Shown: positions 1-64,000 of the stretch, piece by piece
How the letters are laid out: every line of letters begins with the position of its first letter
Position numbering within the stretch: position 1 is the stretch's first letter
Virus record (IMG/VR): IMGVR_UViG_3300032307_000622
Location: 1 to 64,000 of that record
Reading direction: 5' to 3' (one strand)
Source of the DNA: a virus
DNA: 64,000 nt
The notes under the pieces: model-generated
What the model saw: the letters and a program-made list of their open reading frames with translations, nothing else
Database searches by the model: none
Told to the model about the DNA's origin: nothing
Translations under genes and position numbers: made by a program

Positions 1-846
1 CTAATTGGTGGATCAACTTCTGCAACAGTTGAGGTCTCAAATACTGTATTTGGAAATGACCCAGCTCCTGGAACACCAAAGGTTCTTATTTTTCTTGTAG
101 TTTATGAGGATGTCCCAGTTGCCCCAACTCCTACACCTGAGCCTACCCCAGAACCTAGCCCTACACAGCCTGAGCCACAGCCTGAGCCACAAAACCCAGT
201 TATAATAGAGCCAGAACCTTTGCCAACGCAAGAACCTGTAGAGGAGCCAACTGTTGAGCCTAGCCCAGAACCAACCCCAGAACCAGAACCAGAGCCATCC
301 ATTCCATCTGAGGAAGAGCCAACACCTGAACCTACGCCTAGCGAGGAGCCTTCTCAAGAGCCAGAAGAAACTGAGCCCACTCCGCTACCAGAGCCAGTCT
401 CGCCAGAAACCCCAGAACCCAGAGAACCTGAGTTATCTGTAGAAGAGTCTGTTGAAATAATTGAAGATGCTGCCTCTATTGATCCATCAGCTTTGACTGA
501 TGAACAGGTAGAGGAGCTAGTGGAAGCAGCCTTGGCAATATTTGAAGTAGCAGAGCAAGGCTCAGAAGAGTATGAGGCTGCCTTAGATGCCCTTATGATT
601 GCGGCAGAAGCAGATGACTTAGAATTACCACAAGAATTAGCAGCTATACCACTCTTAGGAGATGTAGCTGGTGCTGCATTGGAAGTATTTAACAATGTAG
701 GAAATATTGGTGCAGACATGTCTCCCCAAGTTCGTGAGGATGCGGAAAAAACAGTTATTGCATCAGTTATAGCCGTTCAGGCAGCAGTTAGTGCAGTAGC
801 AACAGCTACTACCGTAACAGCCTCAAGCGGCACCAGGAGGATATAA
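1..846 (+). CDS. 5'-truncated Pro/Glu-rich surface or virion protein with possible SUEL/galactose-lectin-like remnant
   Basis: Frame is open from base 1 ([29 protein letters not shown]...), so the true start lies upstream of the window. FGxDPxxGxxK resembles SUEL lectin ends. Long PE/PT repeats and a hydrophobic C-terminus follow. Confidence 0.7.
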
Positions 847-847
847 G

Positions 848-1018
848 ATGAAGAAATTCTTCAAAGACATGCTAGATCAAGCATGGACACTTTTGGGTAT
901 GTTTGTGGCCTGGGTAGTATTGGAGGGTAGTGCAAAGACAATAGTTGGCTATTGCATTATTGGTACTCTTGGGCTATGGGCAATCACATACCCATTAAGA
1001 AAGGACGGTGAGGAATAG
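848..1018 (+). CDS. small membrane protein (56 aa)
   Basis: Hand-translated MKKFFKDMLDQAWTLLGMFVAWVVLEGSAKTIVGYCIIGTLGLWAITYPLRKDGEE; two hydrophobic segments; abuts the upstream stop. Confidence 0.7.
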   Translation: MKKFFKDMLDQAWTLLGMFVAWVVLEGSAKTIVGYCIIGTLGLWAITYPLRKDGEE

Positions 1019-1144
1019 CATGAACAGCTATTGCGAACTACAAGAAATAACCAGAAAGACTGACACGCTCAGGTTGAGGTGCCAGGCTATATGAATAACT
1101 AAATAAATAACCATTTAGACTAAACCCCACAGAAAGGAGTTAAA

Positions 1145-1411
1145 ATGGACGAACAGGGAGTAGCAGGAGGGCTTGCTACATTAAAGAATGTATTCTGGAG
1201 AATACTGGCTGTATTTGCAGCATCTGGACTATCAGTTCTAGGTGCTGGAGCCGTTGTTGGAATTGACCTAATATCAGCTGTATTTATGGCAGGTATTTTG
1301 GGTGTTGCGACAGTAGTTGAAAAGCTAGCCAGGGCATTCCTAGAAGATGGAAAGCTAACCATGCAAGAGATCAACGATGCCTTTTCAAAGGTAGACAAAA
1401 ACTCTAAGTAA
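1145..1411 (+). CDS. holin-like membrane protein
   Basis: 88 aa, two TM segments, SD AGAAAGGAG upstream. Confidence 0.55.
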   Translation: MDEQGVAGGLATLKNVFWRILAVFAASGLSVLGAGAVVGIDLISAVFMAGILGVATVVEKLARAFLEDGKLTMQEINDAFSKVDKNSK

Positions 1412-1429
1412 TTGACTTAGCCCAACCCC

Positions 1430-1458
1430 TTGACAGTCCCCTCTGGGTCGTGTATAAT
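1430..1458 (+). promoter_or_regulatory. housekeeping sigma promoter
   Basis: TTGACA-17 bp-TATAAT perfect consensus. Confidence 0.8.
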
Positions 1459-1490
1459 GATAATACACTAAATCTAGAGGGGACTTTCTT

Positions 1491-2021
1491 ATGACCTGTA
1501 TAGCTGCCCTAAAGGCCAATGGCAAGGTATATATGGCAGGGGAGCGTGGAGCCTCTACTGATGACACAATCCTACACCTATCAAAGCCAAAAGTCAAGAC
1601 AGTTGGCCCATACATAATTGGGTTTGCTGGAAGTATGGACGGACAACGACTAACCTACTCTTTCGATCCACCAAAACCACATCCAGACGAAGATCTAGAT
1701 ATTTTTATGAATACTAAATTTATGCGATATCTTAAGGATTTTTATGATGAGTGGTGGGTAGATACATCAAGAGATTCAGAGCTGTCATTACTAATAGGGA
1801 TTAGAGATAAGCTATATGAGCATAATGCCTCTGACATGTCCTTAAACGAATTTTCTTCTCCATTTACGTGTATTGGCAGTGGTTCGGCATTTGCTATGGG
1901 GCATTTGTCTGCAACATCAATGGCCAAGAGTTCCCCAGAAAGTAGGGTAGAGGCAGCAGTTAAAACTGCAATAAAATTTTCACCAACTTGTTCTGGAACA
2001 GTTGACATTTTAAGCACATAG
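1491..2021 (+). CDS. Ntn-hydrolase, HslV/proteasome beta-like protease
   Basis: N-terminal M-T-C-I-A, IGFAGS and IGSGSAFAMG motifs. Confidence 0.75.
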   Translation: MTCIAALKANGKVYMAGERGASTDDTILHLSKPKVKTVGPYIIGFAGSMDGQRLTYSFDPPKPHPDEDLDIFMNTKFMRYLKDFYDEWWVDTSRDSELSLLIGIRDKLYEHNASDMSLNEFSSPFTCIGSGSAFAMGHLSATSMAKSSPESRVEAAVKTAIKFSPTCSGTVDILST

Positions 2022-2036
2022 GAGTACAATATAACC

Positions 2037-2234
2037 ATGGAAAAAAAAGATGTCATCATTCTTGAAGAGCAAGACATGTGGGAATGGCTACAAATAGGTC
2101 TTGACAAAGGTTGGGTTTCTGAACCATTTTGCTACACGCATGATGGTGACCCTTACATGACAGAAGAAGAAGAAAAAGAATGGGAAGATGGCGGAGACCC
2201 ATGTTCCCCAGTAATTAAACTATTAAATCAATAA
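2037..2234 (+). CDS. hypothetical protein
   Basis: ORF with TACAAT 6 nt upstream of the ATG (leaderless); CYTHDG motif. Confidence 0.65.
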   Translation: MEKKDVIILEEQDMWEWLQIGLDKGWVSEPFCYTHDGDPYMTEEEEKEWEDGGDPCSPVIKLLNQ

Positions 2235-2248
2235 AGAAAGAAAAGGGT

Positions 2249-3052
2249 ATGAGAAAACTATTTTCAGTTGTACTTGCTGCATTTCTTGCAGTATCATTCG
2301 TAACACCGTCCCAGGCAGAAGAGACTAAGACTCTTGTCATCATTGATAGCTATTTTGATGCATCAAAGATTGATGGCGATGTAGAATCTGTCTGTCTTGC
2401 TGTTTCTGGCTGTGAGCTAACACCAACTCCACGCTCTGGATTTTCAGACGCATATAATCATGGAACTGCTATGGCAGAGGTTGCTCTTAAGCAAGACCCA
2501 GATATTAAGCTAGTCCTTATTAGTGCTGCATCACTAACTAGAAATCCTCGCACAAATGTTGTAACTATTTCTACTTTAAATGGAAATGACTTTCTCCGTG
2601 CACTATCTTATGTAAACAACAGAAATGATGTTGATGCAGTATCATTCTCATACAATCTGTCTGGCCCAAGACCATGTTCTTTGGCAGCCATTGGCGGAGT
2701 TAATGTTAGAGTGGTAGATCCACAGATTCGTGCCACAATCTCTACTCTAAAGTCCAAGGGTATTCCAGTGTTTTCATCAACTGGAAACAGAGCAGGAGCA
2801 GCTGTAAATTATCCAGCCTGTATTGAAGATGTAAACTCTGTTGGAGTGGGTGACTTAAACAGGCTTGGCAACATCGCTAGTGTATTTACATTTGATGCAA
2901 ATACAGATTATTTTGCAACTGGATCAGTGTCAAACTATTCATCAAAGATCTTTGGTCTAATTCCAAACACAACTTCTGCTGGAAATGTTGCAGTTGCAGT
3001 AAAGTATTTGCTTGGACAACTTGACAGCAAGTTTGTCTCCGTGCTACAATAG
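2249..3052 (+). CDS. secreted S8 subtilisin-like serine protease
   Basis: Signal peptide; IIDS (Asp), HGTAMA (His), STGN oxyanion, YPAC, TTSAG (Ser). Confidence 0.75.
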   Translation: MRKLFSVVLAAFLAVSFVTPSQAEETKTLVIIDSYFDASKIDGDVESVCLAVSGCELTPTPRSGFSDAYNHGTAMAEVALKQDPDIKLVLISAASLTRNPRTNVVTISTLNGNDFLRALSYVNNRNDVDAVSFSYNLSGPRPCSLAAIGGVNVRVVDPQIRATISTLKSKGIPVFSSTGNRAGAAVNYPACIEDVNSVGVGDLNRLGNIASVFTFDANTDYFATGSVSNYSSKIFGLIPNTTSAGNVAVAVKYLLGQLDSKFVSVLQ

Positions 3053-3063
3053 TACTGTAGCAA

Positions 3064-3135
3064 TCCTCACTAGCTCAACGGCAGAGCAACGAGCTGTTAA
3101 CTCGTGGGTTCCTAGTTCGAATCTAGGGTGGGGAG
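3064..3135 (+). tRNA. tRNA-Asn(GTT)
   Basis: Cloverleaf; acceptor TCCTCAC/GTGGGGA; anticodon arm ACGAG-CTGTTAA-CTCGT; T loop GTTCGAATC. Confidence 0.93.
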
Positions 3136-3231
3136 CTAATGGTTCGGCTTGCACCACTCTTCGGGTATAAGATAAAAGCAAGCAAACTTTAATAGCATGG
3201 GTAAGGCTTATAGTCAAGCCTATGCTATTTT

Positions 3232-3305
3232 GGCTTCGTAGCTCAGTTGGTTAGAGCACCACCCTGTCACGGTGGGGGTCGTGGGTTCAAGTCCCATCGG
3301 AGTCG
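3232..3305 (+). tRNA. tRNA-Asp(GTC)
   Basis: Acceptor GGCTTCG/CGGAGTC; anticodon loop CTGTCAC; GTTCAAGTC. Confidence 0.93.
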
Positions 3306-3309
3306 CTTT

Positions 3310-3382
3310 GGTCCGTTGGAGTAGCGGTTATCTCGTCTGCCTTTCACGCAGAAGATCGCCAGTTCGAATCTGGTACGGACTA
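3310..3382 (+). tRNA. tRNA-Glu(TTC)
   Basis: Acceptor GGTCCGT/ACGGACT; anticodon loop CTTTCAC; GTTCGAATC. Confidence 0.92.
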
Positions 3383-3383
3383 C

Positions 3384-3457
3384 GCCGCCTTAGCTCAGTT
3401 GGCCAGAGCATCCGCCTTGTAAGCGGAGGGTCGTGAGTTCGAATCTCACAGGTGGCT
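3384..3457 (+). tRNA. tRNA-Thr(TGT)
   Basis: Acceptor GCCGCCT/AGGTGGC; anticodon loop CTTGTAA; GTTCGAATC. Confidence 0.93.
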
Positions 3458-3471
3458 CAGATAGGAAAAAT

Positions 3472-4176
3472 ATGTTAATAGTTGGTGGAATAGACATCGG
3501 AAATAGAATGGATGTCAGCTCAAGAATTATAAATGCCATTTCACATTTCAGGGTTATTGTGGTTGAAAACATTCATAATTTTAATCGCCTATGCTCTGAA
3601 CTAGGTCTAGCTCCACGAGCAAAAGTAGTTGAGTATTTTTCTCCTATGGATGCCGTAGAAGAGCAAAATGTAATTGATATGATCATGGAGCACCTTGCTG
3701 ACGGAGATGACGTTCTATTGCTGTCTGACGATGGCATGCCAGGTATAGCTGATCCAGGTGGATTGCTAATAGATTATGCACATAGAGCTGGTCATAGGGT
3801 CTCTGTATTCCCTGGACCATCCATTGTCTCTACCTTACCAGCAGTTCTAGGTGTTGATAGCAGAAGGTTTACATTTGAAGATGAGATTCCATCTGACAAA
3901 ACTGAAAGACTTCAGCTATTGGAAAAGCTATATGGTGAGGGTAGAGGTGTAGTCTTTATTGTAAAAAATCGCAGAGATGACAATGGGACATTTAAAGAAG
4001 TGATAAAGGACATTGCTTCCGTAATACCTAAAGAAAACATTATTGGTTTGGGTGTAAACTTAACCATGAAAAATGAAATGATAATTAAAACAAGAGTTGG
4101 CAAGCTATACGATAGTCTAGAAAGCTACAACTTTTCGCAAGAAGATTTCATTTCCCTATATGTGGATTGTAGATAA
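3472..4176 (+). CDS. rsmI: RsmI-like SAM-dependent (tetrapyrrole-methylase fold) methyltransferase
   Basis: IGNxxDxSxR, LSDDGMPGIADPG and FPGPS match RsmI motifs. Start moved to ATG 3472 because 3433 lies inside tRNA-Thr. Confidence 0.75.
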   Translation: MLIVGGIDIGNRMDVSSRIINAISHFRVIVVENIHNFNRLCSELGLAPRAKVVEYFSPMDAVEEQNVIDMIMEHLADGDDVLLLSDDGMPGIADPGGLLIDYAHRAGHRVSVFPGPSIVSTLPAVLGVDSRRFTFEDEIPSDKTERLQLLEKLYGEGRGVVFIVKNRRDDNGTFKEVIKDIASVIPKENIIGLGVNLTMKNEMIIKTRVGKLYDSLESYNFSQEDFISLYVDCR

Positions 4177-4838
4177 TGGATATATTAACTGATACTAGTT
4201 ATGATTTTAATGTTTGGTATAACACATACGATCCAAACTTCATTGATATTTGTGCAAGATCAAAGGTCCCAGAAAAGTGGGTATCTTATGACAGAGTTTT
4301 GTCAAGCAAGTATAGGGATTCAGTAATTAAGCCAGTCAACAGCTATGCAGAAAATCTTTATCCATTCCCAGAATTAGTAAACATTACAAAAGATACTGCT
4401 ACTCTAAGACAGCACAACCATGCTGAGATATTGCTAATAGAGGAAGCTGGAAAACTAAAGGCACTTGATAGGCCATGGATAAGACAATTTTATCAGTCTA
4501 GCCACAATCGTGAGCCATCTACAGGATGCTTTAGTGATGCCTTCGTTTTTTATGTGCCATGGTTTATTGATGGAGACGCTGATGTGAGCTTTTATAGCTC
4601 TCCAGAATCCCCCATCATGGCCTATAGCAAAGAGCATAGGTATGTGACGATTCCCAGTGATACCAAGTTTGTTGAGCCAGCAATGGTTCCATTTAGATTT
4701 AAGCGATTTGGAACACATATGGAGTCTGAAAATGTAGGAAAAGTTAAAAGAAAAAGCCCACTTTTCGACATAACCATTAAAGCAGATGATATAATTATAG
4801 AAAGAGTTAGGAAATTCTATGAAGAAGAATGTAATTAA
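4176..4838 (+). CDS. hypothetical protein
   Basis: 220 aa ORF coupled to its neighbours. Confidence 0.65.
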   Translation: MDILTDTSYDFNVWYNTYDPNFIDICARSKVPEKWVSYDRVLSSKYRDSVIKPVNSYAENLYPFPELVNITKDTATLRQHNHAEILLIEEAGKLKALDRPWIRQFYQSSHNREPSTGCFSDAFVFYVPWFIDGDADVSFYSSPESPIMAYSKEHRYVTIPSDTKFVEPAMVPFRFKRFGTHMESENVGKVKRKSPLFDITIKADDIIIERVRKFYEEECN

Positions 4839-5544
4839 GTTTTATCCGTTTAACGAAGCCTCAGCAGAGTTTGCACCACCGCCTATCCCAGCAACCAAAA
4901 TGGTTCCAGACTGGTACAGGAAGCAACCAGGCATTATCAAAAACGACAATGCATATATTGGTGGTGGCGTTGATGCAACCGTTAAAAAGTGCATGGCAAT
5001 ATTCGATGCAATGACAATGGGCTATTTAATCTTGGCACCGTGTGACATATACGTTGATGCCACAGATCCAGAAAAGCTATCCTACTCTGTTCCAATAAAA
5101 ATTAAGCAATACCAATCAGATATGTTTGCGGTACACTCTTTTGAGCAGTATGACCACTATCCACTAGATCACAGCATTTATCACAAACAGTTGCTAAGAA
5201 TTTTCCCATTCTGGTCTGTTGAAACTCAAAAGGGATATAGCTGCATGTACCTACAACCACTACACAGAGAGCTAGACACTCTAGCTATCCCTGGCATTAT
5301 AGATACAGATGGCTTTGTTTCAGAGGGGCACATGTCCTTTTTGGTAAAGAAAGGCTTTAAGGGAGTTATTAAGCAAGGCACTCCACTAATTCAGGTATAC
5401 CCATTTAAGCGTGAGTCGTGGACTAGCAGGATAGTCACGATGGCTGAAGCACTAAAAACTTTAACAGTTCAAAGACTTATTCTTCGTAGCAAGTTTATCA
5501 ACTCATATAAAGAAAATTTTTGGACCAAAAAAGATTATAAGTGA
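4819..5544 (+). CDS. DUF6065-like hypothetical protein
   Basis: PDWY, KKCxxxxDAMxxGY, GIIDTD and GTPLxQxxPFKRE motifs; paralog of the next gene. Confidence 0.6.
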   Translation: MKKNVIKFYPFNEASAEFAPPPIPATKMVPDWYRKQPGIIKNDNAYIGGGVDATVKKCMAIFDAMTMGYLILAPCDIYVDATDPEKLSYSVPIKIKQYQSDMFAVHSFEQYDHYPLDHSIYHKQLLRIFPFWSVETQKGYSCMYLQPLHRELDTLAIPGIIDTDGFVSEGHMSFLVKKGFKGVIKQGTPLIQVYPFKRESWTSRIVTMAEALKTLTVQRLILRSKFINSYKENFWTKKDYK

Positions 5545-6311
5545 TTCCTTTAAAGATAAAATTTATTCCAGCGTTTAAAAATTTTACTGGACATCTTTCT
5601 CCACCAGAACCAGCCGTTCGCCACGTTCCAGAGTGGTATAGGTCCTTAGCAAAGTTTGACAAGTCTAACGATGAAATTACGCTTAACCCAGTAAATAATC
5701 TAGGAACAGATGGTGCTCAGGTATCAACCAAGATGTGCATGCCGTTCTTTGACGCTATGACAGCTGGATATCAGTATGTATTAGAGGATGACCTGCATAT
5801 AGATCTGGATGAAGAGGGCAGGCCATTGCTTTGGTGGGAGGGAGATGTCATGCTTGTGGACAAACGCCCAATCGTTGACATAGTTGTTCCAGATAATTGC
5901 CACCCAATACACTATGGCTGGAGAATGAACTGGTATTATGAAACGCCACCAGGATATTCAGTTTTAATAACTCACCCAATGAATAGGCACGATCTGCCAT
6001 TTTATGTTCAATCTGGTATAGTCGAATCAGATATTTGGGGACTTCCAGTTTTTATAGCATTTTTTCTAAAAAGAAACTTTCGTGGAGTAATTCCTAAAGG
6101 AACTCCAATTATGCAGATTATTCCATTTAAACGTGATGACTGGGAGCTAGAAGTTGTATCAGATGAATCCGCTATAGATAAGCATGAATTCATGGCAGAA
6201 AATAGAAGGTCTATGCTTTTTGGATATTATAAGAAAACCGCTTGGAGAAAAAAGTTTTTTGGTATTTTTGGAAAAAGATTTAAAGATGTGAGTCATGATG
6301 ACCAGGATTGA
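5541..6311 (+). CDS. DUF6065-like hypothetical protein
   Basis: PEWY, KMCMPFFDAMTAGY, TPPGYS and GTPIMQIIPFKR motifs. Confidence 0.6.
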   Translation: MIPLKIKFIPAFKNFTGHLSPPEPAVRHVPEWYRSLAKFDKSNDEITLNPVNNLGTDGAQVSTKMCMPFFDAMTAGYQYVLEDDLHIDLDEEGRPLLWWEGDVMLVDKRPIVDIVVPDNCHPIHYGWRMNWYYETPPGYSVLITHPMNRHDLPFYVQSGIVESDIWGLPVFIAFFLKRNFRGVIPKGTPIMQIIPFKRDDWELEVVSDESAIDKHEFMAENRRSMLFGYYKKTAWRKKFFGIFGKRFKDVSHDDQD

Positions 6312-7146
6312 TGCCCTAGTATATTCTTATAAAAATAAAAACTTAAAGTTAGTTGTGGATGCACTCTTAAATAATACAAAGAGTGATATTTATATTAATG
6401 TGTTTGATCAAAATCCTATAGATAGAACTTCTCTTTTTAAAGACCAGAGAATAGACTACGAGTATATATTTTGGGATAAAATTTATAGCCCCAGCGAAAA
6501 GAAGGGGGATACTATTAACAGGTCAACCGCTGACTACATCTTGGAGATATCAGATGATTGCCTTCTTTCTGATGGCTGGGACATCGAAATGATAAAGTTG
6601 GTAGAGTCTAAAAATTGCGTTGTCTCTGGAAACTCTAATATCAAGCTAGTAAAAAATGGACCATTCTTTTTCTCTACAACAGAAGAAACATCTGGGCAGT
6701 CTATCTTAACAAATTATATAGATAAAGATTTTACATTTACTAAAAATAAAATTTGGAAGTCTATACAATATCCATATTTTTTAAAGTATAATGGAGAGGC
6801 AGAATTATTAAGTTTAAACTTTTTTCGTGCTGGGTATGATATATATAGTGCACCAGTGCAAACTTATACAAATTTAAATCTTAAGACTTTCGATCGATTG
6901 TATGTGCCATTTTCAAAAGATCATAACTACAATATGGTTGTAGACATAATTAATGATGAGTCTATTGACGAGACCAACAACACTCCCAGAACAAAAAAAG
7001 ACTTTTTTAGGTTCCACGGCATAGATGATTTTAAAATAAAAAGGCTGCCATACTCAACGAATGACGTGCAATATGACCCATATGGCCTTAAGTTTCAAGA
7101 CATAGATGCCAGAAAGTTTATATCCAAGACAAAGTCTATTTACTGA
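6295..7146 (+). CDS. GT-A glycosyltransferase resembling hydroxyproline GlcNAc-transferase (GlcNAc/Gnt1 family)
   Basis: DDCLLSDGWD and YxGExELLSLxxFxxGYDIYS resemble the family's DSH..F...WD and GEE......GYDIY motifs. Confidence 0.55.
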   Translation: MMTRIDALVYSYKNKNLKLVVDALLNNTKSDIYINVFDQNPIDRTSLFKDQRIDYEYIFWDKIYSPSEKKGDTINRSTADYILEISDDCLLSDGWDIEMIKLVESKNCVVSGNSNIKLVKNGPFFFSTTEETSGQSILTNYIDKDFTFTKNKIWKSIQYPYFLKYNGEAELLSLNFFRAGYDIYSAPVQTYTNLNLKTFDRLYVPFSKDHNYNMVVDIINDESIDETNNTPRTKKDFFRFHGIDDFKIKRLPYSTNDVQYDPYGLKFQDIDARKFISKTKSIY

Positions 7147-7151
7147 TATAA

Positions 7152-7769
7152 TTGATGCAGGAGAGTATGATGCACAGAATACATATTATTGATAATTTTA
7201 TTACACCAGAAGATGCTCAAACTTTGATTAATGAGCAGAAGAATCCTTCTCAGGTAAACCCATATCCAGAATACTATAGTGAGCGTTTTGGTGGAACAGC
7301 ATTCCCATACAACAAAACAGTAATGGACCTACTAATTAAGTATGGTCATAAATCTAATGAGGTTCATAGAGAACAAAATAGTTTTGTGAACCCAATCTAT
7401 GTTTTTAAGGCATTTGGTTCTTGGTGGCAACCAGGCACCAAGGGTGACCTGCACATTGATGCACAAGATCCAGAGCCATTTATTGAGTGGAGCACAATCA
7501 TATATCTTAATGATCCTTCAGAATATGAGGGTGGTATTATATACTTCCCCAATCAGGGATTTGAGTATAAGCCTAGACAATACTCCGCAGTATTTTTTCC
7601 ATCAGCTGGCTCAGAATACATCCATGGAATTACTACGGTAACTTCTGGAACAAGGCATACAGCACTGTATATGCACACTAGTATTCCAAAATACCTAGAT
7701 CCAGAATTTCATCCAGAAGTAAACAGAAGCATGTGGATGGCACAGCAACACCCATACGTTAGGCAGTAA
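7152..7769 (+). CDS. 2OG-Fe(II) oxygenase, prolyl 4-hydroxylase-like
   Basis: HID, YLN..YEGG, H..TTVTSGTR motifs. Confidence 0.85.
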   Translation: MMQESMMHRIHIIDNFITPEDAQTLINEQKNPSQVNPYPEYYSERFGGTAFPYNKTVMDLLIKYGHKSNEVHREQNSFVNPIYVFKAFGSWWQPGTKGDLHIDAQDPEPFIEWSTIIYLNDPSEYEGGIIYFPNQGFEYKPRQYSAVFFPSAGSEYIHGITTVTSGTRHTALYMHTSIPKYLDPEFHPEVNRSMWMAQQHPYVRQ

Positions 7770-9188
7770 GTGAAAATATTTGGCTTTAACGAAACCTCGC
7801 ACGATGCCGCTTTAGCAGTCATTGAAAATGGCAATATTTTATTTGCTGGTCATGCAGAAAGATATAGCAAAGTAAAGAATGACTGGTATACGAATAAAGG
7901 ACTTTGGCTAAATGCTTTGCGGTTTGGAAATCCCTACGTTATTGCCTATTACGAAAAGCCATATCTTAAAAAGCTTAGACTCTCTTTAAGAGGCGGAGCC
8001 TCTGACTGGAAACCAACACACCCTTATGAAAAAAGTTTTAAGCACCACTATTCGCATGCTGCAGCAGGCTACTACACAAGTCCATTTGACAAGGCAGCAA
8101 TTGTTGTAATAGATGCAATTGGAGAATTTTCAACATCGACTGTTTGGTCTGGAAATGGTGAAAAGATTAAGCTTGTAAAACAGTTTAACTATCCATTGAG
8201 TTTTGGGCTGTTCTACTCAGCGTTTACAGAGCTTATTGGGCTAAAGCCAAATGAGCACGAATATATTCTTATGGGGATGGCAGGCTACGGAAATCACTCA
8301 CGGTACTACAGAAAGATCAAAGAATACTTTCCTAGCATAAATGAACAGAAATATAACTTTCATCAGGGCATTGTTGACTGGGATGAACCAATTGATGACC
8401 AGGCAAAGTTTGACATTGCAGCAGCTGTACAAAAAATTTATGAAATAAGATTGCAAGAGTTTATGTGTGAAGTAAAAACAAAATGGCTCCCAGAATATGA
8501 CAATTTAGTATTTATGGGAGGCTGTGCACTAAATGCCTCTGCAAACACAAAGCTGTGGAAGATTTTTAAAGATATCTGGATTATGCCAAATCCAGGAGAT
8601 GCTGGTTCATCACTTGGTGCAGCACTGGCCTTGTATGGCAAGCATGCTAAGTGGGAGGGTCCATACCTTGGATATGATTTGGGTGGAGATTACCCAGTAG
8701 AAAAAATTTTTAATGAAATAATGAAGAACAAGGTTGCTGCTGTAGCTACTGGTAGAGCAGAGTTTGGTCCACGTGCTCTTGGGAATAGAAGTATTCTGGC
8801 AGATCCAAGAGATCCTGAGATCAAAGATAAAGTAAATAGAATTAAAAAGCGTGAACTCTTTAGGCCATTTGCTCCAGTTGTAATGGCTGAACATGCATCT
8901 GAGTGGTTTGATATGGACTATGAATCTCCTTATATGCAGTATACCCCAAAGTGTTTAAAGCCTGAGCTGATCCCATCAGTGGTTCATATTGATGGAACCT
9001 CTAGGGTTCAAACGGTAACAAGAGAGCAGCATCCTGGATTATATGCAGTATTAGAAAAATTTTACAAGGCAACTGGCGTACCAATACTACTAAATACAAG
9101 CCTTAATATCAAGGGGCAGCCACTTTTAAATGATGAACGTGATATCATTGAGTGGGAACAGACATACAGAACAAAAATTATTCGATAG
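7770..9188 (+). CDS. carbamoyltransferase (NodU/CmcH/TobZ family)
   Basis: HDAA, HHYSHAA, GGCALN, GDAGSSLGAA, EFGPRALGNRSILADP, RPFAP and LNTSLN motifs. Confidence 0.93.
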   Translation: MKIFGFNETSHDAALAVIENGNILFAGHAERYSKVKNDWYTNKGLWLNALRFGNPYVIAYYEKPYLKKLRLSLRGGASDWKPTHPYEKSFKHHYSHAAAGYYTSPFDKAAIVVIDAIGEFSTSTVWSGNGEKIKLVKQFNYPLSFGLFYSAFTELIGLKPNEHEYILMGMAGYGNHSRYYRKIKEYFPSINEQKYNFHQGIVDWDEPIDDQAKFDIAAAVQKIYEIRLQEFMCEVKTKWLPEYDNLVFMGGCALNASANTKLWKIFKDIWIMPNPGDAGSSLGAALALYGKHAKWEGPYLGYDLGGDYPVEKIFNEIMKNKVAAVATGRAEFGPRALGNRSILADPRDPEIKDKVNRIKKRELFRPFAPVVMAEHASEWFDMDYESPYMQYTPKCLKPELIPSVVHIDGTSRVQTVTREQHPGLYAVLEKFYKATGVPILLNTSLNIKGQPLLNDERDIIEWEQTYRTKIIR

Positions 9189-9199
9189 GAGAACGGCTA

Positions 9200-9844
9200 A
9201 TGGAATACGAAATACTAGATTTGGGACTAGTTTATTATAAAAATGCAATACCAAGCCCACAATTCATAATAGATACTGTCAACAGTGTAGATAACAGATT
9301 TTTGAATGGTGAACACGGAGACAATTACACTAGCGTTAAGCCATGGACTGCCTGGACCTATGGAGACACAACATTTAATTGGCAAAAGTTTTTTCCAGAA
9401 TCAAAGAATATCAGACCTGATGACTACTATGCGGAAGAAATGAAGTCTGTTTCAGACATGCTGTATTCATCACTAGATGCCGCTTTTGACCACTACTCAA
9501 ATACCATATACCCATTTGCAGCAAAAAATATTAAAAGTCGTGAACAAAGCATTCATCTATTAAAGTATGAGGAAGGCGGACACCTTCCAGCACACCAAGA
9601 TCAGGGAGTCAGTAGCCGTGTCCTGTCTACCGTAATGTATCTTAATGACAACTATGAAGGCGGAGAGATTGAATTTAGGCAATCTAATGTTAAAATAAAG
9701 CCAGAGGCTGGAAGCATTATATTCTTCCCATCTAACTTTTTGTACGTACATGAGGTGTACGCAATAACAAAGGGGGCAAGATATTCTATGCCACACTGGT
9801 ACCACAATATGACCAATTTTATCCACTCAAATGGGGACGAATAG
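9200..9844 (+). CDS. 2OG-Fe(II) oxygenase, prolyl 4-hydroxylase-like
   Basis: HQD, YLNDNYEGGE, FPSNFLYVHEV, R motifs; ATG 9200 follows AGGAG. Confidence 0.87.
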   Translation: MEYEILDLGLVYYKNAIPSPQFIIDTVNSVDNRFLNGEHGDNYTSVKPWTAWTYGDTTFNWQKFFPESKNIRPDDYYAEEMKSVSDMLYSSLDAAFDHYSNTIYPFAAKNIKSREQSIHLLKYEEGGHLPAHQDQGVSSRVLSTVMYLNDNYEGGEIEFRQSNVKIKPEAGSIIFFPSNFLYVHEVYAITKGARYSMPHWYHNMTNFIHSNGDE

Positions 9845-9890
9845 TGGTATAATAATCTTGCCAATATAACTTGTGTAAGGGGTTGATAAA

Positions 9891-10547
9891 ATGGCAAAAG
9901 CACAATACCCAATTGATGGAAAAAAGGGCAAGGCTTGGAAGATTACAAGTCCGTTCGGATGGAGGGTACATCCCATCGAAAAAATCAAAAAGCATCATAA
10001 CGGCGATGACATCTGGGGACCTAACCCAAAGATCTATATTGAAGCATGGCATGATGGAACTGTTGTTTATGCAGGACCATCAAAACTAAAGAATGCCGAT
10101 GGCTCTCTAGGAGGCATTGGTTACTACGTAGATATTCGTTCTAAGATTAATGGCAAGTGGTATGTAACTCGTTCTGGCCACATGGAAAAGGGTAGCCTAA
10201 AGGTTAAGACTGGGCAAAAGGTTGAGGCTGGAACTATCCTAGGAATTATGGGAAACACTGGGGCTTCAGCTGGAAGGCATTTGCACTTTGAAATTGTTGA
10301 AGGCAAGGTTCACCGCTGGGATCTAAACGGTAAAGGGTTTGTTAGCCCTATTGCCTTTGTTGAAGCTGTAATGGCTTGGGAAAAGCTAAAGGATTCTGCT
10401 AAAGATGAAACTCCAGACGATGGTGTTCTTAATGATACTCCTCCAAGCTTAGATGTTTCTAGTCTTGCTGCTAAGAAAAAACCAGGAAAGGGCACAAAAT
10501 TAGTAAACCCAGTCCCTGGTTTTGGTGGCAAAAAGAAAAAAAGCTAG
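9891..10547 (+). CDS. M23 family peptidase (lysin)
   Basis: TSPFGWRVHP, HNGDD, MGNTGASAGRHLHFE motifs. Confidence 0.88.
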   Translation: MAKAQYPIDGKKGKAWKITSPFGWRVHPIEKIKKHHNGDDIWGPNPKIYIEAWHDGTVVYAGPSKLKNADGSLGGIGYYVDIRSKINGKWYVTRSGHMEKGSLKVKTGQKVEAGTILGIMGNTGASAGRHLHFEIVEGKVHRWDLNGKGFVSPIAFVEAVMAWEKLKDSAKDETPDDGVLNDTPPSLDVSSLAAKKKPGKGTKLVNPVPGFGGKKKKS

Positions 10548-10595
10548 CTTTATTTTATTTAAGTCTTCTGCTATAATTGTACCTGGAGGTGCGTT

Positions 10596-11363
10596 ATGGC
10601 TAAAGCACAATTTCCCATTGATGGGGTTCCAGGCAAGGACTGGAAGGTAACAAGTAAAATGGGCTGGAGAGTTCATCCAGTTAAAAAAACTAAGAAGCAT
10701 CACAATGGTACAGACATCATTGGAAAAGGCAGCAAAGTTTTTATTGAATCAGCGTTTGACGGTAAAGTAACATATGCTGGACCATCAAAGACTAAAAATT
10801 CTGATGGAGAGCCAAGTGGATTTGGCTATTACGTAAAAGTTACAAGCAAGATTAATGGAGAATGGTATAGCCATCTTTATGCTCATCTTGCCAAAGGATC
10901 TCTTCAGGTAAAAACTGGAGATAAGATTGAAGCTGGAAAAGTTCTTGGAGTGATGGGGACTAGTGGTATGAGCACTGGTGTTCATTTGCACTGGGAGATT
11001 TGGAAGGGTAGCCAGCACGGTTGGTCAGACAATGGTAAGGGATTTGTTGAACCAATTGAGTTTACAAAGTCTGTTATTGCTTCTCAAAAGGCAGCAGGAT
11101 TTGCTAACGAAGCAACTCCAGAAGATGCCCCAGCTGAAATTATAAAGGTTGAAGCAGCACCAAAACCAGCAGCAAAGCCAGCAGTAAAAAAGGCACCAGC
11201 TGCTAAGCCAGTAGCAAAGCAAAAGTCACACAAGGTAGTGTCTGGAGACACCCTAAGCAAGATTGCTGCAAAAAATGGCACTACAGTAGCCGCTTTGACA
11301 AAGTTAAATAACATTAAGAATGCTAATTCTATTAGTGTGGGACAGGTAATAAAGCTACCATAA
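10596..11363 (+). CDS. M23 family peptidase with C-terminal LysM (lysin)
   Basis: HNGTD, YAHL, STGVHLHWE; LysM HKVVSGDTLSKIA...ISVGQVIKLP. Confidence 0.92.
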   Translation: MAKAQFPIDGVPGKDWKVTSKMGWRVHPVKKTKKHHNGTDIIGKGSKVFIESAFDGKVTYAGPSKTKNSDGEPSGFGYYVKVTSKINGEWYSHLYAHLAKGSLQVKTGDKIEAGKVLGVMGTSGMSTGVHLHWEIWKGSQHGWSDNGKGFVEPIEFTKSVIASQKAAGFANEATPEDAPAEIIKVEAAPKPAAKPAVKKAPAAKPVAKQKSHKVVSGDTLSKIAAKNGTTVAALTKLNNIKNANSISVGQVIKLP

Positions 11364-11539
11364 TGGCAACTTACGAGTATAAGTGTAAGCTTTGCGATGC
11401 CTCTATAACAATCTCTAGAGGCATTGCTGACAAGGAAGAAATTCCTAAATGTTTAGCTTGCAATATTGACTATAGTAGGGTATACTCTTCTTTAGGAGTT
11501 ACCTTTAAGGGTAGCGGATTTTACAGCACAGACAAATAG
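11363..11539 (+). CDS. FmdB-family zinc-ribbon protein
   Basis: Hand-translated MATYEYKCKLC...PKCLAC...FKGSGFYSTDK. Confidence 0.85.
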   Translation: MATYEYKCKLCDASITISRGIADKEEIPKCLACNIDYSRVYSSLGVTFKGSGFYSTDK

Positions 11540-11548
11540 GAGCAACGC

Positions 11549-11788
11549 ATGCAAGACGTTGTAGAGCAACAGTGGACGCTAACAGCTAACGATAGATGTG
11601 ACTATGGGTGTTCTGCCCAAGCCTACGTAAAAGCTACTGGAGTTACTGGAGATCTTTTATTCTGTTCTCACCACTATGAAAAAATCATGAATGATCCTGT
11701 TGGATATGAAAAAATGATGAATTTCGCATATGAGTTCTTGGATGAGAGAGAAAGACTCATTGAAAATAGATTGGTCGGAGAAAATTGA
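11549..11788 (+). CDS. conserved actinobacterial/actinophage small Cys/His protein
   Basis: LTANDRCDxxCxAQAY...LLFCSHH motif. Confidence 0.7.
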   Translation: MQDVVEQQWTLTANDRCDYGCSAQAYVKATGVTGDLLFCSHHYEKIMNDPVGYEKMMNFAYEFLDERERLIENRLVGEN

Positions 11789-12543
11789 TTATTCAGATTA
11801 TTGGTCTACCAGGCAGCGGTAAGACCACATTGGCAAAAGCATTGCTAGAAAAGATAGATGCAATACACTTAAATGCTGATGAAGTCAGAGCAACCATAAA
11901 CTCTGACCTTGGTTTTAATATTGATGACAGAATTGAAAATGCCAGAAGGCTTGGAGCAATGGCAGAGCTGCTCTCTGCTCAGGGTAGAACTGTTATTGTT
12001 GACTTTGTTTGTCCAACAGTAGAAACAAGAAAGGCCTTTGGCTATAGTGACTTTTTAATTTGGATGGATAGAATCGACAAGGGTAGATTTGAAGATACCA
12101 ATTCTATTTGGCAAAATCCAGCAGTATGTGATCTTAGAATTAAAGATGGTCTTACAATTGATGAAGAGGTTGCCTTAGTAATTAAAGAAGCAGAGCTGTT
12201 TGATTGGTCTGCACCTACGACCCTACAGCTTGGTAGATATCAGCCATGGCACGAAGGTCACCAAGCCTTAAAGGATGAGGCACATAAGCGAACAGAACAA
12301 GTTTTAGTTGGAGTAAGGAATACATATGGGACTTCGGAAAAAGATCCGCTCACTTATGAAGAAGTTGAACGATATATATATCAGAATAGCGAAGAACGAG
12401 TGGGGACCTTAGTTCTCAGGCTACCCAACATTACCAATATTGTTTATGGTAGAGATGTTGGATATAAAATTGAGCACATAGATCTTCCGCCAGAAATTCA
12501 AGCTATTTCTGCCACACAAAAAAGGAAAGAACTTGGAATCTAG
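11785..12543 (+). CDS. cysC: adenylylsulfate kinase-like domain fused to a cytidylyltransferase-like (HxGH) domain
   Basis: P-loop GLPGSGKTT, LNADEVR, DR.ENARR; C-terminal GRYQPWHEGH and ISAT. Confidence 0.8.
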   Translation: MIIQIIGLPGSGKTTLAKALLEKIDAIHLNADEVRATINSDLGFNIDDRIENARRLGAMAELLSAQGRTVIVDFVCPTVETRKAFGYSDFLIWMDRIDKGRFEDTNSIWQNPAVCDLRIKDGLTIDEEVALVIKEAELFDWSAPTTLQLGRYQPWHEGHQALKDEAHKRTEQVLVGVRNTYGTSEKDPLTYEEVERYIYQNSEERVGTLVLRLPNITNIVYGRDVGYKIEHIDLPPEIQAISATQKRKELGI

Positions 12544-12736
12544 TCTAAGATCAATAACAAAAGCATTAACTTATAGGTTTTGGCAAAGTGCCAACACCTT
12601 CTTGATATCTTTAATAGTTACTGGTAAAATAGAAATGGCTGCAGCTATTGTAAGCATAGAAGTTATAATCAAGATAGTGGTTTATTTCTGGCATGAAAGA
12701 ATCTGGAGCAAGATTAGATGGGGACTGAAAAAATGA
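12533..12736 (+). CDS. DUF2061-family membrane protein
   Basis: RSxxKAxTYR...YFxHERIW motif. Confidence 0.75.
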   Translation: MESSLRSITKALTYRFWQSANTFLISLIVTGKIEMAAAIVSIEVIIKIVVYFWHERIWSKIRWGLKK

Positions 12737-13239
12737 TTATTCAAATGTTCGGCATGGATGCTTATGCCAGAAAAGAGATCGGAACAGCTCTCGCATCAGA
12801 GCTTGACGCTTGGTACTTGGCAAGCACAGACCTTCCAATGGGTCACACACAGCCTCAGCAGGCACGTTGGCTACGTGTAGTGTCTAAAGTATTTGATAGA
12901 AACTATCATGGTGACATTATTACTAGTGGGTACTTTGCTACAGCTGAAGCTAGAGAGCAATACAAGATTGAGCCTGGACGCAAGATGCCAGACTTAGCGA
13001 TTTATGTAGATACTGTTCCACACGAAGACTTCGATAAAATTCCAGGGTACGTTGAGCGAAAGATTCAGCTTGTAGACAACCACAGTGGAGAAGAATTCCA
13101 GGAACTGAATTACTGGGAAGAGCCAGATCCTAGCGAATATGATATTCATATCACATCTCTTGGAACAGAGGATAACAACTCAGTAGAGTATTGGGTTGAT
13201 GTTATACTAAAAAGAATAAAGGAGCTTAGAAGTGTTTGA
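12733..13239 (+). CDS. degenerate APS-kinase-like protein
   Basis: N-terminus parallels the 11785 gene (MIIQxxG) but lacks the P-loop GKT; WEEP motif near the C-terminus. Confidence 0.5.
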   Translation: MIIQMFGMDAYARKEIGTALASELDAWYLASTDLPMGHTQPQQARWLRVVSKVFDRNYHGDIITSGYFATAEAREQYKIEPGRKMPDLAIYVDTVPHEDFDKIPGYVERKIQLVDNHSGEEFQELNYWEEPDPSEYDIHITSLGTEDNNSVEYWVDVILKRIKELRSV

Positions 13240-13639
13240 GTATTATGTAAAAAATGTTATTAAGGTTGTTGATGGTGACACAATTGACGTTGTTATTGAT
13301 CTAGGTTTTGATATTAGCTTTACCTCACGTGTTCGTCTTGCTGGCATTGATACCCCAGAGTCTCGTACAACAGACAAGAAGGAAAAGGCCCTTGGTCTAG
13401 AGTCAAAGAAGTATCTTGAGACTAGGATTAAGGCAGCCAAGAATATTGTTATTAAGACTGAAAAAATGGACTCATCTGAAAAGTATGGACGTATTCTAGG
13501 ATGGTTATATCTTGATGGCGATGGCAACTCAGTCAACCATGAGATGATTGAAAAGGGTTATGCTTGGGGATATCTTGGAGACACCAAGGTAAAAGATTTT
13601 GATGCACTTGCAAAAGCAAGAGAAAAACACTCTAAGTAA
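13232..13639 (+). CDS. thermonuclease (SNase-like)
   Basis: VVDGDT, VRLAGIDTPE, KYGRILG motifs. Confidence 0.9.
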   Translation: MFEYYVKNVIKVVDGDTIDVVIDLGFDISFTSRVRLAGIDTPESRTTDKKEKALGLESKKYLETRIKAAKNIVIKTEKMDSSEKYGRILGWLYLDGDGNSVNHEMIEKGYAWGYLGDTKVKDFDALAKAREKHSK

Positions 13640-13665
13640 TTTAACTAAAGTAGTATAATCTTATC

Positions 13666-14097
13666 ATGGAATTCTTGCTTGGATTTTTTATTGGGGCTAC
13701 CCTGGTTGTGTTGTCCTATAGGTTTGTGATTAAAAACAGCCTAAATGTAGATAAAAAAATTAAAGTGAGATACTGTCAAAGCCATATAGTCGAAATATTG
13801 CGACCGCTTGGCCTTATGCCCCATGCTACTCCTAAAAGGGCTAAAAAGACCCAATCATCCGATTACGAAGATTCTCAATCAGTTCGTGTAGTTATGGTAG
13901 ATGGCCAGGCTTACTGGATTAGAGACAATGTATTCTACACTGCTGATATAGATGAAAACTACTTAATCAATAATGATTCAACAAGAAGGGTTGACACAAT
14001 GGGTATGGATAAGGTACAATTGGAGAAAATAATGATTATTGTAGACAAGCTCACGGAAGGGGAAAACCATGATGATCGCAATTCAAGGAACACGTAA
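13666..14097 (+). CDS. hypothetical membrane-anchored protein
   Basis: N-terminal TM segment; leaderless promoter. Confidence 0.65.
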   Translation: MEFLLGFFIGATLVVLSYRFVIKNSLNVDKKIKVRYCQSHIVEILRPLGLMPHATPKRAKKTQSSDYEDSQSVRVVMVDGQAYWIRDNVFYTADIDENYLINNDSTRRVDTMGMDKVQLEKIMIIVDKLTEGENHDDRNSRNT

Positions 14098-14419
14098 TTT
14101 TGAAGATTACAATGTTTTCCTAAGAGCTATGGGAACAGCCATGTCAACCATGGATTCTGAAGACACAGAAATTAGTATCTTTTCTGCAGGACCTTTTAAA
14201 GTTAATGCAATGGCAATAGAGTTTGCAAACATTTCTGAAAGAAGTCTGAAGGCAAGGGGAAAAAAGATCAAGGTCGTAAAGGTACCACCTTCCTGGATTG
14301 AACAAAACATTCACAGTATTGATTATTTTGCATTTTTTAGTAAGCCAAAAGAAACTGTTTCTAGTTTAGTAGATTTAGCAGATGCTAAAGATGTAGAGGT
14401 TGGTGTATATAGATACTAA
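14069..14419 (+). CDS. hypothetical protein (SLOG/YspA-like N-terminus)
   Basis: IAIQGTRNFEDY resembles the GxRxFxDY motif. Confidence 0.5.
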   Translation: MMIAIQGTRNFEDYNVFLRAMGTAMSTMDSEDTEISIFSAGPFKVNAMAIEFANISERSLKARGKKIKVVKVPPSWIEQNIHSIDYFAFFSKPKETVSSLVDLADAKDVEVGVYRY

Positions 14420-14459
14420 TTCTTGTATCTATATTAGTAAAAGCAATAGGGGTGTGATT

Positions 14460-14669
14460 ATGCTAATTAATTCACTTGAAAAAATGGAGACCATTGTAGA
14501 AAACAATAAGGCTCTCTCTTGGGATGGTTGGACAGTTGTTGAAAACAATTTCAAGGAAAATGGTGTCGTATCTAAAGACGGTGCCTACGTTAATAACAGA
14601 TGGATTGTACAGAAACGATACGAAGCTACTGTTGACGGCTGGGAGATACCAGATAAGTTTATGAGGTAG
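14460..14669 (+). CDS. hypothetical protein
   Basis: ORF MLINSLEKME...LSWDGW. Confidence 0.6.
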   Translation: MLINSLEKMETIVENNKALSWDGWTVVENNFKENGVVSKDGAYVNNRWIVQKRYEATVDGWEIPDKFMR

Positions 14670-14671
14670 CC

Positions 14672-14953
14672 GTGAAAAACGAATGGAAAGATCACGGCTC
14701 TTGTCGTAACTATGACACAAACTTCTTTTTTGATAAATATGAAGAAAGTGTTACCCTAAGACCTGCAATTGATCAACTCTGTAACTCCTGTCCAGTAGTA
14801 AGGCAATGCTTTGCTATAGGAATTTCCCAAAAAGAGTGGGGAGTCTGGGGCGGAGTTTATCTTGAAAATGGAGAGATATCTAGAGAGTTTAACAGACATC
14901 GAACCAAGGTTGAGTGGGCTGAAAAATGGAAAAACTTAACGATGGATAACTAA
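14672..14953 (+). CDS. whiB: WhiB-family Fe-S transcription factor
   Basis: W...C...FF...CxxCPVxxxC...GVWGG motif. Confidence 0.9.
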   Translation: MKNEWKDHGSCRNYDTNFFFDKYEESVTLRPAIDQLCNSCPVVRQCFAIGISQKEWGVWGGVYLENGEISREFNRHRTKVEWAEKWKNLTMDN

Positions 14954-15189
14954 TGTATACAGATGCAATGAAGATGGCTTTTCACTCAATTACTCCCCCT
15001 AAAAATTTTGGGGTTCAGTTAGTTGACAATGAGCATTTTATTAGCGTAAGGGCCAAAGAGGATGCCTTTCTAAGACTTTCTGATCAGGAGAAAAGATACG
15101 CAGTGGAATATATGGTTAGGGTTAAAAAGGCTTTAGAAGACAATGGAGCTATCGTATTACTGGTTAGAGAGGGTGGGGCAGAGCTATGA
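14953..15189 (+). CDS. hypothetical protein
   Basis: Translationally coupled to whiB. Confidence 0.65.
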   Translation: MYTDAMKMAFHSITPPKNFGVQLVDNEHFISVRAKEDAFLRLSDQEKRYAVEYMVRVKKALEDNGAIVLLVREGGAEL

Positions 15190-15584
15190 TTCTTGACACC
15201 ATAGCAGTAGCTATACCTTCTTTAATTTGCGTACTTTTGGTAGTAACAGTCTTACAACAAAGAAAGGCTGAGAAAGAGCTTTTAGAAAAGTATGTGAGGG
15301 CTGAAATTGAAAAGTCTGTGGTTTTAGAAAAATTAAGAGATGCCCTAACAGAAATTGAAGCCAAGGGCGTTGAGGAATCTGATGGCTTTTTAAAGTTTAT
15401 ATCTGAATCTCGTGACTGGGCCTTTAAATACATTGAGGATGTCCAGGAAGCTCTTTCAGAGTTTGATGCAAAGGTGTCTCCTTATTTTGCTAATAAAATA
15501 GCTTCTGATCAAGAGGCCATAATTGCTATCAAAAAGGAATATGAGAAGTTAAAGCAAATGCTTCCAAATGATGTGGTAAACTAA
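15186..15584 (+). CDS. membrane-anchored coiled-coil protein
   Basis: N-terminal TM segment; FLKFISESRDWAFKYIE. Confidence 0.65.
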   Translation: MILDTIAVAIPSLICVLLVVTVLQQRKAEKELLEKYVRAEIEKSVVLEKLRDALTEIEAKGVEESDGFLKFISESRDWAFKYIEDVQEALSEFDAKVSPYFANKIASDQEAIIAIKKEYEKLKQMLPNDVVN

Positions 15585-15612
15585 TCTTTGGCCATTGGGC
15601 TGTGGAGGAAAA

Positions 15613-15783
15613 ATGTTTTCAATTAAAGATTATGCTGAAACGGACACATATAATTATAAGGTTTGCCAAATTTCTTATTGTGAGGAAGAGGCAACAGAGA
15701 TTTATGAAGACGAGACAAAGGTTATCGATGTCTGCGATCATCATGATAAAATCCTTAATGCCAACAAGTGGACATTATGGTAA
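15613..15783 (+). CDS. small Cys/His protein
   Basis: GGAGG SD before ATG; CxxxxC...CxHH. Confidence 0.55.
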   Translation: MFSIKDYAETDTYNYKVCQISYCEEEATEIYEDETKVIDVCDHHDKILNANKWTLW

Positions 15784-15797
15784 CGAAAGGCAAAAAA

Positions 15798-16175
15798 ATG
15801 AAAAATCAAGTAAAAGCAGCACTAGATTCTTATCTAAGAAATCTGCTTGGTGTTGGATTGGCCCTAGTAACTACTACTATGGCTAGTGCAGGGGTATCCT
15901 CTCCACTAGACTTTGGTGTTGCAGAATGGCTAGCAGTAGCCAATGGTCTATGGGCAGCAGCCGTGCCAACTCTGATTCGTTGGGCTAACAAGAAGGACCC
16001 AGCTTTTGGTTTGGTAGCTCAGGTTGTAGCGTCTTCTGTATCAAAAAAGATTAGTGAAGAAACTGCAAAGACAACCACAAAGCCATCCGCTGGGACTGGC
16101 AAAGTTGCATCAGGTGATTCAAAGAAGACAGCTGCTAAGAAGACAGCTGCAAAGAAGCCAGCAACTAAAAAGTAA
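15798..16175 (+). CDS. holin-like protein with Lys/Ala-rich tail
   Basis: SYLR, TM segments, RWxNxKDPAFG motif, KKTAAKK tail. Confidence 0.6.
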   Translation: MKNQVKAALDSYLRNLLGVGLALVTTTMASAGVSSPLDFGVAEWLAVANGLWAAAVPTLIRWANKKDPAFGLVAQVVASSVSKKISEETAKTTTKPSAGTGKVASGDSKKTAAKKTAAKKPATKK

Positions 16176-16188
16176 ATAGCTACACAAC

Positions 16189-16217
16189 AAGACCTGAACA
16201 AGTCTTAAAACTGTTCA
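16189..16217 (+). ncRNA. 3'-UTR pseudoknot motif copy 1
   Basis: AAGAC-CT-GAACA-A-GTCTT-AAAAC-TGTTCA followed by a T-run, 13 nt after a stop. Confidence 0.65.
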
Positions 16218-16222
16218 TTTTT

Positions 16223-16945
16223 TTATTCTTTGTTGGGCTTAACTTTTCCAAATGTTGGGCTAAAGACATATTCAAGGTTTGGCTGATAATATTTCTTAGG
16301 ATCTAGAAGATCTTGCCTATCCTGTCTTTCATCAAAAGTAATTTCATTAAAGAAGCACACCATTGTAATCCTTGTGCCACTTTTAACTGGATGTACCTTG
16401 TGCTCATAGCTATATCCAGAAGGGAACATAAAGAGCTGTCCAGCTTTTGGCTTTATAGTAATGCCAAAATGAATAAACTCTAGCTCTCCACCTTCATAAT
16501 CATCATTTGGATAATAGACCAAAGATGCTGTTCTGGGCGTGGCAAAAGTATCATCTGAGTGAGATCCAAAAAACTCTCCAGGACCAGTAAACTTTGTAAT
16601 TCTTAAATCTTCTCTACTTTTTGGATCTAGGTTCCAGTGATAAAGATAAGAGTCAATAACTTCTTCAAGATTTGTGGTAACCTCTGGATCTTCCCATACC
16701 CAACATGTACGACTTTTCTTGCCAGTATCTTCGTCTAGATAATCTTCTCGAATCCATTTTCTATTTCCAGGAAGACCTCGTTCCCAGTATTCGTCATTTT
16801 CTATTTTATTAAAGAACTCCATGGAGTTTGGCCATACATCGCTATAGATATGTAGGCCAGGAATTGGGGATTCGTATGGAAATGTATTTTCTTTACGGCT
16901 TCTAGTTATCTTATTTGCCGCATCTTCTAGGCGTTCTCTGATCAT
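16223..16945 (-). CDS. 2OG-Fe(II) oxygenase, prolyl 4-hydroxylase-like
   Basis: HSD, YPNDDYEGGEL, H..HPVKSGTR motifs. Confidence 0.85.
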   Translation of the reverse strand: MIRERLEDAANKITRSRKENTFPYESPIPGLHIYSDVWPNSMEFFNKIENDEYWERGLPGNRKWIREDYLDEDTGKKSRTCWVWEDPEVTTNLEEVIDSYLYHWNLDPKSREDLRITKFTGPGEFFGSHSDDTFATPRTASLVYYPNDDYEGGELEFIHFGITIKPKAGQLFMFPSGYSYEHKVHPVKSGTRITMVCFFNEITFDERQDRQDLLDPKKYYQPNLEYVFSPTFGKVKPNKE

Positions 16946-17020
16946 TGGATTCCTTTTGTTATATAAAAATTATAGCATAAAATCTGGTACAATTAGTTGT
17001 TCAATACGAAAGGGAACACT

Positions 17021-17302
17021 ATGAAAGAATTAATTTTTGCCACTGCTGATGGTTGTACAGCCTCTGTAGAGGTCCAAGAAAAGGTAGACCTATTTAGCCA
17101 GCAGAACCCAGATGTAGTTATTACCAAGCTAAAGGCAGAAGATGACATGGATCTTTTTGCTAGCCTTTCTGGTGGTTGGAAGTTCAATGAGACACCTGCC
17201 TTTACAGCAAGAATTGACGGAGAAATTGTTGATAGACACCAGGGTAAGCTATGCGAGGTTAGGCTTGGGAAGATGTTTACTGGCGGAGACTCAGGCAACT
17301 AG
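17021..17302 (+). CDS. thioredoxin-fold protein (single Cys)
   Basis: F.A.GC..S, TPAF, DG....RHQG pattern. Confidence 0.55.
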   Translation: MKELIFATADGCTASVEVQEKVDLFSQQNPDVVITKLKAEDDMDLFASLSGGWKFNETPAFTARIDGEIVDRHQGKLCEVRLGKMFTGGDSGN

Positions 17303-17371
17303 TAGATAAATCTTTTTGGTTTATTTAATTCTTTTTTGATTTTTCTAAATCTATACCATAGTATTATTTTT

Positions 17372-18289
17372 TTAATCATCAAAAAGACCTCTTGACTCTA
17401 TTTCTTCCTTAAAAGATTTGAGCCAATACTCATGTATTAGCCTGCCAGAGTGACCATCTCTTCTCTTTAAATCTCCAGGATTAATCTTTCCATCTGGCCT
17501 AGCAGATTGAATATAGCTTTGAACTTCAGAGCTATTCATTCTAAAAAATGATTTTAAAGTTGTAATCTTGTCAATATTCTGACCTTCTAGATAATCCCAG
17601 GTAGAGCATAAAAGTTTTACGCCATTAGATTCACAATACTTTTCAAATAGTTTCCAACTTACCAAAAAGTTTATAAAAAAGTCTTTATGGTCTAGCGGAG
17701 TAGTTATGTCATTAAAAAAGTTTCGATCTTTTTGTGGTATAACCTCTGTGGGCGGAGCTTTTTGAACATATCTCCATGTTTCTTGCTCTTCTTCCCATTT
17801 AAAAAATCTTCCAAGATTTGGTAAAAGTACAAAAAAGTGTGTTGGAAATCCATACTTTTCTACATAAATCATAAAGTTGAGAATTATTTTTTGCCAACCA
17901 AAGCCAGAACGAGCTATACTATAAAAGCCATCGATGTCATGTTTATTTTTAATATTTTCGTGAAGCATTTTAGACCAAACTTCTTCTATTGGGCTAGCAA
18001 TTCCCTCAGTTTCTGAGCAGCCACCAAATAAAATATGATATTTATTGTTGTGAATATCTGTAAAGTCATCACTTCTAAACCATTCATTGTTATATTTATA
18101 TTTGATTGATCCATCATCATATTTTACATTTTGTAAATGTTCTATTGGGGTAATTGTTAACTCTCTATTGGAGTCTTGCCACTCGTGTCCAAATGCCCAG
18201 GTTATATCAAACTTATTTAAAAATACATCCCAAGCTGCAGTACTCTTTGAAAAAATATTTTCAGTTAATAAAAAATCTTTTTGGTTCAT
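17372..18289 (-). CDS. hypothetical protein (SGNH-like)
   Basis: FGGCSETEG and C-terminal RDGHSG motifs. Confidence 0.5.
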   Translation of the reverse strand: MNQKDFLLTENIFSKSTAAWDVFLNKFDITWAFGHEWQDSNRELTITPIEHLQNVKYDDGSIKYKYNNEWFRSDDFTDIHNNKYHILFGGCSETEGIASPIEEVWSKMLHENIKNKHDIDGFYSIARSGFGWQKIILNFMIYVEKYGFPTHFFVLLPNLGRFFKWEEEQETWRYVQKAPPTEVIPQKDRNFFNDITTPLDHKDFFINFLVSWKLFEKYCESNGVKLLCSTWDYLEGQNIDKITTLKSFFRMNSSEVQSYIQSARPDGKINPGDLKRRDGHSGRLIHEYWLKSFKEEIESRGLFDD

Positions 18290-18978
18290 AGCTTCCTTAA
18301 ATATATATCGTAAAAACCAATAGGGTGTAGGGCAAGTGCATCTACAGCCCAACCTTGATTAAAATGTAAGAATTCGTTCACTGCTTGAAAGGTTCCGTAT
18401 GGGGAGTCTTCAATTACTCCATCATAAATCAAATAGTCATTAAGTCCAACTAGCCCACCACTCTTGACCATTGACGAAACTTTCTTTAATACTTCTCTTA
18501 TCTCTATTCTACCATTAGTCATGTCTATGTATATATAATCATATCCAGTTTCATTTGGCAAAACTTGTGGGGCAAATCCTTTAATTGTTCTAACACTGCC
18601 ATATTTTGAAAATAGATCAATGATATATTGCTCATTAGTTTCAGGGGTAAAAAGGAGTTCGTGCTTCATATTGGTACATTTACATTCACCAAATTTACGC
18701 CATGACCAGCATTTTAGATCATTGTTAAAGGGGTCAACGAGCACTATTTCTGAGGGGGCTGTTTGCTGGCAGACTAGCTCAGAGTAGTATCCCCAGGCAA
18801 CACCAATTTCCATATACTTGATGCCAGATGGCAGAGTCTTTATGTATTCCTCACGGCTAGAAAAAATTTTGGCATTGGTTAGCTGGTTCTGATTTATTGG
18901 CCTTGCAGGCTCTATCTCACCATCATTGGAGCCTGGGAGTTCTTCATAATCTAAAAACCTTGTTGGTATTTTTGCCAT
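18286..18978 (-). CDS. class I SAM-dependent methyltransferase (Methyltransf_24-like)
   Basis: MEIGVAWG, YDYIYID, GGLVGLNDY motifs. Confidence 0.8.
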   Translation of the reverse strand: MAKIPTRFLDYEELPGSNDGEIEPARPINQNQLTNAKIFSSREEYIKTLPSGIKYMEIGVAWGYYSELVCQQTAPSEIVLVDPFNNDLKCWSWRKFGECKCTNMKHELLFTPETNEQYIIDLFSKYGSVRTIKGFAPQVLPNETGYDYIYIDMTNGRIEIREVLKKVSSMVKSGGLVGLNDYLIYDGVIEDSPYGTFQAVNEFLHFNQGWAVDALALHPIGFYDIYLRKL

Positions 18979-19020
18979 AATTATAGTATATCATGTAGCC
19001 ATTGATGCTATAATATAACC

Positions 19021-19932
19021 ATGCCATATCATGTTGGAGAAAAAGGATCTTACGGTTGCTCAGGGTACCCTGCCCTAAAAGATGATGGCACCGTAATGGG
19101 TTGTCACACGACCAAGGAAGAGGCAGCTAATCAAATTTATGCCATCAATCAGTCTGAGGGCAACATAGACAAAGCTGATCCATGTTGGGATGGGTACACT
19201 CAGCGTGGTATGAAGCCAGGAGATAACGGCAGAATGGTTCCTAACTGTGTTCCAGTATCTAAGGCAGATGCTGCGATTACTGAGGGTGACTTCGTAATAG
19301 CAATGACATCTGAGGGACCAATTGTTGGCCAAGTAGAACACGTTATGCGTGAGGGTGGAACCTATGGAGAACCAGGCAATCCATATGCGGTTCAGTCTAC
19401 ACCAGAAAATCCAGCGGTAGCTATTAGAATGCTGGAAGAGGATGATGGAGTATATTATTACACACCTTACTCTATTGGTGCACTCATGTCTGATGTAAAT
19501 AGAATTAACATGCCTAATATTAGTATGGAAGATTACGAAGATGAAAAACTTATGGATAAAGCTGAAGGCTACTCTCCTCCTGCTGGGGCTCGTGCTGCTG
19601 CTCGTCGTGCTATCAAGTTCAAAGAAGAAGGTAAGGCCAAAGGAGCAGGAACTGCAGTTGGATGGACAAGAGCTAGACAATTGGCTAATGGAGAGACACT
19701 CTCGCTAAGCACTGTAAAGCGTATGTACTCATACTTTTCACGTCACGAGGTAGACAAAAAGGGCAAAGACTGGGGCAACCAGGCTAATCCATCTAACGGA
19801 TATATCATGTGGCTTGCTTGGGGTGGGGACGCAGGGTATTCCTGGTCTCGTAGAATTGCTCAGCGTGAAGCCGATAAGGCCATGTTCTCTGATTTTGGAA
19901 AAGACTACACAAAGTCTTCCAGATTAATTTAG
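19021..19932 (+). CDS. multi-domain phage protein (head-associated type)
   Basis: PCWDGY...PNCVP repeat domain; RARQLANGE..S..TVKRMYSYFSRH...WGGDAG domain. Confidence 0.6.
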   Translation: MPYHVGEKGSYGCSGYPALKDDGTVMGCHTTKEEAANQIYAINQSEGNIDKADPCWDGYTQRGMKPGDNGRMVPNCVPVSKADAAITEGDFVIAMTSEGPIVGQVEHVMREGGTYGEPGNPYAVQSTPENPAVAIRMLEEDDGVYYYTPYSIGALMSDVNRINMPNISMEDYEDEKLMDKAEGYSPPAGARAAARRAIKFKEEGKAKGAGTAVGWTRARQLANGETLSLSTVKRMYSYFSRHEVDKKGKDWGNQANPSNGYIMWLAWGGDAGYSWSRRIAQREADKAMFSDFGKDYTKSSRLI

Positions 19933-19933
19933 C

Positions 19934-19962
19934 TTGACATTGCTTAACTAAAATGTTATAAT
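19934..19962 (+). promoter_or_regulatory. promoter of hsp20
   Basis: TTGACA-17-TATAAT with extended TG. Confidence 0.75.
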
Positions 19963-20009
19963 ATATATGCCTGCCATTTGGGGGCAATTAACTCGCTTAA
20001 TATAAGGAG

Positions 20010-20408
20010 ATGATATATATGGTTATTTTTAATGACCCATTCGGAAGCCTTGCTCAGGAATTTGAGAAGGTATTCAATCAGCCAGTAAAGGCATCTTACC
20101 CACCATACAACATCAACAAGATCTCGGACGAGCACTATGTCCTAGAGTTTGCTGTTGCTGGATTCAATCAGTATGGCATTGATATCTCAGTAGAGAAGGA
20201 TGTGCTAACTGTTAAGGGTGAGCGTCATGAGGATGAAAAGGCCAACTATGTTCACAAGGGCATTGCTGGTCGTAAGTTCACACGATCATTCAGTCTGCCA
20301 GAATATTTTGAGGTAGACAGGGCATCTATGATTGATGGAATTCTGTACATTGATTTGTACAAGCGTGTTCCAGAAGAAAAGAAGCCAAAGAAGATTAGCA
20401 TTAACTAA
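20010..20408 (+). CDS. small heat-shock protein Hsp20 (IbpA-like)
   Basis: YPPYNI, AVAGF, HKGIAGRKFTRSF, DGIL motifs. Confidence 0.92.
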   Translation: MIYMVIFNDPFGSLAQEFEKVFNQPVKASYPPYNINKISDEHYVLEFAVAGFNQYGIDISVEKDVLTVKGERHEDEKANYVHKGIAGRKFTRSFSLPEYFEVDRASMIDGILYIDLYKRVPEEKKPKKISIN

Positions 20409-20421
20409 TCTATTAGTCATG

Positions 20422-20450
20422 TTGTCCTGGGCACGACAAAAAACTGCCCA
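20422..20450 (+). ncRNA. 3'-UTR pseudoknot motif copy 2
   Basis: TTGTC-CT-GGGCA-C-GACAA-AAAAC-TGCCCA, 13 nt after the hsp20 stop. Confidence 0.65.
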
Positions 20451-20513
20451 AATCACTTGACAAGCTGTCTATTTTGCAGTATCATATTAATATTAAACAA
20501 AGTTAGGTTAAAA

Positions 20514-20801
20514 ATGATTAAACCACTAGAAGACAAGGTAGTTCTAGAGCTTCCCGAAGAGGAAGAAAAGACTACACAGTTTGGCCTTATTATTGCAGGG
20601 TCAAGCGATGAGAAACCACAAGAGGCTATTGTTGTTGCTGTAGGTCCAGGTGCTAGGTTTGCAGACGGAACACTTATGGAGCTAGACCTTAAGGTTGGTG
20701 ACAAGGTAATCTTTTCAAAGTATCAAGGAACGGAAGTTGAGCACGAGGGCAAAGACTATTTAATTATTGCCTATCGTGATATTTTTGCAGTCATTGACTA
20801 A
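20514..20801 (+). CDS. groES: co-chaperonin GroES
   Basis: IKPLEDKV, EKPQE..VVAVGPG, KVGDKVIFSKY.GTEV motifs. Confidence 0.95.
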   Translation: MIKPLEDKVVLELPEEEEKTTQFGLIIAGSSDEKPQEAIVVAVGPGARFADGTLMELDLKVGDKVIFSKYQGTEVEHEGKDYLIIAYRDIFAVID

Positions 20802-20824
20802 CTAGCAAAAAGATTGGATGGCGT

Positions 20825-21244
20825 ATGATATTACATGGACCAGCCTATACTGAAATTGGGCAAATACTTTTAACCAATACCGAAACTCTTGAGTACGAGG
20901 CTGATTGGGCAACAAACGGTCTTCAGGCAATTGCTGAAGTAATTGCTGAACATAGAGGACATGTTGAGGACAAGTATGGCTATGGGCCATTGCTAACATC
21001 TAACGAAGGTGATCATGAGTTTGACAACAAAACTTTTACTATGCGTACTTATTGTTGGTGTGATGGTGCTTTGGAAGGCCATGAAGATGCCTGTCCACCC
21101 AATTTTGTCTACAAGCCTAGCGGTATTAATATTACTTGGTATAAGCATGCTGGTAGAGGTATTACAGCAAATATAGAATGGATGCCAGCATTAGATTGGC
21201 ACAGAATAGTAAACGAATGTATAGAAAGTGTAGCTAAACAATGA
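20825..21244 (+). CDS. hypothetical protein
   Basis: YCWCD, PNF, WYKHAGRG motifs. Confidence 0.65.
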   Translation: MILHGPAYTEIGQILLTNTETLEYEADWATNGLQAIAEVIAEHRGHVEDKYGYGPLLTSNEGDHEFDNKTFTMRTYCWCDGALEGHEDACPPNFVYKPSGINITWYKHAGRGITANIEWMPALDWHRIVNECIESVAKQ

Positions 21245-21513
21245 ATAATATTCTACAAGAAAACGAAGAGCATGGACATGAAGAGCATGGGCATGAAGAG
21301 GTAGTGACTACAGTTGAAGTTCACGAGCACGGCGATGGACTAGATGGCTTGTTTGAGGTAATGTTTGGCTTTGAGCATGTTGTTGCAGAGTTTTTTTGGA
21401 ATGCAATCTTTTTGATAGCTGGTTTTGCAATTTCAAGATTTATTGGTTGGCAAAAAATTCACAAGTATATTGATGACAGACATGGTGTCAAGCACAATAA
21501 AGATGAATACTGA
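21241..21513 (+). CDS. His-rich small membrane protein
   Basis: EEHGHEEHGH repeat, TM segment, HKYIDDRHGVKH. Confidence 0.65.
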   Translation: MNNILQENEEHGHEEHGHEEVVTTVEVHEHGDGLDGLFEVMFGFEHVVAEFFWNAIFLIAGFAISRFIGWQKIHKYIDDRHGVKHNKDEY

Positions 21514-21664
21514 TTCAGAAAATATCTGGGCAGAGATAGCAAAGATTAACAGAGAGCTTGACAGAATAGATATTGAGCTTAGTATGAACAGAGAAGCTCT
21601 TCAATCAATTGAAATTGATTTAATGCTTTTTAAAACTGAACTTGACTATCTTACAGAGGGCTGA
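21503..21664 (+). CDS. small coiled-coil protein
   Basis: MNTDSENIWAEIAKINRELDRID... Confidence 0.5.
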   Translation: MNTDSENIWAEIAKINRELDRIDIELSMNREALQSIEIDLMLFKTELDYLTEG

Positions 21665-21731
21665 TAGCTCAGCTGGTTAGAGCAGCGGACTCATAATCCG
21701 TCGGTCATGGGTTCAAGTCCCATTCAGCCCA
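21658..21731 (+). tRNA. tRNA with CAT anticodon (probably Ile2, otherwise elongator Met)
   Basis: Acceptor GGGCTGA/TCAGCCC; anticodon loop CTCATAA; GTTCAAGTC. Confidence 0.9.
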
Positions 21732-21736
21732 CAGAA

Positions 21737-21809
21737 GCTCCTGTATTCCAATGGTAGAGAAAGAAGACTTAAAATCTTTACAGTGTGGGTTCGAATCCCA
21801 CCAGGAGTA
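21737..21809 (+). tRNA. tRNA-Leu(TAA), short variable arm
   Basis: Acceptor GCTCCTG/CAGGAGT; anticodon loop CTTAAAA; GTTCGAATC. Confidence 0.85.
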
Positions 21810-21854
21810 CAAAAAATGGTATAATATTTCCTGTTATAGATTGGATCCCAAATT

Positions 21855-22148
21855 TTGAGTAAAAAGAATAAACCAGAATGGATGCTTGCATTAAAAACAA
21901 TGCGTAATCCAAAATATTGGAATAGGGCTAACACTGTAGAGTTTTTTGCCTTTATGGTAAAACTGGTAATCATATTCCCAGGACTTATATTTGGTATTCA
22001 ATTTTGGTGGCTATACATTTTTGCATTGGTGTCAAGTCTTGCATTGATATGGTCATCTACTATAAAAACTTTGCCAACAATTATTTTGTTTAACATTGGC
22101 TGGACAATCTTGGCTAGTGCGGCAATAATAAAGTATTGGTTTTTTTAA
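21855..22148 (+). CDS. small multi-pass membrane protein
   Basis: Three hydrophobic segments. Confidence 0.65.
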   Translation: MSKKNKPEWMLALKTMRNPKYWNRANTVEFFAFMVKLVIIFPGLIFGIQFWWLYIFALVSSLALIWSSTIKTLPTIILFNIGWTILASAAIIKYWFF

Positions 22149-22160
22149 TAAGGAGAGCTT

Positions 22161-23363
22161 GTGTCGAAAAAAATTGCTATTGTCGGAAGAGGCACTGCTG
22201 GTAGCCTTGCAATTAGCAGCCTATCACGTAGGTTTGCAGACTATGAAATTGAGTGGTACTTTGATCCCAAAATCCCTACTCAGGCGGTAGGAGAAGGCTC
22301 CACCATTACCGTTCCAAGAAACCTATTCCTTGGTTTTGGCTTTACTTATGAAGACTTTTTTCGTGTAGACGGAACAGTTAAAACTGGAATCTATAAAAAG
22401 AACTGGGGCCTAAAGAATGAGGTTTTTCGCCACGACTTCCGTCCTCCAGCATCTGGGATTCACTTCTCTGCCGTAGGCATACAAAAATACATCATGGAAC
22501 AGTCTGAGAAAATTCTTGGTGATAGGCTTAAGATAATTCCAGAACTAGTTGACTACAATAATATTGATGCAGACTATATTTTTGATGCCAGCGGTGCTCC
22601 AAAAGACTATGAAAAATTTTATAAGTCTGATTATATTCCAGTTAATGCTACATATGTGACCCAGTGCTACTGGGACTTTCCAAGGTTTGACTATACCCTG
22701 GCCATAGCTTCTAAACATGGATGGGTATTTGGTATTCCGTTACAGAATAGGTGCTCCATTGGCTATATGTACAATAGCAATATAACAACCAAAGAAGAGA
22801 TTATTGAAGACGTTAAAGGGATTTTTGAAGAGTGGAATCTGACTCCAAGCACGGATACAATTAGTATTAACTTTAATAATTATTATAGAAAAGAAAACTA
22901 TGAAGATGGTGGAAGAATTGCTCATAGTGGAAACTCTTCCTTTTTCCTAGAACCACTTGAAGCCACATCTACTGGTCTTATGACCAAGATTCAATCAGAT
23001 GCTGGAGATGTGTGGAGTGGTTTGCAGACAGCAGAAGAGGCAAACCAGGCTTATTTGGATGAACTAAGAAATATTGAGCTGATGATTATGTTGCACTATG
23101 CATCTGGATCTAAGTTCAAAACAGATTTTTGGGAGTTTGCCCAGGAACGTGGAATTAGAAAGATAGAAAGCTACAAAGATAATGCAAGATTTAGAGAGAT
23201 ATTTGAGGCCGTGAAAGATGGAAAGAGTTTTTACGACTCACTAAGCTTGCCACAAAGCATTGTTGAATCTGGTGACTTTGGTAGTTGGCCAGCTGCTGCA
23301 TACATGGTAAATATGGAAAAACTTGGCGTAAAGCCAACAGTAGATAAGATACTTAATCATTAG
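22161..23363 (+). CDS. tryptophan halogenase-like flavoprotein
   Basis: GRGTAG FAD motif, VGEGS, GWVFGIPL (WxWxIP-like), FLEPLEATS. Confidence 0.8.
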   Translation: MSKKIAIVGRGTAGSLAISSLSRRFADYEIEWYFDPKIPTQAVGEGSTITVPRNLFLGFGFTYEDFFRVDGTVKTGIYKKNWGLKNEVFRHDFRPPASGIHFSAVGIQKYIMEQSEKILGDRLKIIPELVDYNNIDADYIFDASGAPKDYEKFYKSDYIPVNATYVTQCYWDFPRFDYTLAIASKHGWVFGIPLQNRCSIGYMYNSNITTKEEIIEDVKGIFEEWNLTPSTDTISINFNNYYRKENYEDGGRIAHSGNSSFFLEPLEATSTGLMTKIQSDAGDVWSGLQTAEEANQAYLDELRNIELMIMLHYASGSKFKTDFWEFAQERGIRKIESYKDNARFREIFEAVKDGKSFYDSLSLPQSIVESGDFGSWPAAAYMVNMEKLGVKPTVDKILNH

Positions 23364-23366
23364 AAT

Positions 23367-24338
23367 ATGAGTGAAGAAAAGTTAAAAATTGTAGCATATG
23401 TTCATGGATATTTTCCAAACCATAATGCTGGAGCTGAAGCAATGCTTCATCAAATCTTGCTTGACCTTGTTGGTAGGGGACACGAAGTAAAAGTCCTTAC
23501 AGCCAATCCAGGTGCAGAAGAATATGAGGGAATACCTCTATATGAGGTTCATGGCAAAGACGAACAAGAAATTTTAAAATGGTGCAACATCATTGTTACA
23601 CATCTGGATAAAACTCGTTTCGCAATGCAGCATGGAAAGAGATTTAAAAAGCCAGTGGCACACCTAGTGCACAATGACAAACAGCTATCTTATAACAAAG
23701 TTTTTGAGAATAGCGGTGACAGTCTGGCAATCGCAAACTCTGAATGGATCAGAAAAACAATTAGACGTGGAATGCCATCATTGGTTGTGTATCCTCCAAC
23801 CATTCCAAATCGTTATGCCGTAGATAGCACTAAAGAATATATAACTTTAATCAATATGAATGAGGGTAAGGGCGGAAAAATGTTCTGGCAGCTAGCAAGA
23901 ATCTTGCCAGAATATAAGTTTTTGGGGGTTCGTGGGGCATATGGGGAGCAAATAGAGTATTCTAAAAATCTTCCCAATGTTACGATTATTGATAATACCC
24001 CTAACATTCAAGAAGTTTATGGTAAAACAAGAATTATTTTGATGCCGTCATCATATGAAAGCTGGGGCCGTGTTGCCATGGAAGCCTCTTGCTCTGGTAT
24101 TCCAGTAATTGCTACGCCAACTCCAGGACTACAAGAATCCTTAGATTACTCTGGCATTTTTGTTGACTTTGACGATGTTGCAGGGTATGTTGAGGCCATT
24201 AGAATGTTGGACAATGATAAGAATTACGATAAATATTCTAAACTAGTTAAGAAAAGATCTAAAGAGATTTATGCAGCTTCCGAACAGCAGCTAAATGATT
24301 TAGAAAAAAGGTTACTCAATACTGTTTTTAAAATCTAA
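23367..24338 (+). CDS. GT4-family glycosyltransferase
   Basis: AGAE, KGG, PSSYESWGRVAMEA..SGIPVI motifs. Confidence 0.88.
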   Translation: MSEEKLKIVAYVHGYFPNHNAGAEAMLHQILLDLVGRGHEVKVLTANPGAEEYEGIPLYEVHGKDEQEILKWCNIIVTHLDKTRFAMQHGKRFKKPVAHLVHNDKQLSYNKVFENSGDSLAIANSEWIRKTIRRGMPSLVVYPPTIPNRYAVDSTKEYITLINMNEGKGGKMFWQLARILPEYKFLGVRGAYGEQIEYSKNLPNVTIIDNTPNIQEVYGKTRIILMPSSYESWGRVAMEASCSGIPVIATPTPGLQESLDYSGIFVDFDDVAGYVEAIRMLDNDKNYDKYSKLVKKRSKEIYAASEQQLNDLEKRLLNTVFKI

Positions 24339-25019
24339 CTCATAAATGGTTGGCTCTGAAAACATCTCTGCCAAAAGACTATCTTTGACTAATTCAAAAG
24401 AGCTATCGTCAGTAGACATAAAGTCATGCCTAAGGCTAGTAAAGTCATAGCTCTTACTTTTTAGAGGTCCGCCATCATATACCTTTACATCGTCTATCTT
24501 TTTGCCACCAACAGCAAAAATATTGCCATAGCTAGATCTCCATAAGCCGCCTCCCTTGATAGCCTGACCCAATCCACTCCTAGACATTATCATTGGAACA
24601 TGGATGTCATAGTCTAATGGATCTTTTATCCCCATCCTAATCAATTTCATATAGGTTTGTTGCAATAAACTTGTATAGGCAGACCGCATGGCCAAATCCT
24701 GGTGAAGTTCAACCTTTGATCGTAATGAGCCACCATGAAAATTCTTCATTCTTTTAACTGGTTTTAACACAAAAAAGTCATCATTCATTAATATAAATTT
24801 ATTTGAAATTAGATTATTATTCTTAATCTCTTCTAGAATATTTCTTACATTGGAGTATTTGCTGCTAGCTTGTTTTACTGGTATAAAGTTTCCACCATAC
24901 CACTCTGGTTTTCCCCCAACGACCCAAATCTTGCTATGTGGCAAATTTTTGACGGCGGATCTAATAGAATACCTAAGCTCTTCATTTTCGCCATCTCTAC
25001 AAATATATACCAAATCCAT
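24312..25019 (-). CDS. Stealth-like (CR2) phosphotransferase/glycosyltransferase
   Basis: MDLVY, EELRYSIRS, FILMNDDFF, HVPM motifs. Confidence 0.7.
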   Translation of the reverse strand: MDLVYICRDGENEELRYSIRSAVKNLPHSKIWVVGGKPEWYGGNFIPVKQASSKYSNVRNILEEIKNNNLISNKFILMNDDFFVLKPVKRMKNFHGGSLRSKVELHQDLAMRSAYTSLLQQTYMKLIRMGIKDPLDYDIHVPMIMSRSGLGQAIKGGGLWRSSYGNIFAVGGKKIDDVKVYDGGPLKSKSYDFTSLRHDFMSTDDSSFELVKDSLLAEMFSEPTIYELDFKNSIE

Positions 25020-25068
25020 CTGTCAAGTATATCATGTAGCAATTATGACAGTATGATATACTAATTAG

Positions 25069-25236
25069 ATGGATACATGTACACAATGCAATCATGAGTT
25101 AGTTAATATTATTTATGGTATGCCTGGACCTAAGCTAATTGAAATGGCTAAGAATGAAGATATCGCATTGGGTGGCTGCTCTATAATCGTTGACAGGCCA
25201 AGATTATATTGCTATGGTTGTGGAGAAACTTATTAG
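25069..25236 (+). CDS. small zinc-ribbon protein
   Basis: Hand-translated CTQC...IIYGMP...ALGGC...CYGCG; leaderless promoter. Confidence 0.7.
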   Translation: MDTCTQCNHELVNIIYGMPGPKLIEMAKNEDIALGGCSIIVDRPRLYCYGCGETY

Positions 25237-25790
25237 TTTTCATACCTGGAAATTTCACAAGCAGCCTGATAAATTTCATAAGCTTCACACAAATCATGTT
25301 GTAGAATTTTTGCTTTAATGCTGTCATATTGTGAGTAGGTTTTGCTAGAAACTAAATATCCATTAACTGAGTCTATCCTATCCTCTATTGTGTGATATGG
25401 GATGTAGTTTGGGACAGATGGCTTTTGTATATCAAGCTTATTAACTACTTTTTCTAATGCAAAATCAAGGTTATTTGTAAAATCTTCATAAATTAGTATT
25501 GCTTTTGATGCTTCAATAATTTTTTTATTTGTTTTGATATACCTATCAATAAAACCGTCAATATTAATTTCATCGTTTGGTGGAGTATTTTGTAAAAAAT
25601 GCCCCATTGCAATATCTGAGGTAATCGAATCCAGTGGGTCTCTAACTATCCCAATAATCTTATGATCATCTTTAAATTTATATTCAGGGCTATGGGTTTT
25701 TTGTATATCTATGCCAGTCTTTTTTTGAAAAGCTGCTGCAAAATACCTAGATGCAACTCTGGGGGTACATAAAATAATTGGTGTGCTCAT
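25233..25790 (-). CDS. sulfotransferase-like protein
   Basis: PRVASRY (PAPS-loop-like), KTH, IVRDPLDSITS, YEDF motifs. Confidence 0.55.
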   Translation of the reverse strand: MSTPIILCTPRVASRYFAAAFQKKTGIDIQKTHSPEYKFKDDHKIIGIVRDPLDSITSDIAMGHFLQNTPPNDEINIDGFIDRYIKTNKKIIEASKAILIYEDFTNNLDFALEKVVNKLDIQKPSVPNYIPYHTIEDRIDSVNGYLVSSKTYSQYDSIKAKILQHDLCEAYEIYQAACEISRYEN

Positions 25791-25867
25791 GACTTCCTTG
25801 CCGTTTAATAAACTAATTATATCAACAAATACTTGATAAAAATATTTCTAAGAGGTATAATATGTAT

Positions 25868-26092
25868 ATGGATATTAATAGTATAGCAAATATGAAGCTG
25901 TCGGACTTTGAGAATATTGGGAAAGATCAGTATAATAAAGGATTTTCTGCAGCCCTAACAATAGTAGTTAAGCTATTAAGCAATCAGATATGCGAAGACT
26001 ACAATGCAGACGGTCAGTGTTCTCACGACAAATGCCCTGCCTTTTTTGAGCTATCAGAAGGCCTTAATGCTGCAAAAAATAATGTTTTGTAG
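25868..26092 (+). CDS. hypothetical protein
   Basis: ORF with a leaderless-type promoter. Confidence 0.55.
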   Translation: MDINSIANMKLSDFENIGKDQYNKGFSAALTIVVKLLSNQICEDYNADGQCSHDKCPAFFELSEGLNAAKNNVL

Positions 26093-26127
26093 TTGACAAA
26101 GACAGCAAACTTAGATATTATATAAGT

Positions 26128-26595
26128 ATGCAAACTTTTTTACCTTATAAAGATTTTGATGAATCTGCTCATATCCTAGACTCAAAGCGTTTAAACAAGC
26201 AAATTCTAGAGGGGTATCAGATTTTAAAAGTTCTCAATAACCCAGATCCTCGTGCTGCCTGGAGAAATCATCCAGCAGTAAAAATGTGGAAAGGTTTCGA
26301 GAATGCTTTATTTACATATATTTTAGCAATGTTGCGTGAAGCTGACTATCGTGGAATTAAGACTGATAAGAATAAAGAAAATTTGGTTCGGCTTCGTACT
26401 GCAACAATATCAAATTGGGGTAGTGGCTACCCAAGGTGGCTCTCTGACAAAAAGAAAATATCTAGAATAACTGAGTCTCACAGGGCCAACCTATATAGAA
26501 AAGATCCAGAATTTTATGACATGTTTCGTAATGATAAAGCCAATCCTTGCTGCGATAAGTGCCAGTATTACTGGGTAACCCATGAGCAGAACTAG
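26128..26595 (+). CDS. pyrimidine-dimer DNA glycosylase-like (MSMEG_6728 family)
   Basis: MQTFLPY, LDxKRLNKQILE, WRNHPAVKMW, SHRANL motifs. Confidence 0.85.
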   Translation: MQTFLPYKDFDESAHILDSKRLNKQILEGYQILKVLNNPDPRAAWRNHPAVKMWKGFENALFTYILAMLREADYRGIKTDKNKENLVRLRTATISNWGSGYPRWLSDKKKISRITESHRANLYRKDPEFYDMFRNDKANPCCDKCQYYWVTHEQN

Positions 26596-27185
26596 TGTAT
26601 AATAGATTTATGACAGTATCCCCAATAGATATCAAAGCTAGCAATATCAATTTAAATCTAATAGATGTTGTTGATATATCTGAAATAAAAAGATTAGTAA
26701 GCCAGCTCACAGAAGAAGAATGGCTAGAAAATACATCCAGGCAAACTAGCTTTAAGAACCACTCTACAACACAGACATACTTCTTGGTAGATTATTTCTT
26801 GGGCTGGGAAAAGAACACTTCATATGAAGCCAAAGTCCTTCGTCCAGAATCGTTGATCTGGAAAGAAATCGCTCCAATTGTTGAGAAATTAGAAAAGTAT
26901 CACGATGGCAAGGTTGGCAGGGTTATCATTCCAAAACTTCTTGCAGGTGGAATTATTGATGCACATACAGATGGCGGAGATTATCTAGAATCTGTCCACC
27001 GTCACCACATAGCAATTGTTACCAATGAGGATGTCTTTTTTAGAGTTGGGGATGAAATAATCAACATGTTCGCTGGAGAGATTTGGGAGATTAACAACAA
27101 CATGCTCCATGAAGTAGAGAACATGTCTGACCAAGACAGAATTCATCTCTTAATAGACATTATTCCTAATAAATATTTAGGATAA
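26595..27185 (+). CDS. aspartyl/asparaginyl beta-hydroxylase-like 2OG oxygenase
   Basis: HTD, RHHI, GEIWEINN..LHEV.N...RIHLLID motifs. Confidence 0.82.
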   Translation: MYNRFMTVSPIDIKASNINLNLIDVVDISEIKRLVSQLTEEEWLENTSRQTSFKNHSTTQTYFLVDYFLGWEKNTSYEAKVLRPESLIWKEIAPIVEKLEKYHDGKVGRVIIPKLLAGGIIDAHTDGGDYLESVHRHHIAIVTNEDVFFRVGDEIINMFAGEIWEINNNMLHEVENMSDQDRIHLLIDIIPNKYLG

Positions 27186-27362
27186 TTCCTGGCTATTCTT
27201 AATGATTGGCTTTAGTTTGTCCCAGCTACCAGACTCAGACCCTTCGTATACTTGACCTGTCTCTCTGTCTATTAGCAACCATTTTTGTGGAGACTTTGTA
27301 TATACTTCTAGCCTCACTGGGCGTTCAAGTTCTGGATATTTGGCGGAATATCGATCACTCAT
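27177..27362 (-). CDS. hypothetical protein
   Basis: TKSPQKWLLIDRETGQVY motif. Confidence 0.65.
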   Translation of the reverse strand: MSDRYSAKYPELERPVRLEVYTKSPQKWLLIDRETGQVYEGSESGSWDKLKPIIKNSQELS

Positions 27363-27629
27363 TTAATTCACCAATGACTCCAGCATAAGCTGTGTAGCAG
27401 TACCTATATGACCATCCTGCATTGTATTATCTACTAGACCAATAAAAATAGGGAAGAATACAGGAAGGTTGTATTTGCTTGTATAGTATTTGTATATGCC
27501 CTCATCAGACTGACTATCTATCTTTGTATATTTAATATCTGGATTTTCTATAATTAGCTTATCTATGATAGCTGTCATTTGATTGCATCCAGTAGATTCT
27601 GAATGGCTTAGGTGAATTAACTCTTTCAT
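27363..27629 (-). CDS. thioredoxin-fold protein (degenerate)
   Basis: Parallels the 17021 gene (MKEL..., GC, P.F, HIG). Confidence 0.5.
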   Translation of the reverse strand: MKELIHLSHSESTGCNQMTAIIDKLIIENPDIKYTKIDSQSDEGIYKYYTSKYNLPVFFPIFIGLVDNTMQDGHIGTATQLMLESLVN

Positions 27630-27685
27630 ACATTAATTATATCAAAACTATTGACTTTTGAGCTGTTTTCTTATAAAATATATAC

Positions 27686-27880
27686 ATGTTTGTAACGGCT
27701 AAACGAGATACCTTTATTAATCTTATGAGTGATATAGATGTTGAAACTCCTATTTCACAGGGAACTTGGATGTTCCATATCACATCTGATAAGCAAACTA
27801 AGTACCTAGAGCCAGATGAGATCTGTGTGTATCTTCCTGGCATGGGGGTAAATTTTACTTATAAGGGAGACTGGGAATAG
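27686..27880 (+). CDS. hypothetical protein
   Basis: TTGACT...TAAAAT promoter, leaderless ATG. Confidence 0.55.
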   Translation: MFVTAKRDTFINLMSDIDVETPISQGTWMFHITSDKQTKYLEPDEICVYLPGMGVNFTYKGDWE

Positions 27881-27881
27881 C

Positions 27882-28079
27882 ATGGGGCTAACTGATTACA
27901 CCATTGGTGACAAGAAGTACTGGAACGCTGGCAGAGATTATGAGCGTGAGCGTATCATTAAATTATTAGAGCCTCTTGCCAAACACAGAGACTGTGAACT
28001 GGGCTGTTATCCAGAAGACTGCTCTGCACCCAGTTATGCATATGCTATTGAGCTAATCAAAGGAGAGACAGATGAGTAA
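27882..28079 (+). CDS. hypothetical phage protein
   Basis: ERERIIKLLE...AIELIKGE motif. Confidence 0.6.
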   Translation: MGLTDYTIGDKKYWNAGRDYERERIIKLLEPLAKHRDCELGCYPEDCSAPSYAYAIELIKGETDE

Positions 28080-28100
28080 GTGGACTAACAAGGAATAACC

Positions 28101-28322
28101 ATGGAATACTGGTCATGGATACTTGCTGCAATTGGCGTAGCTGGAATTTACTTTGTAGGAAAGAAAACGCTTTGGGGATGGTTTGTCCTTTTGTTCAATG
28201 AGGCTGTCTGGATTATCTATGCTATCATTACAGAACAGTATGGATTTATTGTTTCAGCGTTTGCTTATGGAGCAGTATATATCAAGTCTTATCTACATTG
28301 GAGAGAAGACGCTAAAGTTTAA
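28101..28322 (+). CDS. PnuC-like small membrane protein
   Basis: WSWILAAIGVAG...WGW...W..YA...QYGF motif. Confidence 0.6.
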   Translation: MEYWSWILAAIGVAGIYFVGKKTLWGWFVLLFNEAVWIIYAIITEQYGFIVSAFAYGAVYIKSYLHWREDAKV

Positions 28323-28462
28323 TGACCAAAGGAGGAGCAATGGCTAAGATGGCAAGTCTACATGCAGAAGGCTACACAGACAAGGATCTAGAAGACATAG
28401 AGCTTATTGAAATTTTAGAAGACATTCTAATAGACTAAAACTGAGCGGTATAGGATAACAAG

Positions 28463-28684
28463 ATGATCAAATATGAACACGGCATGCTGGTATTAAATGC
28501 AGCCATGTCCAAGGCAGATGCAAAGGCAATTAACGATTTCCTGGAGAAGGTAAAACAGGAAGAAAAACAAAGGATTCTTAATGAGATAGATAAGGTTGAG
28601 GCTCAGTCACATGCCACAAAGACACCAATCTATCAAGAAGCCTTGCTGTCTAAAATAAGAGAAATTGTTGTCCAACACTCTTGA
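28463..28684 (+). CDS. hypothetical protein
   Basis: ORF with AGGA SD. Confidence 0.55.
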   Translation: MIKYEHGMLVLNAAMSKADAKAINDFLEKVKQEEKQRILNEIDKVEAQSHATKTPIYQEALLSKIREIVVQHS

Positions 28685-28746
28685 CAGATACCCTGATATC
28701 AGGTATACTTTCATTAAAGAAACAATAACTTTCATTTAAGGAAAAC

Positions 28747-29046
28747 ATGGACTACGAAACTCTGACTTCTGAGCAAAAAGAGATATTTGACGCAGGCGAA
28801 GAAGCTGGCTACGAAAGCGGTTTTGATGCTGGCTGGCAGGCTTGTGAGAATGATCCTGGCATTGAGCACTATGACGAGGGCTATGCAGATGGAATTCAGG
28901 CAGAGCGTCAGCGTGTCCAAGATGTACTTAGCATGATGTTTGAGGCTTCCCTAAATCTGGGGCAGGGGAACAAGGCCGTACAATACAAGAACGTTATGGA
29001 ACTGCTCCAGCCAGTAGAAATGAGAACGGTATTAAACGATGACTAG
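28747..29046 (+). CDS. hypothetical protein (GY/GF repeats)
   Basis: DAG/GYE/GYAD repeats; promoter TTGACA...TATACT upstream. Confidence 0.6.
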   Translation: MDYETLTSEQKEIFDAGEEAGYESGFDAGWQACENDPGIEHYDEGYADGIQAERQRVQDVLSMMFEASLNLGQGNKAVQYKNVMELLQPVEMRTVLNDD

Positions 29047-29242
29047 AGAATCAAATAAAAGAAGTCTCCTAAAGACTCTAAGCTGGGAGTTCGTCCATCT
29101 TGTTATCATAGCAGGAGCAATCTTCGTATTCACAGGTAAGTGGGAGTATGCTACTCTAGGAGCACTTATCTATATTGCTTGGGAGGCTCTGGCATACTTT
29201 ATCCATGAGCGTATCTGGGCAAAGTTTATTAAGATTAACTAA
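29039..29242 (+). CDS. DUF2061-family membrane protein
   Basis: RSLLKTLSW...YFIHERIW motif. Confidence 0.72.
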   Translation: MTRESNKRSLLKTLSWEFVHLVIIAGAIFVFTGKWEYATLGALIYIAWEALAYFIHERIWAKFIKIN

Positions 29243-29352
29243 GCTTTAACTAGCTTACGCTTAATTGGATCAAAGGTCTTCGGGTGCTTCTTGAAGGCCT
29301 TTCCATTTTGCCTGTCAGAGTTTCGTGTACGAGTGGTATTCTTATTTGCCAT
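29239..29352 (-). CDS. small basic protein (37 aa)
   Basis: MANKNTTRTRNSDRQNGKAFKKHPKTFDPIKRKLVKA; TGCTATAAT 6 nt upstream of the ATG. Confidence 0.55.
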   Translation of the reverse strand: MANKNTTRTRNSDRQNGKAFKKHPKTFDPIKRKLVKA

Positions 29353-29381
29353 TTAAAAATTATAGCATAGTGGGCTAAAAA

Positions 29382-29412
29382 TTCGGGCGAAAAAGTTCGG
29401 CGGTAAATAAGA
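29382..29412. repeat. left arm of an imperfect inverted repeat (partner 44300-44355)
   Basis: Reverse complement CTCTTATTTACCGCCGAACTTTTTCGCCCGAA versus CTCTTATTCCGCCGAGCTACATCCGCCGAA at 44300. Confidence 0.55.
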
Positions 29413-29421
29413 GGTTCTAAG

Positions 29422-29892
29422 CTACTCCGTAGCAATACTCTCTAGTATCCTATTATGCTTCACTATATTACATTTACCATGAGCAGGTCTAACATTCTCT
29501 AAAGTATCATCTCCACCCCTAGACAAAGGTATGACATGATCGATATGCAAAGACTTCTCCCAGCCTGGTTGACCTGTACCACGAGGAGCGTCTAAATCTA
29601 TGGCTCCGCCACAAAGATGACAATCCGTGCCATAAGTCTCTATAACCATATTAGCTGAGAAATAATCTTTTTTAGGGTTAAAGCCTTGACGAAGGAGTTT
29701 CTTAAATCTGGTGCCATTTCTAATCTTACGGTTAGTCCTGGTATACTCCCTAATTCGAATTTTCTTTTCTGGACGTTTACGATATTCTTTCCAGTATTCT
29801 CTCATAGCCTCCATACAAGGTTCACAAAAGTCATCCTTGTACTTACGTCTGTGATCATCATGACCAGCTTTAGTTCCACATTTAGGGTGCAT
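29422..29892 (-). CDS. HNH endonuclease
   Basis: CHLCG, HIDHVIPLSRGG, N...AH..CN motifs. Confidence 0.9.
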   Translation of the reverse strand: MHPKCGTKAGHDDHRRKYKDDFCEPCMEAMREYWKEYRKRPEKKIRIREYTRTNRKIRNGTRFKKLLRQGFNPKKDYFSANMVIETYGTDCHLCGGAIDLDAPRGTGQPGWEKSLHIDHVIPLSRGGDDTLENVRPAHGKCNIVKHNRILESIATE

Positions 29893-29965
29893 ACTCTATT
29901 GTATCAAAATCAGGGGGGATGCACAAGAAGCATCATAATCCCTAGTATAAGATATAATAACTAGT

Positions 29966-30070
29966 ATGAACGATATAACCATATTAGCTATTAGTCTCAT
30001 AGGGGCTTTTGTAAGCTCAGCTGCTATCCTGATATGGCTAGAAAAAGAAGAAAAGAAGAATCAGAGATAG
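29966..30070 (+). CDS. small membrane peptide
   Basis: MNDITILAISLIGAFVSSAAILIWLEKEEKKNQR; TATAAT upstream. Confidence 0.45.
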   Translation: MNDITILAISLIGAFVSSAAILIWLEKEEKKNQR

Positions 30071-30506
30071 CCCACATAAGGTCATAAACGAAGATTTAAG
30101 TACCCCCAAATATTATCGTAAAGACATAATCATATGGTCTTAGAATCCATTTTAGAGCTGTTTAGAGCATGTTTTTGATGTATTTTTAGATATAAAGTTC
30201 TTACTGATTATATAAAGATATATCGTAAAGTGGAGTAAAGTGGATGATAGTGGAGAATGGAGCCCCATTAATCTTAAGCCTCGTAATGATTTTTTCCAAA
30301 TACCCATATCCCCATATCACACATATCCAAATTTGTCAAGTATTTTCTATATAAATTTTATGCAAAAATATCCAAATATCGTAATGTTATTTAAATAAAC
30401 ATATATCAAATATTCTAAAATATAATAACTTTCTGGGAAAATTTTAATAGCGATCGTAATGTCATATCAGCACATGTATTTGTATTTATACTAGGGATAT
30501 TTGATA

Positions 30507-30722
30507 TCAGGAGTTGTTCTGATCTGTACCGCTTTGCGAATCCTTAACAGGATTAGTATTAATGATCTCATCTTTCGGGGTAAAAACAAACATCTTCGTA
30601 ATAGCTTTATCTAAACCAGTAAGAGAAAAGAACCCATACCAAATATTCATACCTGGTTGAAATGGACTTTCGTAATCTGGGTCCTTCATCATCTCTGCAA
30701 AGTGATGTCTACCTGGACTCAT
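30507..30722 (-). CDS. hypothetical protein
   Basis: ORF with AAAGGA SD. Confidence 0.55.
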   Translation of the reverse strand: MSPGRHHFAEMMKDPDYESPFQPGMNIWYGFFSLTGLDKAITKMFVFTPKDEIINTNPVKDSQSGTDQNNS

Positions 30723-30739
30723 GAAATATCCTTTACAAA

Positions 30740-31714
30740 TTAGTTAAGAATTACTACGTCAGCAATGGTAGCAAACTGTGATGTATTGATAGATTCGATA
30801 ACTGTCTGTGTTGCTAGATCAACTCTTAGAATCTTTGCATCATCCCAGTTCTGTGCACCATGGGTAAGCTCAAATGTTTCTGATCCCTTAGCATTAGCAA
30901 ATACTAGGATCTCTCCATTAAGGATAACTCCACCACGTAGGAACTTGTCTTCAGCATTTACAATGTACTTCTTAGATACTCTATTAGTAGCTAGATCCAT
31001 TGTAACGATCATACCCCTCTGGGATCCAAATGAGTATAGCTTTCCATCGTGGATAAGAATGTCATGACATGCGTAATCAAGGTTAGCAAGTTTTGTTGCA
31101 TTTGTCAAGTCCTTGTCCATAACAAATATTTCTGATCTCTTCTGGTATCTATTGTGAGCTAGAACATAGACATTGTCTCCATCTACGGTAACAGCGTTAA
31201 GGTGGAAGGTATCCATTGTGTTCTTAGGATCCGAAGGGTATGTAAGGGTAGCTTCCCTATCCATAGTCTTAAAGCTAAAGTGAATCTCTTCCTTAGTAGA
31301 TACATTAATTCTTGTGATAGTGTCATTGCTTGTATTTGTTCTAAAGATATATCCATCTGAATAGGTAATCTCATGAACATGTGGAACACCTGATGTTGAG
31401 ATAGTCTCAATATACTGATAAGTATTTTCATCAAATGCAACAATATTGTAATTTGAAGCTACAAAGATCTTTCCTTCACCAGTAGTAATACCAAATGGAA
31501 GGAATGCTAATTCTCTAGGCTGAGCACTAATCTCATCAGTATCCTGGGTTGCAAATACCCCACGAGGTTGTGGTCTACCATCTGTTGGTCTAGCATCTAG
31601 TTCTGGGGAAAAAGGAACTGAGTTCGTAATAGTCTTAGTCTCAGGATCTAGAACGAAAAAGGAATAACGGTTATTGTCTACTTTGTGATAGACGGAAGTA
31701 AGTAGTAGTTTCAT
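30740..31714 (-). CDS. beta-propeller protein
   Basis: Repeated blades with H-containing turns (HVHEI, HLNAV, CHDI, FLRG); leaderless. Confidence 0.6.
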   Translation of the reverse strand: MKLLLTSVYHKVDNNRYSFFVLDPETKTITNSVPFSPELDARPTDGRPQPRGVFATQDTDEISAQPRELAFLPFGITTGEGKIFVASNYNIVAFDENTYQYIETISTSGVPHVHEITYSDGYIFRTNTSNDTITRINVSTKEEIHFSFKTMDREATLTYPSDPKNTMDTFHLNAVTVDGDNVYVLAHNRYQKRSEIFVMDKDLTNATKLANLDYACHDILIHDGKLYSFGSQRGMIVTMDLATNRVSKKYIVNAEDKFLRGGVILNGEILVFANAKGSETFELTHGAQNWDDAKILRVDLATQTVIESINTSQFATIADVVILN

Positions 31715-31799
31715 GTTTAAATTATACCATCATTTCTGCGAATTTTTTATTGACTTTCGTAATGGAAAGTGTTATAATGCAAGGGCTGTCGCCATGTTT

Positions 31800-31912
31800 G
31801 AGGGGGAAACTAGAACCAACGACAATTCCAGTCTCCCCCTCTGTGATAGCCAGCCCAACCCCTCAGACCGATACGCTATCACTCTTGACAGGGAGTAATC
31901 TCAACCTGCCAA
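31800..31912 (-). ncRNA. three-hairpin structured element A
   Basis: Three consecutive stems after the 31923 stop; G-U pairs favour the minus strand; paralog at 32672-32769. Confidence 0.5.
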
Positions 31913-31922
31913 ATCTATTTAG

Positions 31923-32132
31923 TTATGATACAGAACTTGCCTTACGAAGTGTATCAAGGCTGACAGAGTCAATGAACTTGCCGTTCTTGCGGTATACAAT
32001 TCGTTCTGATGTTCCATAACGAGTGTTCCATACCTCTAGGTAAGGAATAACATCTCCTTCACGCTTAGCCTTCTTCGTCACCTTAGTTAGACGCTTTGGC
32101 TGAGCCTTCTTGGCCTTTGGAAATACTGCCAC
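31923..32132 (-). CDS. small basic hypothetical protein
   Basis: Lys-rich; GTG start with AAGGAG SD. Confidence 0.6.
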   Translation of the reverse strand: MAVFPKAKKAQPKRLTKVTKKAKREGDVIPYLEVWNTRYGTSERIVYRKNGKFIDSVSLDTLRKASSVS

Positions 32133-32193
32133 TTTTTTCTCCTTGTTGTTTATGTATTAATTGTAGACTATTCAGTTATGTTTGTCAATAGCT

Positions 32194-32451
32194 TTATCCA
32201 AGCAAATCATCTAGAGTTTCAAAGCCTGTGTCTTCTATCTCCATGCCAGTTAGAAAAAGATCGAAAGTTTCATTAACAAACTTTTCAGCCATTGTACTTG
32301 GCTCTACGATCCTGTTTGCCAGCATGTATGCTAGGGGCAGTCCGATATCGTTATACTCAATAAAGTCCTTAAACTCTTCGTCATCACGATAGTTGAGCCA
32401 GAGGTCTCCCAGTATCTCTGTCTTACTAGTAAAAGAAGTTGTTTCCAAAAT
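32194..32451 (-). CDS. hypothetical protein
   Basis: ILGDLWLNYRDDEEFKDFIEYNDIGLPLAY; start uncertain. Confidence 0.6.
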   Translation of the reverse strand: MLETTSFTSKTEILGDLWLNYRDDEEFKDFIEYNDIGLPLAYMLANRIVEPSTMAEKFVNETFDLFLTGMEIEDTGFETLDDLLG

Positions 32452-32632
32452 CTTCTTCCTCTCTCTCATACCTTGCGGCATCAGCAATTTCCATAAATCT
32501 TCTATAAGTGACATTTGGTGCTGACCTTGCTATGTATTCTCCAACTTGGTCAAGGTCTAGTGTCACATTGTTTACGAGTTTAGATAATTGCTCTGCCACC
32601 TTTTCATTATCGCTTTTTGTTCGCTTTCCCAA
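32426..32632 (-). CDS. hypothetical protein
   Basis: EKVAEQLSKLV...LDLDQVG; promoter TTGACA-17-TACAAT upstream. Confidence 0.6.
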   Translation of the reverse strand: MGKRTKSDNEKVAEQLSKLVNNVTLDLDQVGEYIARSAPNVTYRRFMEIADAARYEREEEDFGNNFFY

Positions 32633-32671
32633 TTATACAAATCTCCTGTGCTTATTGTACCAAAAATGGTT

Positions 32672-32769
32672 GGGGGTGTCAAGAGTGAAAGTAGGAAATC
32701 TCTCAACACCCCCTCAGTGCCCAGCTACCCAACCAGGCACCTTACTAGGGAGCTAGGCTCAACCTAATA
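32672..32769 (-). ncRNA. three-hairpin structured element B with anti-RBS loop
   Basis: Stems CTTATTAGG/CCTAGTAAG, GTGCCTGG/CTGGGCAC and GGGGGTGTTGAGAG/CTCTTGACACCCCC; last loop ATTTCCTACTTTCA. Confidence 0.55.
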
Positions 32770-32775
32770 AGATTA

Positions 32776-33123
32776 TTAAACTACATCTTCCCAGTACTTG
32801 GGCAGTTCATCGAAATACTGCTTTAGCCTATCTGACATCTTATCCCAATACTCTAGCTTGAAGCCGTGTAGGCCATACCATGTGTCAACCTCAGTCCTGA
32901 AGTATTCATCCTGGTTTAAACCCAAGGCCACAATCTCCTCACCTGTTAATCTAATAGGGTCATTGCTGTACTCTTGAGAGTTACCCTCATTATACGTGTA
33001 GACATGAATGCACCAGCTAGCAGGGTCCCAATATGACTCCCCTCCAGCATCTAGCTCCTCTGGCATATAGATGTTTAAATCATAGTCAATAAGAGTCTTA
33101 TCTCTGTTCTTGTTCCTATACAT
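32776..33123 (-). CDS. hypothetical acidic protein
   Basis: ORF; the MYRNK start overlaps the upstream stop. Confidence 0.6.
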   Translation of the reverse strand: MYRNKNRDKTLIDYDLNIYMPEELDAGGESYWDPASWCIHVYTYNEGNSQEYSNDPIRLTGEEIVALGLNQDEYFRTEVDTWYGLHGFKLEYWDKMSDRLKQYFDELPKYWEDVV

Positions 33124-33508
33124 ACTTTGTAACATAGCCGTAGCCCTCACATTCTTGGCAGTCTGGGTCTCCCCATTCGTTGCCACGCTTCTCTAACATT
33201 TCTTCGTCTTCACTGTAGCACTCACATTCTGTTTCTACAGATAGGATAACTTCATAGTCTGTGTCATCTTGCCACGGTACCTCGCAAACATGATAACTAA
33301 TCCTATTAACCCAAGCAATACCTGCCACTAGCAGGCTAGACATGTCTCCGTCCACCCATGTCCAAACATAGTGTGGGTCTAGGGATTTGATGTACTCCCA
33401 TTCCTCACCATAGGTTTCAAAGTTGTAATTGTTGGTGGGCACGAGGTGATTTTGCTTTGGCTTGAATTCTTCTTCAAAAGCATCCCAACCTTGGATTTCT
33501 CTAAACAT
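33116..33508 (-). CDS. hypothetical protein
   Basis: FETYGEE...VWTWVDGD...VNRI motif; C-terminal CxxCxG. Confidence 0.7.
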   Translation of the reverse strand: MFREIQGWDAFEEEFKPKQNHLVPTNNYNFETYGEEWEYIKSLDPHYVWTWVDGDMSSLLVAGIAWVNRISYHVCEVPWQDDTDYEVILSVETECECYSEDEEMLEKRGNEWGDPDCQECEGYGYVTKYV

Positions 33509-33532
33509 TTCCTACTCTACTTTCTACTGGGG

Positions 33533-33763
33533 TTATTTCCTAAAGACATTATAGCCTGACATACCGACTTTGTCAACAGCAGTTCTCTGAACATCCATCC
33601 AAGCAGTCTCACCAAAGAAATACTTAGGTCGCTGCCCTTCAATAACTAACTTATAAAAGTCATAGTAGCGATCAGACTCCATAACCTGGACGGTATTGTA
33701 GTGATAGATCCTGGTCCAAGTGGTATCTTTTACACTAGGCTTTTTATCAACATAAATCTGCAT
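33533..33763 (-). CDS. hypothetical protein
   Basis: KYFFGETAW.DVQR motif. Confidence 0.6.
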   Translation of the reverse strand: MQIYVDKKPSVKDTTWTRIYHYNTVQVMESDRYYDFYKLVIEGQRPKYFFGETAWMDVQRTAVDKVGMSGYNVFRK

Positions 33764-34003
33764 TAGACTCTCTTTCCTTTGTATAAATCTACACCAAGAC
33801 CTTTATTGATCTTCTTGCCACACCATGTACATGCTCCATAGCTATAGTAATGCATGTGTTTACTCATCTACTTATCTCCTAGGGTTGAAGGGTTTGATAA
33901 TCAATTATCTCAAATTCTGCGAAAAAAGTCAAGCTGTTCGTAATTCTTTTTTATCACTAACAATATTATGTAAGTTATGCTGTCGCCCCAGAATGGGGTC
34001 CTG

Positions 34004-34213
34004 TTATAGACCCCACTCCTCTGTAAAGTTATCAAGTTCAATGTGACGAACTTTGTCATCATCTCCAGCAAGGATAGCCTCAACATAGTCAAGCCTGTCC
34101 ATAGAAGACATGTCCTCTAGATTAGACCACTGCTGTTCGTTGAGGGCATTGAAGTCAAACTCCAATACGATAGAAGAGCCGTTGTATTCACCGTCATTAG
34201 TTACCCATGCCAT
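34004..34213 (-). CDS. hypothetical protein
   Basis: Coupled ORF with GGAGG SD. Confidence 0.6.
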   Translation of the reverse strand: MAWVTNDGEYNGSSIVLEFDFNALNEQQWSNLEDMSSMDRLDYVEAILAGDDDKVRHIELDNFTEEWGL

Positions 34214-34386
34214 TAGTCATCCTCCTGTATTCTAATTGTCGCAAGAAGTATTCCGAGAGCCTGCCGTGCTGACATTATGTCGAGAGCAGGATTGTCTATC
34301 GCATTCTTGATTGTTCTTTCTACATAGGCAATGGTGTCAACCATACCTTGCTCGTAGCCAATCTGTTCTAGTTCTGATACAGCCAT
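34213..34386 (-). CDS. hypothetical protein (57 aa)
   Basis: Hand-translated MAVSELEQIGYEQGMVD...; coupled to both neighbours. Confidence 0.6.
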   Translation of the reverse strand: MAVSELEQIGYEQGMVDTIAYVERTIKNAIDNPALDIMSARQALGILLATIRIQEDD

Positions 34387-34598
34387 CAGTAGTTGTCCTC
34401 GTATTTCGGTAGTTGGTCATAGGGATAGCCAATAGCACCTAGAACATTTTCATAGGCACTGATAAGGCCATTGAAATAGTCCTTAGAACTATCGTTCATG
34501 TCTAGCATGTTGTAGTGTGGCACAAGCTCATCTAGTCTTCCCAATAGATACTTTGCCAAACCGTTCATAGTTACATAGTCTGCGTCTTTACTCAACAA
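34386..34598 (-). CDS. hypothetical protein
   Basis: ORF in the coupled minus-strand run. Confidence 0.55.
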   Translation of the reverse strand: MLSKDADYVTMNGLAKYLLGRLDELVPHYNMLDMNDSSKDYFNGLISAYENVLGAIGYPYDQLPKYEDNY

Positions 34599-34722
34599 CT
34601 GTTGCCTCCCATGCTCCGTCAGGTAGATTAGCGTGATACTCTAATGCCATGTCAATAGCCTCATCTTCATCTAAGGCTTCTACTTCATACTCGCAAGTAT
34701 AAGTAACTAGATACTTCTTCAT
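34588..34722 (-). CDS. small acidic protein, VEAxxExEA family
   Basis: MKKYLVTYTCEYEVEALDEDEAIDMA... Confidence 0.6.
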   Translation of the reverse strand: MKKYLVTYTCEYEVEALDEDEAIDMALEYHANLPDGAWEATVVE

Positions 34723-34847
34723 TTTACTTTCTCCAACATCTCTGCCAACTTCTTCAGTTGCTCAGGGGTAAGGTTGTTCAATATATCTTCGTTGATTAGG
34801 TTGCTATTTGTCCACATAGAAACCATTGTAGCGTTAGGGTCTGACAT

Positions 34848-35216
34848 TTATTCCTCGTCTTCCTCTCCAAAGAATTGTCCAATAACAGTAACAAACTTAT
34901 CAGTCTCATCATCATTGGTAAACACAGCGTTGATGAATCTCAGGGAACAAGAATCCTCATACCAAGTAAGGACTAGGTCTTTCATCGCAGCAGGGGTATC
35001 AATAATAGTCTTATCATAACCATAGCCAATCATCTTCTCAGTCTGCTTAGCATCCATGTTTAGATAAATTTTGTGACAGCCATCAAAGGATACTGAGTCT
35101 GTTTGGTACATCAGGTCATCTAGGTTTGTTTCCTGGTTTCCCTCGCATAGATTACAGAAAGGGGTACAGTCAAAGTTGCCTTCGTGATTAGGGCATTCGA
35201 TGGTGGTATCAATCAT
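34848..35216 (-). CDS. hypothetical protein
   Basis: CPNHEGNFDCTPFCNLCEG followed by FDGCHKIY...SCSLRFI. Confidence 0.7.
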   Translation of the reverse strand: MIDTTIECPNHEGNFDCTPFCNLCEGNQETNLDDLMYQTDSVSFDGCHKIYLNMDAKQTEKMIGYGYDKTIIDTPAAMKDLVLTWYEDSCSLRFINAVFTNDDETDKFVTVIGQFFGEEDEE

Positions 35217-35400
35217 TGTCATCATCATCTTCATCCTCCTCTAGCTCCTCAACATCAATGTCATAGACACCATCATAGGTAATGTCGTTGTCCATAGAAT
35301 CTCCCCAACTAGTCCAAGCTAGCTGTTCGGCTGCCTCTGCTGATTCTGCTTCTAGCTCACCAGCAAAGTCAATACGCATCTTCACATAGTATTTGGGCAT
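35209..35400 (-). CDS. small acidic protein, VEAxxExEA family
   Basis: MPKYYVKMRIDFAGELEAESAEAAEQLA; SD AGAAAGTAG. Confidence 0.65.
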   Translation of the reverse strand: MPKYYVKMRIDFAGELEAESAEAAEQLAWTSWGDSMDNDITYDGVYDIDVEELEEDEDDDDND

Positions 35401-35553
35401 TTATCTACTTTCTTTAGGGTAGGTCTATTATGACATGACCCTCAGACATTTTGTAGTTTCTGGGAAAAAAGTTATGCGGTCGTAATTATTTTTTTATCTT
35501 AATCTATATGATTATTGAAAACCTGGGCGGCTCAATTTCGATCCATGAATGGA

Positions 35554-35580
35554 GGGCAGTTTATACTCATGCCCAGGAGT
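35554..35580 (-). ncRNA. 3'-UTR pseudoknot motif copy 3
   Basis: ACTC-CT-GGGCA-T-GAGT-AT-AAAC-TGCCC, 5 nt after the DUF932 stop. Confidence 0.65.
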
Positions 35581-35585
35581 GTTGC

Positions 35586-36590
35586 TTAGTTAGCTAAAAC
35601 CAACTGAAGCAGTCTGTTCTTTTCAGCAGTTGTCACTGGGTCAAAACCAGAAGCAGCTGCTAGGATAGATTCGTTAGAACCACCACGAGCAGAGCGGTAC
35701 CAGTCTAGTCTTTCAGTTAGAGCGTTGAAAGCTCCCCACTTAGTTCCAGCGATTGTGTTGTTATACTCACCAACATAGATTGCGTTGATTAGGTCAATCT
35801 TATCGTTGTGCTTTTTGAATGAGCCCTTAGAGTCTTTTTCTGGGGCAGGGTAAGCGAGTTCAACAATCTTGTCAAACTGTGCCTTGGTGATTTCAGTTTC
35901 AATCATAGCCTTAGCCATCTCATCAAACTTATCCATGTAAGCGTTAGCCAAACCAAGAGCCTCTCTAGCTTGCTGAACTTTGCCAGAAGCTGTTGCGGTG
36001 TGTCTAATCTTGAATGACTGCTTGACACTTCCACCTCTGCCACGATTACCAAGAGCAAGGTTTAGAGTGTTAGCACATACAACACGAACTGGTGTGATAC
36101 TAGCTTGAATGGCAACAGAACCATCATGGCTAGTGTTGATTAGAAGATAAGTGTTTACCTTATCAGACACGCCGTTAGGGTCTAGGATAGTCTCACGCTC
36201 AAGAGCAAGAGAACCAAAAACCTGTCTGCCACCCTTGATAGAGCCAGCAGTCTCCCAACGACCTCCGCCATCTAGCATCAGGTCTCCGAAATCAAACAAG
36301 TCTTCATTCTGAAGCGGAACATAACGCTCACCAACTACGCCAAGAACATCATTTTGTTCTGAGTTGAATGGGTTAGTTCTAGTTACGAATGAGTAACCCT
36401 TGTCTGAAGCAAAACCATCAGGAATTGCTACATCTTCCAAGCGAACATTCCAGTTAGACAAGTGTGCCAAGTCTAGCATCTCTGCTGTGGTTACTTCCTT
36501 GTCAAAGACTGTGCCTAGCCCATGCCAAGCTGGCTGGCGAAGGGAAGCAAAAGCGGTCTGTCCGTTTACGGTCTCTAGCTCATGTGCCAT
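35586..36590 (-). CDS. DUF932 / phage-plasmid protein (TIGR03299-like)
   Basis: MAHE...PAWHGLG, LGVVG.RY...QN, ETAGS..GGR, NTSHDGS, TPVRVVCANTL, RHT motifs. Confidence 0.88.
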   Translation of the reverse strand: MAHELETVNGQTAFASLRQPAWHGLGTVFDKEVTTAEMLDLAHLSNWNVRLEDVAIPDGFASDKGYSFVTRTNPFNSEQNDVLGVVGERYVPLQNEDLFDFGDLMLDGGGRWETAGSIKGGRQVFGSLALERETILDPNGVSDKVNTYLLINTSHDGSVAIQASITPVRVVCANTLNLALGNRGRGGSVKQSFKIRHTATASGKVQQAREALGLANAYMDKFDEMAKAMIETEITKAQFDKIVELAYPAPEKDSKGSFKKHNDKIDLINAIYVGEYNNTIAGTKWGAFNALTERLDWYRSARGGSNESILAAASGFDPVTTAEKNRLLQLVLAN

Positions 36591-36780
36591 GTTTTTCTAC
36601 TTTCTGTTAGGGGATTTCTAATAATCTAATTATAGGGTTACCCTCCGACATTGTCAAGGATTCAGGGCAAAATAATTAATCTTCGTAAATAACAGTTTGG
36701 TAACAAAATGGGGGCCGCCCAAATCCACCCACTCAGTATTTGTGATCACGAGATCTTCAGCTTTTGTGTGGGTGGCTGGG

Positions 36781-36808
36781 TGAGCAGTTTAGCGACATAC
36801 TCAGGTCG
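36781..36808 (-). ncRNA. 3'-UTR pseudoknot motif copy 4
   Basis: CGAC-CT-GAGTA-T-GTCG-CT-AAAC-TGCTCA. Confidence 0.65.
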
Positions 36809-36817
36809 TTTGTCTGT

Positions 36818-37264
36818 TTAGATAAGTTCCATTACAGACGAGTAAGATGAAGCAGAAACTTCCTCTTGCGTAGTCATACGAAGCACCTTGAGATTACGCT
36901 CTAGGATTTCCTTACGAGTTGAGTGTTCCCTACCAAACCACTCACGCTGGTTAGGCTTGCTTGGCTCAGTTGGCTTCTCTCCCAACCCAATTAGTTCTGG
37001 GTCTAGGACAAGTTCCAGCCTACCATTGTAGTTGGTTGAGATACGAATAACGCTATCGTAGTCATAACCAATCTTGGCAGAGTTGTTCTTGAGATACTCA
37101 GAAACAGCACTAGCAACCTTCTTCTTGTATTCCTCAGTTGCCAACTCATACTGCTTACGCTCATCTGCGTAGTTTGCTACTGCCTCGTCAATCTTCGCAA
37201 TAGACTTCTCAATGTCTGCGATTAGAACGGATACAGGGATTTTTACGGACATAGTTCTAGCCAT
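36818..37264 (-). CDS. hypothetical coiled-coil protein
   Basis: SD AGAAAGTAG; own promoter. Confidence 0.7.
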   Translation of the reverse strand: MARTMSVKIPVSVLIADIEKSIAKIDEAVANYADERKQYELATEEYKKKVASAVSEYLKNNSAKIGYDYDSVIRISTNYNGRLELVLDPELIGLGEKPTEPSKPNQREWFGREHSTRKEILERNLKVLRMTTQEEVSASSYSSVMELI

Positions 37265-37333
37265 AATTTATTTCTACTTTCTTTCAGGGTAATTACATTA
37301 TACATAGGGGGTAGGACATTTATTTAGTTGTGG

Positions 37334-37363
37334 TGAGCAGTTTATCTTGACTTGCTCAGGTCA
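37334..37363 (-). ncRNA. 3'-UTR pseudoknot motif copy 5
   Basis: TGAC-CT-GAGCA-A-GTCA-AGAT-AAAC-TGCTCA. Confidence 0.65.
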
Positions 37364-37373
37364 GAGGAGGTGA

Positions 37374-37520
37374 TTACTTTACAGTAGTCCAGCGAGGCTG
37401 TCCGTTTACATCAAGGCGAACACGAGCAGAGCCACTAGGGTTCTTTACGATTTCCTTGATAGTTCCAACGACACCAGACTTAGCGGTGGTGAACTGTGAG
37501 CCAACAGTTAGATTTACCAT
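37374..37520 (-). CDS. small beta-rich protein (48 aa)
   Basis: MVNLTVGSQFTTAKSGVVGTIKEIVKNPSGSARVRLDVNGQPRWTTVK; AAAGGAA SD; own promoter and pseudoknot. Confidence 0.7.
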   Translation of the reverse strand: MVNLTVGSQFTTAKSGVVGTIKEIVKNPSGSARVRLDVNGQPRWTTVK

Positions 37521-37725
37521 TTTGCTTCCTTTTCCGCCCCAGAGGGACTGTTTTGATTTATTACCAACCTTTGTTGATAGGTCTATTGTAGCCTAACCCT
37601 CCGACATTATCAAGCATTGTTTTATAACATTTCTGGGGAAAATTGTTATACTTCGTAACTTGACAAAATGTTGATCTTGGGGCGACACAAAACCCCCAGG
37701 ATGTCAAGTCCCAGGGGTAGTGTGT

Positions 37726-38274
37726 TTAGACTGCTTGTTCTTCTTTGAGGTACGAGTATACTCCGCACTTTGCTCTCTCACAATAGTCCTCATTAGTTAT
37801 CTCACGGACCTCTTGGAAAGTCAGAGTCAAAGTATTGTCTCCGTAGGTTGTAGCAAAGGTTTGGTTATCAAGATTTATGATGTAGATACCCTCACAGAAT
37901 AAATCATCATTCTTGAACTCTGGGTCTAGCACTAGCGGCACAGGGTCAGTAGCGTTGACAATTACCTCAAGAATACCAGCACCAGTATCTCTAGTTAGGC
38001 TAGGATAGTCCTTACTAAACCTCTCGCCATCTTCCAGACTTCCCATACCATCTTCTCTAAAGTAGTTGGCATAGATTTTCTTTAGCTCCTCATCACTTGC
38101 CTGATAGGTCAGGTGTAGGTCAAAGTTTTTCTCTAGCTTTTCGATGTTCGTTGGCTTAGACAAAAAGTTTACAATAGTGATACCCTGCCCACTTGGATAG
38201 TGGTCCCATTGACCATACTGGGCTACTACTGTCTTTCCGTTGTAAATTACCTCTGTAATTCCTCTAGTTCCCAT
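37726..38274 (-). CDS. hypothetical protein (MGTR...AQYGQWDHYPSGQG family)
   Basis: Start at MGTRG after AGAAAGTAGG. Confidence 0.7.
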   Translation of the reverse strand: MGTRGITEVIYNGKTVVAQYGQWDHYPSGQGITIVNFLSKPTNIEKLEKNFDLHLTYQASDEELKKIYANYFREDGMGSLEDGERFSKDYPSLTRDTGAGILEVIVNATDPVPLVLDPEFKNDDLFCEGIYIINLDNQTFATTYGDNTLTLTFQEVREITNEDYCERAKCGVYSYLKEEQAV

Positions 38275-38379
38275 TTTCCTACTTTCTTTTGTTGGTGAGA
38301 TTATTATACATTGGGGGTCAGACATTTAGGTTCTTAATTCGTAACTGTTATAAAGCTGTGATCTGGGCCGCCCTAAAGG

Positions 38380-38444
38380 TGGCCAGTTTTTCGTCATGGC
38401 CAGGACGTGGTCCACATGTTAGAAAGGATAAGAAGTGTGGACCA
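38380..38444 (-). ncRNA. anti-SD hairpin plus pseudoknot copy 6
   Basis: TGGTCCACA-[CTTCTTATCCTTTCTAACA]-TGTGGACCA, then CGTC-CT-GGCCA-T-GACG-AA-AAAC-TGGCCA. Confidence 0.6.
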
Positions 38445-38463
38445 TCTTGCCCCTATGCAAGAT

Positions 38464-38535
38464 CTATTTTCTGGAATATACAAATATGAGACATGCTATT
38501 CCTAGGAAGTACAGAGCCCAGTGATACAGCTCCAT
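38464..38535 (-). CDS. 23-aa hydrophobic peptide
   Basis: MELYHWALYFLGIACLIFVYSRK, coupled (TAATG) to the upstream stop. Confidence 0.4.
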   Translation of the reverse strand: MELYHWALYFLGIACLIFVYSRK

Positions 38536-39254
38536 TACTTTTTACTCGCACTAAACAATATGTCATTGCGAGCAAATACGCATTGTCCGCAGGTAACGCA
38601 GGCGGAACCCTTGTCGCTAATTAGCGGAAGTTTCTTAGCATTCTCAGGGCACGGTATTGCAGACTTGACGGTGATAGACAACATCCGCTCTTTACCGCTA
38701 GCAAAATTGTTAGCAAGATATGCAAGCTTTACGCCACTATCTTTCTTTAGCTTTTCTGCCAGCTGCCAGTTGTCATCATCAGTTGAGAAGTATAGTGCAA
38801 GGTTGTCAACATCGCTAAGAATTGGAACAGCAAAATCTGACCTCGTGTATACCCAGAATTGAATTTGGGGGAATGCCTTGATTACATTCTTCCAGGCCTT
38901 AGTATAGTCTTCACTAAAGAAGTCACCATCCCAGTGAATTCGAAACAGCTTTTCTGCATTACGCTTGTCACAATCTTTCTCAAACTCTTGAATCATTTGA
39001 TAAATTAGAATTTCCATTTCCAATTCATCTGCATTACGTAGCAGGTCCCAATTGTTTATGAGAACAGCTTTTACGCCCTTGTAGACTTTTTCGAGCTTGC
39101 CTGCATAACAGACTTTCTCGCATACACTTGTTGCTCCAGGGCAGGAATAAGCTTTCCCTGAAGGAAGGCCAAAAGTGTTCGCAATAGTTGGCGTTTTACC
39201 ATTTGGAGAGACTGCATTAGTTACCTTTCGGTCTTTAGAACGGATTAGGGGCAT
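38535..39254 (-). CDS. Gp88-like Cys-rich (radical-SAM-related) phage protein
   Basis: CPGATSVCEKVCYA, FRIHWDGDFF, FWVYTR, CPEN, CVTCGQC motifs. Confidence 0.7.
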   Translation of the reverse strand: MPLIRSKDRKVTNAVSPNGKTPTIANTFGLPSGKAYSCPGATSVCEKVCYAGKLEKVYKGVKAVLINNWDLLRNADELEMEILIYQMIQEFEKDCDKRNAEKLFRIHWDGDFFSEDYTKAWKNVIKAFPQIQFWVYTRSDFAVPILSDVDNLALYFSTDDDNWQLAEKLKKDSGVKLAYLANNFASGKERMLSITVKSAIPCPENAKKLPLISDKGSACVTCGQCVFARNDILFSASKK

Positions 39255-39299
39255 TAGGGGTCCTTTCAACAGTTATACTATAGCAGGGGGTACCGACAT

Positions 39300-39584
39300 C
39301 TATAGCTCTTCGTAGTATACCCAACCATCTAAGTGGTGAGCCTCTATGATAGCGTGAACAGGGGCAGCGGTAAGTCCTCTATAGCCAATACCCTCAGGAA
39401 GTCCAACTAACTTATCAAACTCACCCTCATTAGCTAAGTCAATAGCCTGAATACAAACAGGTACCATAGACTTAGGTACAGGGGGGAAGTGATTAGAAGT
39501 TAGGTGCCACTCAATAGCTTGCTCTAGTGTAATTGAACCAATCTCAGCTAGCTCTCTAAATTCTGTTGCGTGTAGTGAACCCAT
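39300..39584 (-). CDS. hypothetical protein
   Basis: WHLTSNHFPPVP...IIEAHHL; start MGSLHA is coupled to the upstream stop. Confidence 0.7.
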   Translation of the reverse strand: MGSLHATEFRELAEIGSITLEQAIEWHLTSNHFPPVPKSMVPVCIQAIDLANEGEFDKLVGLPEGIGYRGLTAAPVHAIIEAHHLDGWVYYEEL

Positions 39585-39745
39585 TACTCTACCTCTTCCG
39601 CTTCGGCAACATACCATTCACCCTCATCACCATCATTGATAAGGTTAGACTTACTTAGATACTTGTTAGCCTTTTCATAGGCCTCTTCTTCATTTTTAGC
39701 ATTGACAATAATGAATCCGTCATAAGCAACAGAATACTTTCCCAT
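39584..39745 (-). CDS. small acidic protein, VEAxxExEA family
   Basis: MGKYSVAYDGFIIVNAKNEEEAYEKA... Confidence 0.6.
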   Translation of the reverse strand: MGKYSVAYDGFIIVNAKNEEEAYEKANKYLSKSNLINDGDEGEWYVAEAEEVE

Positions 39746-39865
39746 TACTTTACCTTTCTTGTTGAGGGGTGTTGAACTCTAATAGCATAGCACCTACCAC
39801 AGACATTGTCAAGCAGGTGGCCGTACAAGTTTTCTGGTCTAATTAGTCTTTGGCAGTCTGTACAG

Positions 39866-40018
39866 TTATAGGTTTTCTTTGATAGCATTTCGTCTATTTT
39901 CACTTCTTGTGCCTTTCTTTGGCTTAGGGGTTATTACAGTGTGCTTAGACTTTAGCATAGAGTGAAACAACGCTTGACTCTCAGCCTTGCGTCTTGCTTC
40001 ATTTCTTTTTCCTAACAT
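39866..40018 (-). CDS. small basic protein (50 aa)
   Basis: MLGKRNEARRKAESQALFHS...KKGTRS; leaderless, TAAGAT 6 nt upstream. Confidence 0.55.
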   Translation of the reverse strand: MLGKRNEARRKAESQALFHSMLKSKHTVITPKPKKGTRSENRRNAIKENL

Positions 40019-40385
40019 ACTAAAATCTTAGCATAACCCTCTGACATTTTGGGAAAATTCCTGGGGCATTTTTAATAGACTACGTAAAGTTATTTCTAGA
40101 TCAGAATTGGGGCGGCACAACCAACGGACATTGTCAAGTGCGACACGCCGTAGTTGTGAAAGTTTTAGAACGGTGGTTGGTTTTTGCGGTATCCAATTCC
40201 GTGAGCAATCACATACACAACCGCAATTAGAATTAGGTCAATCATTAGGTTGAATCCGTTGTAAAAAATCATTTAGTTTTCCTCTCTTGTTGTGAATAGG
40301 CTACCAACACCCTCAGACATTTTATCTTCTGAGAGCATTAGGTCAATTTGGAAAATTAGGGTTTCTAGTTCTTCTACTGATAGGC

Positions 40386-40556
40386 TCACTTGTCCCCCTC
40401 CCACTCTAGGATTAGTTCTGCGATACGCTTGGCATCTTCTAGTGGCACATTAGGCATTAGGTATCCAACCATTCTCGCATAAGGGTATTGAGCCTTAGTC
40501 TTTAGAACTGCTAGGGCTGAGTCTAGTAGTTCGTGTGATTCTCTGTTGTAAGCCAT
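40386..40556 (-). CDS. hypothetical protein (56 aa)
   Basis: MAYNRESHELLDSAL...; AGAAAGGAA SD; own promoter. Confidence 0.55.
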   Translation of the reverse strand: MAYNRESHELLDSALAVLKTKAQYPYARMVGYLMPNVPLEDAKRIAELILEWEGDK

Positions 40557-40606
40557 TTATTTTCCTTTCTTCTGATACTTAGAATCTAGCATAGGGGTAT
40601 GACATT

Positions 40607-40756
40607 TTAGACTAGTTCCAGATACTCTTCTGGAAAATCTTCGCCAAGATAACTCCTGGCATCATCTAGGGGCATTAGTCCCTTGTAGTCATTACACTCG
40701 TGGCAAACATAGTCATTGACTAGGTTCATACAAAACACACAAATTGTTTCAGTCAT
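40607..40756 (-). CDS. small zinc-finger protein
   Basis: CVFC...CHECNDYKG. Confidence 0.6.
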   Translation of the reverse strand: MTETICVFCMNLVNDYVCHECNDYKGLMPLDDARSYLGEDFPEEYLELV

Positions 40757-40760
40757 TTAT

Positions 40761-40946
40761 TTAGTTTCCTTTCGTTGATAGTTCTAACTTAGCATAACCC
40801 TCAGACATTTTCTTGGGCAACACGCTGTAGTGATAGGGCAGGTGGTTTGCGTCCCACTGCTTGCGGTCTAGGTAGTAGCTAGTGCTTGTTTCTTGGACAT
40901 AGCCACAGCCTTTACATTCAGTTTTACGCCACATTCTTCTACTCAT
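40761..40946 (-). CDS. hypothetical protein
   Basis: CKGCG...H...H; own promoter. Confidence 0.55.
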   Translation of the reverse strand: MSRRMWRKTECKGCGYVQETSTSYYLDRKQWDANHLPYHYSVLPKKMSEGYAKLELSTKGN

Positions 40947-41150
40947 TTATTCCTTCTTTCTAACTACTAAAAACCTATCACGACCCTACGACATTTTGGG
41001 GACATTTAGGGGTGTGTCGTGATACTTGTTATCATTTTGTTATAATTCTGGGGGGTCTAGATCTAGTGTCTTAAATTGATCTGGGTACTAAATGTGGGCG
41101 GCACACAAAAGCGGATCTGTCAAGCAGACACGCCGTAGATTTAGAATTTT

Positions 41151-41261
41151 CTAGTGAATCTCACCATACTCATTCCAGCATGACTCACAGCCATACTCAT
41201 CTTCTTCTACTACGAAGACTTTCTCTACTACTACATCGCATAATTCACAAACTGAAAACAT
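41151..41261 (-). CDS. small CxxC protein
   Basis: MFSVCELC...CESCW; AGAAAGGAT SD. Confidence 0.5.
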   Translation of the reverse strand: MFSVCELCDVVVEKVFVVEEDEYGCESCWNEYGEIH

Positions 41262-41371
41262 TTGTTATCCTTTCTTTTATTTATCTTTATTTATCTTTAT
41301 ACTTATACTCTACTCCCTATTGTCCCTTTGTCAAGTTGACACGCCGTTATTTTTATAACTTTTTGGTAACA

Positions 41372-41488
41372 CTACCTGCTAGTGCTTTCGCAGTAGAGGC
41401 ATCCACCATTTACAGTTTCTGGAACTGTTGAGTGGAAGTCACAGACATAAGGCCTGCCTGTGGTTTCTATCTTTTGAATCTTTATCAT
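41372..41488 (-). CDS. small CxxH/CxxC protein
   Basis: ...VCDFH...GCLYCE; AGAAAGGAT SD. Confidence 0.5.
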   Translation of the reverse strand: MIKIQKIETTGRPYVCDFHSTVPETVNGGCLYCESTSR

Positions 41489-41630
41489 TTTTTATCCTTT
41501 CTTTATACTATTACTCTATAAAGGGGGTCTGACATTTTGGGGGATTTTTAGGGGTGTTTTATAGAATGTTACTATTTTGTTATAAACGTCGCCACCTTTC
41601 GGTGGGAATGTCAAATCGACACGCCGTGTT

Positions 41631-41804
41631 TTAGAAATTTTCTTTGTATAGCAAGTGAGTGATCACAGCAAACAAAGAAGCTACAACAACAAAGCCAGTG
41701 CCCAAGACCAGGCCATACATTATGAATCCATTGAGTGGAAAAAACCACATTGAAAAAATTGCGGTAAGTATTGAAGCAATTGTTAGAGTTAGGGTTGTTC
41801 TCAT
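41631..41804 (-). CDS. small membrane protein
   Basis: MRTTLTLTIASILTAIFSMWFF...; two TM segments. Confidence 0.55.
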   Translation of the reverse strand: MRTTLTLTIASILTAIFSMWFFPLNGFIMYGLVLGTGFVVVASLFAVITHLLYKENF

Positions 41805-41895
41805 TAGTTATCCTTTGCTAGTTCTGTTTCTAATACTACAATAGAGGCAATAGCCTTGTCAAATTCTTCCCAAGTGTCAAAAGTTAGAGTTATCA

Positions 41896-42087
41896 TTACC
41901 AAGCCCTTCTAGTTCCAAGTGCCTTAGCAACCTTGATTAGTCCGTTGATTTCGTTGATTAGTTCCCAACTAGGGTCATCAGAGATAGACATTAGCAAGTC
42001 AATCTCATCTTCTACAGCCTGTAGATTTAGGAGATTTACCTTAGCGTATCTAGTTAGGCTATCTGTTGGGGTTGTGTATCTTTTCAT
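41896..42087 (-). CDS. hypothetical protein
   Basis: AGAAAGGAT SD; own promoter. Confidence 0.6.
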   Translation of the reverse strand: MKRYTTPTDSLTRYAKVNLLNLQAVEDEIDLLMSISDDPSWELINEINGLIKVAKALGTRRAW

Positions 42088-42131
42088 TGTTTATCCTTTC
42101 TATCTAGATACTAGCATAAACCACCGACATT

Positions 42132-42260
42132 TTAGTCAGTGATTTTCACAATCTCAAAACCCATTTTCTTTAGGTTCTGAACCTGTGTTTCTAGAGTGTT
42201 TGGCATAGCACCAAACCAAATCATTGAGGAACCAACTTTGTTTACAAAAATCTTTTTCAT
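42132..42260 (-). CDS. hypothetical protein (42 aa)
   Basis: MKKIFVNKVGSSMIWFGAMP...; AGAAAGGAT SD. Confidence 0.5.
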   Translation of the reverse strand: MKKIFVNKVGSSMIWFGAMPNTLETQVQNLKKMGFEIVKITD

Positions 42261-42513
42261 TTTGTATCCTTTCTATTTATCTAATTTATCTTTATATATA
42301 TATCTAAACATACTATTAGTGAAAAGTCAAGTATCAAAACATACAAACTTTAGCGTGTCGTTTTGTAGGGTTCAAACAAAAGTTATTAACAGAGTTATTA
42401 ACAGGTGGCACTAGTGTGTGCTCACTAAGTTTTTTGTTGTGTTTGTTGTAAAATCTGCATCATACATCTCTACAAAATATTCAGATTTTGCAAAATATAA
42501 AATTTTTCAGATT

Positions 42514-43149
42514 TTACACTGTGGTGGGGTATTTTTTAAAATACTTCTCTAGCTCTGCATCTTGCAGGATTTGCATATTTTGGTAATGAGAAGGTAGCAG
42601 GTATTCTGATCCATCTATTGACATCTGACAAACCAGGATGTCTAAATAATCATTTTCAGAAAAATTGGTTGGTGGTCTCCAATGCATTTGGTGAGATCCA
42701 GAAAAGACTAAAGCTTCATTAGATGCGAGGGTATCACATGTATCATATGCACATAGCTCCCAATCCAAAGTACTATCCAATTGAATAGATAAAGTAATAG
42801 ATGGCTTCTTTAGCTGATTGTCGCTATGTGGTCTTAGCTCTGGCTGATGTCCAGTTTTAGTTGTATATCTAGCAAAATGTACTTGTGCGGTCTTAAGAGA
42901 TAGTCCTGTAACATCTTCTGTAAAATCTCTTATTGTTAAAAGAAAGTTATTGTCAAAACCTTTAATATATGCAAAATATCCTAGCTCTGGAACATTTAGA
43001 TATTCTAGACCTTCTCTATTATCTGGCGGTAGATCAGGAGCTAGCTCCTCTGGGAAAGCATTCTTGACGCATTCATACACATAGGCATAATCCTCCTGAG
43101 ATAAAACATCCTTGACAACAAAAGGCTTAAATTCTGTTAAGTTCGTCAT
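42514..43149 (-). CDS. 2OG-Fe(II) oxygenase-like protein
   Basis: ARY, LRPHSD, LDSTLDW, FSGSHQMHWR motifs. Confidence 0.7.
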   Translation of the reverse strand: MTNLTEFKPFVVKDVLSQEDYAYVYECVKNAFPEELAPDLPPDNREGLEYLNVPELGYFAYIKGFDNNFLLTIRDFTEDVTGLSLKTAQVHFARYTTKTGHQPELRPHSDNQLKKPSITLSIQLDSTLDWELCAYDTCDTLASNEALVFSGSHQMHWRPPTNFSENDYLDILVCQMSIDGSEYLLPSHYQNMQILQDAELEKYFKKYPTTV

Positions 43150-43765
43150 TTAGGCTTCTTTCCAGTAAGTGCTTATACTTCTCGATAAACTGTCCTGATA
43201 TCTTATCCATTTCGTCAAAGTAGCTATCCTCCAAGACGGTATCATCGTCATCTTCAATATATGTCTGCAAGATAATCACATCAAAGTAATCATCGTCTTT
43301 AAATTCTATGTCTGGTCTCCAGTGTACATCCTTAGATCCAGAGAAAAGCAATATCTGGTTCTTTTCTAGATTATATTTCTCGTCGTTCACATAGATATCC
43401 CAATCTAGTGTTGTATCTAGTTCTATAGTAGCTGTTAGGGATGGTCTCTTTACCGCCCTATCTACGTGCGGTCTTAAACGTGGACGATATCCAGAATCTC
43501 TTGTGTACCGTGCAAATAGGACACCTGGCAAAGCTACTGTGGCATGGAGGATATCTTCAAGCTTTTCTCTAATTGTTTCAACGACATCATCCTTAACTAC
43601 GTCAAAGTAAATAATAAAGCCGTTGTTGTCGATAACAGCAAAACCATCGTCATACTTGCCAAGATCATTTTTTAAGTTGTTTTCGATCTTTTCATGTACG
43701 GCCTCATATACCAAATCATAATGTTCTTTAGTTAAAAAATCTGAGGCTACAATAGTTTTTTCCAT
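43127..43765 (-). CDS. 2OG-Fe(II) oxygenase-like protein (tandem paralog)
   Basis: ARY, LRPHVD, LDTTLDW, FSGS...HWR; leaderless start at MEKT. Confidence 0.7.
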   Translation of the reverse strand: MEKTIVASDFLTKEHYDLVYEAVHEKIENNLKNDLGKYDDGFAVIDNNGFIIYFDVVKDDVVETIREKLEDILHATVALPGVLFARYTRDSGYRPRLRPHVDRAVKRPSLTATIELDTTLDWDIYVNDEKYNLEKNQILLFSGSKDVHWRPDIEFKDDDYFDVIILQTYIEDDDDTVLEDSYFDEMDKISGQFIEKYKHLLERSLNDELNRI

Positions 43766-43838
43766 AGATATATGATACACTATAGTTATGTGTAATGGCA
43801 ATTGTACTTGTGGCAAAGAGCAGCCACAGCCAAAGTAA

Positions 43839-44048
43839 TTATCGGATTATAGTATATTCTTTTAGCAGGTCGTAAAGCTCTCCGTTTACACGGTTTAGCT
43901 CAGGCTGCATCTCTTCTATTGCCTTGTCGATCTTTTCAGCCGAACCACCAATATTCAGCATTGCTTCACGATTCATCTTGTTAATGTAATCTGTCATTAA
44001 CGCTACAACTTCATCTCTAAACATTTCTACCATTTCTCCAAAGGGCAT
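43839..44048 (-). CDS. hypothetical protein
   Basis: Helical ORF; start uncertain. Confidence 0.55.
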   Translation of the reverse strand: MPFGEMVEMFRDEVVALMTDYINKMNREAMLNIGGSAEKIDKAIEEMQPELNRVNGELYDLLKEYTIIR

Positions 44049-44224
44049 TTAGCCTGTCTTAAAGTGGATTTCAATTTCATAAAACATCCACACTTTTTGC
44101 ATTTCGTAAGACGCTTGTCCAGCCATGGACATTGGTTACAAATTGCAAGTCTCTGTTCGATAAGTTCTCTATCGCTCCTAGGTTGGCTAGGATCAAATAG
44201 ATCAAAAAACTTCACATCGCCCAT
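44027..44224 (-). CDS. small Cys-rich protein (DUF6171-like)
   Basis: RLAICNQCP...CKKCGCFM..K..L..A.CPL.KW. Confidence 0.75.
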   Translation of the reverse strand: MGDVKFFDLFDPSQPRSDRELIEQRLAICNQCPWLDKRLTKCKKCGCFMKLKSTLRQAKCPLEKW

Positions 44225-44299
44225 CTATAAATGATACCACACATAGGCTACATGTTGCATATATGTTTATGCATATTGGGTAGATAGGGTGTATGGGAT

Positions 44300-44355
44300 C
44301 TCTTATTCCGCCGAGCTACATCCGCCGAATTTAATTTCTATTTTTACGCCGAACT
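44300..44355. repeat. right arm of the imperfect inverted repeat; three CGCCGA units
   Basis: CCGCCGAG, CCGCCGAA and ACGCCGAACT; inverse of 29382-29412. Confidence 0.55.
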
Positions 44356-44381
44356 AAAAAATCAGTTATAATTGTTATATT

Positions 44382-44699
44382 ATGACCCCCATCGAAATAA
44401 CTAACATGATACTGGGAATTGTAATTTCCGTAGGAACCATAATCTCAATTGCCGCCCTGGGAATCAGATGGCTAGTCAAGCATTATTTTGATGAAATTAA
44501 AGCAGAGCTAAAACCTAATAGTGGATCAAGTATAAAAGATCAGGTTACTAGACTAGAAAAACAAATGGTAGAGTCTCAGGAACAGCGAAAAGAAGCTAAC
44601 AAAAAAATAGATCACATGTACGATCTGCTTATTGAATATATCGCAAAAAGCTCAGAGCCAAAAAACTCAGCAAGAAAAACTACAAAAAAATCAAGCTAA
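44382..44699 (+). CDS. membrane protein with coiled coil (holin/lysis accessory-like)
   Basis: TM segment followed by ELKPNSGSSIKDQVTRLE. Confidence 0.65.
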   Translation: MTPIEITNMILGIVISVGTIISIAALGIRWLVKHYFDEIKAELKPNSGSSIKDQVTRLEKQMVESQEQRKEANKKIDHMYDLLIEYIAKSSEPKNSARKTTKKSS

Positions 44700-44897
44700 A
44701 AGCCGATTATTATATTATAATATAAAAACTAAATCGTAAATTTAATATTTAAGATATCTTATATATAGATATATATTATACTCGAATATCAGCTTTGTCA
44801 AGTCATTTTTTGATAACAATTGTGTAAATTTTTTGTTACATTTTGATAAACTGTGAAAACATACATATAATAAGAAACTTTATGTTATAATTTATAC

Positions 44898-44946
44898 AAC
44901 TAGTGTTCAGGGAAGTCTCTCATACCCACGTCCTTGAACACTAGTT
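44898..44946 (+). ncRNA. stand-alone hairpin RNA or terminator
   Basis: TGTTATAAT at 44883; 16-bp stem AACTAGTGTTCAGGGA/TCCTTGAACACTAGTT; 17-nt loop; T-rich tail. Confidence 0.5.
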
Positions 44947-44977
44947 TTATTATTTTTACTGGTATAATTAGAGTATT

Positions 44978-45361
44978 ATGGCTAATTGTGGACCTCAAGT
45001 ATTCGGTGCTGATCCGATGAATCTTAAATGGCAAATTGTTAGGGGAGATACCTCTCCTCTGAGGGTAGAATTTTACGAAGATGACGAAGTAACCCCATAT
45101 GATACTACTGATTGGGAATTTGCTGCCTCTGCCTATGATTTTAAAGCAGATACCGTGGATGAGCTTGATATTGAAGTCGGAGATGGGTATGTAATTATTA
45201 CAGCACCCTCAGACATAACTCAGTACTGGGGCACTGGATATAGATCGTCCGTAGCAGAATTAGCCTTTGATCTCCAAGTCATAGTTGATGGAGAAACCGT
45301 CTGGACACCTATTGTTGGTACCATTTCGGTTATTGGAGACGTTACAGGAGGAAGTTTATAA
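44978..45361 (+). CDS. virion protein, BppU N-terminal-like Ig fold
   Basis: IVRGDT...FDLQV...GTISV..DVT. Confidence 0.6.
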   Translation: MANCGPQVFGADPMNLKWQIVRGDTSPLRVEFYEDDEVTPYDTTDWEFAASAYDFKADTVDELDIEVGDGYVIITAPSDITQYWGTGYRSSVAELAFDLQVIVDGETVWTPIVGTISVIGDVTGGSL

Positions 45362-45552
45362 TGCCAACAGTTAAAATTGTGCCTTTCCCAGGCGGACCTG
45401 GCCCACGTGGCGAACAGGGACCAAGGGGGTACCAGGGAGATCCTGGGCCAACCTATACTCCAACAGGAGCTTCAGGAACTTTTGTTTCAAATGATAACAA
45501 AACGATAACAGTTGTTAATGGAATTATTACAGCAATCACAGAGGGAGATTAA
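45361..45552 (+). CDS. short collagen-repeat virion protein
   Basis: GPGPRGEQGPRGYQGDPGP; TITVVNGIITAI. Confidence 0.65.
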   Translation: MPTVKIVPFPGGPGPRGEQGPRGYQGDPGPTYTPTGASGTFVSNDNKTITVVNGIITAITEGD

Positions 45553-45553
45553 T

Positions 45554-45838
45554 ATGGCAACATCACATGCACTAGTTACTTTAGGAAATTCTACAGCTAC
45601 AAGGCTTACCCCAAACGGAGTTCACTCTGGTATGGATATCACTATTCAAAACGTAAGTGACGAAAACTATGTTTACATTGGTGGTGAAGACGTAAACCCT
45701 GAAGACTTTGGATACCGCTTGAGCCCTGGCCTAGCTATTTCCTTTGAGCTTCCTGGAAAAAACGCACTTTATGCCATTGCAGACGAAAATGAAACTTTGA
45801 TCGCAGTTCTAAAGACTAATCTGGAGACTGGTAACTAA
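45554..45838 (+). CDS. virion structural protein
   Basis: ITIQN....VYIGG..V....GYRL motif. Confidence 0.6.
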   Translation: MATSHALVTLGNSTATRLTPNGVHSGMDITIQNVSDENYVYIGGEDVNPEDFGYRLSPGLAISFELPGKNALYAIADENETLIAVLKTNLETGN

Positions 45839-48800
45839 TGGCTAGATTTTCTCAGAATTCATCCAGTAATGATGCATCAGCACTAAACTACGTACAGGTA
45901 GTTGGAACGCAGCAGGTAATCTCATCTGCCCCAAACTCAATTATTGACCTAAACATTACAACTACTGGTAAGCCAGTTCAAATCTCTATAACTGGTGAGG
46001 GTGCAAATGCAAATGCTGGATCTTGGCTAAGACTCAACCTATTCCGTGACAACGTAGAAATCGGAAACGCAATTCAGCTTGAGTCCTCTGCAGCTTCTGA
46101 GAACGTACCATTCGCAATTAACTTTATTGATGCAGTAGAAGCAGGTACATATAACTATTCTGCTCGTGTTACATCTATTACTGGTGGTAACTGGACATTT
46201 GGTGAGGCTGCTGGTCCTGTTATGAATGCCGTTGAGCTTACTGGTTTTGAGGGTGATCGTGGTCCTAGGGGATTTACTGGAGCTGACGCTCTATGGAACT
46301 TTACTGGTGCCTATGACCTTGGTGCATCTTACGCTATCGGAGATGTTGCAACTTATGAAGGACAAACCTGGTACAGACTAGATGCTAACGGCGGTAACAC
46401 TGGAGATACCCCAGTAGAGGGAGACTTCTGGACTCTAATTGCACGTAAGGGTGACACTGGAGATACCGCAAATATTGCTGACTTTGTGTTTGAAGTTGAT
46501 CCTGATAACCTCAGCACGATGACTGTGGCTAATCACGACATGGCAATTCGCACTACTCGTGATGATAACCAAGATGCAGACATAAGTATTGAATCTGCAG
46601 ATGACGTTTGGGTTTACGCAAATGGAGATGACATTCATCTTTATGCAGCAGACGACGTAGAAATTACTACTAACAATAACGGTGACACGTCCTACAACTG
46701 GGAGTTTAGAAATACTGGTGGACTAAAGTTCCCAGATGGCACTGTTCAGAATACCGCCTATACTGGTGGCTCAGGTGGCGGTGGCAACACAGCTGACTTT
46801 GTATTTGCTCTTCATGAGGACGGCGAGGACACTGAAAGCAGAATGACGATCCACAACCACGACATGCGTATTGAAACGACTCGTGATGGTGAAGAAGATG
46901 CAGACATTGAGATTAACTCAGCAGATGATGTTTGGATTACAGGATACGACGAAGTTGAAATTCGTTCAACTACCGATGAAGTAAGAATTATTACAAATAA
47001 TTTCCAAACTCAATGGCACTTTAGACCTGATGGTGGCATTCTCTTCCCAGACAATACCGTCCAGACAACTGCCTATACAGGTAATGACGCAGGTCTTCCA
47101 CAAGACTTGGGAACTTCAGATAGCCCAACATTTAACAAGATTATTCTTACAAGCAATAACGGAGAAGCAGACAACATTGCAATTGGTGATGACGCATTTG
47201 TTGGCGATGCCAATGTTGCAAACCACGTAGCAATTTTTGGTAACCAAGATTCAACTAATGGCGGTATTATTCTAGGTGACGGACTTACAGAGACACTATC
47301 TTCTGATGGCTCAAACCTTTTTGTAACTGCAGACAACGACATTGTTCTTAACCCTGGAAGTACATATGCTTACATTGGTACCCCAGAACTAGACGGAAGC
47401 AATAGAATTGCCAAGATGTCTGACATCCAAGGTGGCGGACCAGACAGCCACGGTAACTTTGAGTTCAATAACAGCGAAATGTTTACCGAAGGCTCAATGG
47501 ATATTAATGCTAAGCGTGAGGATTCAGCATTAGGTGCTGCTATTGAGCTAGACCCAAATGATGGCTATATTGCTCTTTTTGCATACTCAAGCCCTAGAAC
47601 TAATTCTTTCTCACCAGACGACTGGTCAGATGCAATGTGGTTAACATGGGGAGAAGGTGGAAGCCAAGTAGTTCTAAGTGGTGCCAGCTCAATAACCACA
47701 TACATGGGTGAAGAATTTAACTCAGCACCTTTCCAGTCTATAAGCGTAAACGGTTCAGATTTTTACTCCTATCAGGGGGGATCAAGTGGAGACGGTCAAA
47801 CAACCATCTATCTATCAGGTGGTTCTCCAGACTTCCCTACCACTGTAACTTCACTTGAGTTTAAGCATCAGACCGAATCACGCATTGAAATTGATGATGA
47901 CGATGAGGAAATCTTGATCCAGGGTATAGGTTTAGATGTAAACCTTGAGTCAACAGAGGGCATTACGTTTAGGTCTAATCTAAATAGCAATACAGAATAT
48001 ACCTGGGCAATGGGATCAAATGGCGAATTTAGACTTCCTGGTGACGGATACATTCAGAACGTTGCCAATGGTTCTGGTGACGGCAGTGGGAACGACACAA
48101 TCAAAATTGTTCCAGACTCAAGCCTTGACAATGACCAATACATAATCATTGATCCAACCTTTGGTTCTCCAAACCACATTCACATTCGTGCAGGTGGTGA
48201 GCAGGATAACTCAAGTGCAGACTTGATTCTCGGTGGTGAAAGAACTCACGTCAGGCTATCTGACACCGATGGGGCAGTCTACGTTTCTTCGAAGCGAGAA
48301 GACACAACCACCGCTTATGTAAACGGCGGTGGCTTTGAGGCTAATGTTCTAGCCATCGTTGGAGATCTATCGCACATCCAGCCATATGCAAACTTCAGTG
48401 TTGAGGTGGGCGGAGATCTCTATCAGATCGACTATGTAAGCTACAACTCTGGCACAAACGTAACTCAAATTACCGCAACCCCAGCAACGTTTGAAATGAA
48501 CGGTGTCTACGTAATCCACCAATCAAACGGTGAAAACTACTGGGCATTTAACGAAAACGGATATCTAATGGGTCCTGCAATGGGTAGCCTAGGTGTTACA
48601 GGTATTATAAATGCTGATGGTGACCTATACGTTCAGTCCTCCAATGACAATGTATCTGTTAGCAGTGGTGCAAGCATAAACCTAAATGCTAACAATGCTG
48701 TTAGAGTAACTACAGATGGTGGGGATTCGGCTTGGGACTTTGGTGCTGACGGAAAGCTGTACGGTCCAGGAGAAGAGGGTACTCTAATACTTGGTGGAGA

Positions 48801-49398
48801 GCTTTTGACTACAGATAGGAACATGTCAATCAGGTCTACCCAGCAGTCAGTAGTTCTAAGTGGACAGCTTGGAGAATTCCTGGGAAGTTCAGATGATGCA
48901 AGCAGCCAGATTGCAACTATTGGAGATGTAAACGCAGCTAGATTTGGTGCCTCAGCATCATTCTTTAGCACGGTAGACCAGGGTCCATCTGCTGCAAACA
49001 CAATCCAGGCATTTACCTTTAACAATACTGATTGGGCAACTGGAGTTACACTTGGTAGCACAACTCAGATAACGATGGCAAATGCTGGAAAGTATAATAT
49101 TGCGTTCTCAGCTCAAATGCACCAAACCAATAGCTCTGGCCTTATCAACATCTGGCTAAACAAGAACGGTACTCCGCTAGCAAACTCAAACACAAAGTTT
49201 GCAATTACTTCTAATAATCCATACTCTGTTGCAGCACTAAACCTGTTTGTAGATGCTGCTGCTGGTGATTACTACGAACTTATGTGGTCTTCTGACAGCC
49301 AACACACGGTAATGGAATATGAGGCAGCAACTGGTTCTGGAGCAACACTCCACCCAGCAGTACCATCAGTTATTTTGACGGTAAATCAAGTTGGATAG
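45838..49398 (+). CDS. large tail fibre / receptor-binding protein
   Basis: 1186 aa; collagen stub; carbohydrate-binding-like YAIGDVATY; duplicated FPDxTVQxTAYTG modules; C1q-like C-terminus. Confidence 0.75.
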   Translation: MARFSQNSSSNDASALNYVQVVGTQQVISSAPNSIIDLNITTTGKPVQISITGEGANANAGSWLRLNLFRDNVEIGNAIQLESSAASENVPFAINFIDAVEAGTYNYSARVTSITGGNWTFGEAAGPVMNAVELTGFEGDRGPRGFTGADALWNFTGAYDLGASYAIGDVATYEGQTWYRLDANGGNTGDTPVEGDFWTLIARKGDTGDTANIADFVFEVDPDNLSTMTVANHDMAIRTTRDDNQDADISIESADDVWVYANGDDIHLYAADDVEITTNNNGDTSYNWEFRNTGGLKFPDGTVQNTAYTGGSGGGGNTADFVFALHEDGEDTESRMTIHNHDMRIETTRDGEEDADIEINSADDVWITGYDEVEIRSTTDEVRIITNNFQTQWHFRPDGGILFPDNTVQTTAYTGNDAGLPQDLGTSDSPTFNKIILTSNNGEADNIAIGDDAFVGDANVANHVAIFGNQDSTNGGIILGDGLTETLSSDGSNLFVTADNDIVLNPGSTYAYIGTPELDGSNRIAKMSDIQGGGPDSHGNFEFNNSEMFTEGSMDINAKREDSALGAAIELDPNDGYIALFAYSSPRTNSFSPDDWSDAMWLTWGEGGSQVVLSGASSITTYMGEEFNSAPFQSISVNGSDFYSYQGGSSGDGQTTIYLSGGSPDFPTTVTSLEFKHQTESRIEIDDDDEEILIQGIGLDVNLESTEGITFRSNLNSNTEYTWAMGSNGEFRLPGDGYIQNVANGSGDGSGNDTIKIVPDSSLDNDQYIIIDPTFGSPNHIHIRAGGEQDNSSADLILGGERTHVRLSDTDGAVYVSSKREDTTTAYVNGGGFEANVLAIVGDLSHIQPYANFSVEVGGDLYQIDYVSYNSGTNVTQITATPATFEMNGVYVIHQSNGENYWAFNENGYLMGPAMGSLGVTGIINADGDLYVQSSNDNVSVSSGASINLNANNAVRVTTDGGDSAWDFGADGKLYGPGEEGTLILGGELLTTDRNMSIRSTQQSVVLSGQLGEFLGSSDDASSQIATIGDVNAARFGASASFFSTVDQGPSAANTIQAFTFNNTDWATGVTLGSTTQITMANAGKYNIAFSAQMHQTNSSGLINIWLNKNGTPLANSNTKFAITSNNPYSVAALNLFVDAAAGDYYELMWSSDSQHTVMEYEAATGSGATLHPAVPSVILTVNQVG

Positions 49399-49453
49399 CT
49401 TTTAGCGTTACAACAGCATATATTATTCTTTAATAATCTGAGATAATATATGT

Positions 49454-50155
49454 ATGCCAACCTCTAAAAGTATGGATTTCCCAAAAACAAACTATGCTGC
49501 TGCAGTTAGTAAATCAAAATCAGATGAGCCATTCCTTATTCCAGTAGCTGGACCACAGGGACCAGCTGGAAATCCTGGTCCAAAAGGAGATCGTGGAGAG
49601 CCTGGCCAGCCTGGAAAAGATGGTTTGCCAGGACCAAAAGGAGACAAGGGAGCACCAGGAAAAGATGGAAAATCTTATTTGGGCTCTTACGGACAAAGTA
49701 TTGGTTGGGCAAAATATATAAATTCTAAACCATCATCAATAGCACTTGGCTCAGACCGTGGAGAGGATGGTTGGGTAACAGTTTTTATCAAAGACGATGA
49801 CAAAATAGAAAGCTACCTACCAGAAGGCGGAGTTTCTCTATACAACAAAGAAGTTAAAAGATTTAACTTTAAGGGCCTAAAAACTGGTACGCAGGTTCAA
49901 ATTGTTTATAACTTTGTGATAACAACACTTAACCCAAATACCGAAGTATGGGCAAGAACCATTTTCCCAGAATCAAAAAATGAAACAACCACTTTTGTGG
50001 CATCCTTAAAGTATCAATATGAGTATGATTTGTCTACGACCCACAACTTCACTATTGATACTGATATAGACAGATCCTCTGGTGCCATCATTCAGCTACG
50101 TACTGATATGCAGTCTTCTGTCAAGCTAAAATCAATATATATATCAGTTTATTAG
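49454..50155 (+). CDS. collagen-repeat virion protein
   Basis: About 14 Gly-X-Y triplets. Confidence 0.75.
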   Translation: MPTSKSMDFPKTNYAAAVSKSKSDEPFLIPVAGPQGPAGNPGPKGDRGEPGQPGKDGLPGPKGDKGAPGKDGKSYLGSYGQSIGWAKYINSKPSSIALGSDRGEDGWVTVFIKDDDKIESYLPEGGVSLYNKEVKRFNFKGLKTGTQVQIVYNFVITTLNPNTEVWARTIFPESKNETTTFVASLKYQYEYDLSTTHNFTIDTDIDRSSGAIIQLRTDMQSSVKLKSIYISVY

Positions 50156-50169
50156 TGTATAATGATATC

Positions 50170-50517
50170 ATGGCTTTTCCAGGTACCCACAACATTTCAT
50201 ATTATCAGGGAGATACCCTAGAATTTACTATTAGGCCGAAGGCATCAGATGGCTCAGCATTTTCTCTAGATGGATATTCCAGCAAATTCTTTATTGCTGA
50301 CAGAAGGGGTCCATCTTTTACCGTTCAGCATGAGTGTACTGCAACTATATCTAATGGTGCAGTGTTTTGCACAATTTCTCCAGGTGTTGGTAGATTACTA
50401 ACTGCTGGTACTACATACTTTTATGATGTTCAAATAAGCAAATCTGCAGGGGCGGTTATTCACACTTTGCTAACTGGAACAATTTCAGTTACAGCAGACA
50501 TTACTGGAGCTGCATAG
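50170..50517 (+). CDS. virion protein, BppU N-terminal-like
   Basis: YQGDT...YDVQI...GTISVTADIT; leaderless ATG at 50170. Confidence 0.6.
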   Translation: MAFPGTHNISYYQGDTLEFTIRPKASDGSAFSLDGYSSKFFIADRRGPSFTVQHECTATISNGAVFCTISPGVGRLLTAGTTYFYDVQISKSAGAVIHTLLTGTISVTADITGAA

Positions 50518-51077
50518 TGACCGTATTAGTTGCAAACGATGACTTAACTGTAATTGGTGGACCAACATCAATCAATGTTAGTTTAGATATTGGGGCAACT
50601 GGAAAACGTGGAAGCCGAATATTCCTAAGTCCTGGTAATCCAAATGATGTTGCAATTGGACAGACTCCAGAAGTTTTTGACTTAGTTATAAACGTTCTTA
50701 GATCAGATCAGGAATACCTGTATCTGTATCAGTATCAAAACTTAGGTGCTGCTAACCAATGGGTGCCTCTTTTTAAGCTAATGCCAGACACATTTTCAGA
50801 AAATCTAACAAAGCTATTCGTTGATGGAGAAACTGAGATTAATGTTCCAATATTTAGCATCACCTCAACTGAAAACCTAACTGCCCAAAATTTTAATGTT
50901 CAATGTTCAGTGATTGAGGCACACCCAGTAGTTTCTTCTGTATCTATTGGAGAAATTCAAATAATTGACGATGTACAAGTTTTACCGCTTTCTGTAAGTT
51001 CTGTAGAGTTCGTTGATGGCGAATGGACACCATTGTCTGGAACTAAGATAGTTCATTTAACGATTACTGTGGTATAA
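50517..51077 (+). CDS. virion structural protein
   Basis: G..G.RGS.I...G.P; located in the tail operon. Confidence 0.6.
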   Translation: MTVLVANDDLTVIGGPTSINVSLDIGATGKRGSRIFLSPGNPNDVAIGQTPEVFDLVINVLRSDQEYLYLYQYQNLGAANQWVPLFKLMPDTFSENLTKLFVDGETEINVPIFSITSTENLTAQNFNVQCSVIEAHPVVSSVSIGEIQIIDDVQVLPLSVSSVEFVDGEWTPLSGTKIVHLTITVV

Positions 51078-51096
51078 TTTAAAATGGTGATAAAAC

Positions 51097-51819
51097 ATGG
51101 CATCTGAAAATATTGGCCCCATATATACTACTCAAATTCCAGGGTACGAAGACTCTGCTGATATTCAGGCAGCACTAAAGCTATATCACTATGGAACAAC
51201 GACTGTTCCAACTCAAGAATCTCAAATAGTACCAAACTCTGTCGCTGGACACATAAAGGCCCTTGATACAAGAGTAGATACCATAGAATCTTTAGGTGTG
51301 GGATCATCATATACAAACGTAGAGCCAACATCTCCAGTAGAGGGCTTTATTTGGGTTAAGGCCGATAGCACAGTTCCACAATTTAATGTCCCTACATGGA
51401 AACTTAAAGGCTCTGGAAATCTTTCTGGAACATCTTTCTCAGTTTCTAATATTTCTGGAGAAAAGGTTTACTTAATACTAAAAGATTGGGGACATTCAAA
51501 TACTGGAGAAGATGTTGGCCTAGTTATTAAGTTTAATTCTGATTCTGGACCAAACTATGTTAATACTGGAGGGCTTACTTCTGCCTCTGGTTTATATTCT
51601 CCAGAGTTTCCAAATACAACAACTCAAGATTTGACGGTAGAAATAGATTTAGCAAACACTGCAGCAGCTCTTAAACCAGTTGCAACAATTGCAGATACTT
51701 CTGCTGGTCCATATTTTGGATACTACAAGAATACAAATGAAATTACATCAGTTCAGGTAACACTGTCTAGCACTGGAAACTTTGATACTGGATCTTACCA
51801 AGTCTGGAGTTATGAATAA
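51097..51819 (+). CDS. tail-associated protein
   Basis: IPGYEDSADIQAALKLYHYG; tail operon context. Confidence 0.6.
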   Translation: MASENIGPIYTTQIPGYEDSADIQAALKLYHYGTTTVPTQESQIVPNSVAGHIKALDTRVDTIESLGVGSSYTNVEPTSPVEGFIWVKADSTVPQFNVPTWKLKGSGNLSGTSFSVSNISGEKVYLILKDWGHSNTGEDVGLVIKFNSDSGPNYVNTGGLTSASGLYSPEFPNTTTQDLTVEIDLANTAAALKPVATIADTSAGPYFGYYKNTNEITSVQVTLSSTGNFDTGSYQVWSYE

Positions 51820-52451
51820 TGTCTACTATTTCTTCTACCCCTAAAGTTGCCTACATCTATGACTCTCAAACAGATACATGGCACCCAACTGCTGGAGCAG
51901 CAAACACCTCAGAAAACTATTCGTGGTCTGGCGAACACACCTTCAACGATTCTGTAACCCTGAACGATGTAGTTGTTGCAAAAGCTGGCATTAATAATTT
52001 TCAAAATCCTACAGCGAGAGATGCAGCAATTCCAAGTCCAGCTAACGGAACAGTTTGTTTTGTTAGACAAGACAATTCTGGAAATTCAATTAGGCAAATT
52101 CAATATTATTCTTCAACCAGTTCACGATGGGTAAACTACTATGACGCTCAGCTTGAAAATAAAACTGCCAACTATGTTATTACTCTAAGCGATAGTGCTA
52201 AGGCAATTACAATGGACTCATCTTCCGCAAACACTGTCACTGTTCCAGCAAATTCTACAACAGCAATTCCTGTAGGAACTATCGTAACAGTTATTCAGAC
52301 TGGAACTGGTGCAACATCTTTTGTAGAGGCATCAGGAGTAACAATAAGAAGCAAAAACTCCCACAAAACTTTAAATACCCAGTATTCAGCTGCACAATTA
52401 GTAAAAACTGATACCGATATTTGGATACTATTAGGCGATCTTAAGGCATAG
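51819..52451 (+). CDS. tail fibre protein
   Basis: C-terminal TANY...TVPAN...PVGT...Q.GTG...W.L.GDL domain shared with the 61396 gene. Confidence 0.7.
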   Translation: MSTISSTPKVAYIYDSQTDTWHPTAGAANTSENYSWSGEHTFNDSVTLNDVVVAKAGINNFQNPTARDAAIPSPANGTVCFVRQDNSGNSIRQIQYYSSTSSRWVNYYDAQLENKTANYVITLSDSAKAITMDSSSANTVTVPANSTTAIPVGTIVTVIQTGTGATSFVEASGVTIRSKNSHKTLNTQYSAAQLVKTDTDIWILLGDLKA

Positions 52452-52459
52452 GAGGTCCA

Positions 52460-53461
52460 ATGTTAAATGCTGGAATCCTTGCATCTTCGTCTTCCCTAGT
52501 TTTAGTGCCAGATCTATCAAACTTTAATCTTGCCCAGGTTAACTCAGCATTGCAGACAGCTGGGCTTGTTGTTGGCACTGTTACGACTACAGGAACAAAC
52601 GCTACACCATCAAATAGTGGACTAGTTTCCTCACAATCGCCAACTGCTGGAACGCTTGTTGAAAGATTTAGTCAGGTAAATTATGTAACCTACTCATATA
52701 CAGCACCAAGTCCAACACCAACACCAATTACGCCAACACCAGTTACACCAACCCCAGCAAACTGGTATGCAGCTGGGTGTTGTAACGGTTCTCCAATATA
52801 TGATTCAGATAATGACTATAATACTCTTAATCAAAGATTTACAGCATCATGTGCTGGTGGAACGCTAACAAATACATCTATTGGTACTACATCTTTTATG
52901 TCTGTGACCTGTACTCCAGCTCCAGTTCCAGCTCCATCACAAGATATTCCAGTTTGGTATGGTGCTGCCTGTTGTGGAGGAACTGCAATAACATCTTCAA
53001 GTGCCGCTAGCTCGTCAAACGTTTATGACAATCTTGATGCAAACTGTATTGGCGGAACAATTTATAACGCAACAGTTATTTTGGGAACTTTTGGAAATCC
53101 AAGTTATCCATCTATTAGCTGTACCTCAACACCTACACCAAGTACGCCAACACCAGGTGGAACAGTCTGGTATTGTAGCTATAGCGGAACTGATGGATCT
53201 GCTAGAACAACCCAGACATCAGATTTAACACAAACAGGAGACTGTGACTATGCTGTTGTGTGTAGCACTTCTGGATATCCAGCCTACCCAAGCTATACCC
53301 CATGTGGTGGCTCTACACCTACACCAACACCTACACCAACACCTACACCTACACCAACTCCATCTGGCGGAGGAACTTGTGGTTCTGCTTGTGGAAACTG
53401 TCTAGACTATGGATGTACATGGTATTACAGTGGACCATTTGGCCCATACTGCCAATGCTAA
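52460..53461 (+). CDS. PASTA-domain, Pro/Thr- and Cys-rich fibre-tip protein
   Basis: VPDL......AL..AGL.VG...V.SQSP.AGT PASTA pattern; PT repeats; WY..CC.G repeats. Confidence 0.7.
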   Translation: MLNAGILASSSSLVLVPDLSNFNLAQVNSALQTAGLVVGTVTTTGTNATPSNSGLVSSQSPTAGTLVERFSQVNYVTYSYTAPSPTPTPITPTPVTPTPANWYAAGCCNGSPIYDSDNDYNTLNQRFTASCAGGTLTNTSIGTTSFMSVTCTPAPVPAPSQDIPVWYGAACCGGTAITSSSAASSSNVYDNLDANCIGGTIYNATVILGTFGNPSYPSISCTSTPTPSTPTPGGTVWYCSYSGTDGSARTTQTSDLTQTGDCDYAVVCSTSGYPAYPSYTPCGGSTPTPTPTPTPTPTPTPSGGGTCGSACGNCLDYGCTWYYSGPFGPYCQC

Positions 53462-53529
53462 AAATATCATTTTTGTGATCAAGCGAACTTGTGATATAAT
53501 TTTTATGATATGAGAGGACACGCCTTAAA

Positions 53530-53769
53530 ATGGAAGAAAACTTAAATCCTTGGCAAAAATATAAGAAAAATCTTGGTGACACCAGGGTTTGGGACATGGT
53601 AAATCCAAATGCAGAACGAGTTGATGATGAGACTGCAGCAAAAAGGCTTGCAATTTGCAATGAGTGTCCAGAATTAATTAAACTTACAAAACAGTGCAAA
53701 AAGTGTGGATGCTTTATGGCTGCAAAAACTAAATTGGGTAGGGCCACCTGTCCTCTAGGGAAGTGGTAA
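53530..53769 (+). CDS. small Cys-rich protein (DUF6171-like)
   Basis: RLAICNECP...CKKCGCFM..K..L..A.CPLGKW. Confidence 0.75.
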   Translation: MEENLNPWQKYKKNLGDTRVWDMVNPNAERVDDETAAKRLAICNECPELIKLTKQCKKCGCFMAAKTKLGRATCPLGKW

Positions 53770-53770
53770 T

Positions 53771-54367
53771 ATGAAAAAAATCGAACTTGCAACTGGAATT
53801 ATGGTTTATGATGATGTTATTCCAAATCATGAATCACTTGTAAACGACATTGAAGAAGTTGTGTCATCAGGAGCTGTCTCTTGGCAGGCCGCCGCAGTAA
53901 AGACATATGACCAACCAGCAGTGGATACTAACAGTAGAGACACTAGCACAATATCTGTTCCATATAGCTCACAACCTGCGGTAGATTATTCAAATCCACA
54001 AACAACTTTCTATGGAGAGCTATCAAACATTTTTTATTCAAGCTTTGATCCTATTGAGCGTGATTATATGAATTCTTTTGGGATAAACTTTAAAGATCAT
54101 TATCCTTGGGACATTCTAAAATATGGTATTGGTCAAAAGTTTACGAACCATATAGATGATCACACAGACTATCCACGTAGAGTTTCTACTGTTTACTATA
54201 TGAATGATGATTACATGGGCGGTATGATTCATTTTCCAAGATTTAACCTTAGCTTCAAGCCAAAGGCAAATCAGATGATTCTCTTCCCATCAAACTATGT
54301 TTATAACCACTCTGTTGTTCCAGTAATAGAGGGTACTCGCTATGCAGTTGTGAGCTGGATTAACTAG
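53771..54367 (+). CDS. 2OG-Fe(II) oxygenase, prolyl 4-hydroxylase-like
   Basis: HID, YMNDDYMGG, FPSNYVYNH, GTRY motifs. Confidence 0.87.
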   Translation: MKKIELATGIMVYDDVIPNHESLVNDIEEVVSSGAVSWQAAAVKTYDQPAVDTNSRDTSTISVPYSSQPAVDYSNPQTTFYGELSNIFYSSFDPIERDYMNSFGINFKDHYPWDILKYGIGQKFTNHIDDHTDYPRRVSTVYYMNDDYMGGMIHFPRFNLSFKPKANQMILFPSNYVYNHSVVPVIEGTRYAVVSWIN

Positions 54368-54368
54368 C

Positions 54369-54959
54369 ATGAAGGAACCAGTGATTCTAGACTCAGTATT
54401 GAGTTTTGAGGATCGTAACGAGCTTGTTAATGCAGTAAAAGACTATAAGCGATTTGAATTCCAGCCTGGATTTTCTAGATACATAGCATCAGATATGACA
54501 ATATCAAAGTTGGGGGAACTGGCAAATAGCCTAATTCCATTAGCAAGAAAAACCTTTAATAGTAACACTTTGCTACCAAGCTATACGCTTTTTTCTCATT
54601 ATGAGGGAGCTAACCCACCACCAAGCTTGTACAAGCATAAAGATGACAATGCCTGTACATATACGATAGACCTATGCCTATATCAAACTGAGCCATGGGA
54701 TTTATGGGTAGATGACAAATCATACACGCTACAAGAAAATCAAGCATTAGGGTACTATGGCAACGATCAACTTCATTGGCGAGAAAAGTTTCCAAAGCCA
54801 GGGGCTCAGCATGTTGCCATGGTATTTTTTCATTTTGTAGAACCAGATCATTGGTGGTTTACAAAGGGTAGCTCATATCTAAACGTTATTCGTGGACAAC
54901 TTACTAATGATGCTTGGGAAAAAAGCGAGTCAATTCGGAAAAGTATGAATAATGTCTAA
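54369..54959 (+). CDS. 2OG-Fe(II) oxygenase-like protein
   Basis: LYKHKD, CTYT, HWRE, FFHFV motifs. Confidence 0.72.
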   Translation: MKEPVILDSVLSFEDRNELVNAVKDYKRFEFQPGFSRYIASDMTISKLGELANSLIPLARKTFNSNTLLPSYTLFSHYEGANPPPSLYKHKDDNACTYTIDLCLYQTEPWDLWVDDKSYTLQENQALGYYGNDQLHWREKFPKPGAQHVAMVFFHFVEPDHWWFTKGSSYLNVIRGQLTNDAWEKSESIRKSMNNV

Positions 54960-55433
54960 AGCAGTATTCTTGGTTGACCAAGCACTCCAGTTTTTTCCAC
55001 CATTTGACATTTGATAAGCAATTCTTGCATTAGTTAGTGGATCATACAAATCCTCATTGGAGGATAGTCCATACTTTTTTCTACGATCAGGCCCCATTGA
55101 GCCAGTCATATTAATCTGAAATAATCCATAGCAATTGCTAGACTTGTTTAGTGCCATTGGTCTTTTTGTAGATTCCTTTACGACAATGGCCCAAGCATAC
55201 CTTAGCTCATATCCCCTAAATCCAGCCTCTTTTAAAATTGAGATAAGCTCTTTATCAGATAACATGGTTTTTGGGGTTCTAGTAGACTTAATAATCTCGT
55301 AGTCTCCACGTTCAAATGAAACTGTGTACGTGTTTGGAACTACCAGGCTCTGAGTCTTTGGAGAATTCAAGAATCCAAATGTGGATATAGATAGGGTTGC
55401 ACTAATTAACCCAATAGCTATGATTACATGCAT
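54930..55433 (-). CDS. secreted lysozyme-like transglycosylase
   Basis: KES catalytic Glu, YGLFQIN, NARIA, WSAWS motifs. Confidence 0.8.
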   Translation of the reverse strand: MHVIIAIGLISATLSISTFGFLNSPKTQSLVVPNTYTVSFERGDYEIIKSTRTPKTMLSDKELISILKEAGFRGYELRYAWAIVVKESTKRPMALNKSSNCYGLFQINMTGSMGPDRRKKYGLSSNEDLYDPLTNARIAYQMSNGGKNWSAWSTKNTALDIIHTFPN

Positions 55434-56071
55434 TAGTTTTCAAGTATCCTAACAAAGGTAATTTCGCTTTTCTTAAATTTTTCATCAGAAAGAGATACTA
55501 GCTCTGTTACAGTTCCCTTACGCCTAGCGTGAATGATTTCATTATTTCCAACGTATATCCCAATGTGATAATACTTTTCAGCATTATAGTGACGGAATGC
55601 AACCAAATCTCCTACTTTGGGATAGTCCACATGAAATCCAGCATAAAGAGCTTGCTTTGTTGCAGAATGCTCTAGCTCAACACCAAGACCACGATAAAAC
55701 CAAAGAGTCAGCCCTGAACAGTCCCACCCACTTGGGGTAGATCCACTAAATACATACCAGGTTTTATTTACATAGTTCCTTAGCTCAGAGACTCTTATTT
55801 CTAGCAATAGCTTGTTCTCTTTGAGCATCTTTTGTCGTTGTTTTTCAGCCTCAATCTCCAAGAGCTTTTCTTGTTGAATTTGAACAAGCTCTAATACGTC
55901 TTGTTGCTCTTGCCCAAACATCTCTGAGACGCTTTGGGGTATTACCTGACTATATGATTTTTCAGGCATCGTTGAATCTGATACAGCCTTGGCTTTTTCT
56001 GGGGTTTGAGTTGTAAGGCCCATAATAATTAGTCCAAAGACTACAATTGCAGCAATTTTTTTGTTATCCAT
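55433..56071 (-). CDS. NlpC/P60 peptidoglycan peptidase
   Basis: YVFSG..P.GWDCSGL, GDLV, HIGIYVG, IHA; ATG follows AAGGAGG. Confidence 0.9.
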   Translation of the reverse strand: MDNKKIAAIVVFGLIIMGLTTQTPEKAKAVSDSTMPEKSYSQVIPQSVSEMFGQEQQDVLELVQIQQEKLLEIEAEKQRQKMLKENKLLLEIRVSELRNYVNKTWYVFSGSTPSGWDCSGLTLWFYRGLGVELEHSATKQALYAGFHVDYPKVGDLVAFRHYNAEKYYHIGIYVGNNEIIHARRKGTVTELVSLSDEKFKKSEITFVRILEN

Positions 56072-56314
56072 TGCTACCTCCTTTTTATTCTTTTCGTAGT
56101 TACGGCTCTTACACAGCCTCACCGACAATATTTTTATTAGTGCGATAGCAATAAAATTGTCTGTTTTTTAGAGTTAGTACTCAATGTCACTTTGTTGTTA
56201 CTCTGTTTCATCGTTTTGTCCTCCTAGAACAAAAACTCCCTTTTCAGGAAGTTGGATATAATTATACCATTATTTAACCCCATGTTCAACTTTTTTGCGT
56301 GGTATAATTATTGG

Positions 56315-56818
56315 ATGGCAACTGGACAATCGGACGCATATGATCTACCCTATCCATTAGCAGAGGATAATGTTAATGTTCATGGGGATATTAAGCAGCT
56401 AGTAGAAAAACTTGAGGCTGTCTTGCCCCTAGCATCATATTCACAGGTAAATGTGTTAAATAATAGTGGACAAGTAATTAATGCTGGAGATCCAGTATAT
56501 GTTACTGGATATACCACTGCTACAACGGTAGCTAAAGCTACACAAAGTACAACGGCACCAATCTTAGGATTGGCAAAAAGTTCAATCGTTAACAATGCTA
56601 ATGGAATTGTTGTAGTGTCTGGAATCATTCAAAATATTAATACATCTGCATTTGCTGCTGGAGATATTTTGCATGCAGGAACAAACGGCGGACTGACTAA
56701 CGCAGAATTGCCTGGCGGAGCAGTAGCCGTTGTTGTTTATGCAGCTGAAAATGGAATAGTCTCTGTTGACTCAAAAGGTAATGGAACATGGGGGGCACTA
56801 AAAGCTGGACTAGCTTAA
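56315..56818 (+). CDS. virion structural protein
   Basis: MATGQS...LPYP...NVHGDI; leaderless start 6 nt after TATAAT. Confidence 0.65.
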   Translation: MATGQSDAYDLPYPLAEDNVNVHGDIKQLVEKLEAVLPLASYSQVNVLNNSGQVINAGDPVYVTGYTTATTVAKATQSTTAPILGLAKSSIVNNANGIVVVSGIIQNINTSAFAAGDILHAGTNGGLTNAELPGGAVAVVVYAAENGIVSVDSKGNGTWGALKAGLA

Positions 56819-56836
56819 TAGTGATATAATGATAAA

Positions 56837-57229
56837 ATGGTAAGAACAGCTGCTTATAATGTAGGGAACACTCCTCCAAGAGTTACTTGGACAGTTGTTC
56901 GTGGCGATACCGCATCATTTAGGGCATACGTAACAGATGACTTCAAAGTAGCCTTAAATATCCCAGACTGGACAATTTCCATGAAGATCAAGCGTCCAAA
57001 TCTTGCCATCAATGCTGGAAAGATTACGGATGATGCAACCCTTGTTTTAATTCTATCACCAGAACCCATTGATGGCGATGGGGCTGGAGAGTTTACAGTT
57101 TCTTTAACAGCAGAAGAGTCTAATGTTCTTCAAACTGGGGATATTTTTGACATCCAGCTATCTGATGCTACAAGAGTTTGGACAGTTGCTCAGGGCAGCA
57201 TGATAATTCTTGAAGATGTGACAGACTAA
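56837..57229 (+). CDS. virion protein, BppU N-terminal-like
   Basis: VVRGDT...FDIQL...DVT; paralog of the 44978 gene. Confidence 0.6.
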   Translation: MVRTAAYNVGNTPPRVTWTVVRGDTASFRAYVTDDFKVALNIPDWTISMKIKRPNLAINAGKITDDATLVLILSPEPIDGDGAGEFTVSLTAEESNVLQTGDIFDIQLSDATRVWTVAQGSMIILEDVTD

Positions 57230-57453
57230 TGGCCTTTGTAAAGATTTCGGAACGCAACTATTCTTCTAAAATAAAAAAGCATTTTAGCTATGGCATTTTT
57301 AGAATTGGCAAAACTTCTAGAAAAGTAGAGATAAAAGAGGTTCTTCCTTTTAGGATTAAGTTTACAAATACCAACATTAGAAGCAACTATGGACCAGGTA
57401 ATGCTGCCCCAATCGGAATAGCAATTATTGGCCTAAACAATTACGTAATGTAA
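57229..57453 (+). CDS. hypothetical virion protein
   Basis: APIGIAIIG C-terminus. Confidence 0.55.
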   Translation: MAFVKISERNYSSKIKKHFSYGIFRIGKTSRKVEIKEVLPFRIKFTNTNIRSNYGPGNAAPIGIAIIGLNNYVM

Positions 57454-57476
57454 ATAAACAATGATATAATTTAATC

Positions 57477-57923
57477 ATGTCTAGAACAACCCTATCTTAT
57501 GTAAAGACCAGATTTGAGACTGGTGACCGTCCAGAGCAGCAAGACTACGTTGACCTAATTGATACAGTGTCAGCCCAGTCAACTGACCTTGGTACTTTTG
57601 GAAATAACGAAAACACAATCAATGAAATCGAAAACGTAACAGTTCTTGATAGCTTTGATGCGACTGTTTGGAGAATGGTTAAGTACCTGATTTCTATTTC
57701 TAAAACCACAAACGGAGATAATAAGTTCTACGCAACAGAATTGACCATACTAGTTGACGGTAACAACGTTAATGTTAGCGAATATGGAACGATAGACAAC
57801 GATGGGAATATGGGAACCATAAGCGTCTCTAGAGCTGGAGATACAGTGGCAATTACACTAACTCCAGATTCAGTAATCAAGCCAGTAACTGTACGTTATG
57901 CACGTATGGGACTTAAGGCATAG
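57477..57923 (+). CDS. virion structural protein
   Basis: FETGDRP.QQDY.DLID; C-terminal domain shared with the 57941 gene (SEYG). Confidence 0.65.
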   Translation: MSRTTLSYVKTRFETGDRPEQQDYVDLIDTVSAQSTDLGTFGNNENTINEIENVTVLDSFDATVWRMVKYLISISKTTNGDNKFYATELTILVDGNNVNVSEYGTIDNDGNMGTISVSRAGDTVAITLTPDSVIKPVTVRYARMGLKA

Positions 57924-57940
57924 ACTAATAGGAGATAATA

Positions 57941-60844
57941 ATGGCAACAGTAAACAAGAATTTTAAGGTCAAGCATGGCTTGGTCGTTGAAGGTACCACA
58001 GGTACCATTGCTGGTGAGGACATCCTTACCAAAAAGCAAGAAGATATTGATTATATTATTGATCAAGTTGGTGGCTCTGGTGTTCCTACTAATACCCCAA
58101 ATACCCTAGTCCTTCGTGATGAAAACGGAGACTTCGCTGCTAACGATATTACAGCAAATGAAATTAGCATTGGCTCAATAGGTCGCATTTACGATGACGG
58201 TGGCGACATGGTCATTGACAATCTTGATGGCAACGATGTTACGATTAATGCTGATGATATTAGACTTAATGCACAAGATGATGTTCGTGTCAGTGCAAAC
58301 GATTTAGTTCAGCTTACATCTAATAATGGAGACATTGAGCTGGTTGCAAATGGCAATGTCTACATTGGGACTGACAATAGTCCAGAATATGTGGTAGTTG
58401 CCAAGGGAACACTTGACAGCCACATTGGTGATGTAACTGTTGACGGCACTGCAGGAAACACTGTAACTGACAGAATTGCTACTGCTAAGCAGGAAGCTAT
58501 TGATGCTGGTTCTTCAGACGTAACCACTCACTCAAACCTTACAACTGGAGTTCACGGTGTAACTGGTGATGTTGTTGGAACAACTGACACTCAGACACTT
58601 ACAAACAAGACTCTTGGTTCTGGAACTAATCTTTCTGTAAACCTAGACATGAACGGTAACAAGATTGAAGATCTTGGAACACCTACTGCTGGTACAGATG
58701 CTACAACTAAGAACTATGTAGACGATGGAGATACCGCAACTCTTGGTTCCGCCAACTCCTACACAGATGACGAAATTACTGCACTAGACACTTCTCTAAA
58801 GGCTTATGCAGACCAGGCAGAGTCAGATGCAATTAGCTCAGCAGCTTCAGCTGCAGCAGCTCTATATGCACCACTTGCTGGAGCAACCTTTACTGGTGAT
58901 GTTATCCTTCCTGGAGACCCTACCCAGGCTCTAGGTGCAGCTACAAAGCAGTACGTAGACGCAGTTGCAGAAGGACTACACGTTCACGCATCTACAGTTG
59001 CAGCTACTACCGCAAACGTGGATCTTGCAACAGGTGGATTGCTAACAATTGATGGCGTAGGTCTTAATGAAGACGAGCGTGTTCTTGTTAAGAATCAGTC
59101 AAATGCAACTCAGAACGGTATCTACCTAGCCAAGCCTGGTGCTTGGGTACGTGCAGATGACTACAACTCTGCTGCAGAAATTCAGGGTGGTGACTTTACC
59201 TTCGTAACTGGCGGTAACACTTACGCAAATACTGGATGGGTTCAGACAAATGTTGTAACAACTCTAGGAACATCCACAATTAACTTCGACCAGTTCTCTG
59301 GTGCTGGAGAATATGTTGCAGGTACTGGTCTAACTCTAAATGGAAACTCATTCGCTATTGATGATACCGTTACAGCTACCAAGTCTTACGTAGATGGCGA
59401 AATTTCAGACCTAGACGCTGCTGCTCAAGGCTATGCAGATGATGCAGAGGTTGATGCAAAAGCGTACACTGATCAGCGTGAAAGTGCAATCACAACTGCT
59501 TACCAAGGTTATGCAGATAACGCAGAAGCTGATGCAAAGCTTTACACAGATCAGGAAATTTCTGCTCTAAACACTGATGACATTGAAGAAGGTCTTACCA
59601 ACGAATACTTCACAGATGCTCGTGCGAAAGGATCTGCTGCAGATCTTTTGGTAAATGCTAATAAGACAAACATTACCATTACTGGAAACGAAGATGGTCT
59701 AACCATTACTGCAGAAAATGGTGTTGCTCAGTCTACCACAGACGATTTGACTGAAGGATCAGCAAACCTATACTTCACAGATGCTCGTGCTCAGGCTGCA
59801 GTTGCAGGAGATATAACTACTGCAATAAACGCTCTTGACACTGATGCTATTGAAGAGGGCGTAGGCAATCTTTACTTTACAGATCAGCGAGCACTTACTG
59901 CTACATCTTCAGCATATGACCCAGCAGGTTCTGCTCAGGGTGCTTATGACAATGCAGTGTCTTACACAAACACAACGCTTGAAAATTACACTCCAACAAA
60001 CTCGCTAGATTCAGTAGTTGATAATTTTGGATTCCTCAAGCAAGAAGATCTTACAGGCTATGCAACAGAAACCTATGCTAATAATGCTGCAAATACAGCA
60101 CAGCAAAATGCAGAAAGCTATGCAGATTCCAAGATCAGTGATTCCTCATCTGCCTCAGACAAGGTTTGGTCCGCATACAAGACAAGCACTGAGATTAGTC
60201 TTGCTCAGGCAGCTGCAGAGCTACACGCAGATAACGCAATTGCTGCTCTCGTAGATGCTGCACCATCAACTCTAGACACTCTAAATGAGTTGGCTGCAGC
60301 ACTTCAGGATAACCCAGACATCATTTCTGACCTTCAGGATATTGCTGCTGGAAAGCAGGATACACTAACTGCTGGAGCAAACATTGACATTACAGGGGCA
60401 ACAATCTCTGTAACTGGTCTAGACACTAACGATGTTTCTGAGGGTACAAACCTGTACTTTACAGACCAGAGAGCAATTGATGCAGTTCAGAATACAACTC
60501 CAGTCTTCTCAGCAGTTGATATTGATTCAGTTGCTAAGCAGGTTGCAGCAAGTCTTGAAGCATCAACAGCAGGACTTCAGGTAGCATATGCCTGGAACAA
60601 GTCAGAATATCGTTCAGCAGAATTCCTTGTAAAGGTTGAAACCTTGACAAACTCTGAAATTTCAAAGATTCTTCTGACACTTGATTCTTCAGACAACATT
60701 GCAATTACTGAATATGGAATTGTTGGAACAAATGGCTCAATGTCATCTGTTTCAGCAGGTATCTCAGGATCAGATGTACAACTTGAGGTAACAACCACTA
60801 ACAATAACTCAGTAGTTACTGTTATGGGAACTCTACTAGCATAA
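57941..60844 (+). CDS. long tail fibre protein
   Basis: 967 aa; NLYFTDxRA, ATKxYVD and LDTLNELAAAL repeats; RVLVKNQ...NGIY. Confidence 0.8.
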   Translation: MATVNKNFKVKHGLVVEGTTGTIAGEDILTKKQEDIDYIIDQVGGSGVPTNTPNTLVLRDENGDFAANDITANEISIGSIGRIYDDGGDMVIDNLDGNDVTINADDIRLNAQDDVRVSANDLVQLTSNNGDIELVANGNVYIGTDNSPEYVVVAKGTLDSHIGDVTVDGTAGNTVTDRIATAKQEAIDAGSSDVTTHSNLTTGVHGVTGDVVGTTDTQTLTNKTLGSGTNLSVNLDMNGNKIEDLGTPTAGTDATTKNYVDDGDTATLGSANSYTDDEITALDTSLKAYADQAESDAISSAASAAAALYAPLAGATFTGDVILPGDPTQALGAATKQYVDAVAEGLHVHASTVAATTANVDLATGGLLTIDGVGLNEDERVLVKNQSNATQNGIYLAKPGAWVRADDYNSAAEIQGGDFTFVTGGNTYANTGWVQTNVVTTLGTSTINFDQFSGAGEYVAGTGLTLNGNSFAIDDTVTATKSYVDGEISDLDAAAQGYADDAEVDAKAYTDQRESAITTAYQGYADNAEADAKLYTDQEISALNTDDIEEGLTNEYFTDARAKGSAADLLVNANKTNITITGNEDGLTITAENGVAQSTTDDLTEGSANLYFTDARAQAAVAGDITTAINALDTDAIEEGVGNLYFTDQRALTATSSAYDPAGSAQGAYDNAVSYTNTTLENYTPTNSLDSVVDNFGFLKQEDLTGYATETYANNAANTAQQNAESYADSKISDSSSASDKVWSAYKTSTEISLAQAAAELHADNAIAALVDAAPSTLDTLNELAAALQDNPDIISDLQDIAAGKQDTLTAGANIDITGATISVTGLDTNDVSEGTNLYFTDQRAIDAVQNTTPVFSAVDIDSVAKQVAASLEASTAGLQVAYAWNKSEYRSAEFLVKVETLTNSEISKILLTLDSSDNIAITEYGIVGTNGSMSSVSAGISGSDVQLEVTTTNNNSVVTVMGTLLA

Positions 60845-60862
60845 TAAGGCAAAGGTGATAAA

Positions 60863-61324
60863 GTGACTGTAGAAAATAAAGACTTTAAAGTCAAGCATGG
60901 TCTTCAGGTTGCTAACGGCGGTATATTTGGTGCTGCAGTTGTGGTTGGTACTCCAACAGAAAATACACACGCTGCAACTAAAGAATATGTAGACTCTGTA
61001 GCAGCAGCTCCACTTGTCCCAATTGAGTCAGATGCCCCAGAGGCTCCAATAGATGGACAGATGTATTTTGATGCAGAATCAAAGAGATTAGCAATCTATC
61101 ATGATGGAGTTTGGACAACACTTGCAACATTGGCAGATGCCGCAGAGTTGCCACAACACATTCACGATACAGCAATTGGCGGTACTGGTTTAATCGTAAG
61201 TACTTTCGTAGATGCTGGGTTTTATAACGATTCTTCTTCTACACCAGTAGATGCAGGATACTATAACACATCGTCTTGGAATGAGACTTGGGATGGCGGA
61301 CTAGCTATCGACAACTTTAACTAA
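60863..61324 (+). CDS. tail fibre-associated protein
   Basis: KDFKVKHGL N-terminus shared with the 57941 gene. Confidence 0.65.
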   Translation: MTVENKDFKVKHGLQVANGGIFGAAVVVGTPTENTHAATKEYVDSVAAAPLVPIESDAPEAPIDGQMYFDAESKRLAIYHDGVWTTLATLADAAELPQHIHDTAIGGTGLIVSTFVDAGFYNDSSSTPVDAGYYNTSSWNETWDGGLAIDNFN

Positions 61325-61395
61325 TTCATAATAAAATAGATGATATAATTATGAATAGAACACTTGGGTAAACCCCACTTAGAGGAGATATAGAC

Positions 61396-62967
61396 ATGGC
61401 AACAAGAATGCAACAGCGACGAGGCACTGAGGCTCAGTGGACCTCTGCAGACCCAATCCTGGCTTCTGGAGAAATTGGTTTTGAGTCCGATACTGGTCAG
61501 TTTAAGATTGGTGATGGTATCAATCACTGGTCAGACCTATCCTACTTCAAGGATCTTAGCGATCTTGGTGGAACCCTAGATGATTATGTTCCACTAACTC
61601 AAAAAGGTTCAGACAATGGAGTTGCCACACTAGATGGCAATGGGTATGTTCCAGTTGACCAGCTTGGCAATGTTATTGGAGATGCTCCACAAATCTTGGA
61701 TACACTAGGAGAAATTGCTAGTGCTGTTAATGATGCAAATGGAATTGTGTCAAGCAAAATTGAAATTGCCATTGGAGAAGAAGCTACCGCTAGGGACACT
61801 GCAATAGACACTGCAGTTCAGACTCTAACTGGACTTATTAATGATGAAGAAAATGCTAGAATAGATGCAATTCACGACGAAGCTGATGCAAGAGCAGAGG
61901 CAATCTCTAGTGCAATCGGAACCCACTCTAGCGACACTACAAACGTTCACGGTATCGCAGACACATCTTTGCTTGTTACAACAACAACTGCACAGGGCTA
62001 TGTTTCCACTCACAATTCTGAGACTGAAAACGTGCACGGCATTGCAAGTACCGCAGACCTAGTAACAAAGTCTGCAACTCAATCTCTATCAAACAAGACC
62101 ATTAACACCGCAGACAATGACATCACAGTTGTAGCTGCAGACATTAGCGATGTTACTGCCTCTGCTGCAGAGCTTAATGTTCTTGACGGAATCACCGCCT
62201 CAACTACAGAACTAAACTATGTAGACGGAGTGACATCTGCCATCCAGACTCAGCTAAATGCCAAGGCACCCATAGCTGACCCAACATTTACAGGAACTAC
62301 CACTACAGCAAATCTTTCTATTACTGGAAACCTTACTGTTGGCGGAACAACCACAACTGTTAATGCAACAGACTTGAGCATATCAGACCCACTAATTTAC
62401 ATGTCTAGCGGAGCCTGGACAACAGATATCGTAGACGTAGGATTCCTTGCTGCTACAGGTGAAGTTGGAGGAACTGAGCAAGACCACAAGCACTCTGGAT
62501 TGTTCCGTGACGTAAGTGATAACAAGAAATGGAAGCTTGTTTCGAATGTTCCACACCCAGTATCAAATACTGTAGACCTGACAAACGCTGCATACGACAC
62601 CCTCAGATTGGGTGCGGTTGAGTTCTCTGATGGTGTACAGGTTAAGCAGGGTGTTCCATCCCTTACTGAAATTAACCAGAAGACATCTGCTTACACAACT
62701 GTTCTAACAGACCGTGATAAGCTTGTAGAGATTAATTCATCTTCTGGTGTAACTGTTACAATTCCTACAAACTCATCTGTGGCCTATCCAGTCGGAACAT
62801 CATTTGATATTCTGCAAACTGGAACTGGGCAGGTAACAATTGCTGGTGCAGGTGGCGTAACTGTAAATGCAACACCTGGACTAAAGCTACGTACTCAGTG
62901 GTCATCTGCCACCCTATTTAAGAGGGCAGAAAACACCTGGGTTGTCTTTGGAGACCTTTCAGCATAA
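61396..62967 (+). CDS. tail fibre protein (Mtd/hyaluronidase N-terminal-like)
   Basis: QQRRGT.AQW...PILA.GEIGFE.DT..FKIGDG; VHGIA repeats. Confidence 0.8.
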   Translation: MATRMQQRRGTEAQWTSADPILASGEIGFESDTGQFKIGDGINHWSDLSYFKDLSDLGGTLDDYVPLTQKGSDNGVATLDGNGYVPVDQLGNVIGDAPQILDTLGEIASAVNDANGIVSSKIEIAIGEEATARDTAIDTAVQTLTGLINDEENARIDAIHDEADARAEAISSAIGTHSSDTTNVHGIADTSLLVTTTTAQGYVSTHNSETENVHGIASTADLVTKSATQSLSNKTINTADNDITVVAADISDVTASAAELNVLDGITASTTELNYVDGVTSAIQTQLNAKAPIADPTFTGTTTTANLSITGNLTVGGTTTTVNATDLSISDPLIYMSSGAWTTDIVDVGFLAATGEVGGTEQDHKHSGLFRDVSDNKKWKLVSNVPHPVSNTVDLTNAAYDTLRLGAVEFSDGVQVKQGVPSLTEINQKTSAYTTVLTDRDKLVEINSSSGVTVTIPTNSSVAYPVGTSFDILQTGTGQVTIAGAGGVTVNATPGLKLRTQWSSATLFKRAENTWVVFGDLSA

Positions 62968-62990
62968 TTAAAGAATTAAGGAGAATATAA

Positions 62991-63716
62991 ATGGCAGCAA
63001 ATAAAAGAGCAGGAAAGAAGTCTCTTGCACAAAATGATTATCTGGCTCCAGCAGCCCCATTAATTGGGACTGCGGAAGATACTGGAAGCGGTAGATCTTT
63101 TAATGATGCCAAGGTTCTTGTAACATTTACTCCTCAGGGACCAAATGATGCTACTTCGTTCACAGTAACATCTTCTCCAGGAGGATATACTGCAACAGAT
63201 TCATCCTCTCCAGTTATTCTTACTGGGCTTCAGTCAGGAGTATCCTATACATTTACAGTAACAGCAACTAATTCTTATGGAACTTCTGCTCCATCTGCAG
63301 CTACCTCTGCAATTACAGCAACAACTGTTCCTGCTGCCGTAGGTACGCCATCAGTTAGCTCCCCATCAGCTGGTATTGACAGAGTTAGTTGGGACGCTCC
63401 TGCAAATGGTGGAAAAGCTATTTCTAGCTATTACTGGTATTCCTCTGATGGAAAGTCTGGAACGACATCTTCAACAACAGTAGATGTTAGCCAGGAGCAG
63501 GGAACATCTCAGACATACCAGGTTTATGCAACGAATGCTAATGGAAATGGAGCATCGTCTCCAAGCTCAGCTTCAGTCACCACAACCTTCTCCTTTGCAC
63601 CTTTTGGTGCGTTTGGATTCTCACCATTTGGATTCTCTCCATTCGGCTTCTCGCCCTTTGGCTTCTCTCCATTTGGGTTTGCTCCAAACTGGTATGGCTG
63701 TGCTGGCTGGTGCTAA
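62991..63716 (+). CDS. fibronectin type III virion protein with C-terminal FSPFG repeats
   Basis: GL..G..YTFTV.ATN..G and W.AP..GG..I..Y FN3 motifs; (FSPFG)n tail ending CAGWC. Confidence 0.8.
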   Translation: MAANKRAGKKSLAQNDYLAPAAPLIGTAEDTGSGRSFNDAKVLVTFTPQGPNDATSFTVTSSPGGYTATDSSSPVILTGLQSGVSYTFTVTATNSYGTSAPSAATSAITATTVPAAVGTPSVSSPSAGIDRVSWDAPANGGKAISSYYWYSSDGKSGTTSSTTVDVSQEQGTSQTYQVYATNANGNGASSPSSASVTTTFSFAPFGAFGFSPFGFSPFGFSPFGFSPFGFAPNWYGCAGWC

Positions 63717-63775
63717 AAAATTGCAACAAAATCTCCTATAGTGTATAATAAAATATATCGTTAGGAGATTTTATT

Positions 63776-64000
63776 ATGGACACCATGTCCCCACTAAAAA
63801 GTGTAAGCCAATCAACACAACCACATCGCTTTTTTGAAGCTTTTTTGGATAATGACCTTGAAAAGTTAAAAACAGAGCTAATTGATAGGTACGAAAAGAT
63901 TAGACGAGCAGAGGTCTCTGGGGTAGGAGATCTAAGAGAAGACGAGCTTTGGAAATCTTCCAATAGTGTCTCTACAATGAAATGGAGAGAATATAACGTC
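63776..64000 (+). CDS. 3'-truncated hypothetical protein
   Basis: ATG after AGGAG; open to the window end (MDTMSPLKSVSQSTQPHRFFE...). Confidence 0.6.
   Translation, partial: MDTMSPLKSVSQSTQPHRFFEAFLDNDLEKLKTELIDRYEKIRRAEVSGVGDLREDELWKSSNSVSTMKWREYNV

Follow-up and report, generated by a model that had tools for sequence, protein, structure and literature searches.

A compact H-type RNA pseudoknot, often placed shortly after stop codons, is widespread in phage and bacterial sequences

The analyzed window, a 64,000-nucleotide stretch of a 116,302-bp phage genome, contains six similar sites of about 28 nucleotides, which raises the question of what this element is and what it could do for the transcripts carrying it. 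Fold, strand, placement and wide distribution could be established from the sequences, and its function is discussed here as a set of more and less probable readings. All six sites are copies of a compact 27–29-nt H-type RNA pseudoknot built from two helices, P1 and P2. The original prediction had located all of them, with one coordinate (36781) off by a single base (36782). Each copy matches a strict descriptor and is listed with its score in the covariance model R1:

16189–16216, plus strand: pseudoknot copy 1, strict descriptor match, 33.8 bits
16189–16193, plus strand: P1 of copy 1
16194–16195, plus strand: CU of copy 1
16196–16200, plus strand: P2 of copy 1
16201, plus strand: junction base of copy 1
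16202–16206, plus strand: P1' of copy 1
16207–16211, plus strand: A-rich loop of copy 1
16212–16216, plus strand: P2' of copy 1
20422–20449, plus strand: pseudoknot copy 2, strict descriptor match, 36.6 bits
35554–35580, minus strand: pseudoknot copy 3, strict descriptor match, 41.1 bits
36782–36808, minus strand: pseudoknot copy 4, P2 with one G-U pair, strict descriptor match, 41.3 bits
37335–37363, minus strand: pseudoknot copy 5, A-rich loop of 8 nt, strict descriptor match, 25.9 bits
38381–38407, minus strand: pseudoknot copy 6, strict descriptor match, 33.7 bits

Searching both strands of the entire genome with the strict descriptor (P1 of 4 bp, CU, P2 of 5 bp, a 1-nt junction, P1', a loop ending in AAAC, P2') yielded exactly these six sites, compared to a mean of 0.09 and a maximum of 2 matches in 200 dinucleotide-preserving shuffles. 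A looser pattern also gave six matches (0.63 expected), of which five are true copies; it misses copy 4 because of its G-U pair, and the remaining match (52390–52410) is unrelated. The covariance model, suggested as a check, recovered the same six copies at 25.9–41.3 bits, while the rest of the window scored at most 8.0 bits and the genome outside the window at most 10.4 bits. Five of the six window copies were part of the R1 training alignment; copy 5 was left out and was still found.

The helices read as originally described. P1 pairs as AAGAC/GTCTT, TTGTC/GACAA, ACTC/GAGT, CGAC/GTCG, TGAC/GTCA and CGTC/GACG in copies 1 to 6, and P2 occurs as GAACA/TGTTC, GGGCA/TGCCC (twice), GAGTA/TGCTC, GAGCA/TGCTC and GGCCA/TGGCC; pairing is kept in every copy, in copy 4 by way of its G-U pair, and the CT and AAAC proposed to be invariant are present in 6/6. 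The overall consensus is P1 NNWC, CU, P2 GRGYA, one base W, P1' GWNN, loop NNAAAC and P2' UGCYC. Matches in related viral contigs (80 contigs, 1.32 Mb) were almost exclusively in sense orientation (219 versus 1 antisense), and their 135 distinct cores comprise 41 P1 and 21 P2 pair combinations. When matches were selected without demanding any pairing, all nine pairs were formed in 181/262 sense matches and eight pairs in 27 more, whereas 0/33 antisense matches showed eight or nine. In an alignment chosen by sequence alone, 84.3% of the cells pair, a level reached in 0/500 shuffles (59.5% shuffled), and the covariation score is 0.600 versus 0.211 for shuffled and 0.08–0.16 for slid alignments. 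Both helices covary, with 8/9 pairs varying on both sides. Covariation is retained in homologues, and the original view of a structured, sense-oriented RNA located 3' of open reading frames (ORFs) holds. Among 120 pattern matches in bacterial genomes, the three unconstrained P1 pairs were all formed in 71 and two of them in 43; sliding the 3' partner by −1, +1 or +2 columns left all three formed in 1, 2 and 27 matches, respectively.

Conservation extends to the junctions. With the first loop left free, CU was found in 219/237 matches. Among the 135 unique cores, the junction base is A in 62, U in 66, C in 6 and G in 1, the P1 closing pair is C-G in 109, G-C in 21 and U-A in 5, and the third P1 pair is A-U or U-A in 131. 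AAAC and the following U are invariant; this U pairs with an invariant A, and the next base is G or A, within a Watson-Crick stem of 5 bp. These conserved junction nucleotides (C-G closing pair, CU, A-U pair, W base and AAAC) point to one particular predicted tertiary fold rather than to any stable hairpin.

The motif is widespread and not private to the source phage. At least 120 further IMG/VR stretches contain it, as do genomes or MAGs carrying the labels of many bacterial phyla and the cultured Cyanophage S-RIM4. At the end of the orthologous DUF932 gene, 56 of the 80 related contigs carry a pseudoknot 5–12 nt past the stop codon (55 of them at 5–9 nt), with 37 different sequences among these 56 loci. 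The original prediction had mentioned neither this wide spread nor the resemblance to the viral element coremin described below.

Regarding placement, the proposal that five copies follow a stop codon within 5–13 nt is borne out by copies 1 to 5, with the spacers counted up to P1 as originally drawn. Copy 1 lies 13 nt past the TAA of ORF 15768–16175, and directly 3' of it there is a T-run followed by a convergent gene on the minus strand (16223–16945). Copy 2 is found 13 nt past the TAA of an Hsp20-family gene (20010–20408), and a promoter-like TTGACA-17-TATCAT (20457–20485) begins 8 nt downstream. The minus-strand copies 3, 4 and 5 are located 5 nt past the TAA of the DUF932 gene (35586–36590), 9 nt past that of ORF 36818–37264 and 10 nt past that of a short ORF of 48 codons (37374–37520), the last with an extended −10-like TGTATAAT about 30 nt downstream. 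Directly behind the motif, a simple promoter test gave a positive result in 6/188 copies, so that the arrangement of copies 2 and 5 is not general. Copy 6 is the exception: no credible gene lies directly upstream, the TAA 11 nt upstream ends a frame of merely 8 codons, and the copy is 56 nt past a 23-codon ORF with two hairpins in between:

38409–38463, minus strand: two hairpins abutting copy 6 upstream
38463–38457 pairing with 38450–38444, minus strand: hairpin 1
38443–38436 pairing with 38416–38409, minus strand: hairpin 2, whose 19-nt loop contains UCCUUUCU

A CCTTTC-loop hairpin also lies upstream in 34/188 unique pseudoknot contexts of relatives; judged by eye from the printed rows, its stems vary in sequence among loci and keep their complementarity. 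Copy 6 and its relatives close a hairpin-rich non-coding stretch, and the element therefore does not need a stop codon.

The motif is located 5–13 nt past ORF ends. In four sets, the distance from stop codon to P1 core dropped off sharply below 5 nt and was most often 5–6 nt, closer spacing being almost never found, and the next ORF starts 50–300 nt away. A tRNA gene starts 3–11 nt past the pseudoknot in 15/189 unique family copies (a 16th at 27 nt) and 5–14 nt past it in 15/130 copies of an unselected IMG/VR sample. One contig (L139) carries a type III hammerhead ribozyme behind the pseudoknot twice, one of them scoring 50.5 bits in Rfam. Of 34 unique matches to pseudoknot plus CTGATGA, 16 passed a strict hammerhead descriptor, and in 11 of these 16 the cleavage site is 5–8 nt past the pseudoknot; in the unselected viral sample, a hammerhead core follows the motif in 0/130 (strict) or 3/130 (relaxed) copies. 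At 17 bacterial loci, a conserved micro-ORF reads into or through the pseudoknot, which starts about 7 nt past a conserved Cys codon (read by eye). A hairpin of at least 4 bp starting 0–6 nt downstream was found in 53/189 copies (33.4 expected), in 10/69 (10.9 expected) and in 1/6 window copies.

The pseudoknot belongs to no named Rfam family, in agreement with the original statement that none could be assigned. Rfam 15 returned only tRNAs across the window at the gathering threshold, no match at the six sites at E up to 10 (positions 16000–39000), only four antisense chance matches (7.8–9.4 bits) for 61 nt around copy 2 at E up to 10, and only tRNAs and one hammerhead for 22 further motif-carrying loci, results to be read with the caveat that pseudoknots are beyond what Rfam models encode and that scores of very short motifs are low. 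The element shares size class (~28–34 nt) and outline with luteovirus-type −1 frameshift pseudoknots (beet western yellows virus) and the preQ1-I aptamer: the first loop is short and opens with C or U, a single base forms the junction, and an A-rich loop runs across the minor groove of stem 1. It differs in that it has no slippery site in front, lies behind stop codons rather than in ORFs or 5' leaders, matches nothing in Rfam (E up to 10) and has no conserved junction base. A −1 programmed frameshift signal was rejected, as the last 12 nt plus stop contained a slippery X XXY YYZ heptamer in 0/165 copies and the median −1 extension is 5 codons. The preQ1-I riboswitch sits in the 5' leader and has a conserved ligand-pairing base in its junction loop; this assignment was rejected based on the lack of an Rfam match, the variable junction (n = 135) and the position 5–13 nt behind ORFs. 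Any self-cleaving ribozyme, ligand-sensing riboswitch or recoding signal is highly improbable, even though a compact pseudoknot with invariant unpaired bases would suit one. The 61-nt search (E up to 10) gave zero ribozyme or riboswitch matches, a separate hammerhead is present where cleavage is wanted, and read-through adds a median of 8 codons. A ligand sensor, listed originally, is unlikely in view of the variable junction base (mostly A or U) and of the several copies per genome behind ORFs.

Among described elements, the Xrn1-resistant coremin pseudoknot found in plant RNA viruses comes closest (Dilweg, Gultyaev and Olsthoorn 2019, PMC6546385; Dilweg et al. 2023, PMC10520033, PMC10321173), as judged from excerpts of its published description. 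According to these excerpts, coremin, or xrRNA-C, occurs in beny-, cucumo- and other plant and fungal RNA viruses (PMC6546385, PMC10520033, PMC10321173) and stalls Xrn1 one nucleotide ahead of its first hairpin. A G-C closing pair abolishes and a U-A pair weakens Xrn1 resistance (PMC6546385), the adenines and the CU in the crossing-loop region are essential in mutants, and an essential A-A-C-U-A spacer after the hairpin pairs with the loop (PMC6546385, PMC10321173). Both elements are very small H-type pseudoknots, coremin being built on a 3–4-bp hairpin. A C-G closing pair is preferred in both, and 16% of the phage cores carry the G-C pair that is inactive in coremin. The coremin loop starts with a pyrimidine and ends with A followed by G, A or U, and that of the phage motif starts with Y and ends with A-W; the crossing loop of coremin ends in UUAAAC before a U pairing with a loop A, and AAAC is likewise followed by such a U in the phage motif. 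Both are found in 3' untranslated regions or between genes, in some viruses several times per genome. The positions matching those of coremin are the most conserved ones of the phage motif. However, the coremin loop has 4, 6 or 7 nt (YGAD, YGNNAD) with G fixed at position 2 (PMC6546385, PMC10520033), whereas the phage loop has 8 nt (CUGRGYAW) with U at position 2 and G at position 3. Stem 2 consists of five Watson-Crick pairs compared to three partly non-canonical ones in coremin, and coremin requires for Xrn1 resistance a second hairpin directly downstream, which is not consistent here. Furthermore, the phage motif is found in DNA phages and bacteria, which lack Xrn1, and coremin in RNA viruses. 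Based on the described features, membership in coremin/xrRNA-C fails on the loop G position and the downstream hairpin, and the resemblance may represent convergence.

Among the functions listed originally (exonuclease block, non-canonical terminator, protein-binding tag, small ribozyme or ligand sensor), context favours a putative exonuclease block or 3'-end cap. Our best reading, which we hold tentatively, is that the pseudoknot could well be a barrier to decay that caps the upstream message at its 3' end. It would form the first transcribed part of the upstream gene's 3' untranslated region, at the nearest spot left unmelted by a ribosome that waits at the stop codon, and would remain folded there. 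The transcript end could arise by termination, by an RNase P cut at an adjoining tRNA or by an adjoining hammerhead; after either cut, only a few bases would separate the pseudoknot from the new 3' end. Exonucleases chewing back in the 3'-to-5' direction would halt at the fold, so that the coding region upstream would survive together with its stop codon, and the RNA downstream would be removed. Several observations speak against a cap: most copies have no recognised 3'-end-forming feature nearby (of 130 unselected copies, 38 have a U-tract and 15 a tRNA), 9–10 bp of stacked helix is little to stop a 3' exonuclease, and translation of the 17 bacterial micro-ORFs through the pseudoknot fits poorly with the need to stay folded. 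In addition, coremin as described blocks a 5'-to-3' exonuclease and scanning ribosomes rather than 3'-to-5' enzymes, and a block of this type would protect downstream, not upstream, RNA.

A coremin-like roadblock to machines moving 5' to 3' (RNase J, ribosomes missing the stop codon, or Rho), shielding the next cistron, tRNA or ribozyme, is an unlikely alternative. As far as the coremin excerpts go, the two elements have in common the C-G loop-closing pair, the A-U pair right after AAAC, the A-rich crossing loop, and a loop beginning with a pyrimidine and ending with A then A or U (PMC6546385, PMC10321173); coremin stalls Xrn1, blocks scanning ribosomes and also stimulates frameshifting, and the spacing of about 7 nt from the micro-ORF Cys codon (17 bacterial loci, by eye) is a ribosome-pausing distance. 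However, spacing is tight to the upstream stop and loose to the downstream start, a protected piece in front of a hammerhead or tRNA would measure merely 4–8 nt, and the hairpin required by coremin is inconsistent. Quite improbable is a non-canonical terminator or pause signal, in which P2 would close in the manner of a terminator stem, with P1 and the A-rich loop adding stiffness. The T-run behind copy 1 at a convergent gene junction, the strong promoter-like site 8 nt beyond copy 2, and the lack of enrichment of canonical terminator-like sites in the region (6 and 8 versus 12.7 and 11.4 in shuffles) would suit it. A U-tract (5 or more T in 8) lies behind 1/6 window copies and 23/189, 19/70 and 38/130 copies elsewhere (12–29%) and is missing from 5/6 and 70–88%, respectively; as an intrinsic terminator, the element was rejected, stem and U-tract occurring together in this minority only. 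At many loci, tRNA genes, hammerheads or the ribosome-binding site of the next gene lie within a few bases, so that transcription must often continue past the motif. The scarcity of U-tracts and the tRNA genes and ribozymes directly downstream at some loci thus weaken a general terminator role.

It is decidedly improbable that the pseudoknot serves as a tag recognised by a conserved protein or the ribosome, tuning termination, recycling or re-initiation or recruiting a processing enzyme. Conservation across phyla exceeds the needs of pairing (CU, AAAC, the A-U pair and the third P1 pair), and by general ribosome-footprint geometry a spacing of 5–6 nt would bring the knot to the point where the mRNA enters a ribosome that has the stop codon in its A site. 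Yet a non-systematic look identified no gene travelling with the motif across very different phages and bacteria, and a stop codon at 5–6 nt is missing from copy 6 and from many bacterial copies.

The proposed decay barrier has parallels among known stabilisers. REP elements, the RNase III-made 3' hairpins on T7 early mRNAs and the MALAT1 triple helix, whose tRNA-like neighbour is cleaved by RNase P, follow the same proposed logic: a fold that directly precedes a site of processing or the end of a transcript keeps 3' exonucleases away from the RNA upstream of it. They differ in being hairpins or a U-A-U triple helix without sequence likeness, and such a role is putative for the phage motif; the order of pseudoknot and tRNA parallels that of MALAT1 and mascRNA. 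Hammerhead ribozymes flank single genes in phage and prophage operons (Perreault et al. 2011, PMC3088659; Rfam RF00008), and the available excerpts of PMC3088659 do not mention the pseudoknot. Unlike the hammerhead, the pseudoknot has no ribozyme core or Rfam match and mostly stands alone. As far as these excerpts describe the hammerheads, both elements fill the slot from stop codon to next gene in phage small-gene arrays, and some contigs show the order stop codon, pseudoknot, hammerhead.

The original prediction had placed six copies of an H-type pseudoknot in the window, and all six were found where it had put them:

16189-16216, plus strand: pseudoknot, copy 1
20422-20449, plus strand: pseudoknot, copy 2
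35554-35580, minus strand: pseudoknot, copy 3
36782-36808, minus strand: pseudoknot, copy 4
37335-37363, minus strand: pseudoknot, copy 5
38381-38407, minus strand: pseudoknot, copy 6

Each copy runs from the first strand of helix P1 (4-5 bp) through CU, the first strand of helix P2 (5 bp), one base, the closing strand P1' and an A-rich loop ending in AAAC to P2'. A strict descriptor of these features (nine core pairs, CU and AAAC) was run over the whole genome on both strands and matched exactly these six sites, compared with a mean of 0.09 matches and a maximum of 2 in 200 dinucleotide-preserving shuffles. A covariance model likewise singled out the six sites (25.9-41.3 bits), with scores of at most 8.0 in the rest of the window and 10.4 in the rest of the genome. 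This model was built from 150 copies, all with a 6-nt loop, and held P1 as structure and P2 as sequence. Five of the six window copies were part of its training set, and copy 5, which was outside it, still reached 25.9 bits.

The window covers the initial 64 kb of one contig of 116,302 bp, whose G+C content is 39.8%. Genes for portal, head protease, major capsid and tail proteins, a DnaB-like helicase, a large DNA polymerase, terminase and ribonucleotide reductase were found, and based on this content of structural, replication and terminase genes the contig was classified as a tailed phage genome. It further carries six tRNA genes and accessory genes for Hsp20, a 2OG-Fe(II) oxygenase, a carbamoyltransferase and a halogenase-like protein. 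The capsid protein shares 39-43% identity with those of Streptomyces phages of about 130 kb; at the DNA level, blastn against named phages found nothing close, at most weak matches to genes of mycobacteriophages and Streptomyces phages. A true pseudoknot copy was absent from one capsid relative, Streptomyces phage Belfort. More than 580 relatives of the contig are present in IMG/VR. Among the sequencing runs listed for positions 34800-39300, seven were of DNA and none of RNA.

We analyzed the strandedness of the motif in a family of 80 related contigs (1.32 Mb), oriented by their DUF932 gene. The descriptor matched 219 times in sense and once in antisense direction. When the first loop was left unconstrained, CU occupied it in 219 of 237 sense matches, and the other 18 were close to the antisense background of 12; when the loop tail was freed, AAAC accounted for 219 matches and the remaining 215 were near the antisense count of 186. 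The junction was exactly one base long in 219/227 matches. In total, 135 distinct cores were obtained, comprising 41 P1 and 21 P2 pair combinations. For a non-circular reselection, sites were chosen by nine fixed letters with pairing left free: nine pairs were formed in 181 and eight in 27 of the 262 sense matches, whereas none of the 33 antisense matches formed nine or eight. The pairing seen to be kept across the six copies was also kept in homologues. In an alignment of a random 144 of 179 distinct sequences plus five window copies, with background kept in, 84.3% of paired cells were complementary versus 59.5% after shuffling (a level attained by 0/500 shuffles), and the covariation score was 0.600 versus 0.211 for shuffled alignments and 0.08-0.16 for slid partners. 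Both sides vary in eight of the nine pairs, the ninth being an invariant A-U. These data show a genuine pseudoknot that is read in the same direction as the genes; the strand bias and the covariation rule out a chance pattern or a DNA-level site. The seven bases 3' of P2' are nearly devoid of G in the family and frequently include ACC.

Five copies had been described as lying 5-13 nt after a stop codon, and copies 1-5 indeed follow the TAA of an ORF at 13, 13, 5, 9 and 10 nt, respectively. Across the family, no copy has its 4-bp P1 core closer than 5 nt to the stop, and the spacing peaks at 6 (5, 6 and 7 nt in 21, 38 and 14 of 225 cases). Matches in bacterial genomes showed a mode of 5 nt with one exception at -1, loci selected for a downstream CTGATGA (the hammerhead-linked set) a mode of 6 nt with one copy at 4, and an unselected viral sample, composed of IMG/VR loci found by pattern, a mode of 5 nt with 6/98 below 5. 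The next ORF in the family starts 50-300 nt downstream. Behind the DUF932 orthologue, a pseudoknot follows the stop by 5-12 nt in 56/80 loci (5-9 nt in 55 of them), and these represent 37 different sequences with 13 P1 types and 8 P2 types; the strict descriptor found none in the remaining 24 loci. Its position is coupled to where the preceding ORF ends and not to where the following one begins.

The motif occurs beyond the phage of the window. One fixed-length IUPAC pattern matched at least 118 stretches of a collection of species-representative bacterial and archaeal genomes. Among the 120 bacterial matches listed, the three P1 pairs left free by the pattern were all formed in 71 and two were formed in 43; shifting the P1 partner by -1, +1 or +2 columns lowered the number with all three to 1, 2 and 27, respectively. 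Labels among these listed matches include Saccharibacteria, Omnitrophota, Desulfobacterales, Aminicenantes, Planctomycetes, Chloroflexi, cyanobacteria, Lacticaseibacillus, Clostridium and others, many of the records being metagenome-assembled genomes that may include phage contigs. The same pattern matched at least 120 stretches in IMG/VR, and 134 unique full copies were present in 89 of 118 new loci read among the matches listed. The cultured Cyanophage S-RIM4 carries exactly one full copy (L360 1499-1525, corresponding to MK493321.1 45613-45639) between two hypothetical genes, leaving 10 nt to the annotated stop upstream and 28 nt to the annotated start downstream.

At 17 loci, distributed over Omnitrophota, Desulfobacterota, Aminicenantes and other phyla (L090, L107, L111, L133, L143, L147, L154, L155, L163, L166, L168, L170, L174, L175, L180, L183 and L194), a conserved micro-ORF enters the pseudoknot in one fixed frame. 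Its peptide ends approximately in R-[YF]-M-x-x-R-x-x-H-C-x-E-G-C, and its stop codon (TGA or TAA) is built from the conserved letters of the motif itself. Judged by eye from N-termini, an Rrf2-type regulator is encoded downstream in at least 6/17 loci and a class II ribonucleotide reductase in one. The arrangement looks like a leader-peptide device, possibly for cysteine sensing.

Next, we investigated the downstream neighbours of the motif. A tRNA gene lies within 110 nt of 16/189 unique family copies, and in 15 of these cases it starts 3-11 nt past the pseudoknot, nine times at position 5. The unselected viral sample contained 15/130 copies with a tRNA gene starting 5-14 nt downstream. The neighbour was tRNA-Asp in 11/16 family cases and 12/15 of the unselected sample, although many loci are related and the counts are not independent. 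Examples with a following tRNA gene are L036 9408, L048 511, L037 11027, L359, L247 and L274, among others. On a Polynucleobacter-labelled contig (L139), type III hammerheads stand directly behind both copies, one of them exceeding or matching the Rfam threshold with 50.5 bits, and the predicted cleavage site lies 6 nt past P2' in both. A search that required CTGATGA yielded 38 viral stretches carrying it 8-38 nt downstream of the pseudoknot. A strict type III hammerhead descriptor was passed by 16/34 unique pseudoknot-CTGATGA matches, with cleavage positions 5-8 nt past the pseudoknot in 11 and 13-21 nt in 5; the Rfam threshold was reached by 2 of the 20 CTGATGA stretches tested, or 3/21 pseudoknot-hammerhead loci including L139. 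The strict hammerhead core was found downstream of 0/130 copies in the unselected viral sample. Hammerhead adjacency is real but a minority feature, and we rejected it as a rule.

Behind many of the bacterial and viral copies, the following gene has its ribosome-binding site and start codon within 10-60 nt. Copy 2 ends 8 nt before a promoter-like site (TTGACA-17-TATCAT), and copy 5 lies about 30 nt before TGTATAAT, as judged by eye. Promoter adjacency is claimed for copy 2 only, and by eye for copy 5; as a general rule it was rejected, with 6/188 copies passing a strict test versus 1 upstream control.

The original prediction could assign the motif to no named family, and Rfam searches of the window and 42 other loci at gathering and permissive thresholds returned nothing at the motif. 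In the full-text literature covered, which includes few subscription journals, no description of the motif in phages or bacteria was found, and one may exist in print. Searching with words of the motif sequence retrieved only unrelated primers, and the available passages of Perreault et al. 2011 on gene-flanking hammerheads make no mention of it. The nearest described relative is coremin, an Xrn1-resistant small pseudoknot of plant RNA viruses. According to three reports, coremin is built from a small hairpin, closed by a C-G pair and bearing a YGAD or YGNNAD loop, and a conserved spacer behind it in which A-A-C-U-A is essential; later work describes loop and spacer as forming a short pseudoknot stem. 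Xrn1 stalls one nucleotide before the first hairpin, resistance requires a second hairpin, and the element also blocks scanning ribosomes and stimulates frameshifting (PMC6546385, PMC10520033, PMC10321173). The phage motif resembles coremin in its preference for a C-G closing pair, a loop that begins with a pyrimidine and ends in A-W, and AAAC-U with an adjacent A-U pair. Unlike coremin, it has an 8-nt loop with U instead of G at position 2 and no consistent second hairpin, which was therefore rejected as part of the motif. Since two defining features fail, we regard the motif as coremin-like and not as a member. The likeness could stem from common descent or from convergence.

We classed the motif with small exonuclease-blocking or message-end RNA structures. 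The simplest account of its placement, and the one we tentatively favour, is a decay barrier that would cap the upstream message against 3' exonucleases. The pseudoknot would begin at the first position left folded by a ribosome sitting on the stop codon, a geometry suggested by ribosome footprints and by the 5-9-nt spacers of frameshift signals. Next to an RNA-cutting site, cleavage would place the pseudoknot 3-8 nt away from the 3' end it creates on the upstream fragment. In general, the 3' end of a capped message could come from termination, RNase P cleavage at a tRNA, hammerhead activity or an event further downstream. This reading is weakened because most copies lack a recognisable 3'-end-forming neighbour, because the knot is small, because 17 bacterial loci translate a conserved micro-ORF into it, and because coremin acts on enzymes moving the opposite way.

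The resemblance to coremin in turn raises the alternative of an obstacle to factors travelling 5' to 3', for instance RNase J, ribosomes or Rho, which by this analogy may apply but seems unlikely to us. A terminator role fits a minority of copies and is rather improbable; a U-tract lies downstream of 1/6 window copies and of 23/189, 19/70 and 38/130 copies elsewhere. There is a slim chance that the element serves as a tag for a protein or the ribosome. Ribozyme, riboswitch and recoding functions are very unlikely even taken jointly, and recoding by read-through or frameshift was rejected by a test of the copies. A broader and doubtful proposal would make the motif a prokaryotic counterpart of the coremin exonuclease-resistant RNA, a minimal knot stalling processive RNA-translocating enzymes and used by plant RNA viruses, DNA phages and bacteria alike, which together with hammerheads and tRNAs would act as gene-end punctuation splitting long phage transcripts into separately protected messages. 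Under this proposal, bacteria and their phages would have their first dedicated class of exonuclease-resistant RNA.

If the decay barrier against 3' exonucleases holds, the motif would be a dedicated, sequence-defined 27-nt message-end cap found in many phyla and absent from the RNA family catalogue. It would help to explain how phages that carry small early genes in arrays control the lifetime of each message, account for the presence of hammerheads between phage genes, so far without an explanation, and tie them to the anti-Xrn1 fold of plant viruses. It would also provide a very short, transferable stabilising element for engineered bacterial mRNAs and a new signal for gene-end annotation of metagenomic phage contigs. 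S-RIM4, as a cultured carrier, offers a usable experimental system, and the fold is compact enough to be studied by mutation, enzymology and structure determination.

Between 19934 and 45518, the window contains many near-consensus sigma-70-type promoter-like sites, each before one or a few small genes. Three match at 12/12 positions:

19934-19962, plus strand: promoter-like site
33576-33548, minus strand: promoter-like site
36657-36629, minus strand: promoter-like site

About ten more match at 11/12 positions, and the total of weaker matches in this stretch is no higher than in shuffles. One of few canonical terminator-like structures here, a 10-bp G+C-rich hairpin followed by TTTTG (37692-37718, minus strand), stands directly after the gene at 37726-38325 and is followed by a promoter-like site (TTGATA-17-TACAAT) at 37613-37585; canonical terminator-like sites in this region are no commoner than in shuffles.

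Copy 6 has no credible ORF directly upstream and adjoins two hairpins located after a 23-codon ORF. The hairpins (38409-38463, minus strand) directly precede the pseudoknot, and the second has a 19-nt loop holding UCCUUUCU, which we take to be a match to the 3' tail of 16S rRNA (anti-Shine-Dalgarno region). This hairpin with its CCTTTC loop precedes 34/188 unique pseudoknot contexts in the related contigs (e.g. L001 ~7548-7587 and L036 ~6928-6967), and in the rows printed, judged by eye, its stem letters vary between loci with complementarity kept. It may represent a small RNA, or an element of the 3' UTR, that pairs with ribosome-binding sites. The hydrophobic 23-codon ORF (38464-38535, minus strand) possibly encodes a small membrane peptide, and its start overlaps the last stop base of a GP88-family gene (TAATG).

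Follow-up and report, generated by a model that had tools for sequence, protein, structure and literature searches.

A three-hairpin RNA element of phage genomes with a loop complementary to the ribosome-binding tag of upstream genes

The DNA examined here, a 64,000-nucleotide stretch of virus record IMGVR_UViG_3300032307_000622 from an uncultured freshwater phage (the window; the whole genome measures 116,302 bp), harbours two paralogous arrays of hairpins on its minus strand. One of them, array B (32669–32773), is a complete three-hairpin element, as defined by a covariance model, its fold and covariation within its family. Sequence comparisons identify it, whatever its mechanism, as a well-supported member of a new structured RNA family, characterized by strong covariation and without a match in Rfam. 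The loop of the third hairpin contains a core, CUACUUUC, that is the complement of GAAAGUAG, a ribosome-binding site (RBS) tag that precedes the start codons of upstream genes. The reading favoured here, which we consider about as probable as its negation, is that array B is a 3'-UTR RNA that pairs with this private RBS of early genes and represses it.

Structure and conservation of the three-hairpin element

Array B begins 3 nt past the stop codon of a 136-aa ORF (32776–33186, minus strand). Hairpin 1 (32741–32771) consists of a covarying outer stem, a 2-nt bulge and an invariant inner GAG...CUC with a conserved G-U-Y-GAG / CUCC; across the family, compensatory changes are found in six of the seven outer pairs, and the inner pairs are invariant in all 44 sequences of the larger alignment. 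Hairpin 2 (32717–32740) likewise has a covarying outer stem and ends in a sequence-invariant apex, GUUAGGGGUAGC in the family; the apex in the window, GGUUGGGUAGC, departs from this form. Hairpin 3 (32672–32713) is built on a 14-bp stem, GGGGGUGUUGAGAG / CUCUUGACACCCCC, which holds open a 14-nt loop, AUUUCCUACUUUCA (32686–32699). The apical pairs beside this loop covary in the family and G-U pairs mark the sense strand.

Folding strength sets both arrays apart from the rest of the genome: among 110-nt sliding folds computed on both strands of the 116,302 bp (mean −20.4, sd 5.8), arrays A and B occupy ranks 1 and 2. The minus strand of array B folds at −53.7 kcal/mol (z −4.7) and that of array A at −62.0 kcal/mol (z −5.8), and in neither case did any of 200 shuffles fold as well. 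The corresponding plus-strand values are far weaker, −37.8 kcal/mol (z −2.4) for B and −37.1 kcal/mol (z −2.9) for A; G-U pairs thus favour the minus strand, as a preliminary description of this DNA had stated. All the sequence statements made there about the two arrays hold.

The family to which array B belongs comprises 19 distinct sequences from viral contigs and 44 distinct sequences from metagenome contigs, the latter selected by hairpins 1 and 2 only and blind to hairpin 3. In the 19-sequence alignment 98.6% of the cells are paired and 23 of 36 pairs show compensatory changes, a result matched by none of 500 shuffles; slid controls of the same alignment pair at 38–51%. The metagenome alignment gives an analogous picture, with 98.8% of cells paired, 18 of 35 pairs compensatory and 0/500 shuffles reaching the same level. 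The expectation that the scaffold would be conserved in related phages is therefore borne out by covariation in both alignments. G-U pairs assign the structure to the gene-sense strand, and the covariance-model scores of array B are 96 bits and, with R2, 85.3 bits. The loop core CUACUUUC is retained in all 18 B-type sequences from viral contigs and in 41 of the 44 chosen without regard to hairpin 3. Relatives carry the three-hairpin element as one copy per genome of about 110 kb.

Searches against known families returned no counterpart. At gathering thresholds Rfam 15 yields six tRNA matches in the window and none at the arrays; at E values up to 10 across 31500–33000 it yields two chance matches away from the arrays, to U6 and TeloSII, and none of its covariance models, that of the P1 c4 antisense RNA included, matches at either array. 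DNA searches of a phage collection in near and distant modes found no similarity to any record, and no relatives were found through a 324-aa protein. A published catalogue lists 8,495 candidate viral RNAs (PMC10690425) and may already contain the three-hairpin motif anonymously. Two other identities were considered and rejected: a tRNA-like nature, as ARAGORN finds nothing at the arrays, and a replication origin, as the cumulative GC skew merely tracks the coding strand.

The start-associated tag and its complement in loop 3

The counterpart of the loop emerges from the relatives as the most prominent word of their upstream DNA: GAAAGTAG ranks first of 33,170 8-mers in 87 kb upstream of the arrays. 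In a first set, covering 118 kb upstream and 115 kb downstream, same-strand sites number 44 upstream of the array and 0 downstream, with one further site on the opposite strand; in a second set 60 sites are upstream, none downstream and two on the opposite strand. The array's own loop copy is left out of both counts, and the 44 and 60 sites derive from related phages, partly from the same samples, so that they do not represent independent events. An ATG follows the tag within 0–9 nt at 42 of the 44 sites and within 0–10 nt at 52 of the 60, with a modal spacing of 6 nt. The distance from the tag to the −10 box varies between 10 and 24 nt and some tagged sites have no promoter, which indicates that the tag goes with the start codon.

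Within the window five leaders on the minus strand display such sites. The RBS GAAAGUAGGAAA (38275–38286), directly before the ATG at 38274, is complementary to loop 3 over 12 nt, with a duplex energy of −17.1 kcal/mol. The tag GAAAGUAG is found 9 nt before the ATG of a 148-aa ORF (37274–37281), 6 nt before that of a DUF932 gene (36597–36604) and 4 nt before that of a 63-aa ORF (35405–35412). The fifth leader (33507–33524) belongs to the operon that ends in array B: it contains GAAAGUAG and then AGUAGGAAAU, which extends to the ATG at 33508, with a duplex energy of −14.9 kcal/mol, and thereby offers two overlapping sites complementary to loop 3, one of them a 10-nt stretch that touches the ATG (33507–33516). 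Two overlapping ORFs of 130 and 136 aa (32776–33508) make up this operon, and array B would form the 3' UTR of its message; in relatives the array comes after homologues of the 136-aa ORF. The same layout, an array 3 nt past the stop of an operon whose first gene is tagged, recurs in six of the six relatives with enough upstream sequence, and the tag nearest the array is always that of the first gene of the operon ending in it, 725–959 nt upstream.

The loop duplexes with the five leaders range from −10.8 to −17.1 kcal/mol, compared with −6.5 to −9.4 kcal/mol for a generic 16S tail. The preliminary description had noted the complementarity before the 38274 gene and at the start of the 33508 gene; the relationship proves broader than that, as the loop core mirrors a tag used family-wide. 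Taken by itself, the present genome gives a complementarity that exceeds chance only modestly: out of 1000 shuffled loops, 83 attain a match of 12 nt and 25 attain the nine start-proximal sites observed. The strong evidence, by sequence comparison, comes from the relatives. A ranking of all 177 start regions by duplex energy fails to discriminate, and its best matches are not the five tagged leaders, because a C/U-rich loop pairs with many purine-rich sites. No covariation between loop and tag was detected, as both are nearly invariant: L002-type loops, L021-type loops and two CUACUUUU variants all face GAAAGUAG. A second complementarity involves the apex of hairpin 2 and the element ACCCYUAA: 18 of 44 leaders show the match, whereas 500 shuffles average 2.3 and never exceed 7. 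The conserved elements ACCCYUAA and ATGTC are noted in leaders and promoters.

These observations suggest the following scheme. Array B would be transcribed as a structured RNA of roughly 105 nt, the 3' untranslated tail of the last operon in a block of small minus-strand genes which are presumably the early genes. Hairpins 1 and 2 would act as a scaffold and hairpin 3 would present an open loop of 12–15 nt, whose core CUACUUUC could pair in vivo with GAAAGUAG(G). The tag would thus be a private RBS, placed 0–10 nt before the ATG of the upstream genes, the first gene of the array's own operon included. Pairing of loop and tag would hide the RBS, so that translation of the whole tagged class would be repressed. 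The loop might act in cis, with the 3' UTR folding back on the 5' leader of its own message, or reach the other leaders in trans, and the apex of hairpin 2 could make a second contact with ACCCYUAA, just 5' of the tag. With the −35 box of the following promoter lying inside the hairpin 3 stem, the element would mark the border between two expression units and might contribute to their timing. The sequence conservation of hairpins 1 and 2 is explained weakly by repression at the RBS.

Array A, divergent members and competing explanations

Array A (31797–31915, minus strand) follows the stop codon of a 69-aa ORF (31923–32132), and the two arrays start 3–8 nt past their respective stops. Its hairpins occupy 31885–31912, 31843–31882 and 31800–31841. 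The hairpin 1 core, AGGTTGAG-N3-8-CTCCCT, occurs exactly twice in the window, on the minus strand and once in each array (31890–31907 and 32747–32765), where 0.01 occurrences are expected. That the arrays are paralogous, as first proposed, is supported by a model made from four B-type sequences without copy A, which retrieves A with 44.7 bits and an E value of about 1e-10; a further covariance-model search scores it at 74.9 bits. In array A the third hairpin closes into a stem of 19 bp topped by just 4 unpaired nt, and it lacks both the anti-RBS sequence and a −35 box. No homologue of array A was found in any record searched, and it is absent from the records of all ten relatives that were searched whole. 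Array A may be a duplicated and decayed copy that has kept hairpins 1 and 2 and lost the anti-RBS loop, and its role is probably limited to that of a stable 3'-end structure. A plus-strand, promoter-like TTGACT-17-TATAAT at 31750–31778, reported earlier, is present and points across array A in antisense direction (11/12 matches plus TG, a consensus match only).

At least two distant members hold three hairpins with other loops, UUAUUUCCUUUCG in L137 and AAUUGGG in L156; the hairpin 1 core is identical in array A, L137 and L156, though hairpin 3 differs. The L156 loop reads AAUUGGG while L156 genes use GAAAG-N-AG tags, and the L137 loop matches its own GAAAGAGAA leaders only with one mismatch; the two retain scaffold and promoter without a matching loop. 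A 14-nt word from hairpin 1 led to at least 119 stretches, and scanning of 80 loci revealed two true distant members, three further weak matches being disregarded. A 14-nt word from hairpin 2 led to 84 stretches, and a scan of 69 new loci for members with new loops gave one true member, of B type.

Downstream of array B lies a promoter-like TTGACA-17-TACAAT for the next genes (32654–32682, minus strand; 11/12 matches plus TG), whose −35 box falls within the 3' arm of hairpin 3; this overlap is seen in every family member with a promoter that was inspected. Together with the location of both arrays directly after stop codons and before promoters, it fits a different explanation, which we regard as fairly unlikely: the arrays would be compound 3'-end structures only, that is terminators, read-through insulators or exonuclease blocks at a terminator–promoter junction, the loop would be an upstream promoter element at −38 to −52, and the RBS match would be functionless. 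L156 and array A, which hold the scaffold without the anti-RBS loop, also speak for such a role, as do a U-rich run 3–6 nt past the stem in some members and the unrelated strong hairpins that relatives' other intergenic regions bear at similar places. However, a scan for intrinsic terminators called neither array. The U run is displaced in array B (AACCAUUUUU, 5 nt off the stem), missing in array A and not conserved among relatives. A promoter element is difficult to reconcile with the absence of CTACTTTC upstream of the genome's other strong promoters and with L156, which has a promoter without CTACTTTC. It is also very unlikely that an invariant 8-mer of the loop would match, by chance, the complement of the 8-mer ranked first upstream, and the covarying pairs that flank the loop show selection for an exposed RNA loop rather than a DNA site. 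The same covariation bears on the idea, to which we attach very little probability, that GAAAGTAG is the DNA site of a phage regulator which binds in either orientation, repressing early units from a site downstream of their start points and using the inverted copy, near −45, to activate the promoter that follows. The only reverse copy does lie just upstream of a −35 box, and the L5 stoperators are a known case of repeated, asymmetric sites biased in orientation (PMC3203893); yet the tag keeps its spacing to the ATG and not to the −10 box, and genes without a promoter are also tagged. A stoperator-like repetition of the stem sequence was rejected, as CTTGACACCCC occurs once in the 116-kb genome and matches with one or two mismatches are scattered, mostly inside genes.

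Two further explanations take the scaffold as their starting point. At lambda nut and HK022 put sites, binding of the RNA to an N-type protein or to RNA polymerase leads to suppression of terminators further downstream. By analogy, the arrays might be protein- or polymerase-binding sites acting in cis on transcription, where hairpin 1 and perhaps hairpin 2 would recruit a factor for read-through of hairpin 3. The order of elements (gene stop, small hairpin, large hairpin) and the two paralogous copies are reminiscent of nutL/nutR and putL/putR, and the combination of covarying outer stems with an invariant inner hairpin 1 (bulge plus GAG/CUC) and hairpin 2 apex, the hairpin 1 core being shared by array A, L137 and L156, is what specific recognition would produce. 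We nonetheless deem it improbable: the ORFs on either side gave no match in Pfam or PHROG and no candidate binding protein was identified among them, relatives have one copy rather than one per early operon, the downstream genes have a strong promoter of their own and so do not need read-through, and the loop–tag complementarity is left unexplained. A slim chance is likewise given to the earlier proposal of a modular small RNA in which the loop of hairpin 3 serves as an exchangeable guide, arrays A and B having different targets and array A under control of an antisense transcript. A scaffold common to A, B, L137 and L156 with a different hairpin 3 apex in each, and the good plus-strand promoter facing array A, are consistent with it. 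What does not fit is array A itself, which is unique to this genome, has a fully paired hairpin 3 and shows no target class; its lack of an anti-RBS loop leaves exchangeable guides weakly supported, chiefly by the L137 and L156 loops. The loop is moreover constant within the B family, the search keyed to hairpin 2 added just its one B-type member, and no separate small-RNA promoter was seen upstream of either array.

Comparison with known systems

The c4 antisense RNA of phages P1 and P7, reportedly described by Citron and Schuster in 1990, is said to be a structured RNA whose loops pair at an RBS of phage genes cotranscribed with it; it is reportedly encoded ahead of these targets, released from the transcript by processing and confined to the control of one operon. 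Array B would be alike in being a phage-encoded structured RNA with a loop that matches the RBS of phage genes, whereas c4 lies upstream and serves a single operon and array B is proposed to target a gene class. The icaR mRNA of Staphylococcus aureus carries in its 3' UTR a C/U-rich motif that pairs with its own Shine-Dalgarno region, blocks initiation and creates an RNase III substrate (PMC3868564). This 3'UTR–5'UTR pairing matches the cis mode proposed for the 33508 operon; icaR is, however, a single bacterial gene, without a class-wide tag, a conserved three-hairpin scaffold or promoter overlap. The Cuckoo RNAs of Alphaproteobacteria consist of two to four adjacent hairpins with anti-Shine-Dalgarno-like loops (PMC4615179). 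They carry CCUCCUCCC in every loop and their stems vary freely, whereas here only hairpin 3 is C/U-rich (UUUCCUACUUUC), loops 1 and 2 reading CCUA/AUUA and GGGG, and hairpins 1 and 2 have invariant sequences of their own; Cuckoo RNAs are also chromosomal small RNAs, while array B is proposed to be a phage 3' UTR. RegB of phage T4 cleaves early-gene Shine-Dalgarno sequences, cutting GGAG (PMC1702504). It shares with the present proposal a class-wide shut-off of early phage messages through the sequence of their RBS, but its effector is a protein nuclease and the proposed effector here is an RNA loop.

The closest parallel to the tag is found in Cluster K mycobacteriophages, whose start-associated sequences (SAS) are an asymmetric motif that, in one orientation, precedes the ATG of 11–19 non-structural genes by 3–7 bp (Pope et al. 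2011, PMC3203893); some have an extended form with an upstream 17-bp imperfect inverted repeat (PMC3203893). Their function was still called unknown in 2024 (PMC11373665). SAS and the tag described here are both short, asymmetric, set in one orientation and far better conserved than an ordinary RBS, and the tag is likewise a conserved motif a few nucleotides before the starts of a gene subset. The motifs themselves, GGGATAGGAGCCC and GAAAGTAG, are unrelated, as are the phages: the core in Cluster K is the canonical AGGAG and the core here carries a U, and the RNA scaffold has two hairpins there and three here. In phage Adephagia 16 SAS lie on the plus strand and the single reverse copy is downstream of all 16. 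This copy lies in the 10-nt loop of a conserved sense-strand hairpin of roughly 19 bp and sits in the gap between genes 92 and 93, where late transcription reportedly starts. The layout is the same as that of array B and constitutes an independent parallel; the texts searched on Cluster K SAS do not connect these sequences with an antisense hairpin. In Ekdilam a variant loop faces an unchanged SAS. Microbacterium phage AnnaSerena has ten start-associated sites; a scan of 49.9 kb of its 56.7 kb, from 6.8 kb onwards, brought no antisense copy to light.

A more general possibility, offered tentatively, is that unrelated actinobacterial phage lineages use a private RBS code, in which one exact start-associated tag marks an entire temporal gene class and a single antisense copy, exposed by a hairpin where the next unit begins, provides a class-wide RNA off-switch for translation. 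If loop and tag work as proposed, an RBS tag and one small RNA loop, not proteins, would set the timing of an entire gene class: a compact and portable control of the translation of many genes at once, in which, for the present element, the −35 box inside the hairpin stem would physically couple the end of early expression to the start of the next unit. Cluster K phages with SAS can be grown and engineered in Mycobacterium smegmatis. Such a code would explain both the SAS, unexplained since 2011, and their lone reverse copy, and would give these sequences, functionally undefined in the accounts of 2011 to 2024 (PMC3203893, PMC11373665), a concrete and testable mechanism.

Two arrays and their genomic setting

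Arrays A (31797-31915) and B (32669-32773), both on the minus strand, are confirmed as real. Array B belongs to a new RNA family with strong covariation and is located at the boundary of two expression units. The sequence details set out for both arrays in the preliminary description were all found to be correct. The hairpin 1 pattern occurs at two sites only, one in each array, and the arrays are the top two 110-nt windows for stability across both strands of the whole genome. Each minus-strand fold comprises three hairpins, numbered here 5' to 3', with z-scores of -5.8 for A and -4.7 for B; the plus strands of the same regions give -2.9 and -2.4. Rfam and tRNA searches at the two arrays returned no match, and a terminator scan made no call at either.

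The window covers the first 64 kb of a virus record of 116,302 bp, which has a terminal repeat of 123 bp and a G+C content of 39.8%, and no DNA-level relatives of the window were found among the records of the phage collection. A block of small minus-strand ORFs extends from ∼44.2 to 29.2 kb, and the arrays are situated towards its 3' end. These ORFs mostly lack family matches, are preceded by sigma-70-like promoters and presumably constitute "early" genes; an HNH endonuclease gene (29422-29892, minus strand) lies at the end of the block. The plus strand harbours six tRNA genes (Asn, Asp, Glu, Thr, Met, Leu) in two clusters (3064-3458 and 21658-21810) and a WhiB-family gene (14684-14857; PF02467, 48.9 bits). 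In 14 of 89 plus-strand ORFs of at least 100 aa, TATAAT lies within 22 nt of the ATG, its end often 7–8 nt upstream, which suggests leaderless messages; such messages are frequent in Actinobacteria. The WhiB gene, these closely placed -10 boxes and the DUF932 and GP88 proteins, whose best matches are actinophage proteins, make an actinobacterial host likely. Runs matching the window DNA are labelled freshwater or lake.

The gene 5' of array B, a 136-aa ORF, has homologues in five viral contigs (60–69% identity), and in all five a three-hairpin array directly follows the stop codon. A pattern scan and R1, a covariance model built from four sequences with copy A (array A) left out, yielded 27 B-type matches, 18 of them distinct; R1 also detected copy A, at 44.7 bits. 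In a 19-sequence alignment, biased towards structure as it was fitted to the covariance model, 98.6% of cells are paired and compensatory changes affect 23 of 36 pairs; none of 500 shuffles was as good and slid controls pair 38–51%. Independent MAFFT/RNAalifold analysis of four sequences recovered the same three hairpins. In a metagenome scan that relied solely on the inner stem of hairpin 1 and the apex of hairpin 2, and so was blind to hairpin 3, 80 of the 85 stretches recovered included at least 57 model matches, at least 44 of them distinct: these 44 are 98.8% paired, with compensatory changes in 18 of 35 pairs, matched by 0 of 500 shuffles. Covariation in both sets thus bears out the scaffold conservation in related phages that had been proposed earlier. 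Repeated U-G/G-U pairs in the family assign the structure to the gene-sense strand.

Whole-record searches of ten relatives, including a complete genome of 109,629 bp, found one array in each; as the window's genome has two, copy A is a lineage-specific duplicate. In five of these ten records (G001-G004 and G008; loci L026, L013, L016, L002 and L036) the array is ∼0.5–3.5 kb from a contig end: assembly may break there, or a genome terminus may be nearby in those phages.

Hairpin anatomy, copy A and distant members

In hairpin 1 the outer stem covaries, the inner GAG/CUC is invariant, and a 2-nt bulge is present. The outer stem of hairpin 2 also covaries and its apex is invariant, GUUAGGGGUAGC in the family and GGUUGGGUAGC in the window. 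The stem of hairpin 3, GGGG(G)UGUCAAG / CUUGACACCCC(C), covaries in its apical pairs and carries an open 12–15-nt loop (32686-32699 in array B). Its 3' arm contains TTGACA, with TACAAT or GATAAT 17 bp on, a predicted consensus promoter for the next genes. Messages from this promoter would exclude the hairpins, and the hairpin RNA is therefore possible only on transcripts that come from upstream.

A search with the hairpin 1 word revealed at least two distant members (loci L137 and L156) in which the three hairpins and the promoter are kept and the loops are different, which indicates that the scaffold is older than the anti-RBS loop. The L137 loop, UUAUUUCCUUUCG, has one mismatch to its leaders, GAAAGAGAA; that of L156 is AAUUGGG, the tags of the L156 genes being mixed GAAAG-N-AG. 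Hairpins 1 and 2 themselves must serve some purpose of their own.

Copy A retains the core of hairpin 1 and, in hairpin 2, a G-rich apex. Its third hairpin forms a closed stem of 19 bp that includes five G-U pairs and is devoid of a -35 box and a C/U loop; the records searched contain no homologue of copy A. The notion of exchangeable loop guides on a conserved scaffold holds only loosely, in that the loop differs in L137 and L156, and is not supported for copy A, which has no anti-RBS loop and for which no target class was found. A promoter-like TTGACT-17-TATAAT site (31750-31778, plus strand) is aimed across array A and makes the suggested antisense transcript possible. The site is one of two back-to-back elements at 31720-31778, the other being an extended -10 for a minus-strand 324-aa beta-propeller gene.

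Further hairpins and promoter elements were observed. On the minus strand at 38380-38470, after the GP88-like gene, a small hairpin with the loop AUAGGGG precedes one whose C/U-rich loop reads CUUCUUAUCCUUUCUAACA. A G-rich loop and then a C/U-rich one is also the grammar of array B in its hairpins 2 and 3; the family models R1 and R2 give no match at this second group. Relatives have other strong hairpins 3' of homologues of a 106-aa gene, where the window's genome has a promoter alone. They lie at L009 11440-11480, with TTGACA within a GGGGG/CCCCC stem and a U-rich run after it, and on the reverse strand at L017 ∼2498-2668 and L021 ∼6399-6549. Early promoters have ATGTC in common, placed directly 3' of the -35 position and often with a C-rich run between it and the -10 box: examples are 36629-36657, 33548-33576, those before the genes starting at 38274, 37264 and 35400, and loci L002-L021. 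Among 8-mers upstream of arrays, AAAATGTC ranks third in frequency, and the element may be a regulator site or mark a promoter subclass.

The hairpin 3 loop and a mirrored ribosome-binding tag

The loop core CUACUUUC is present in all 18 B-type viral-contig sequences and in 41 of the 44 metagenome sequences selected blind to hairpin 3; two of the exceptions have CUACUUUU and one lacks the final core base. Its complement, the tag GAAAGTAG, has eight copies in the window's genome. In five, the tag precedes the ATG of a minus-strand gene (start at 38274, 37264, 36590, 35400 or 33508) by 4–9 nt; a sixth is the complement of the loop itself, and the other two are elsewhere. At the 18 distinct loci (118 kb upstream and 115 kb downstream examined), 44 same-strand copies are upstream of the array, none downstream and one on the opposite strand. 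Of 33,170 8-mers in the pooled sequence upstream, the tag is the most frequent; an ATG follows 42 of the 44 copies by 0–9 nt (mode 6). The metagenome set has 60 copies upstream, none downstream and two opposite, with an ATG within 0–10 nt in 52 of 60; these 44 and 60 sites are not independent events, since the sets share sources and the phages are akin. In every case the closest tagged gene, 725–959 nt upstream, opens the operon at whose end the array lies. Apart from a U in place of one G, the tag looks like an extended Shine-Dalgarno sequence, and canonical AGGAG sites are present in the same genome too.

Most likely, at about even chances, the hairpin 3 loop pairs with this private RBS tag of the upstream genes and would damp their translation in cis, in trans or both. 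Predicted duplexes of the loop with the five window leaders have energies of -10.8 to -17.1 kcal/mol, against -6.5 to -9.4 kcal/mol for the same leaders with a generic 16S tail. The duplex energy ranking did not set tagged leaders apart, and no compensatory change links loop and tag, as both are nearly invariant. The loop's complementarity to RBSs, noted in the preliminary description, is modest against shuffles in this genome alone: a 12-nt match arose in 83 of 1000 and nine start-proximal sites in 25 of 1000. Among the rival readings, a purely structural junction is an unlikely account of the arrays, and a protein-binding site a less probable one still. Least plausible is that the tag/loop sequence is a DNA operator: the tag keeps its spacing to the start codon and lies at a variable 10 to 24 nt from the -10 box, and tagged genes without a promoter exist, so it behaves as part of an RBS.

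Pairing of the loop with the tag may not be the only contact. In 18 of 44 leaders the hairpin 2 apex is complementary to ACCCYUAA, an element immediately 5' of the tag (apex shuffles: mean 2.3, maximum 7 in 500 trials), a possible pointer to hairpin 2 function; the matches are 6-mers only, and the fit is poor for the apex found in the window.

A similar arrangement in cultured phages

Start-associated sequences (SAS) of Cluster K mycobacteriophages are described by Pope et al. (PMC3203893) as lying 3–7 bp before the ATG of 11–19 genes in a single orientation; a 2024 article still calls their role unknown (PMC11373665). The Microbacterium phage AnnaSerena represents a second SAS-type system (PMC7302621). 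A scan that covered 49.9 of its 56.7 kb showed 10 forward sites and no antisense copy, and the layout of tag plus antisense loop is thus not universal. No published mention of an antisense SAS hairpin was found in the main texts of the openly accessible papers searched.

The Cluster K phage Adephagia has 16 forward SAS sites and one reverse site, which is 3' of all the forward ones in the gene 92-93 gap (L239 38620-38720; record ∼58619-58719), where late transcription seems to begin according to PMC11373665. The reverse copy forms the 10-nt loop of a ∼19-bp sense-strand hairpin (z -4.1, versus -1.9 on the other strand), and conservation of this hairpin region extends over 137 Cluster K records. 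Eleven sampled phages keep two hairpins, with compensatory changes in 8 of 37 pairs; the loop is anti-SAS in seven, a close variant in two and another loop in two, and Ekdilam combines a variant loop with an unchanged SAS. Adephagia and array B are alike in that a reverse copy of the start tag occupies the loop of a sense-strand hairpin located 3' of all the tagged genes.

Follow-up and report, generated by a model that had tools for sequence, protein, structure and literature searches.

A hairpin and an adjoining pseudoknot, encoded at the end of a leftward transcription unit of an uncultured phage, are, on comparative sequence evidence, a conserved sense-strand RNA structure. The hairpin presents a pyrimidine loop complementary to the ribosome-binding sites of four of the phage's own small genes, and we put at about one in two the probability that this loop RNA is an anti-ribosome-site regulator of early small-gene messages, most likely lowering their translation. 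The window analyzed is a 64,000-nucleotide stretch of a phage genome of 116,302 bp, and the features concerned are collected in Table 1.

Table 1. Coordinates of the module, its surroundings and the predicted target sites in the window
Feature	Position	Strand	Details
GP88-family gene	38535..39254	minus	PF17338, Pfam E 3.1e-55; phrog_1392, E 2.3e-99
23-aa hydrophobic small ORF	38464..38535	minus	MELYHWALYFLGIACLIFVYSRK; ATG overlaps GP88 stop (TAATG)
Hairpin 1	38444..38463	minus	ATCTTGC / loop AUAGGG / GCAAGAT
Hairpin 2	38408..38444	minus	9-bp stem, 19-nt loop; invariant core UCCUUUCU at 38421..38428
Hairpin 2, 5' arm	38444..38436	minus	TGGTCCACA
Hairpin 2, loop	38435..38417	minus	CUUCUUAUCCUUUCUAACA
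Hairpin 2, 3' arm	38416..38408	minus	TGTGGACCA
H-type pseudoknot	38381..38407	minus	P1 CGTC/GACG, L1 CU, P2 GGCCA/TGGCC, A-rich L3 AAAAAC; order CGTC-CT-GGCCA-T-GACG-AAAAAC-TGGCC
G+C-rich motif	38360..38373	minus	GGGCGGCCCAGATC; 3' of pseudoknot
Promoter-like motif	38303..38326	minus	AATGTC-N12-TATAAT; belongs to next gene (start 38274)
Predicted target, ribosome-binding site	42265..42275	minus	TAGAAAGGATA; 42-aa gene, start 42260; 11-nt match
Predicted target, ribosome-binding site	42091..42102	minus	TAGAAAGGATAA; 63-aa gene, start 42087; 12-nt match
Predicted target, ribosome-binding site	41492..41502	minus	AGAAAGGATAA; 38-aa gene, start 41488; 11-nt match
Predicted target, ribosome-binding site	41265..41275	minus	AGAAAGGATAA; 36-aa gene, start 41261; 11-nt match

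The 9-bp minus-strand stem with a pseudoknot directly behind it, described in a sequence-only reading of this DNA, is present as claimed, and no nucleotide separates the two parts. Folded alone, hairpin 2 has an energy of -12.1 kcal/mol and an unpaired loop, which stays open in the MFE and centroid structures alike of a 146-nt context. Inverted pairs of 9 nt or more within 30 nt number 71 in the window; a 9-bp hairpin is therefore not rare in it, and significance comes from the loop and its conservation, not from the stem.

The genes around the element all lie on the minus strand, and the element sits in the 3' part of the transcription unit of the GP88-family gene. The stop codon of the small ORF is immediately 5' of hairpin 1; relatives have comparable small ORFs and retain the AUAGGGG motif of hairpin 1. 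The promoter-like motif occurs at 14 sites against 1.0 expected, all on the minus strand between 34.8 and 42.1 kb, and its presence before the 38274 gene makes the element the end of the preceding unit. The element thus occupies a 3' UTR, between the small-ORF stop and the next promoter-like motif, and in four relatives (L083, L094, L104 and L105) the stem begins at a stop codon. The window copy of the hairpin has no promoter of its own. A terminator scan found no G+C-rich hairpin with a U-tract on the transcribed strand at the element, both of its matches there being on the plus strand. Words resembling the G+C-rich motif GGGCGGCCCAGATC are found after other pseudoknots and other stops as well.

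A near-identity search of positions 36000-44000 against cultured phages gave no match; the nearest cultured relatives of the phage's proteins are actinobacteriophages. A DUF932 protein scan of species genomes returned eight loci in MAGs labelled as unrelated taxa (Lishizhenia, Methylococcus, Bifidobacterium, Actinomycetota, Bacteroidia, Nitrososphaera, Rhodoferax and Polynucleobacter), which we read as phage contigs binned by mistake, so that no host is derivable from them. The sequencing runs listed as containing the stretch number 15, all of DNA type. The Rfam 15 covariance models gave no non-tRNA match in the window, and only tRNAs plus one tmRNA in 12 related loci; at E up to 10, positions 38200-38600 gave four chance-level matches, the best being MicA on the opposite strand (21.2 bits against 41). 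The element is thus a predicted structured RNA outside the Rfam families.

Conservation of the loop in relatives, which the sequence-only reading had made decisive for its claim, is seen. A stem of at least 5 bp surrounds UCCUUUCU in 70 of 71 distinct relatives, built from 49 different arm pairs. The wide pattern scan demanded the exact core, and in that set its invariance is there by construction; in a set found through the pseudoknot alone, the hairpin is present in 16 of 21 variants and carries UCCUUUCU in 16 of those 16, and folding places the core inside the loop in all 15 distinct pseudoknot-anchored variants. A hairpin loop with CCUU, UCCU, CUCC or CCUC lies upstream of only 1 of the 224 other pseudoknots. 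Stem length discriminates weakly: stems reach 7 bp or more in 51 of the 71 variants and in 108 of 403 background sites, and a best stem of at least 5 bp is found in 311 of the 403, too permissive a measure, so we relied on covariation instead. In alignment A4, 93.8% of cells pair against 69.0% in shuffles, and the covariation score is 0.594 against 0.166 in shuffles, with none of 500 shuffles reaching 0.594 and slid controls giving at most 0.102; all ten hairpin pairs show changes on both sides. A4 holds 31 distinct rows of 67 distinct sequences, is model-fitted and hence fitted to the structure, and retains five rows (two distinct sequences) that are pseudoknot-only matches. Its size was limited by model R1, which finds close sub-families well and GGAC-type sub-families weakly. 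The MAFFT alignments A1 and A2 misaligned stems of unequal length, and A2 served only as the seed for R1.

The same stems speak to the strand. G-U pairs make up 44 of the 391 stem pairs and would be A-C on the other strand, which marks the RNA as gene-sense. This bears on the reading in which the loop merely complements the ribosome-binding site of a genuine plus-strand ORF (GTG at 38435, 29 aa), where AGAAAGGATAAGAAGTG has a 6-nt spacing like that of the phage's real sites and is followed by a 29-codon frame. Besides the G-U pairs, which suit the minus strand only, and the uniformly minus-strand neighbors, relatives contradict such a gene: no antisense start codon lies 3-12 nt after the GGA in 50 of 70 variants, the frame is shorter than 20 aa in another 14, and the six frames of at least 20 aa encode unrelated peptides. 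A plus-strand gene is barely credible.

The complementarity claimed for four ribosome-binding sites is exact over 11-12 nt, slightly better than first stated. The 10-mer AGAAAGGATA occurs five times in the genome, at these four sites and as the complement of the loop. When 2565 candidate start sites were ranked by duplex energy with the loop, the four target genes took ranks 3, 5, 6 and 7; ranks 1, 2 and 4 are G-U-rich matches elsewhere. The core also equals what we take to be the last 8 bases of actinobacterial 16S rRNA, a tail that may not be the host's. We see this likeness as something that mirroring Shine-Dalgarno (SD) sites necessarily brings with it, not as an independent property; the anti-SD is described as lying within the terminal 11 nt (PMC12274833). 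That the phage has many leaderless messages is only weakly borne out: by a crude count of 154 genes of at least 60 aa, 12 are leaderless candidates and 126 have an SD-like motif.

Across relatives, loop flanks and ribosome-site flanks change together, as expected of a trans-acting sRNA whose seed and targets evolve jointly. The loops of L012 and L014 run on as ...UAACUAAC, and sites in those phages read TTAGTTAGAAAGGATA (16 nt); the L085 loop, UUUAUCC..., matches AGAAAGGATAAA at seven genes. The three longest contiguous matches average 9.23 nt at the loop's own locus and 8.79 at other loci, an excess reached by 2 of 10,000 permutations over 45 loop types. Where A lies 3' of the core, the site is preceded by U in 11 of 18 cases, against 21 of 154 for loops with U (Fisher p = 2e-5), and for the 5' flank p was 0.03 and 0.0075; both the permutation and the Fisher tests ignore shared descent. 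The own-versus-other difference is small overall and, in the DNA compared, absent from several lineages (L005, L008, L025 and L187), and only 10 of 15 pseudoknot-anchored variants have, next to the core, a base that fits most of the sites. AGAAAGGA sites are also present at 36 of the 54 GP88 loci lacking the hairpin, and sites and hairpin co-occur only weakly (0.32 against 0.23 per kb, p = 0.02, 22 against 54 loci).

Within the loop, the 8-nt core never varies among the variants compared, which is as compatible with selection on the sequence itself (protein binding, 16S mimicry) as with pairing. The loop might then be a 16S-tail decoy for a protein, such as a MazF-type endoribonuclease, soaking up a host defense or ribosome factor. 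The invariant core is presumably identical to the last 8 bases of the tail, and the actinobacteriophage affinity of the phage proteins points the same way. The core holds UCCUU and U-type loops hold UUCCU; MazF-family toxins remove or cut the anti-SD, with MazF-mt3 cleaving at U^CCUU and MazF-mt6 at UU^CCU, as outlined in PMC12274833. Under a decoy, loop flanks should be unrelated to the flanks of the phage's own sites, yet a relation is observed, and the CCUCC part of the tail is never in the loop; we consider this reading improbable.

The position of the matching sites counts for the regulator reading. In 49 of 70 variants the site that matches best is further upstream, and in six it belongs to a neighboring gene (one of the closest two upstream or the one immediately downstream). 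A loop in a 3' UTR could instead act in cis on the SD of the GP88 gene or the small ORF, as an autoregulator. A precedent is the icaR 3' UTR of Staphylococcus aureus, in which a pyrimidine motif, UCCCCUG, faces the SD region and the pairing blocks initiation (PMC3868564). That RNA pairs with its own 5' UTR (PMC3868564), whereas the best matches here are other genes, 1-5 kb away or on the other strand. The GP88 site is among the best matches in L002, L003 and L014 (12, 11 and 15 nt); in the window it matches the loop over 7 nt only (GAAAGGA), and just 3 of 70 variants find their best match at one of the two closest upstream genes. Since, moreover, some variants have no upstream gene in their transcript at all, autoregulation is quite unlikely.

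These last variants are nine in which a TTGACA-17-TATAAT/TATACT promoter stands directly upstream of the hairpin, an arrangement absent at the window copy, with no upstream gene within the hairpin's transcript. On the opposite strand, the nine records carry clustered AGAAAGGAAAA(A) sites that match the UUUUUUCCUUUCU loop over 10-12 nt. A dedicated promoter together with matching sites on the other strand fits action in trans, so that some relatives agree with the trans-acting RNA that the sequence-only reading had proposed. The same nine variants also invite another reading, in which the module is the leader of the downstream gene and its loop masks that gene's ribosome-binding site: promoter, hairpin and pseudoknot are followed 10-15 nt on by AAAGGAG and a small zinc-ribbon gene (PF09723 at 31 bits, under the cut-off of 34.4), and about seven pairs are possible between loop and AAAGGAG. 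In the window, however, the module and the next gene are set apart by a promoter-like motif, and that gene's site GAAAGUAGGAAA is mirrored by another hairpin, at 32.7 kb, and not by that at 38.4 kb. With the first downstream gene the best match in 3 of 70 variants, a leader function is very unlikely.

The pseudoknot has a wider distribution than the hairpin. Its layout is P1 of 4-6 bp, CU, P2 of 5 bp, 1 nt, P1', (N)AAAC and P2', and the DNA compared contains 295 distinct copies against none in shuffles. Six copies lie in this genome, five of them beginning 5-13 nt past a stop codon, and the pseudoknot likewise stands 3' of stop codons in Mycobacterium phage PegLeg and the roseophages SIO1, P12053L and ICBM2. 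BLAST with three module variants, a method blind to variable stems, found no anti-SD hairpin in cultured phages; only the pseudoknot part matched. These facts, with 224 of the 295 copies lacking the hairpin and the element lying after a stop codon and before the next promoter-like motif, would suit a purely structural 3'-end element, a protection against exonucleases or a mark for processing or termination, whose loop has no pairing partner. Such an element would leave unexplained an invariant 8-nt core across 49 different stems, the co-variation of loop and site flanks, and the variants behind their own promoter, and we regard it as unlikely. In the regulator reading, the pseudoknot would most likely be a stable 3' cap or scaffold.

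Luteovirus frameshift pseudoknots and preQ1-I aptamers are compact H-type folds with a 2-nt loop 1, a 1-nt junction and an A-rich loop 3, and the present pseudoknot resembles them in strand order and loop lengths. Frameshifting or readthrough was rejected: inspected by eye, the six genome copies show neither a suitably spaced slippery site nor a long frame that stays open past the stop, a difference from the luteovirus elements. The preQ1-I riboswitch (RF00522) gave no match at E up to 10, and the fold involves no SD; a junction of 1 nt, as found in each of the six genome copies, leaves no room for the ligand-binding loop. Three readings of the hairpin loop were also set aside by eye, namely boxA (its AACA part is not retained in relatives), a CsrA site (the GGA would be on the wrong strand) and a Rho site (the loop is too short).

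Exposed pyrimidine loops seed on SD sequences without a long duplex in the Gram-positive sRNAs RsaE/RoxS, RNAIII and mycobacterial 6C, whose seed loops are rich in C or U, and in the phage antisense RNAs P22 Sar and P1 C4; the loop described here is like them in offering an exposed pyrimidine loop as a proposed SD seed. To our knowledge, none of these has the motif, the pseudoknot or a core identical to the 16S tail. P22 Sar and P1 C4 are encoded antisense to, or beside, their own targets. The Cuckoo RNAs (CcsR / alpha-r14 type) of Alphaproteobacteria, as outlined in PMC4615179, also combine variable stems with a fixed, pyrimidine, anti-SD-like loop motif and are likewise difficult to detect from sequence but readily detected from motif and fold together. 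They are chromosomal sRNAs bearing CCUCCUCCC on 2-4 adjacent hairpins (PMC4615179), whereas here a single UCCUUUCU hairpin is followed by an H-type pseudoknot in phage DNA. The Cuckoo motif is absent from the pseudoknot-anchored loops, all 16 of which have UCCUUUCU, and each module has one motif-bearing hairpin, hairpin 1 carrying AUAGGGG. The motif is undescribed in the literature searched. The best reading is that the module is a variation on known anti-SD loop RNAs.

We propose that transcription of the GP88/small-ORF unit ends with the module, on the gene-sense (minus) strand, and that the module accumulates as an RNA whose hairpin would keep the pyrimidine loop ...UAUCCUUUCUAA... open. 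In the cell the loop would pair with the SD regions of AGAAAGGAUA-class messages, which come from four genes (36-63 aa) situated 3-4 kb before the module within the same leftward block. By pairing, the loop would compete with the 16S tail for these sites and most likely bring about less translation once transcription reaches the module. A second hairpin, at 32713..32672, has a loop that mirrors the GAAAGUAG sites of five genes located between the two hairpins, and some relatives carry two modules with different loops. A tentative extension is an RNA-only timing circuit, possible rather than probable, in which address-matched hairpins silence successive early-gene groups in turn. The address AGAAAGGAUA of the four genes at 42.3-41.2 kb would be mirrored at 38.4 kb, and the address GAAAGUAG(GAAA) of the five genes at 38.3-33.5 kb at 32.7 kb; the polymerase, on reaching each hairpin, would bring about the shut-off of translation of the preceding group, and relatives would change address and loop jointly.

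The pseudoknot occurs in cultured phages of Mycobacterium smegmatis and of roseobacters, and at least that half of the module is therefore testable at the bench now. A functional parallel to the proposed loop is in phage T4, where the phage's own RegB endoribonuclease and RegA repressor inactivate early messages by acting at ribosome-binding sites, with an early-gene SD class as the address and later genes spared, in the outline given by PMC3014915. Those effectors are proteins, and the one proposed here is an RNA loop predicted from sequence. If the proposal is true, a large group of uncultured phages would silence classes of early messages by RNA loops rather than by RegB/RegA-like proteins, with the address written in the bases that flank the SD core. 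The family would then offer a clean, computable case of seed-target co-evolution and a regulatory RNA family absent from Rfam, and its ribosome-site classes and anti-site hairpins would be a ready-made pair of orthogonal parts.

The loop of hairpin 2 was proposed, in a sequence-only reading, to be complementary to ribosome-binding sites (RBSs) of the phage's own early genes. That proposal was correct and slightly understated: the match runs to 12 nt at the 42087 gene and to 11 nt at the 42260, 41488 and 41261 genes. AGAAAGGATA occurs five times genome-wide, at these four RBSs and in the loop's complement, and by duplex energy with the loop the four genes rank 3, 5, 6 and 7 among 2565 candidate starts. 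Their products are 36-63 aa proteins for which a Pfam search returned no family. By itself a 9-bp hairpin is unremarkable, as 71 inverted pairs of such size exist in the window.

Table. The module and its flanking features
Feature	Position	Strand	Remarks
GP88-family gene	38535..39254	minus	PF17338, E 3.1e-55
23-aa hydrophobic ORF	38535..38464	minus	ATG overlaps GP88 stop (TAATG)
Hairpin 1	38463..38444	minus	loop AUAGGG
Hairpin 2	38444..38408	minus	9-bp stem, 19-nt loop CUUCUUAUCCUUUCUAACA
Pseudoknot CGTC-CT-GGCCA-T-GACG-AAAAAC-TGGCC	38407..38381	minus	directly after hairpin 2
G+C-rich word	38373..38360	minus	3' of pseudoknot
AATGTC-N12-TATAAT	38326..38303	minus	55 nt past pseudoknot
182-aa gene	start 38274	minus	other flank of module, opposite GP88 side

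The virus record spans 116,302 bp with direct terminal repeats; the window, its first 64 kb, has a G+C content of about 40%, and leftward genes occupy roughly 32 to 44 kb. The window has 14 AATGTC-N12-TAnnnT sites where 1.0 would be expected; every one is on the minus strand, between 34825 and 42131 and ahead of early genes, and the motif is read as a probable early or middle promoter of the phage whose -35 is non-canonical. If the copy past the pseudoknot is a promoter, the module forms the 3' end of the transcription unit of GP88. A terminator consensus scan found no terminator-like U-tract on the sense strand at the module and called two terminator-like sites within it on the plus strand (38366-38384 and 38444-38463), since on that strand the A-rich loop of the pseudoknot and the end of the small ORF read as T-runs; these could stop antisense transcription or be due to chance. 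Many relatives, distant ones included, likewise have a small hydrophobic ORF of about this length after GP88. A separate post-stop element, distinct from the pseudoknot, is the repeated word ACGGCGTGTC(N3-4)TTGACA just past the stops of the earliest genes (40140-40165, 41118-41157, 41329-41368 and 41609-41648); GCCGCCC comes next in two of the four copies, and GATC after one of those two.

Conservation of the module was examined in 80 loci gathered as GP88 relatives, and the same intergenic module was present again where GP88 was at least 75% identical. An exact-pseudoknot scan gave 27 loci with 21 distinct variants, of which 12 carry both hairpins and the pseudoknot, four carry hairpin 2 and the pseudoknot with a stem beginning at the upstream stop codon, and five carry hairpin 1 and the pseudoknot with no hairpin 2. 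The loop is kept in relatives, with UCCUUUCU in the loop of all 16 hairpin 2 copies, the 15 distinct copies all folding in this way. A looser pattern (the core, that is, the invariant 8-nt part of the loop, then a gap and a generic pseudoknot) matched at least 119 contigs. The strict pseudoknot finder returned 450 pseudoknots (295 distinct) in 1.86 Mb and none in shuffled sequence. The core lies within 50 nt upstream of 71 distinct pseudoknots and is enclosed there by a stem of at least 5 bp in 70, with 49 different arm pairs; among pseudoknots lacking the exact core, just 1/224 has an anti-SD-like hairpin loop, so the core is all-or-none and does not drift. Hairpin 1 always has AUAGGGG or GGGG at its tip, and in five related loci (L016, L082, L090, L093 and L099) it stands where the anti-SD hairpin would be, directly before the pseudoknot, as though hairpin plus pseudoknot were a scaffold for differing loops.

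Base pairing was assessed in A4, an alignment made with the covariance model R1. Its being fitted to the structure favours the structure. Across the hairpin and the two pseudoknot helices, 93.8% of its cells pair, compared with 69.0% in shuffles, and the covariation score is 0.594 against 0.166 in shuffles (reached by 0/500) and at most 0.102 in slid controls. Two-sided changes occur at 10/10 hairpin pairs, 3/4 P1 pairs and 2/5 P2 pairs. As an independent check of P2, 290 distinct sites were picked without regard to it; 173 pair at all five positions, where 62 were expected after P2' shuffling. With G-U pairs at 44/391 in the stems, the fold belongs to the gene-sense strand. The module matched no Rfam family, either here or in related loci. 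The possibility that the loop is the RBS of a plus-strand ORF, which in this window would be a GTG frame of 29 codons following the complement of the loop, was rejected on a scan of the antisense strand of 70 variants: 50 lack a start codon in the 3-12 nt past GGA, another 14 have frames shorter than 20 aa, and six have longer frames that are unrelated.

A core that mirrors an SD necessarily resembles the 16S tail, so the flanks are the informative bases. Loop flanks differ among lineages, as do RBS flanks. The loop of the L014 group of related loci, which includes UCCUUUCUAACUAAC, corresponds to sites TTAGTTAGAAAGGATA over 16 nt; at L085 the loop UUUAUCCUUUCU is matched by AGAAAGGATAAA at 7 genes; loops that include UCCUUUCUUUC in the L029 and L145 groups correspond to sites GAAAGAAAGGA, and the L105 loop CUUACUUCCUUUCU to the site AGAAAGGAAG. 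Among 45 distinct loop types, the three longest matches averaged 9.23 nt at the own locus versus 8.79 at other loci, a difference reached by 2/10000 permutations with shared ancestry ignored. The base on either side of the core is associated with its complement next to AGAAAGGA (11/18 versus 21/154 on the 3' side, p 2e-5; p 0.03 and 0.0075 on the 5' side; all with shared ancestry ignored). In the own-versus-other comparison the effect is missing in some lineages, which is partly a matter of coverage. The L008/L095 contig has two modules 3.2 kb apart (L095 2019-2081 and 5191-5254) with differing stems and with loop flanks AUCC in one and UUCC in the other, and this may explain why the L008 loop and its sites, mostly GGAA, do not match. 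It is improbable that the loop is a decoy of the 16S tail for a protein; MazF-mt3 cleaves U^CCUU and MazF-mt6 UU^CCU (PMC12274833), and a decoy of this kind would not predict the co-variation of flanks described above.

The location of the best-matching site bears on whether pairing would be in cis or in trans. Among 70 variants it lies further upstream in 49 and further downstream in 15, and belongs to the first downstream gene in three and to one of the nearest two upstream genes in three. Self-pairing like that of icaR, whose 3' UTR anti-SD motif is already known (PMC3868564), thus has a slender chance here. In nine promoter-linked variants, a canonical TTGACA-17-TATAAT (or TATACT) precedes the stem by 15-20 nt, and past the pseudoknot come an AAAGGAG site and a small zinc-ribbon-like gene (31 bits to PF09723, below cut-off). 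A leader function may apply to this sub-family; a cis leader as the general explanation is very improbable. Within short loci these variants had the worst score, 6.0; their full records contain clustered AGAAAGGAAAA(A) sites with 10-12 nt of match to the UUUUUUCCUUUCU loops. The matching sites are on the opposite DNA strand, so that pairing in the promoter-linked variants can only be intermolecular.

The genome has a second hairpin of this kind, at 32713..32672 on the minus strand (14 bp, -22.8 kcal/mol), whose loop AUUUCCUACUUUCA mirrors GAAAGUAG(GAAA) and forms its most favourable predicted duplexes with the 38274 and 33508 starts. GAAAGTAG occurs eight times genome-wide, five times as the RBSs of genes 38274, 37264, 36590, 35400 and 33508, all sitting between the two hairpins, and once as the loop's complement. 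By these positions, each hairpin lies transcriptionally downstream of the gene group that it mirrors. The 3' arm of the second hairpin overlaps a TTGACA-17-TACAAT promoter-like site.

The pseudoknot has a wider distribution. Exactly six copies are in this genome (16189+, 20422+, 35580-, 36808-, 37363- and 38407-). Mycobacterium phage PegLeg (L228 1500-1527, record 58573-58600) has the same pseudoknot with identical P1 and P2, 6 nt past the gp104 stop and 3 nt ahead of a tRNA-Arg gene; 18 further mycobacteriophage records have it as well, the 27-nt match being the same in 17 and weaker in one. An ACAC/GAGCA variant follows the ribonucleotide-reductase gene in roseophages SIO1, P12053L and ICBM2 (L230-L232), and Arthrobacter phages gave a weak match (E 9). 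The PegLeg, mycobacteriophage and roseophage records leave the pseudoknot without annotation. Its presence in cultured phages makes the pseudoknot a general phage 3' UTR element, to which the anti-SD hairpin is an add-on within one phage group. That the module is purely a structural 3' end would agree with this distribution and is unlikely; such a role would leave unexplained the invariant loop core and the co-variation of loop flanks with RBS flanks. The neighbouring DUF932 protein has actinobacteriophages as its nearest cultured relatives (523 records; top identity 55%, to Streptomyces phages), with hosts including Mycobacterium (189), Streptomyces (116), Arthrobacter (50) and Microbacterium (48). 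A species-genome scan for a host clue from DUF932 gave only close relatives of the gene on contigs of MAGs labelled as unrelated taxa (Bacteroidia, Nitrososphaera, Methylococcus and others; L208-L215), which look like misbinned phage contigs. A related viral contig encodes a tmRNA (L187 1014-1338, minus; RF00023, 102.6 bits).

We infer that the module accumulates as an RNA whose loop would pair in vivo with the SD regions of AGAAAGGAUA-class messages; such pairing would compete with the 16S tail, most likely repressing these messages, and the pseudoknot probably caps or scaffolds the RNA. T4 offers a protein analogue in RegB, which cuts early messages at GGAG sites and spares later ones (PMC3014915), whereas the effector proposed here is an RNA loop. 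Anti-SD loops on variable stems are already known from cuckoo RNAs (PMC4615179), and our literature search found no description of the present motif. New here are the motif itself, its fusion to a pseudoknot, its occurrence in a phage and a match to early RBSs that is class-specific.
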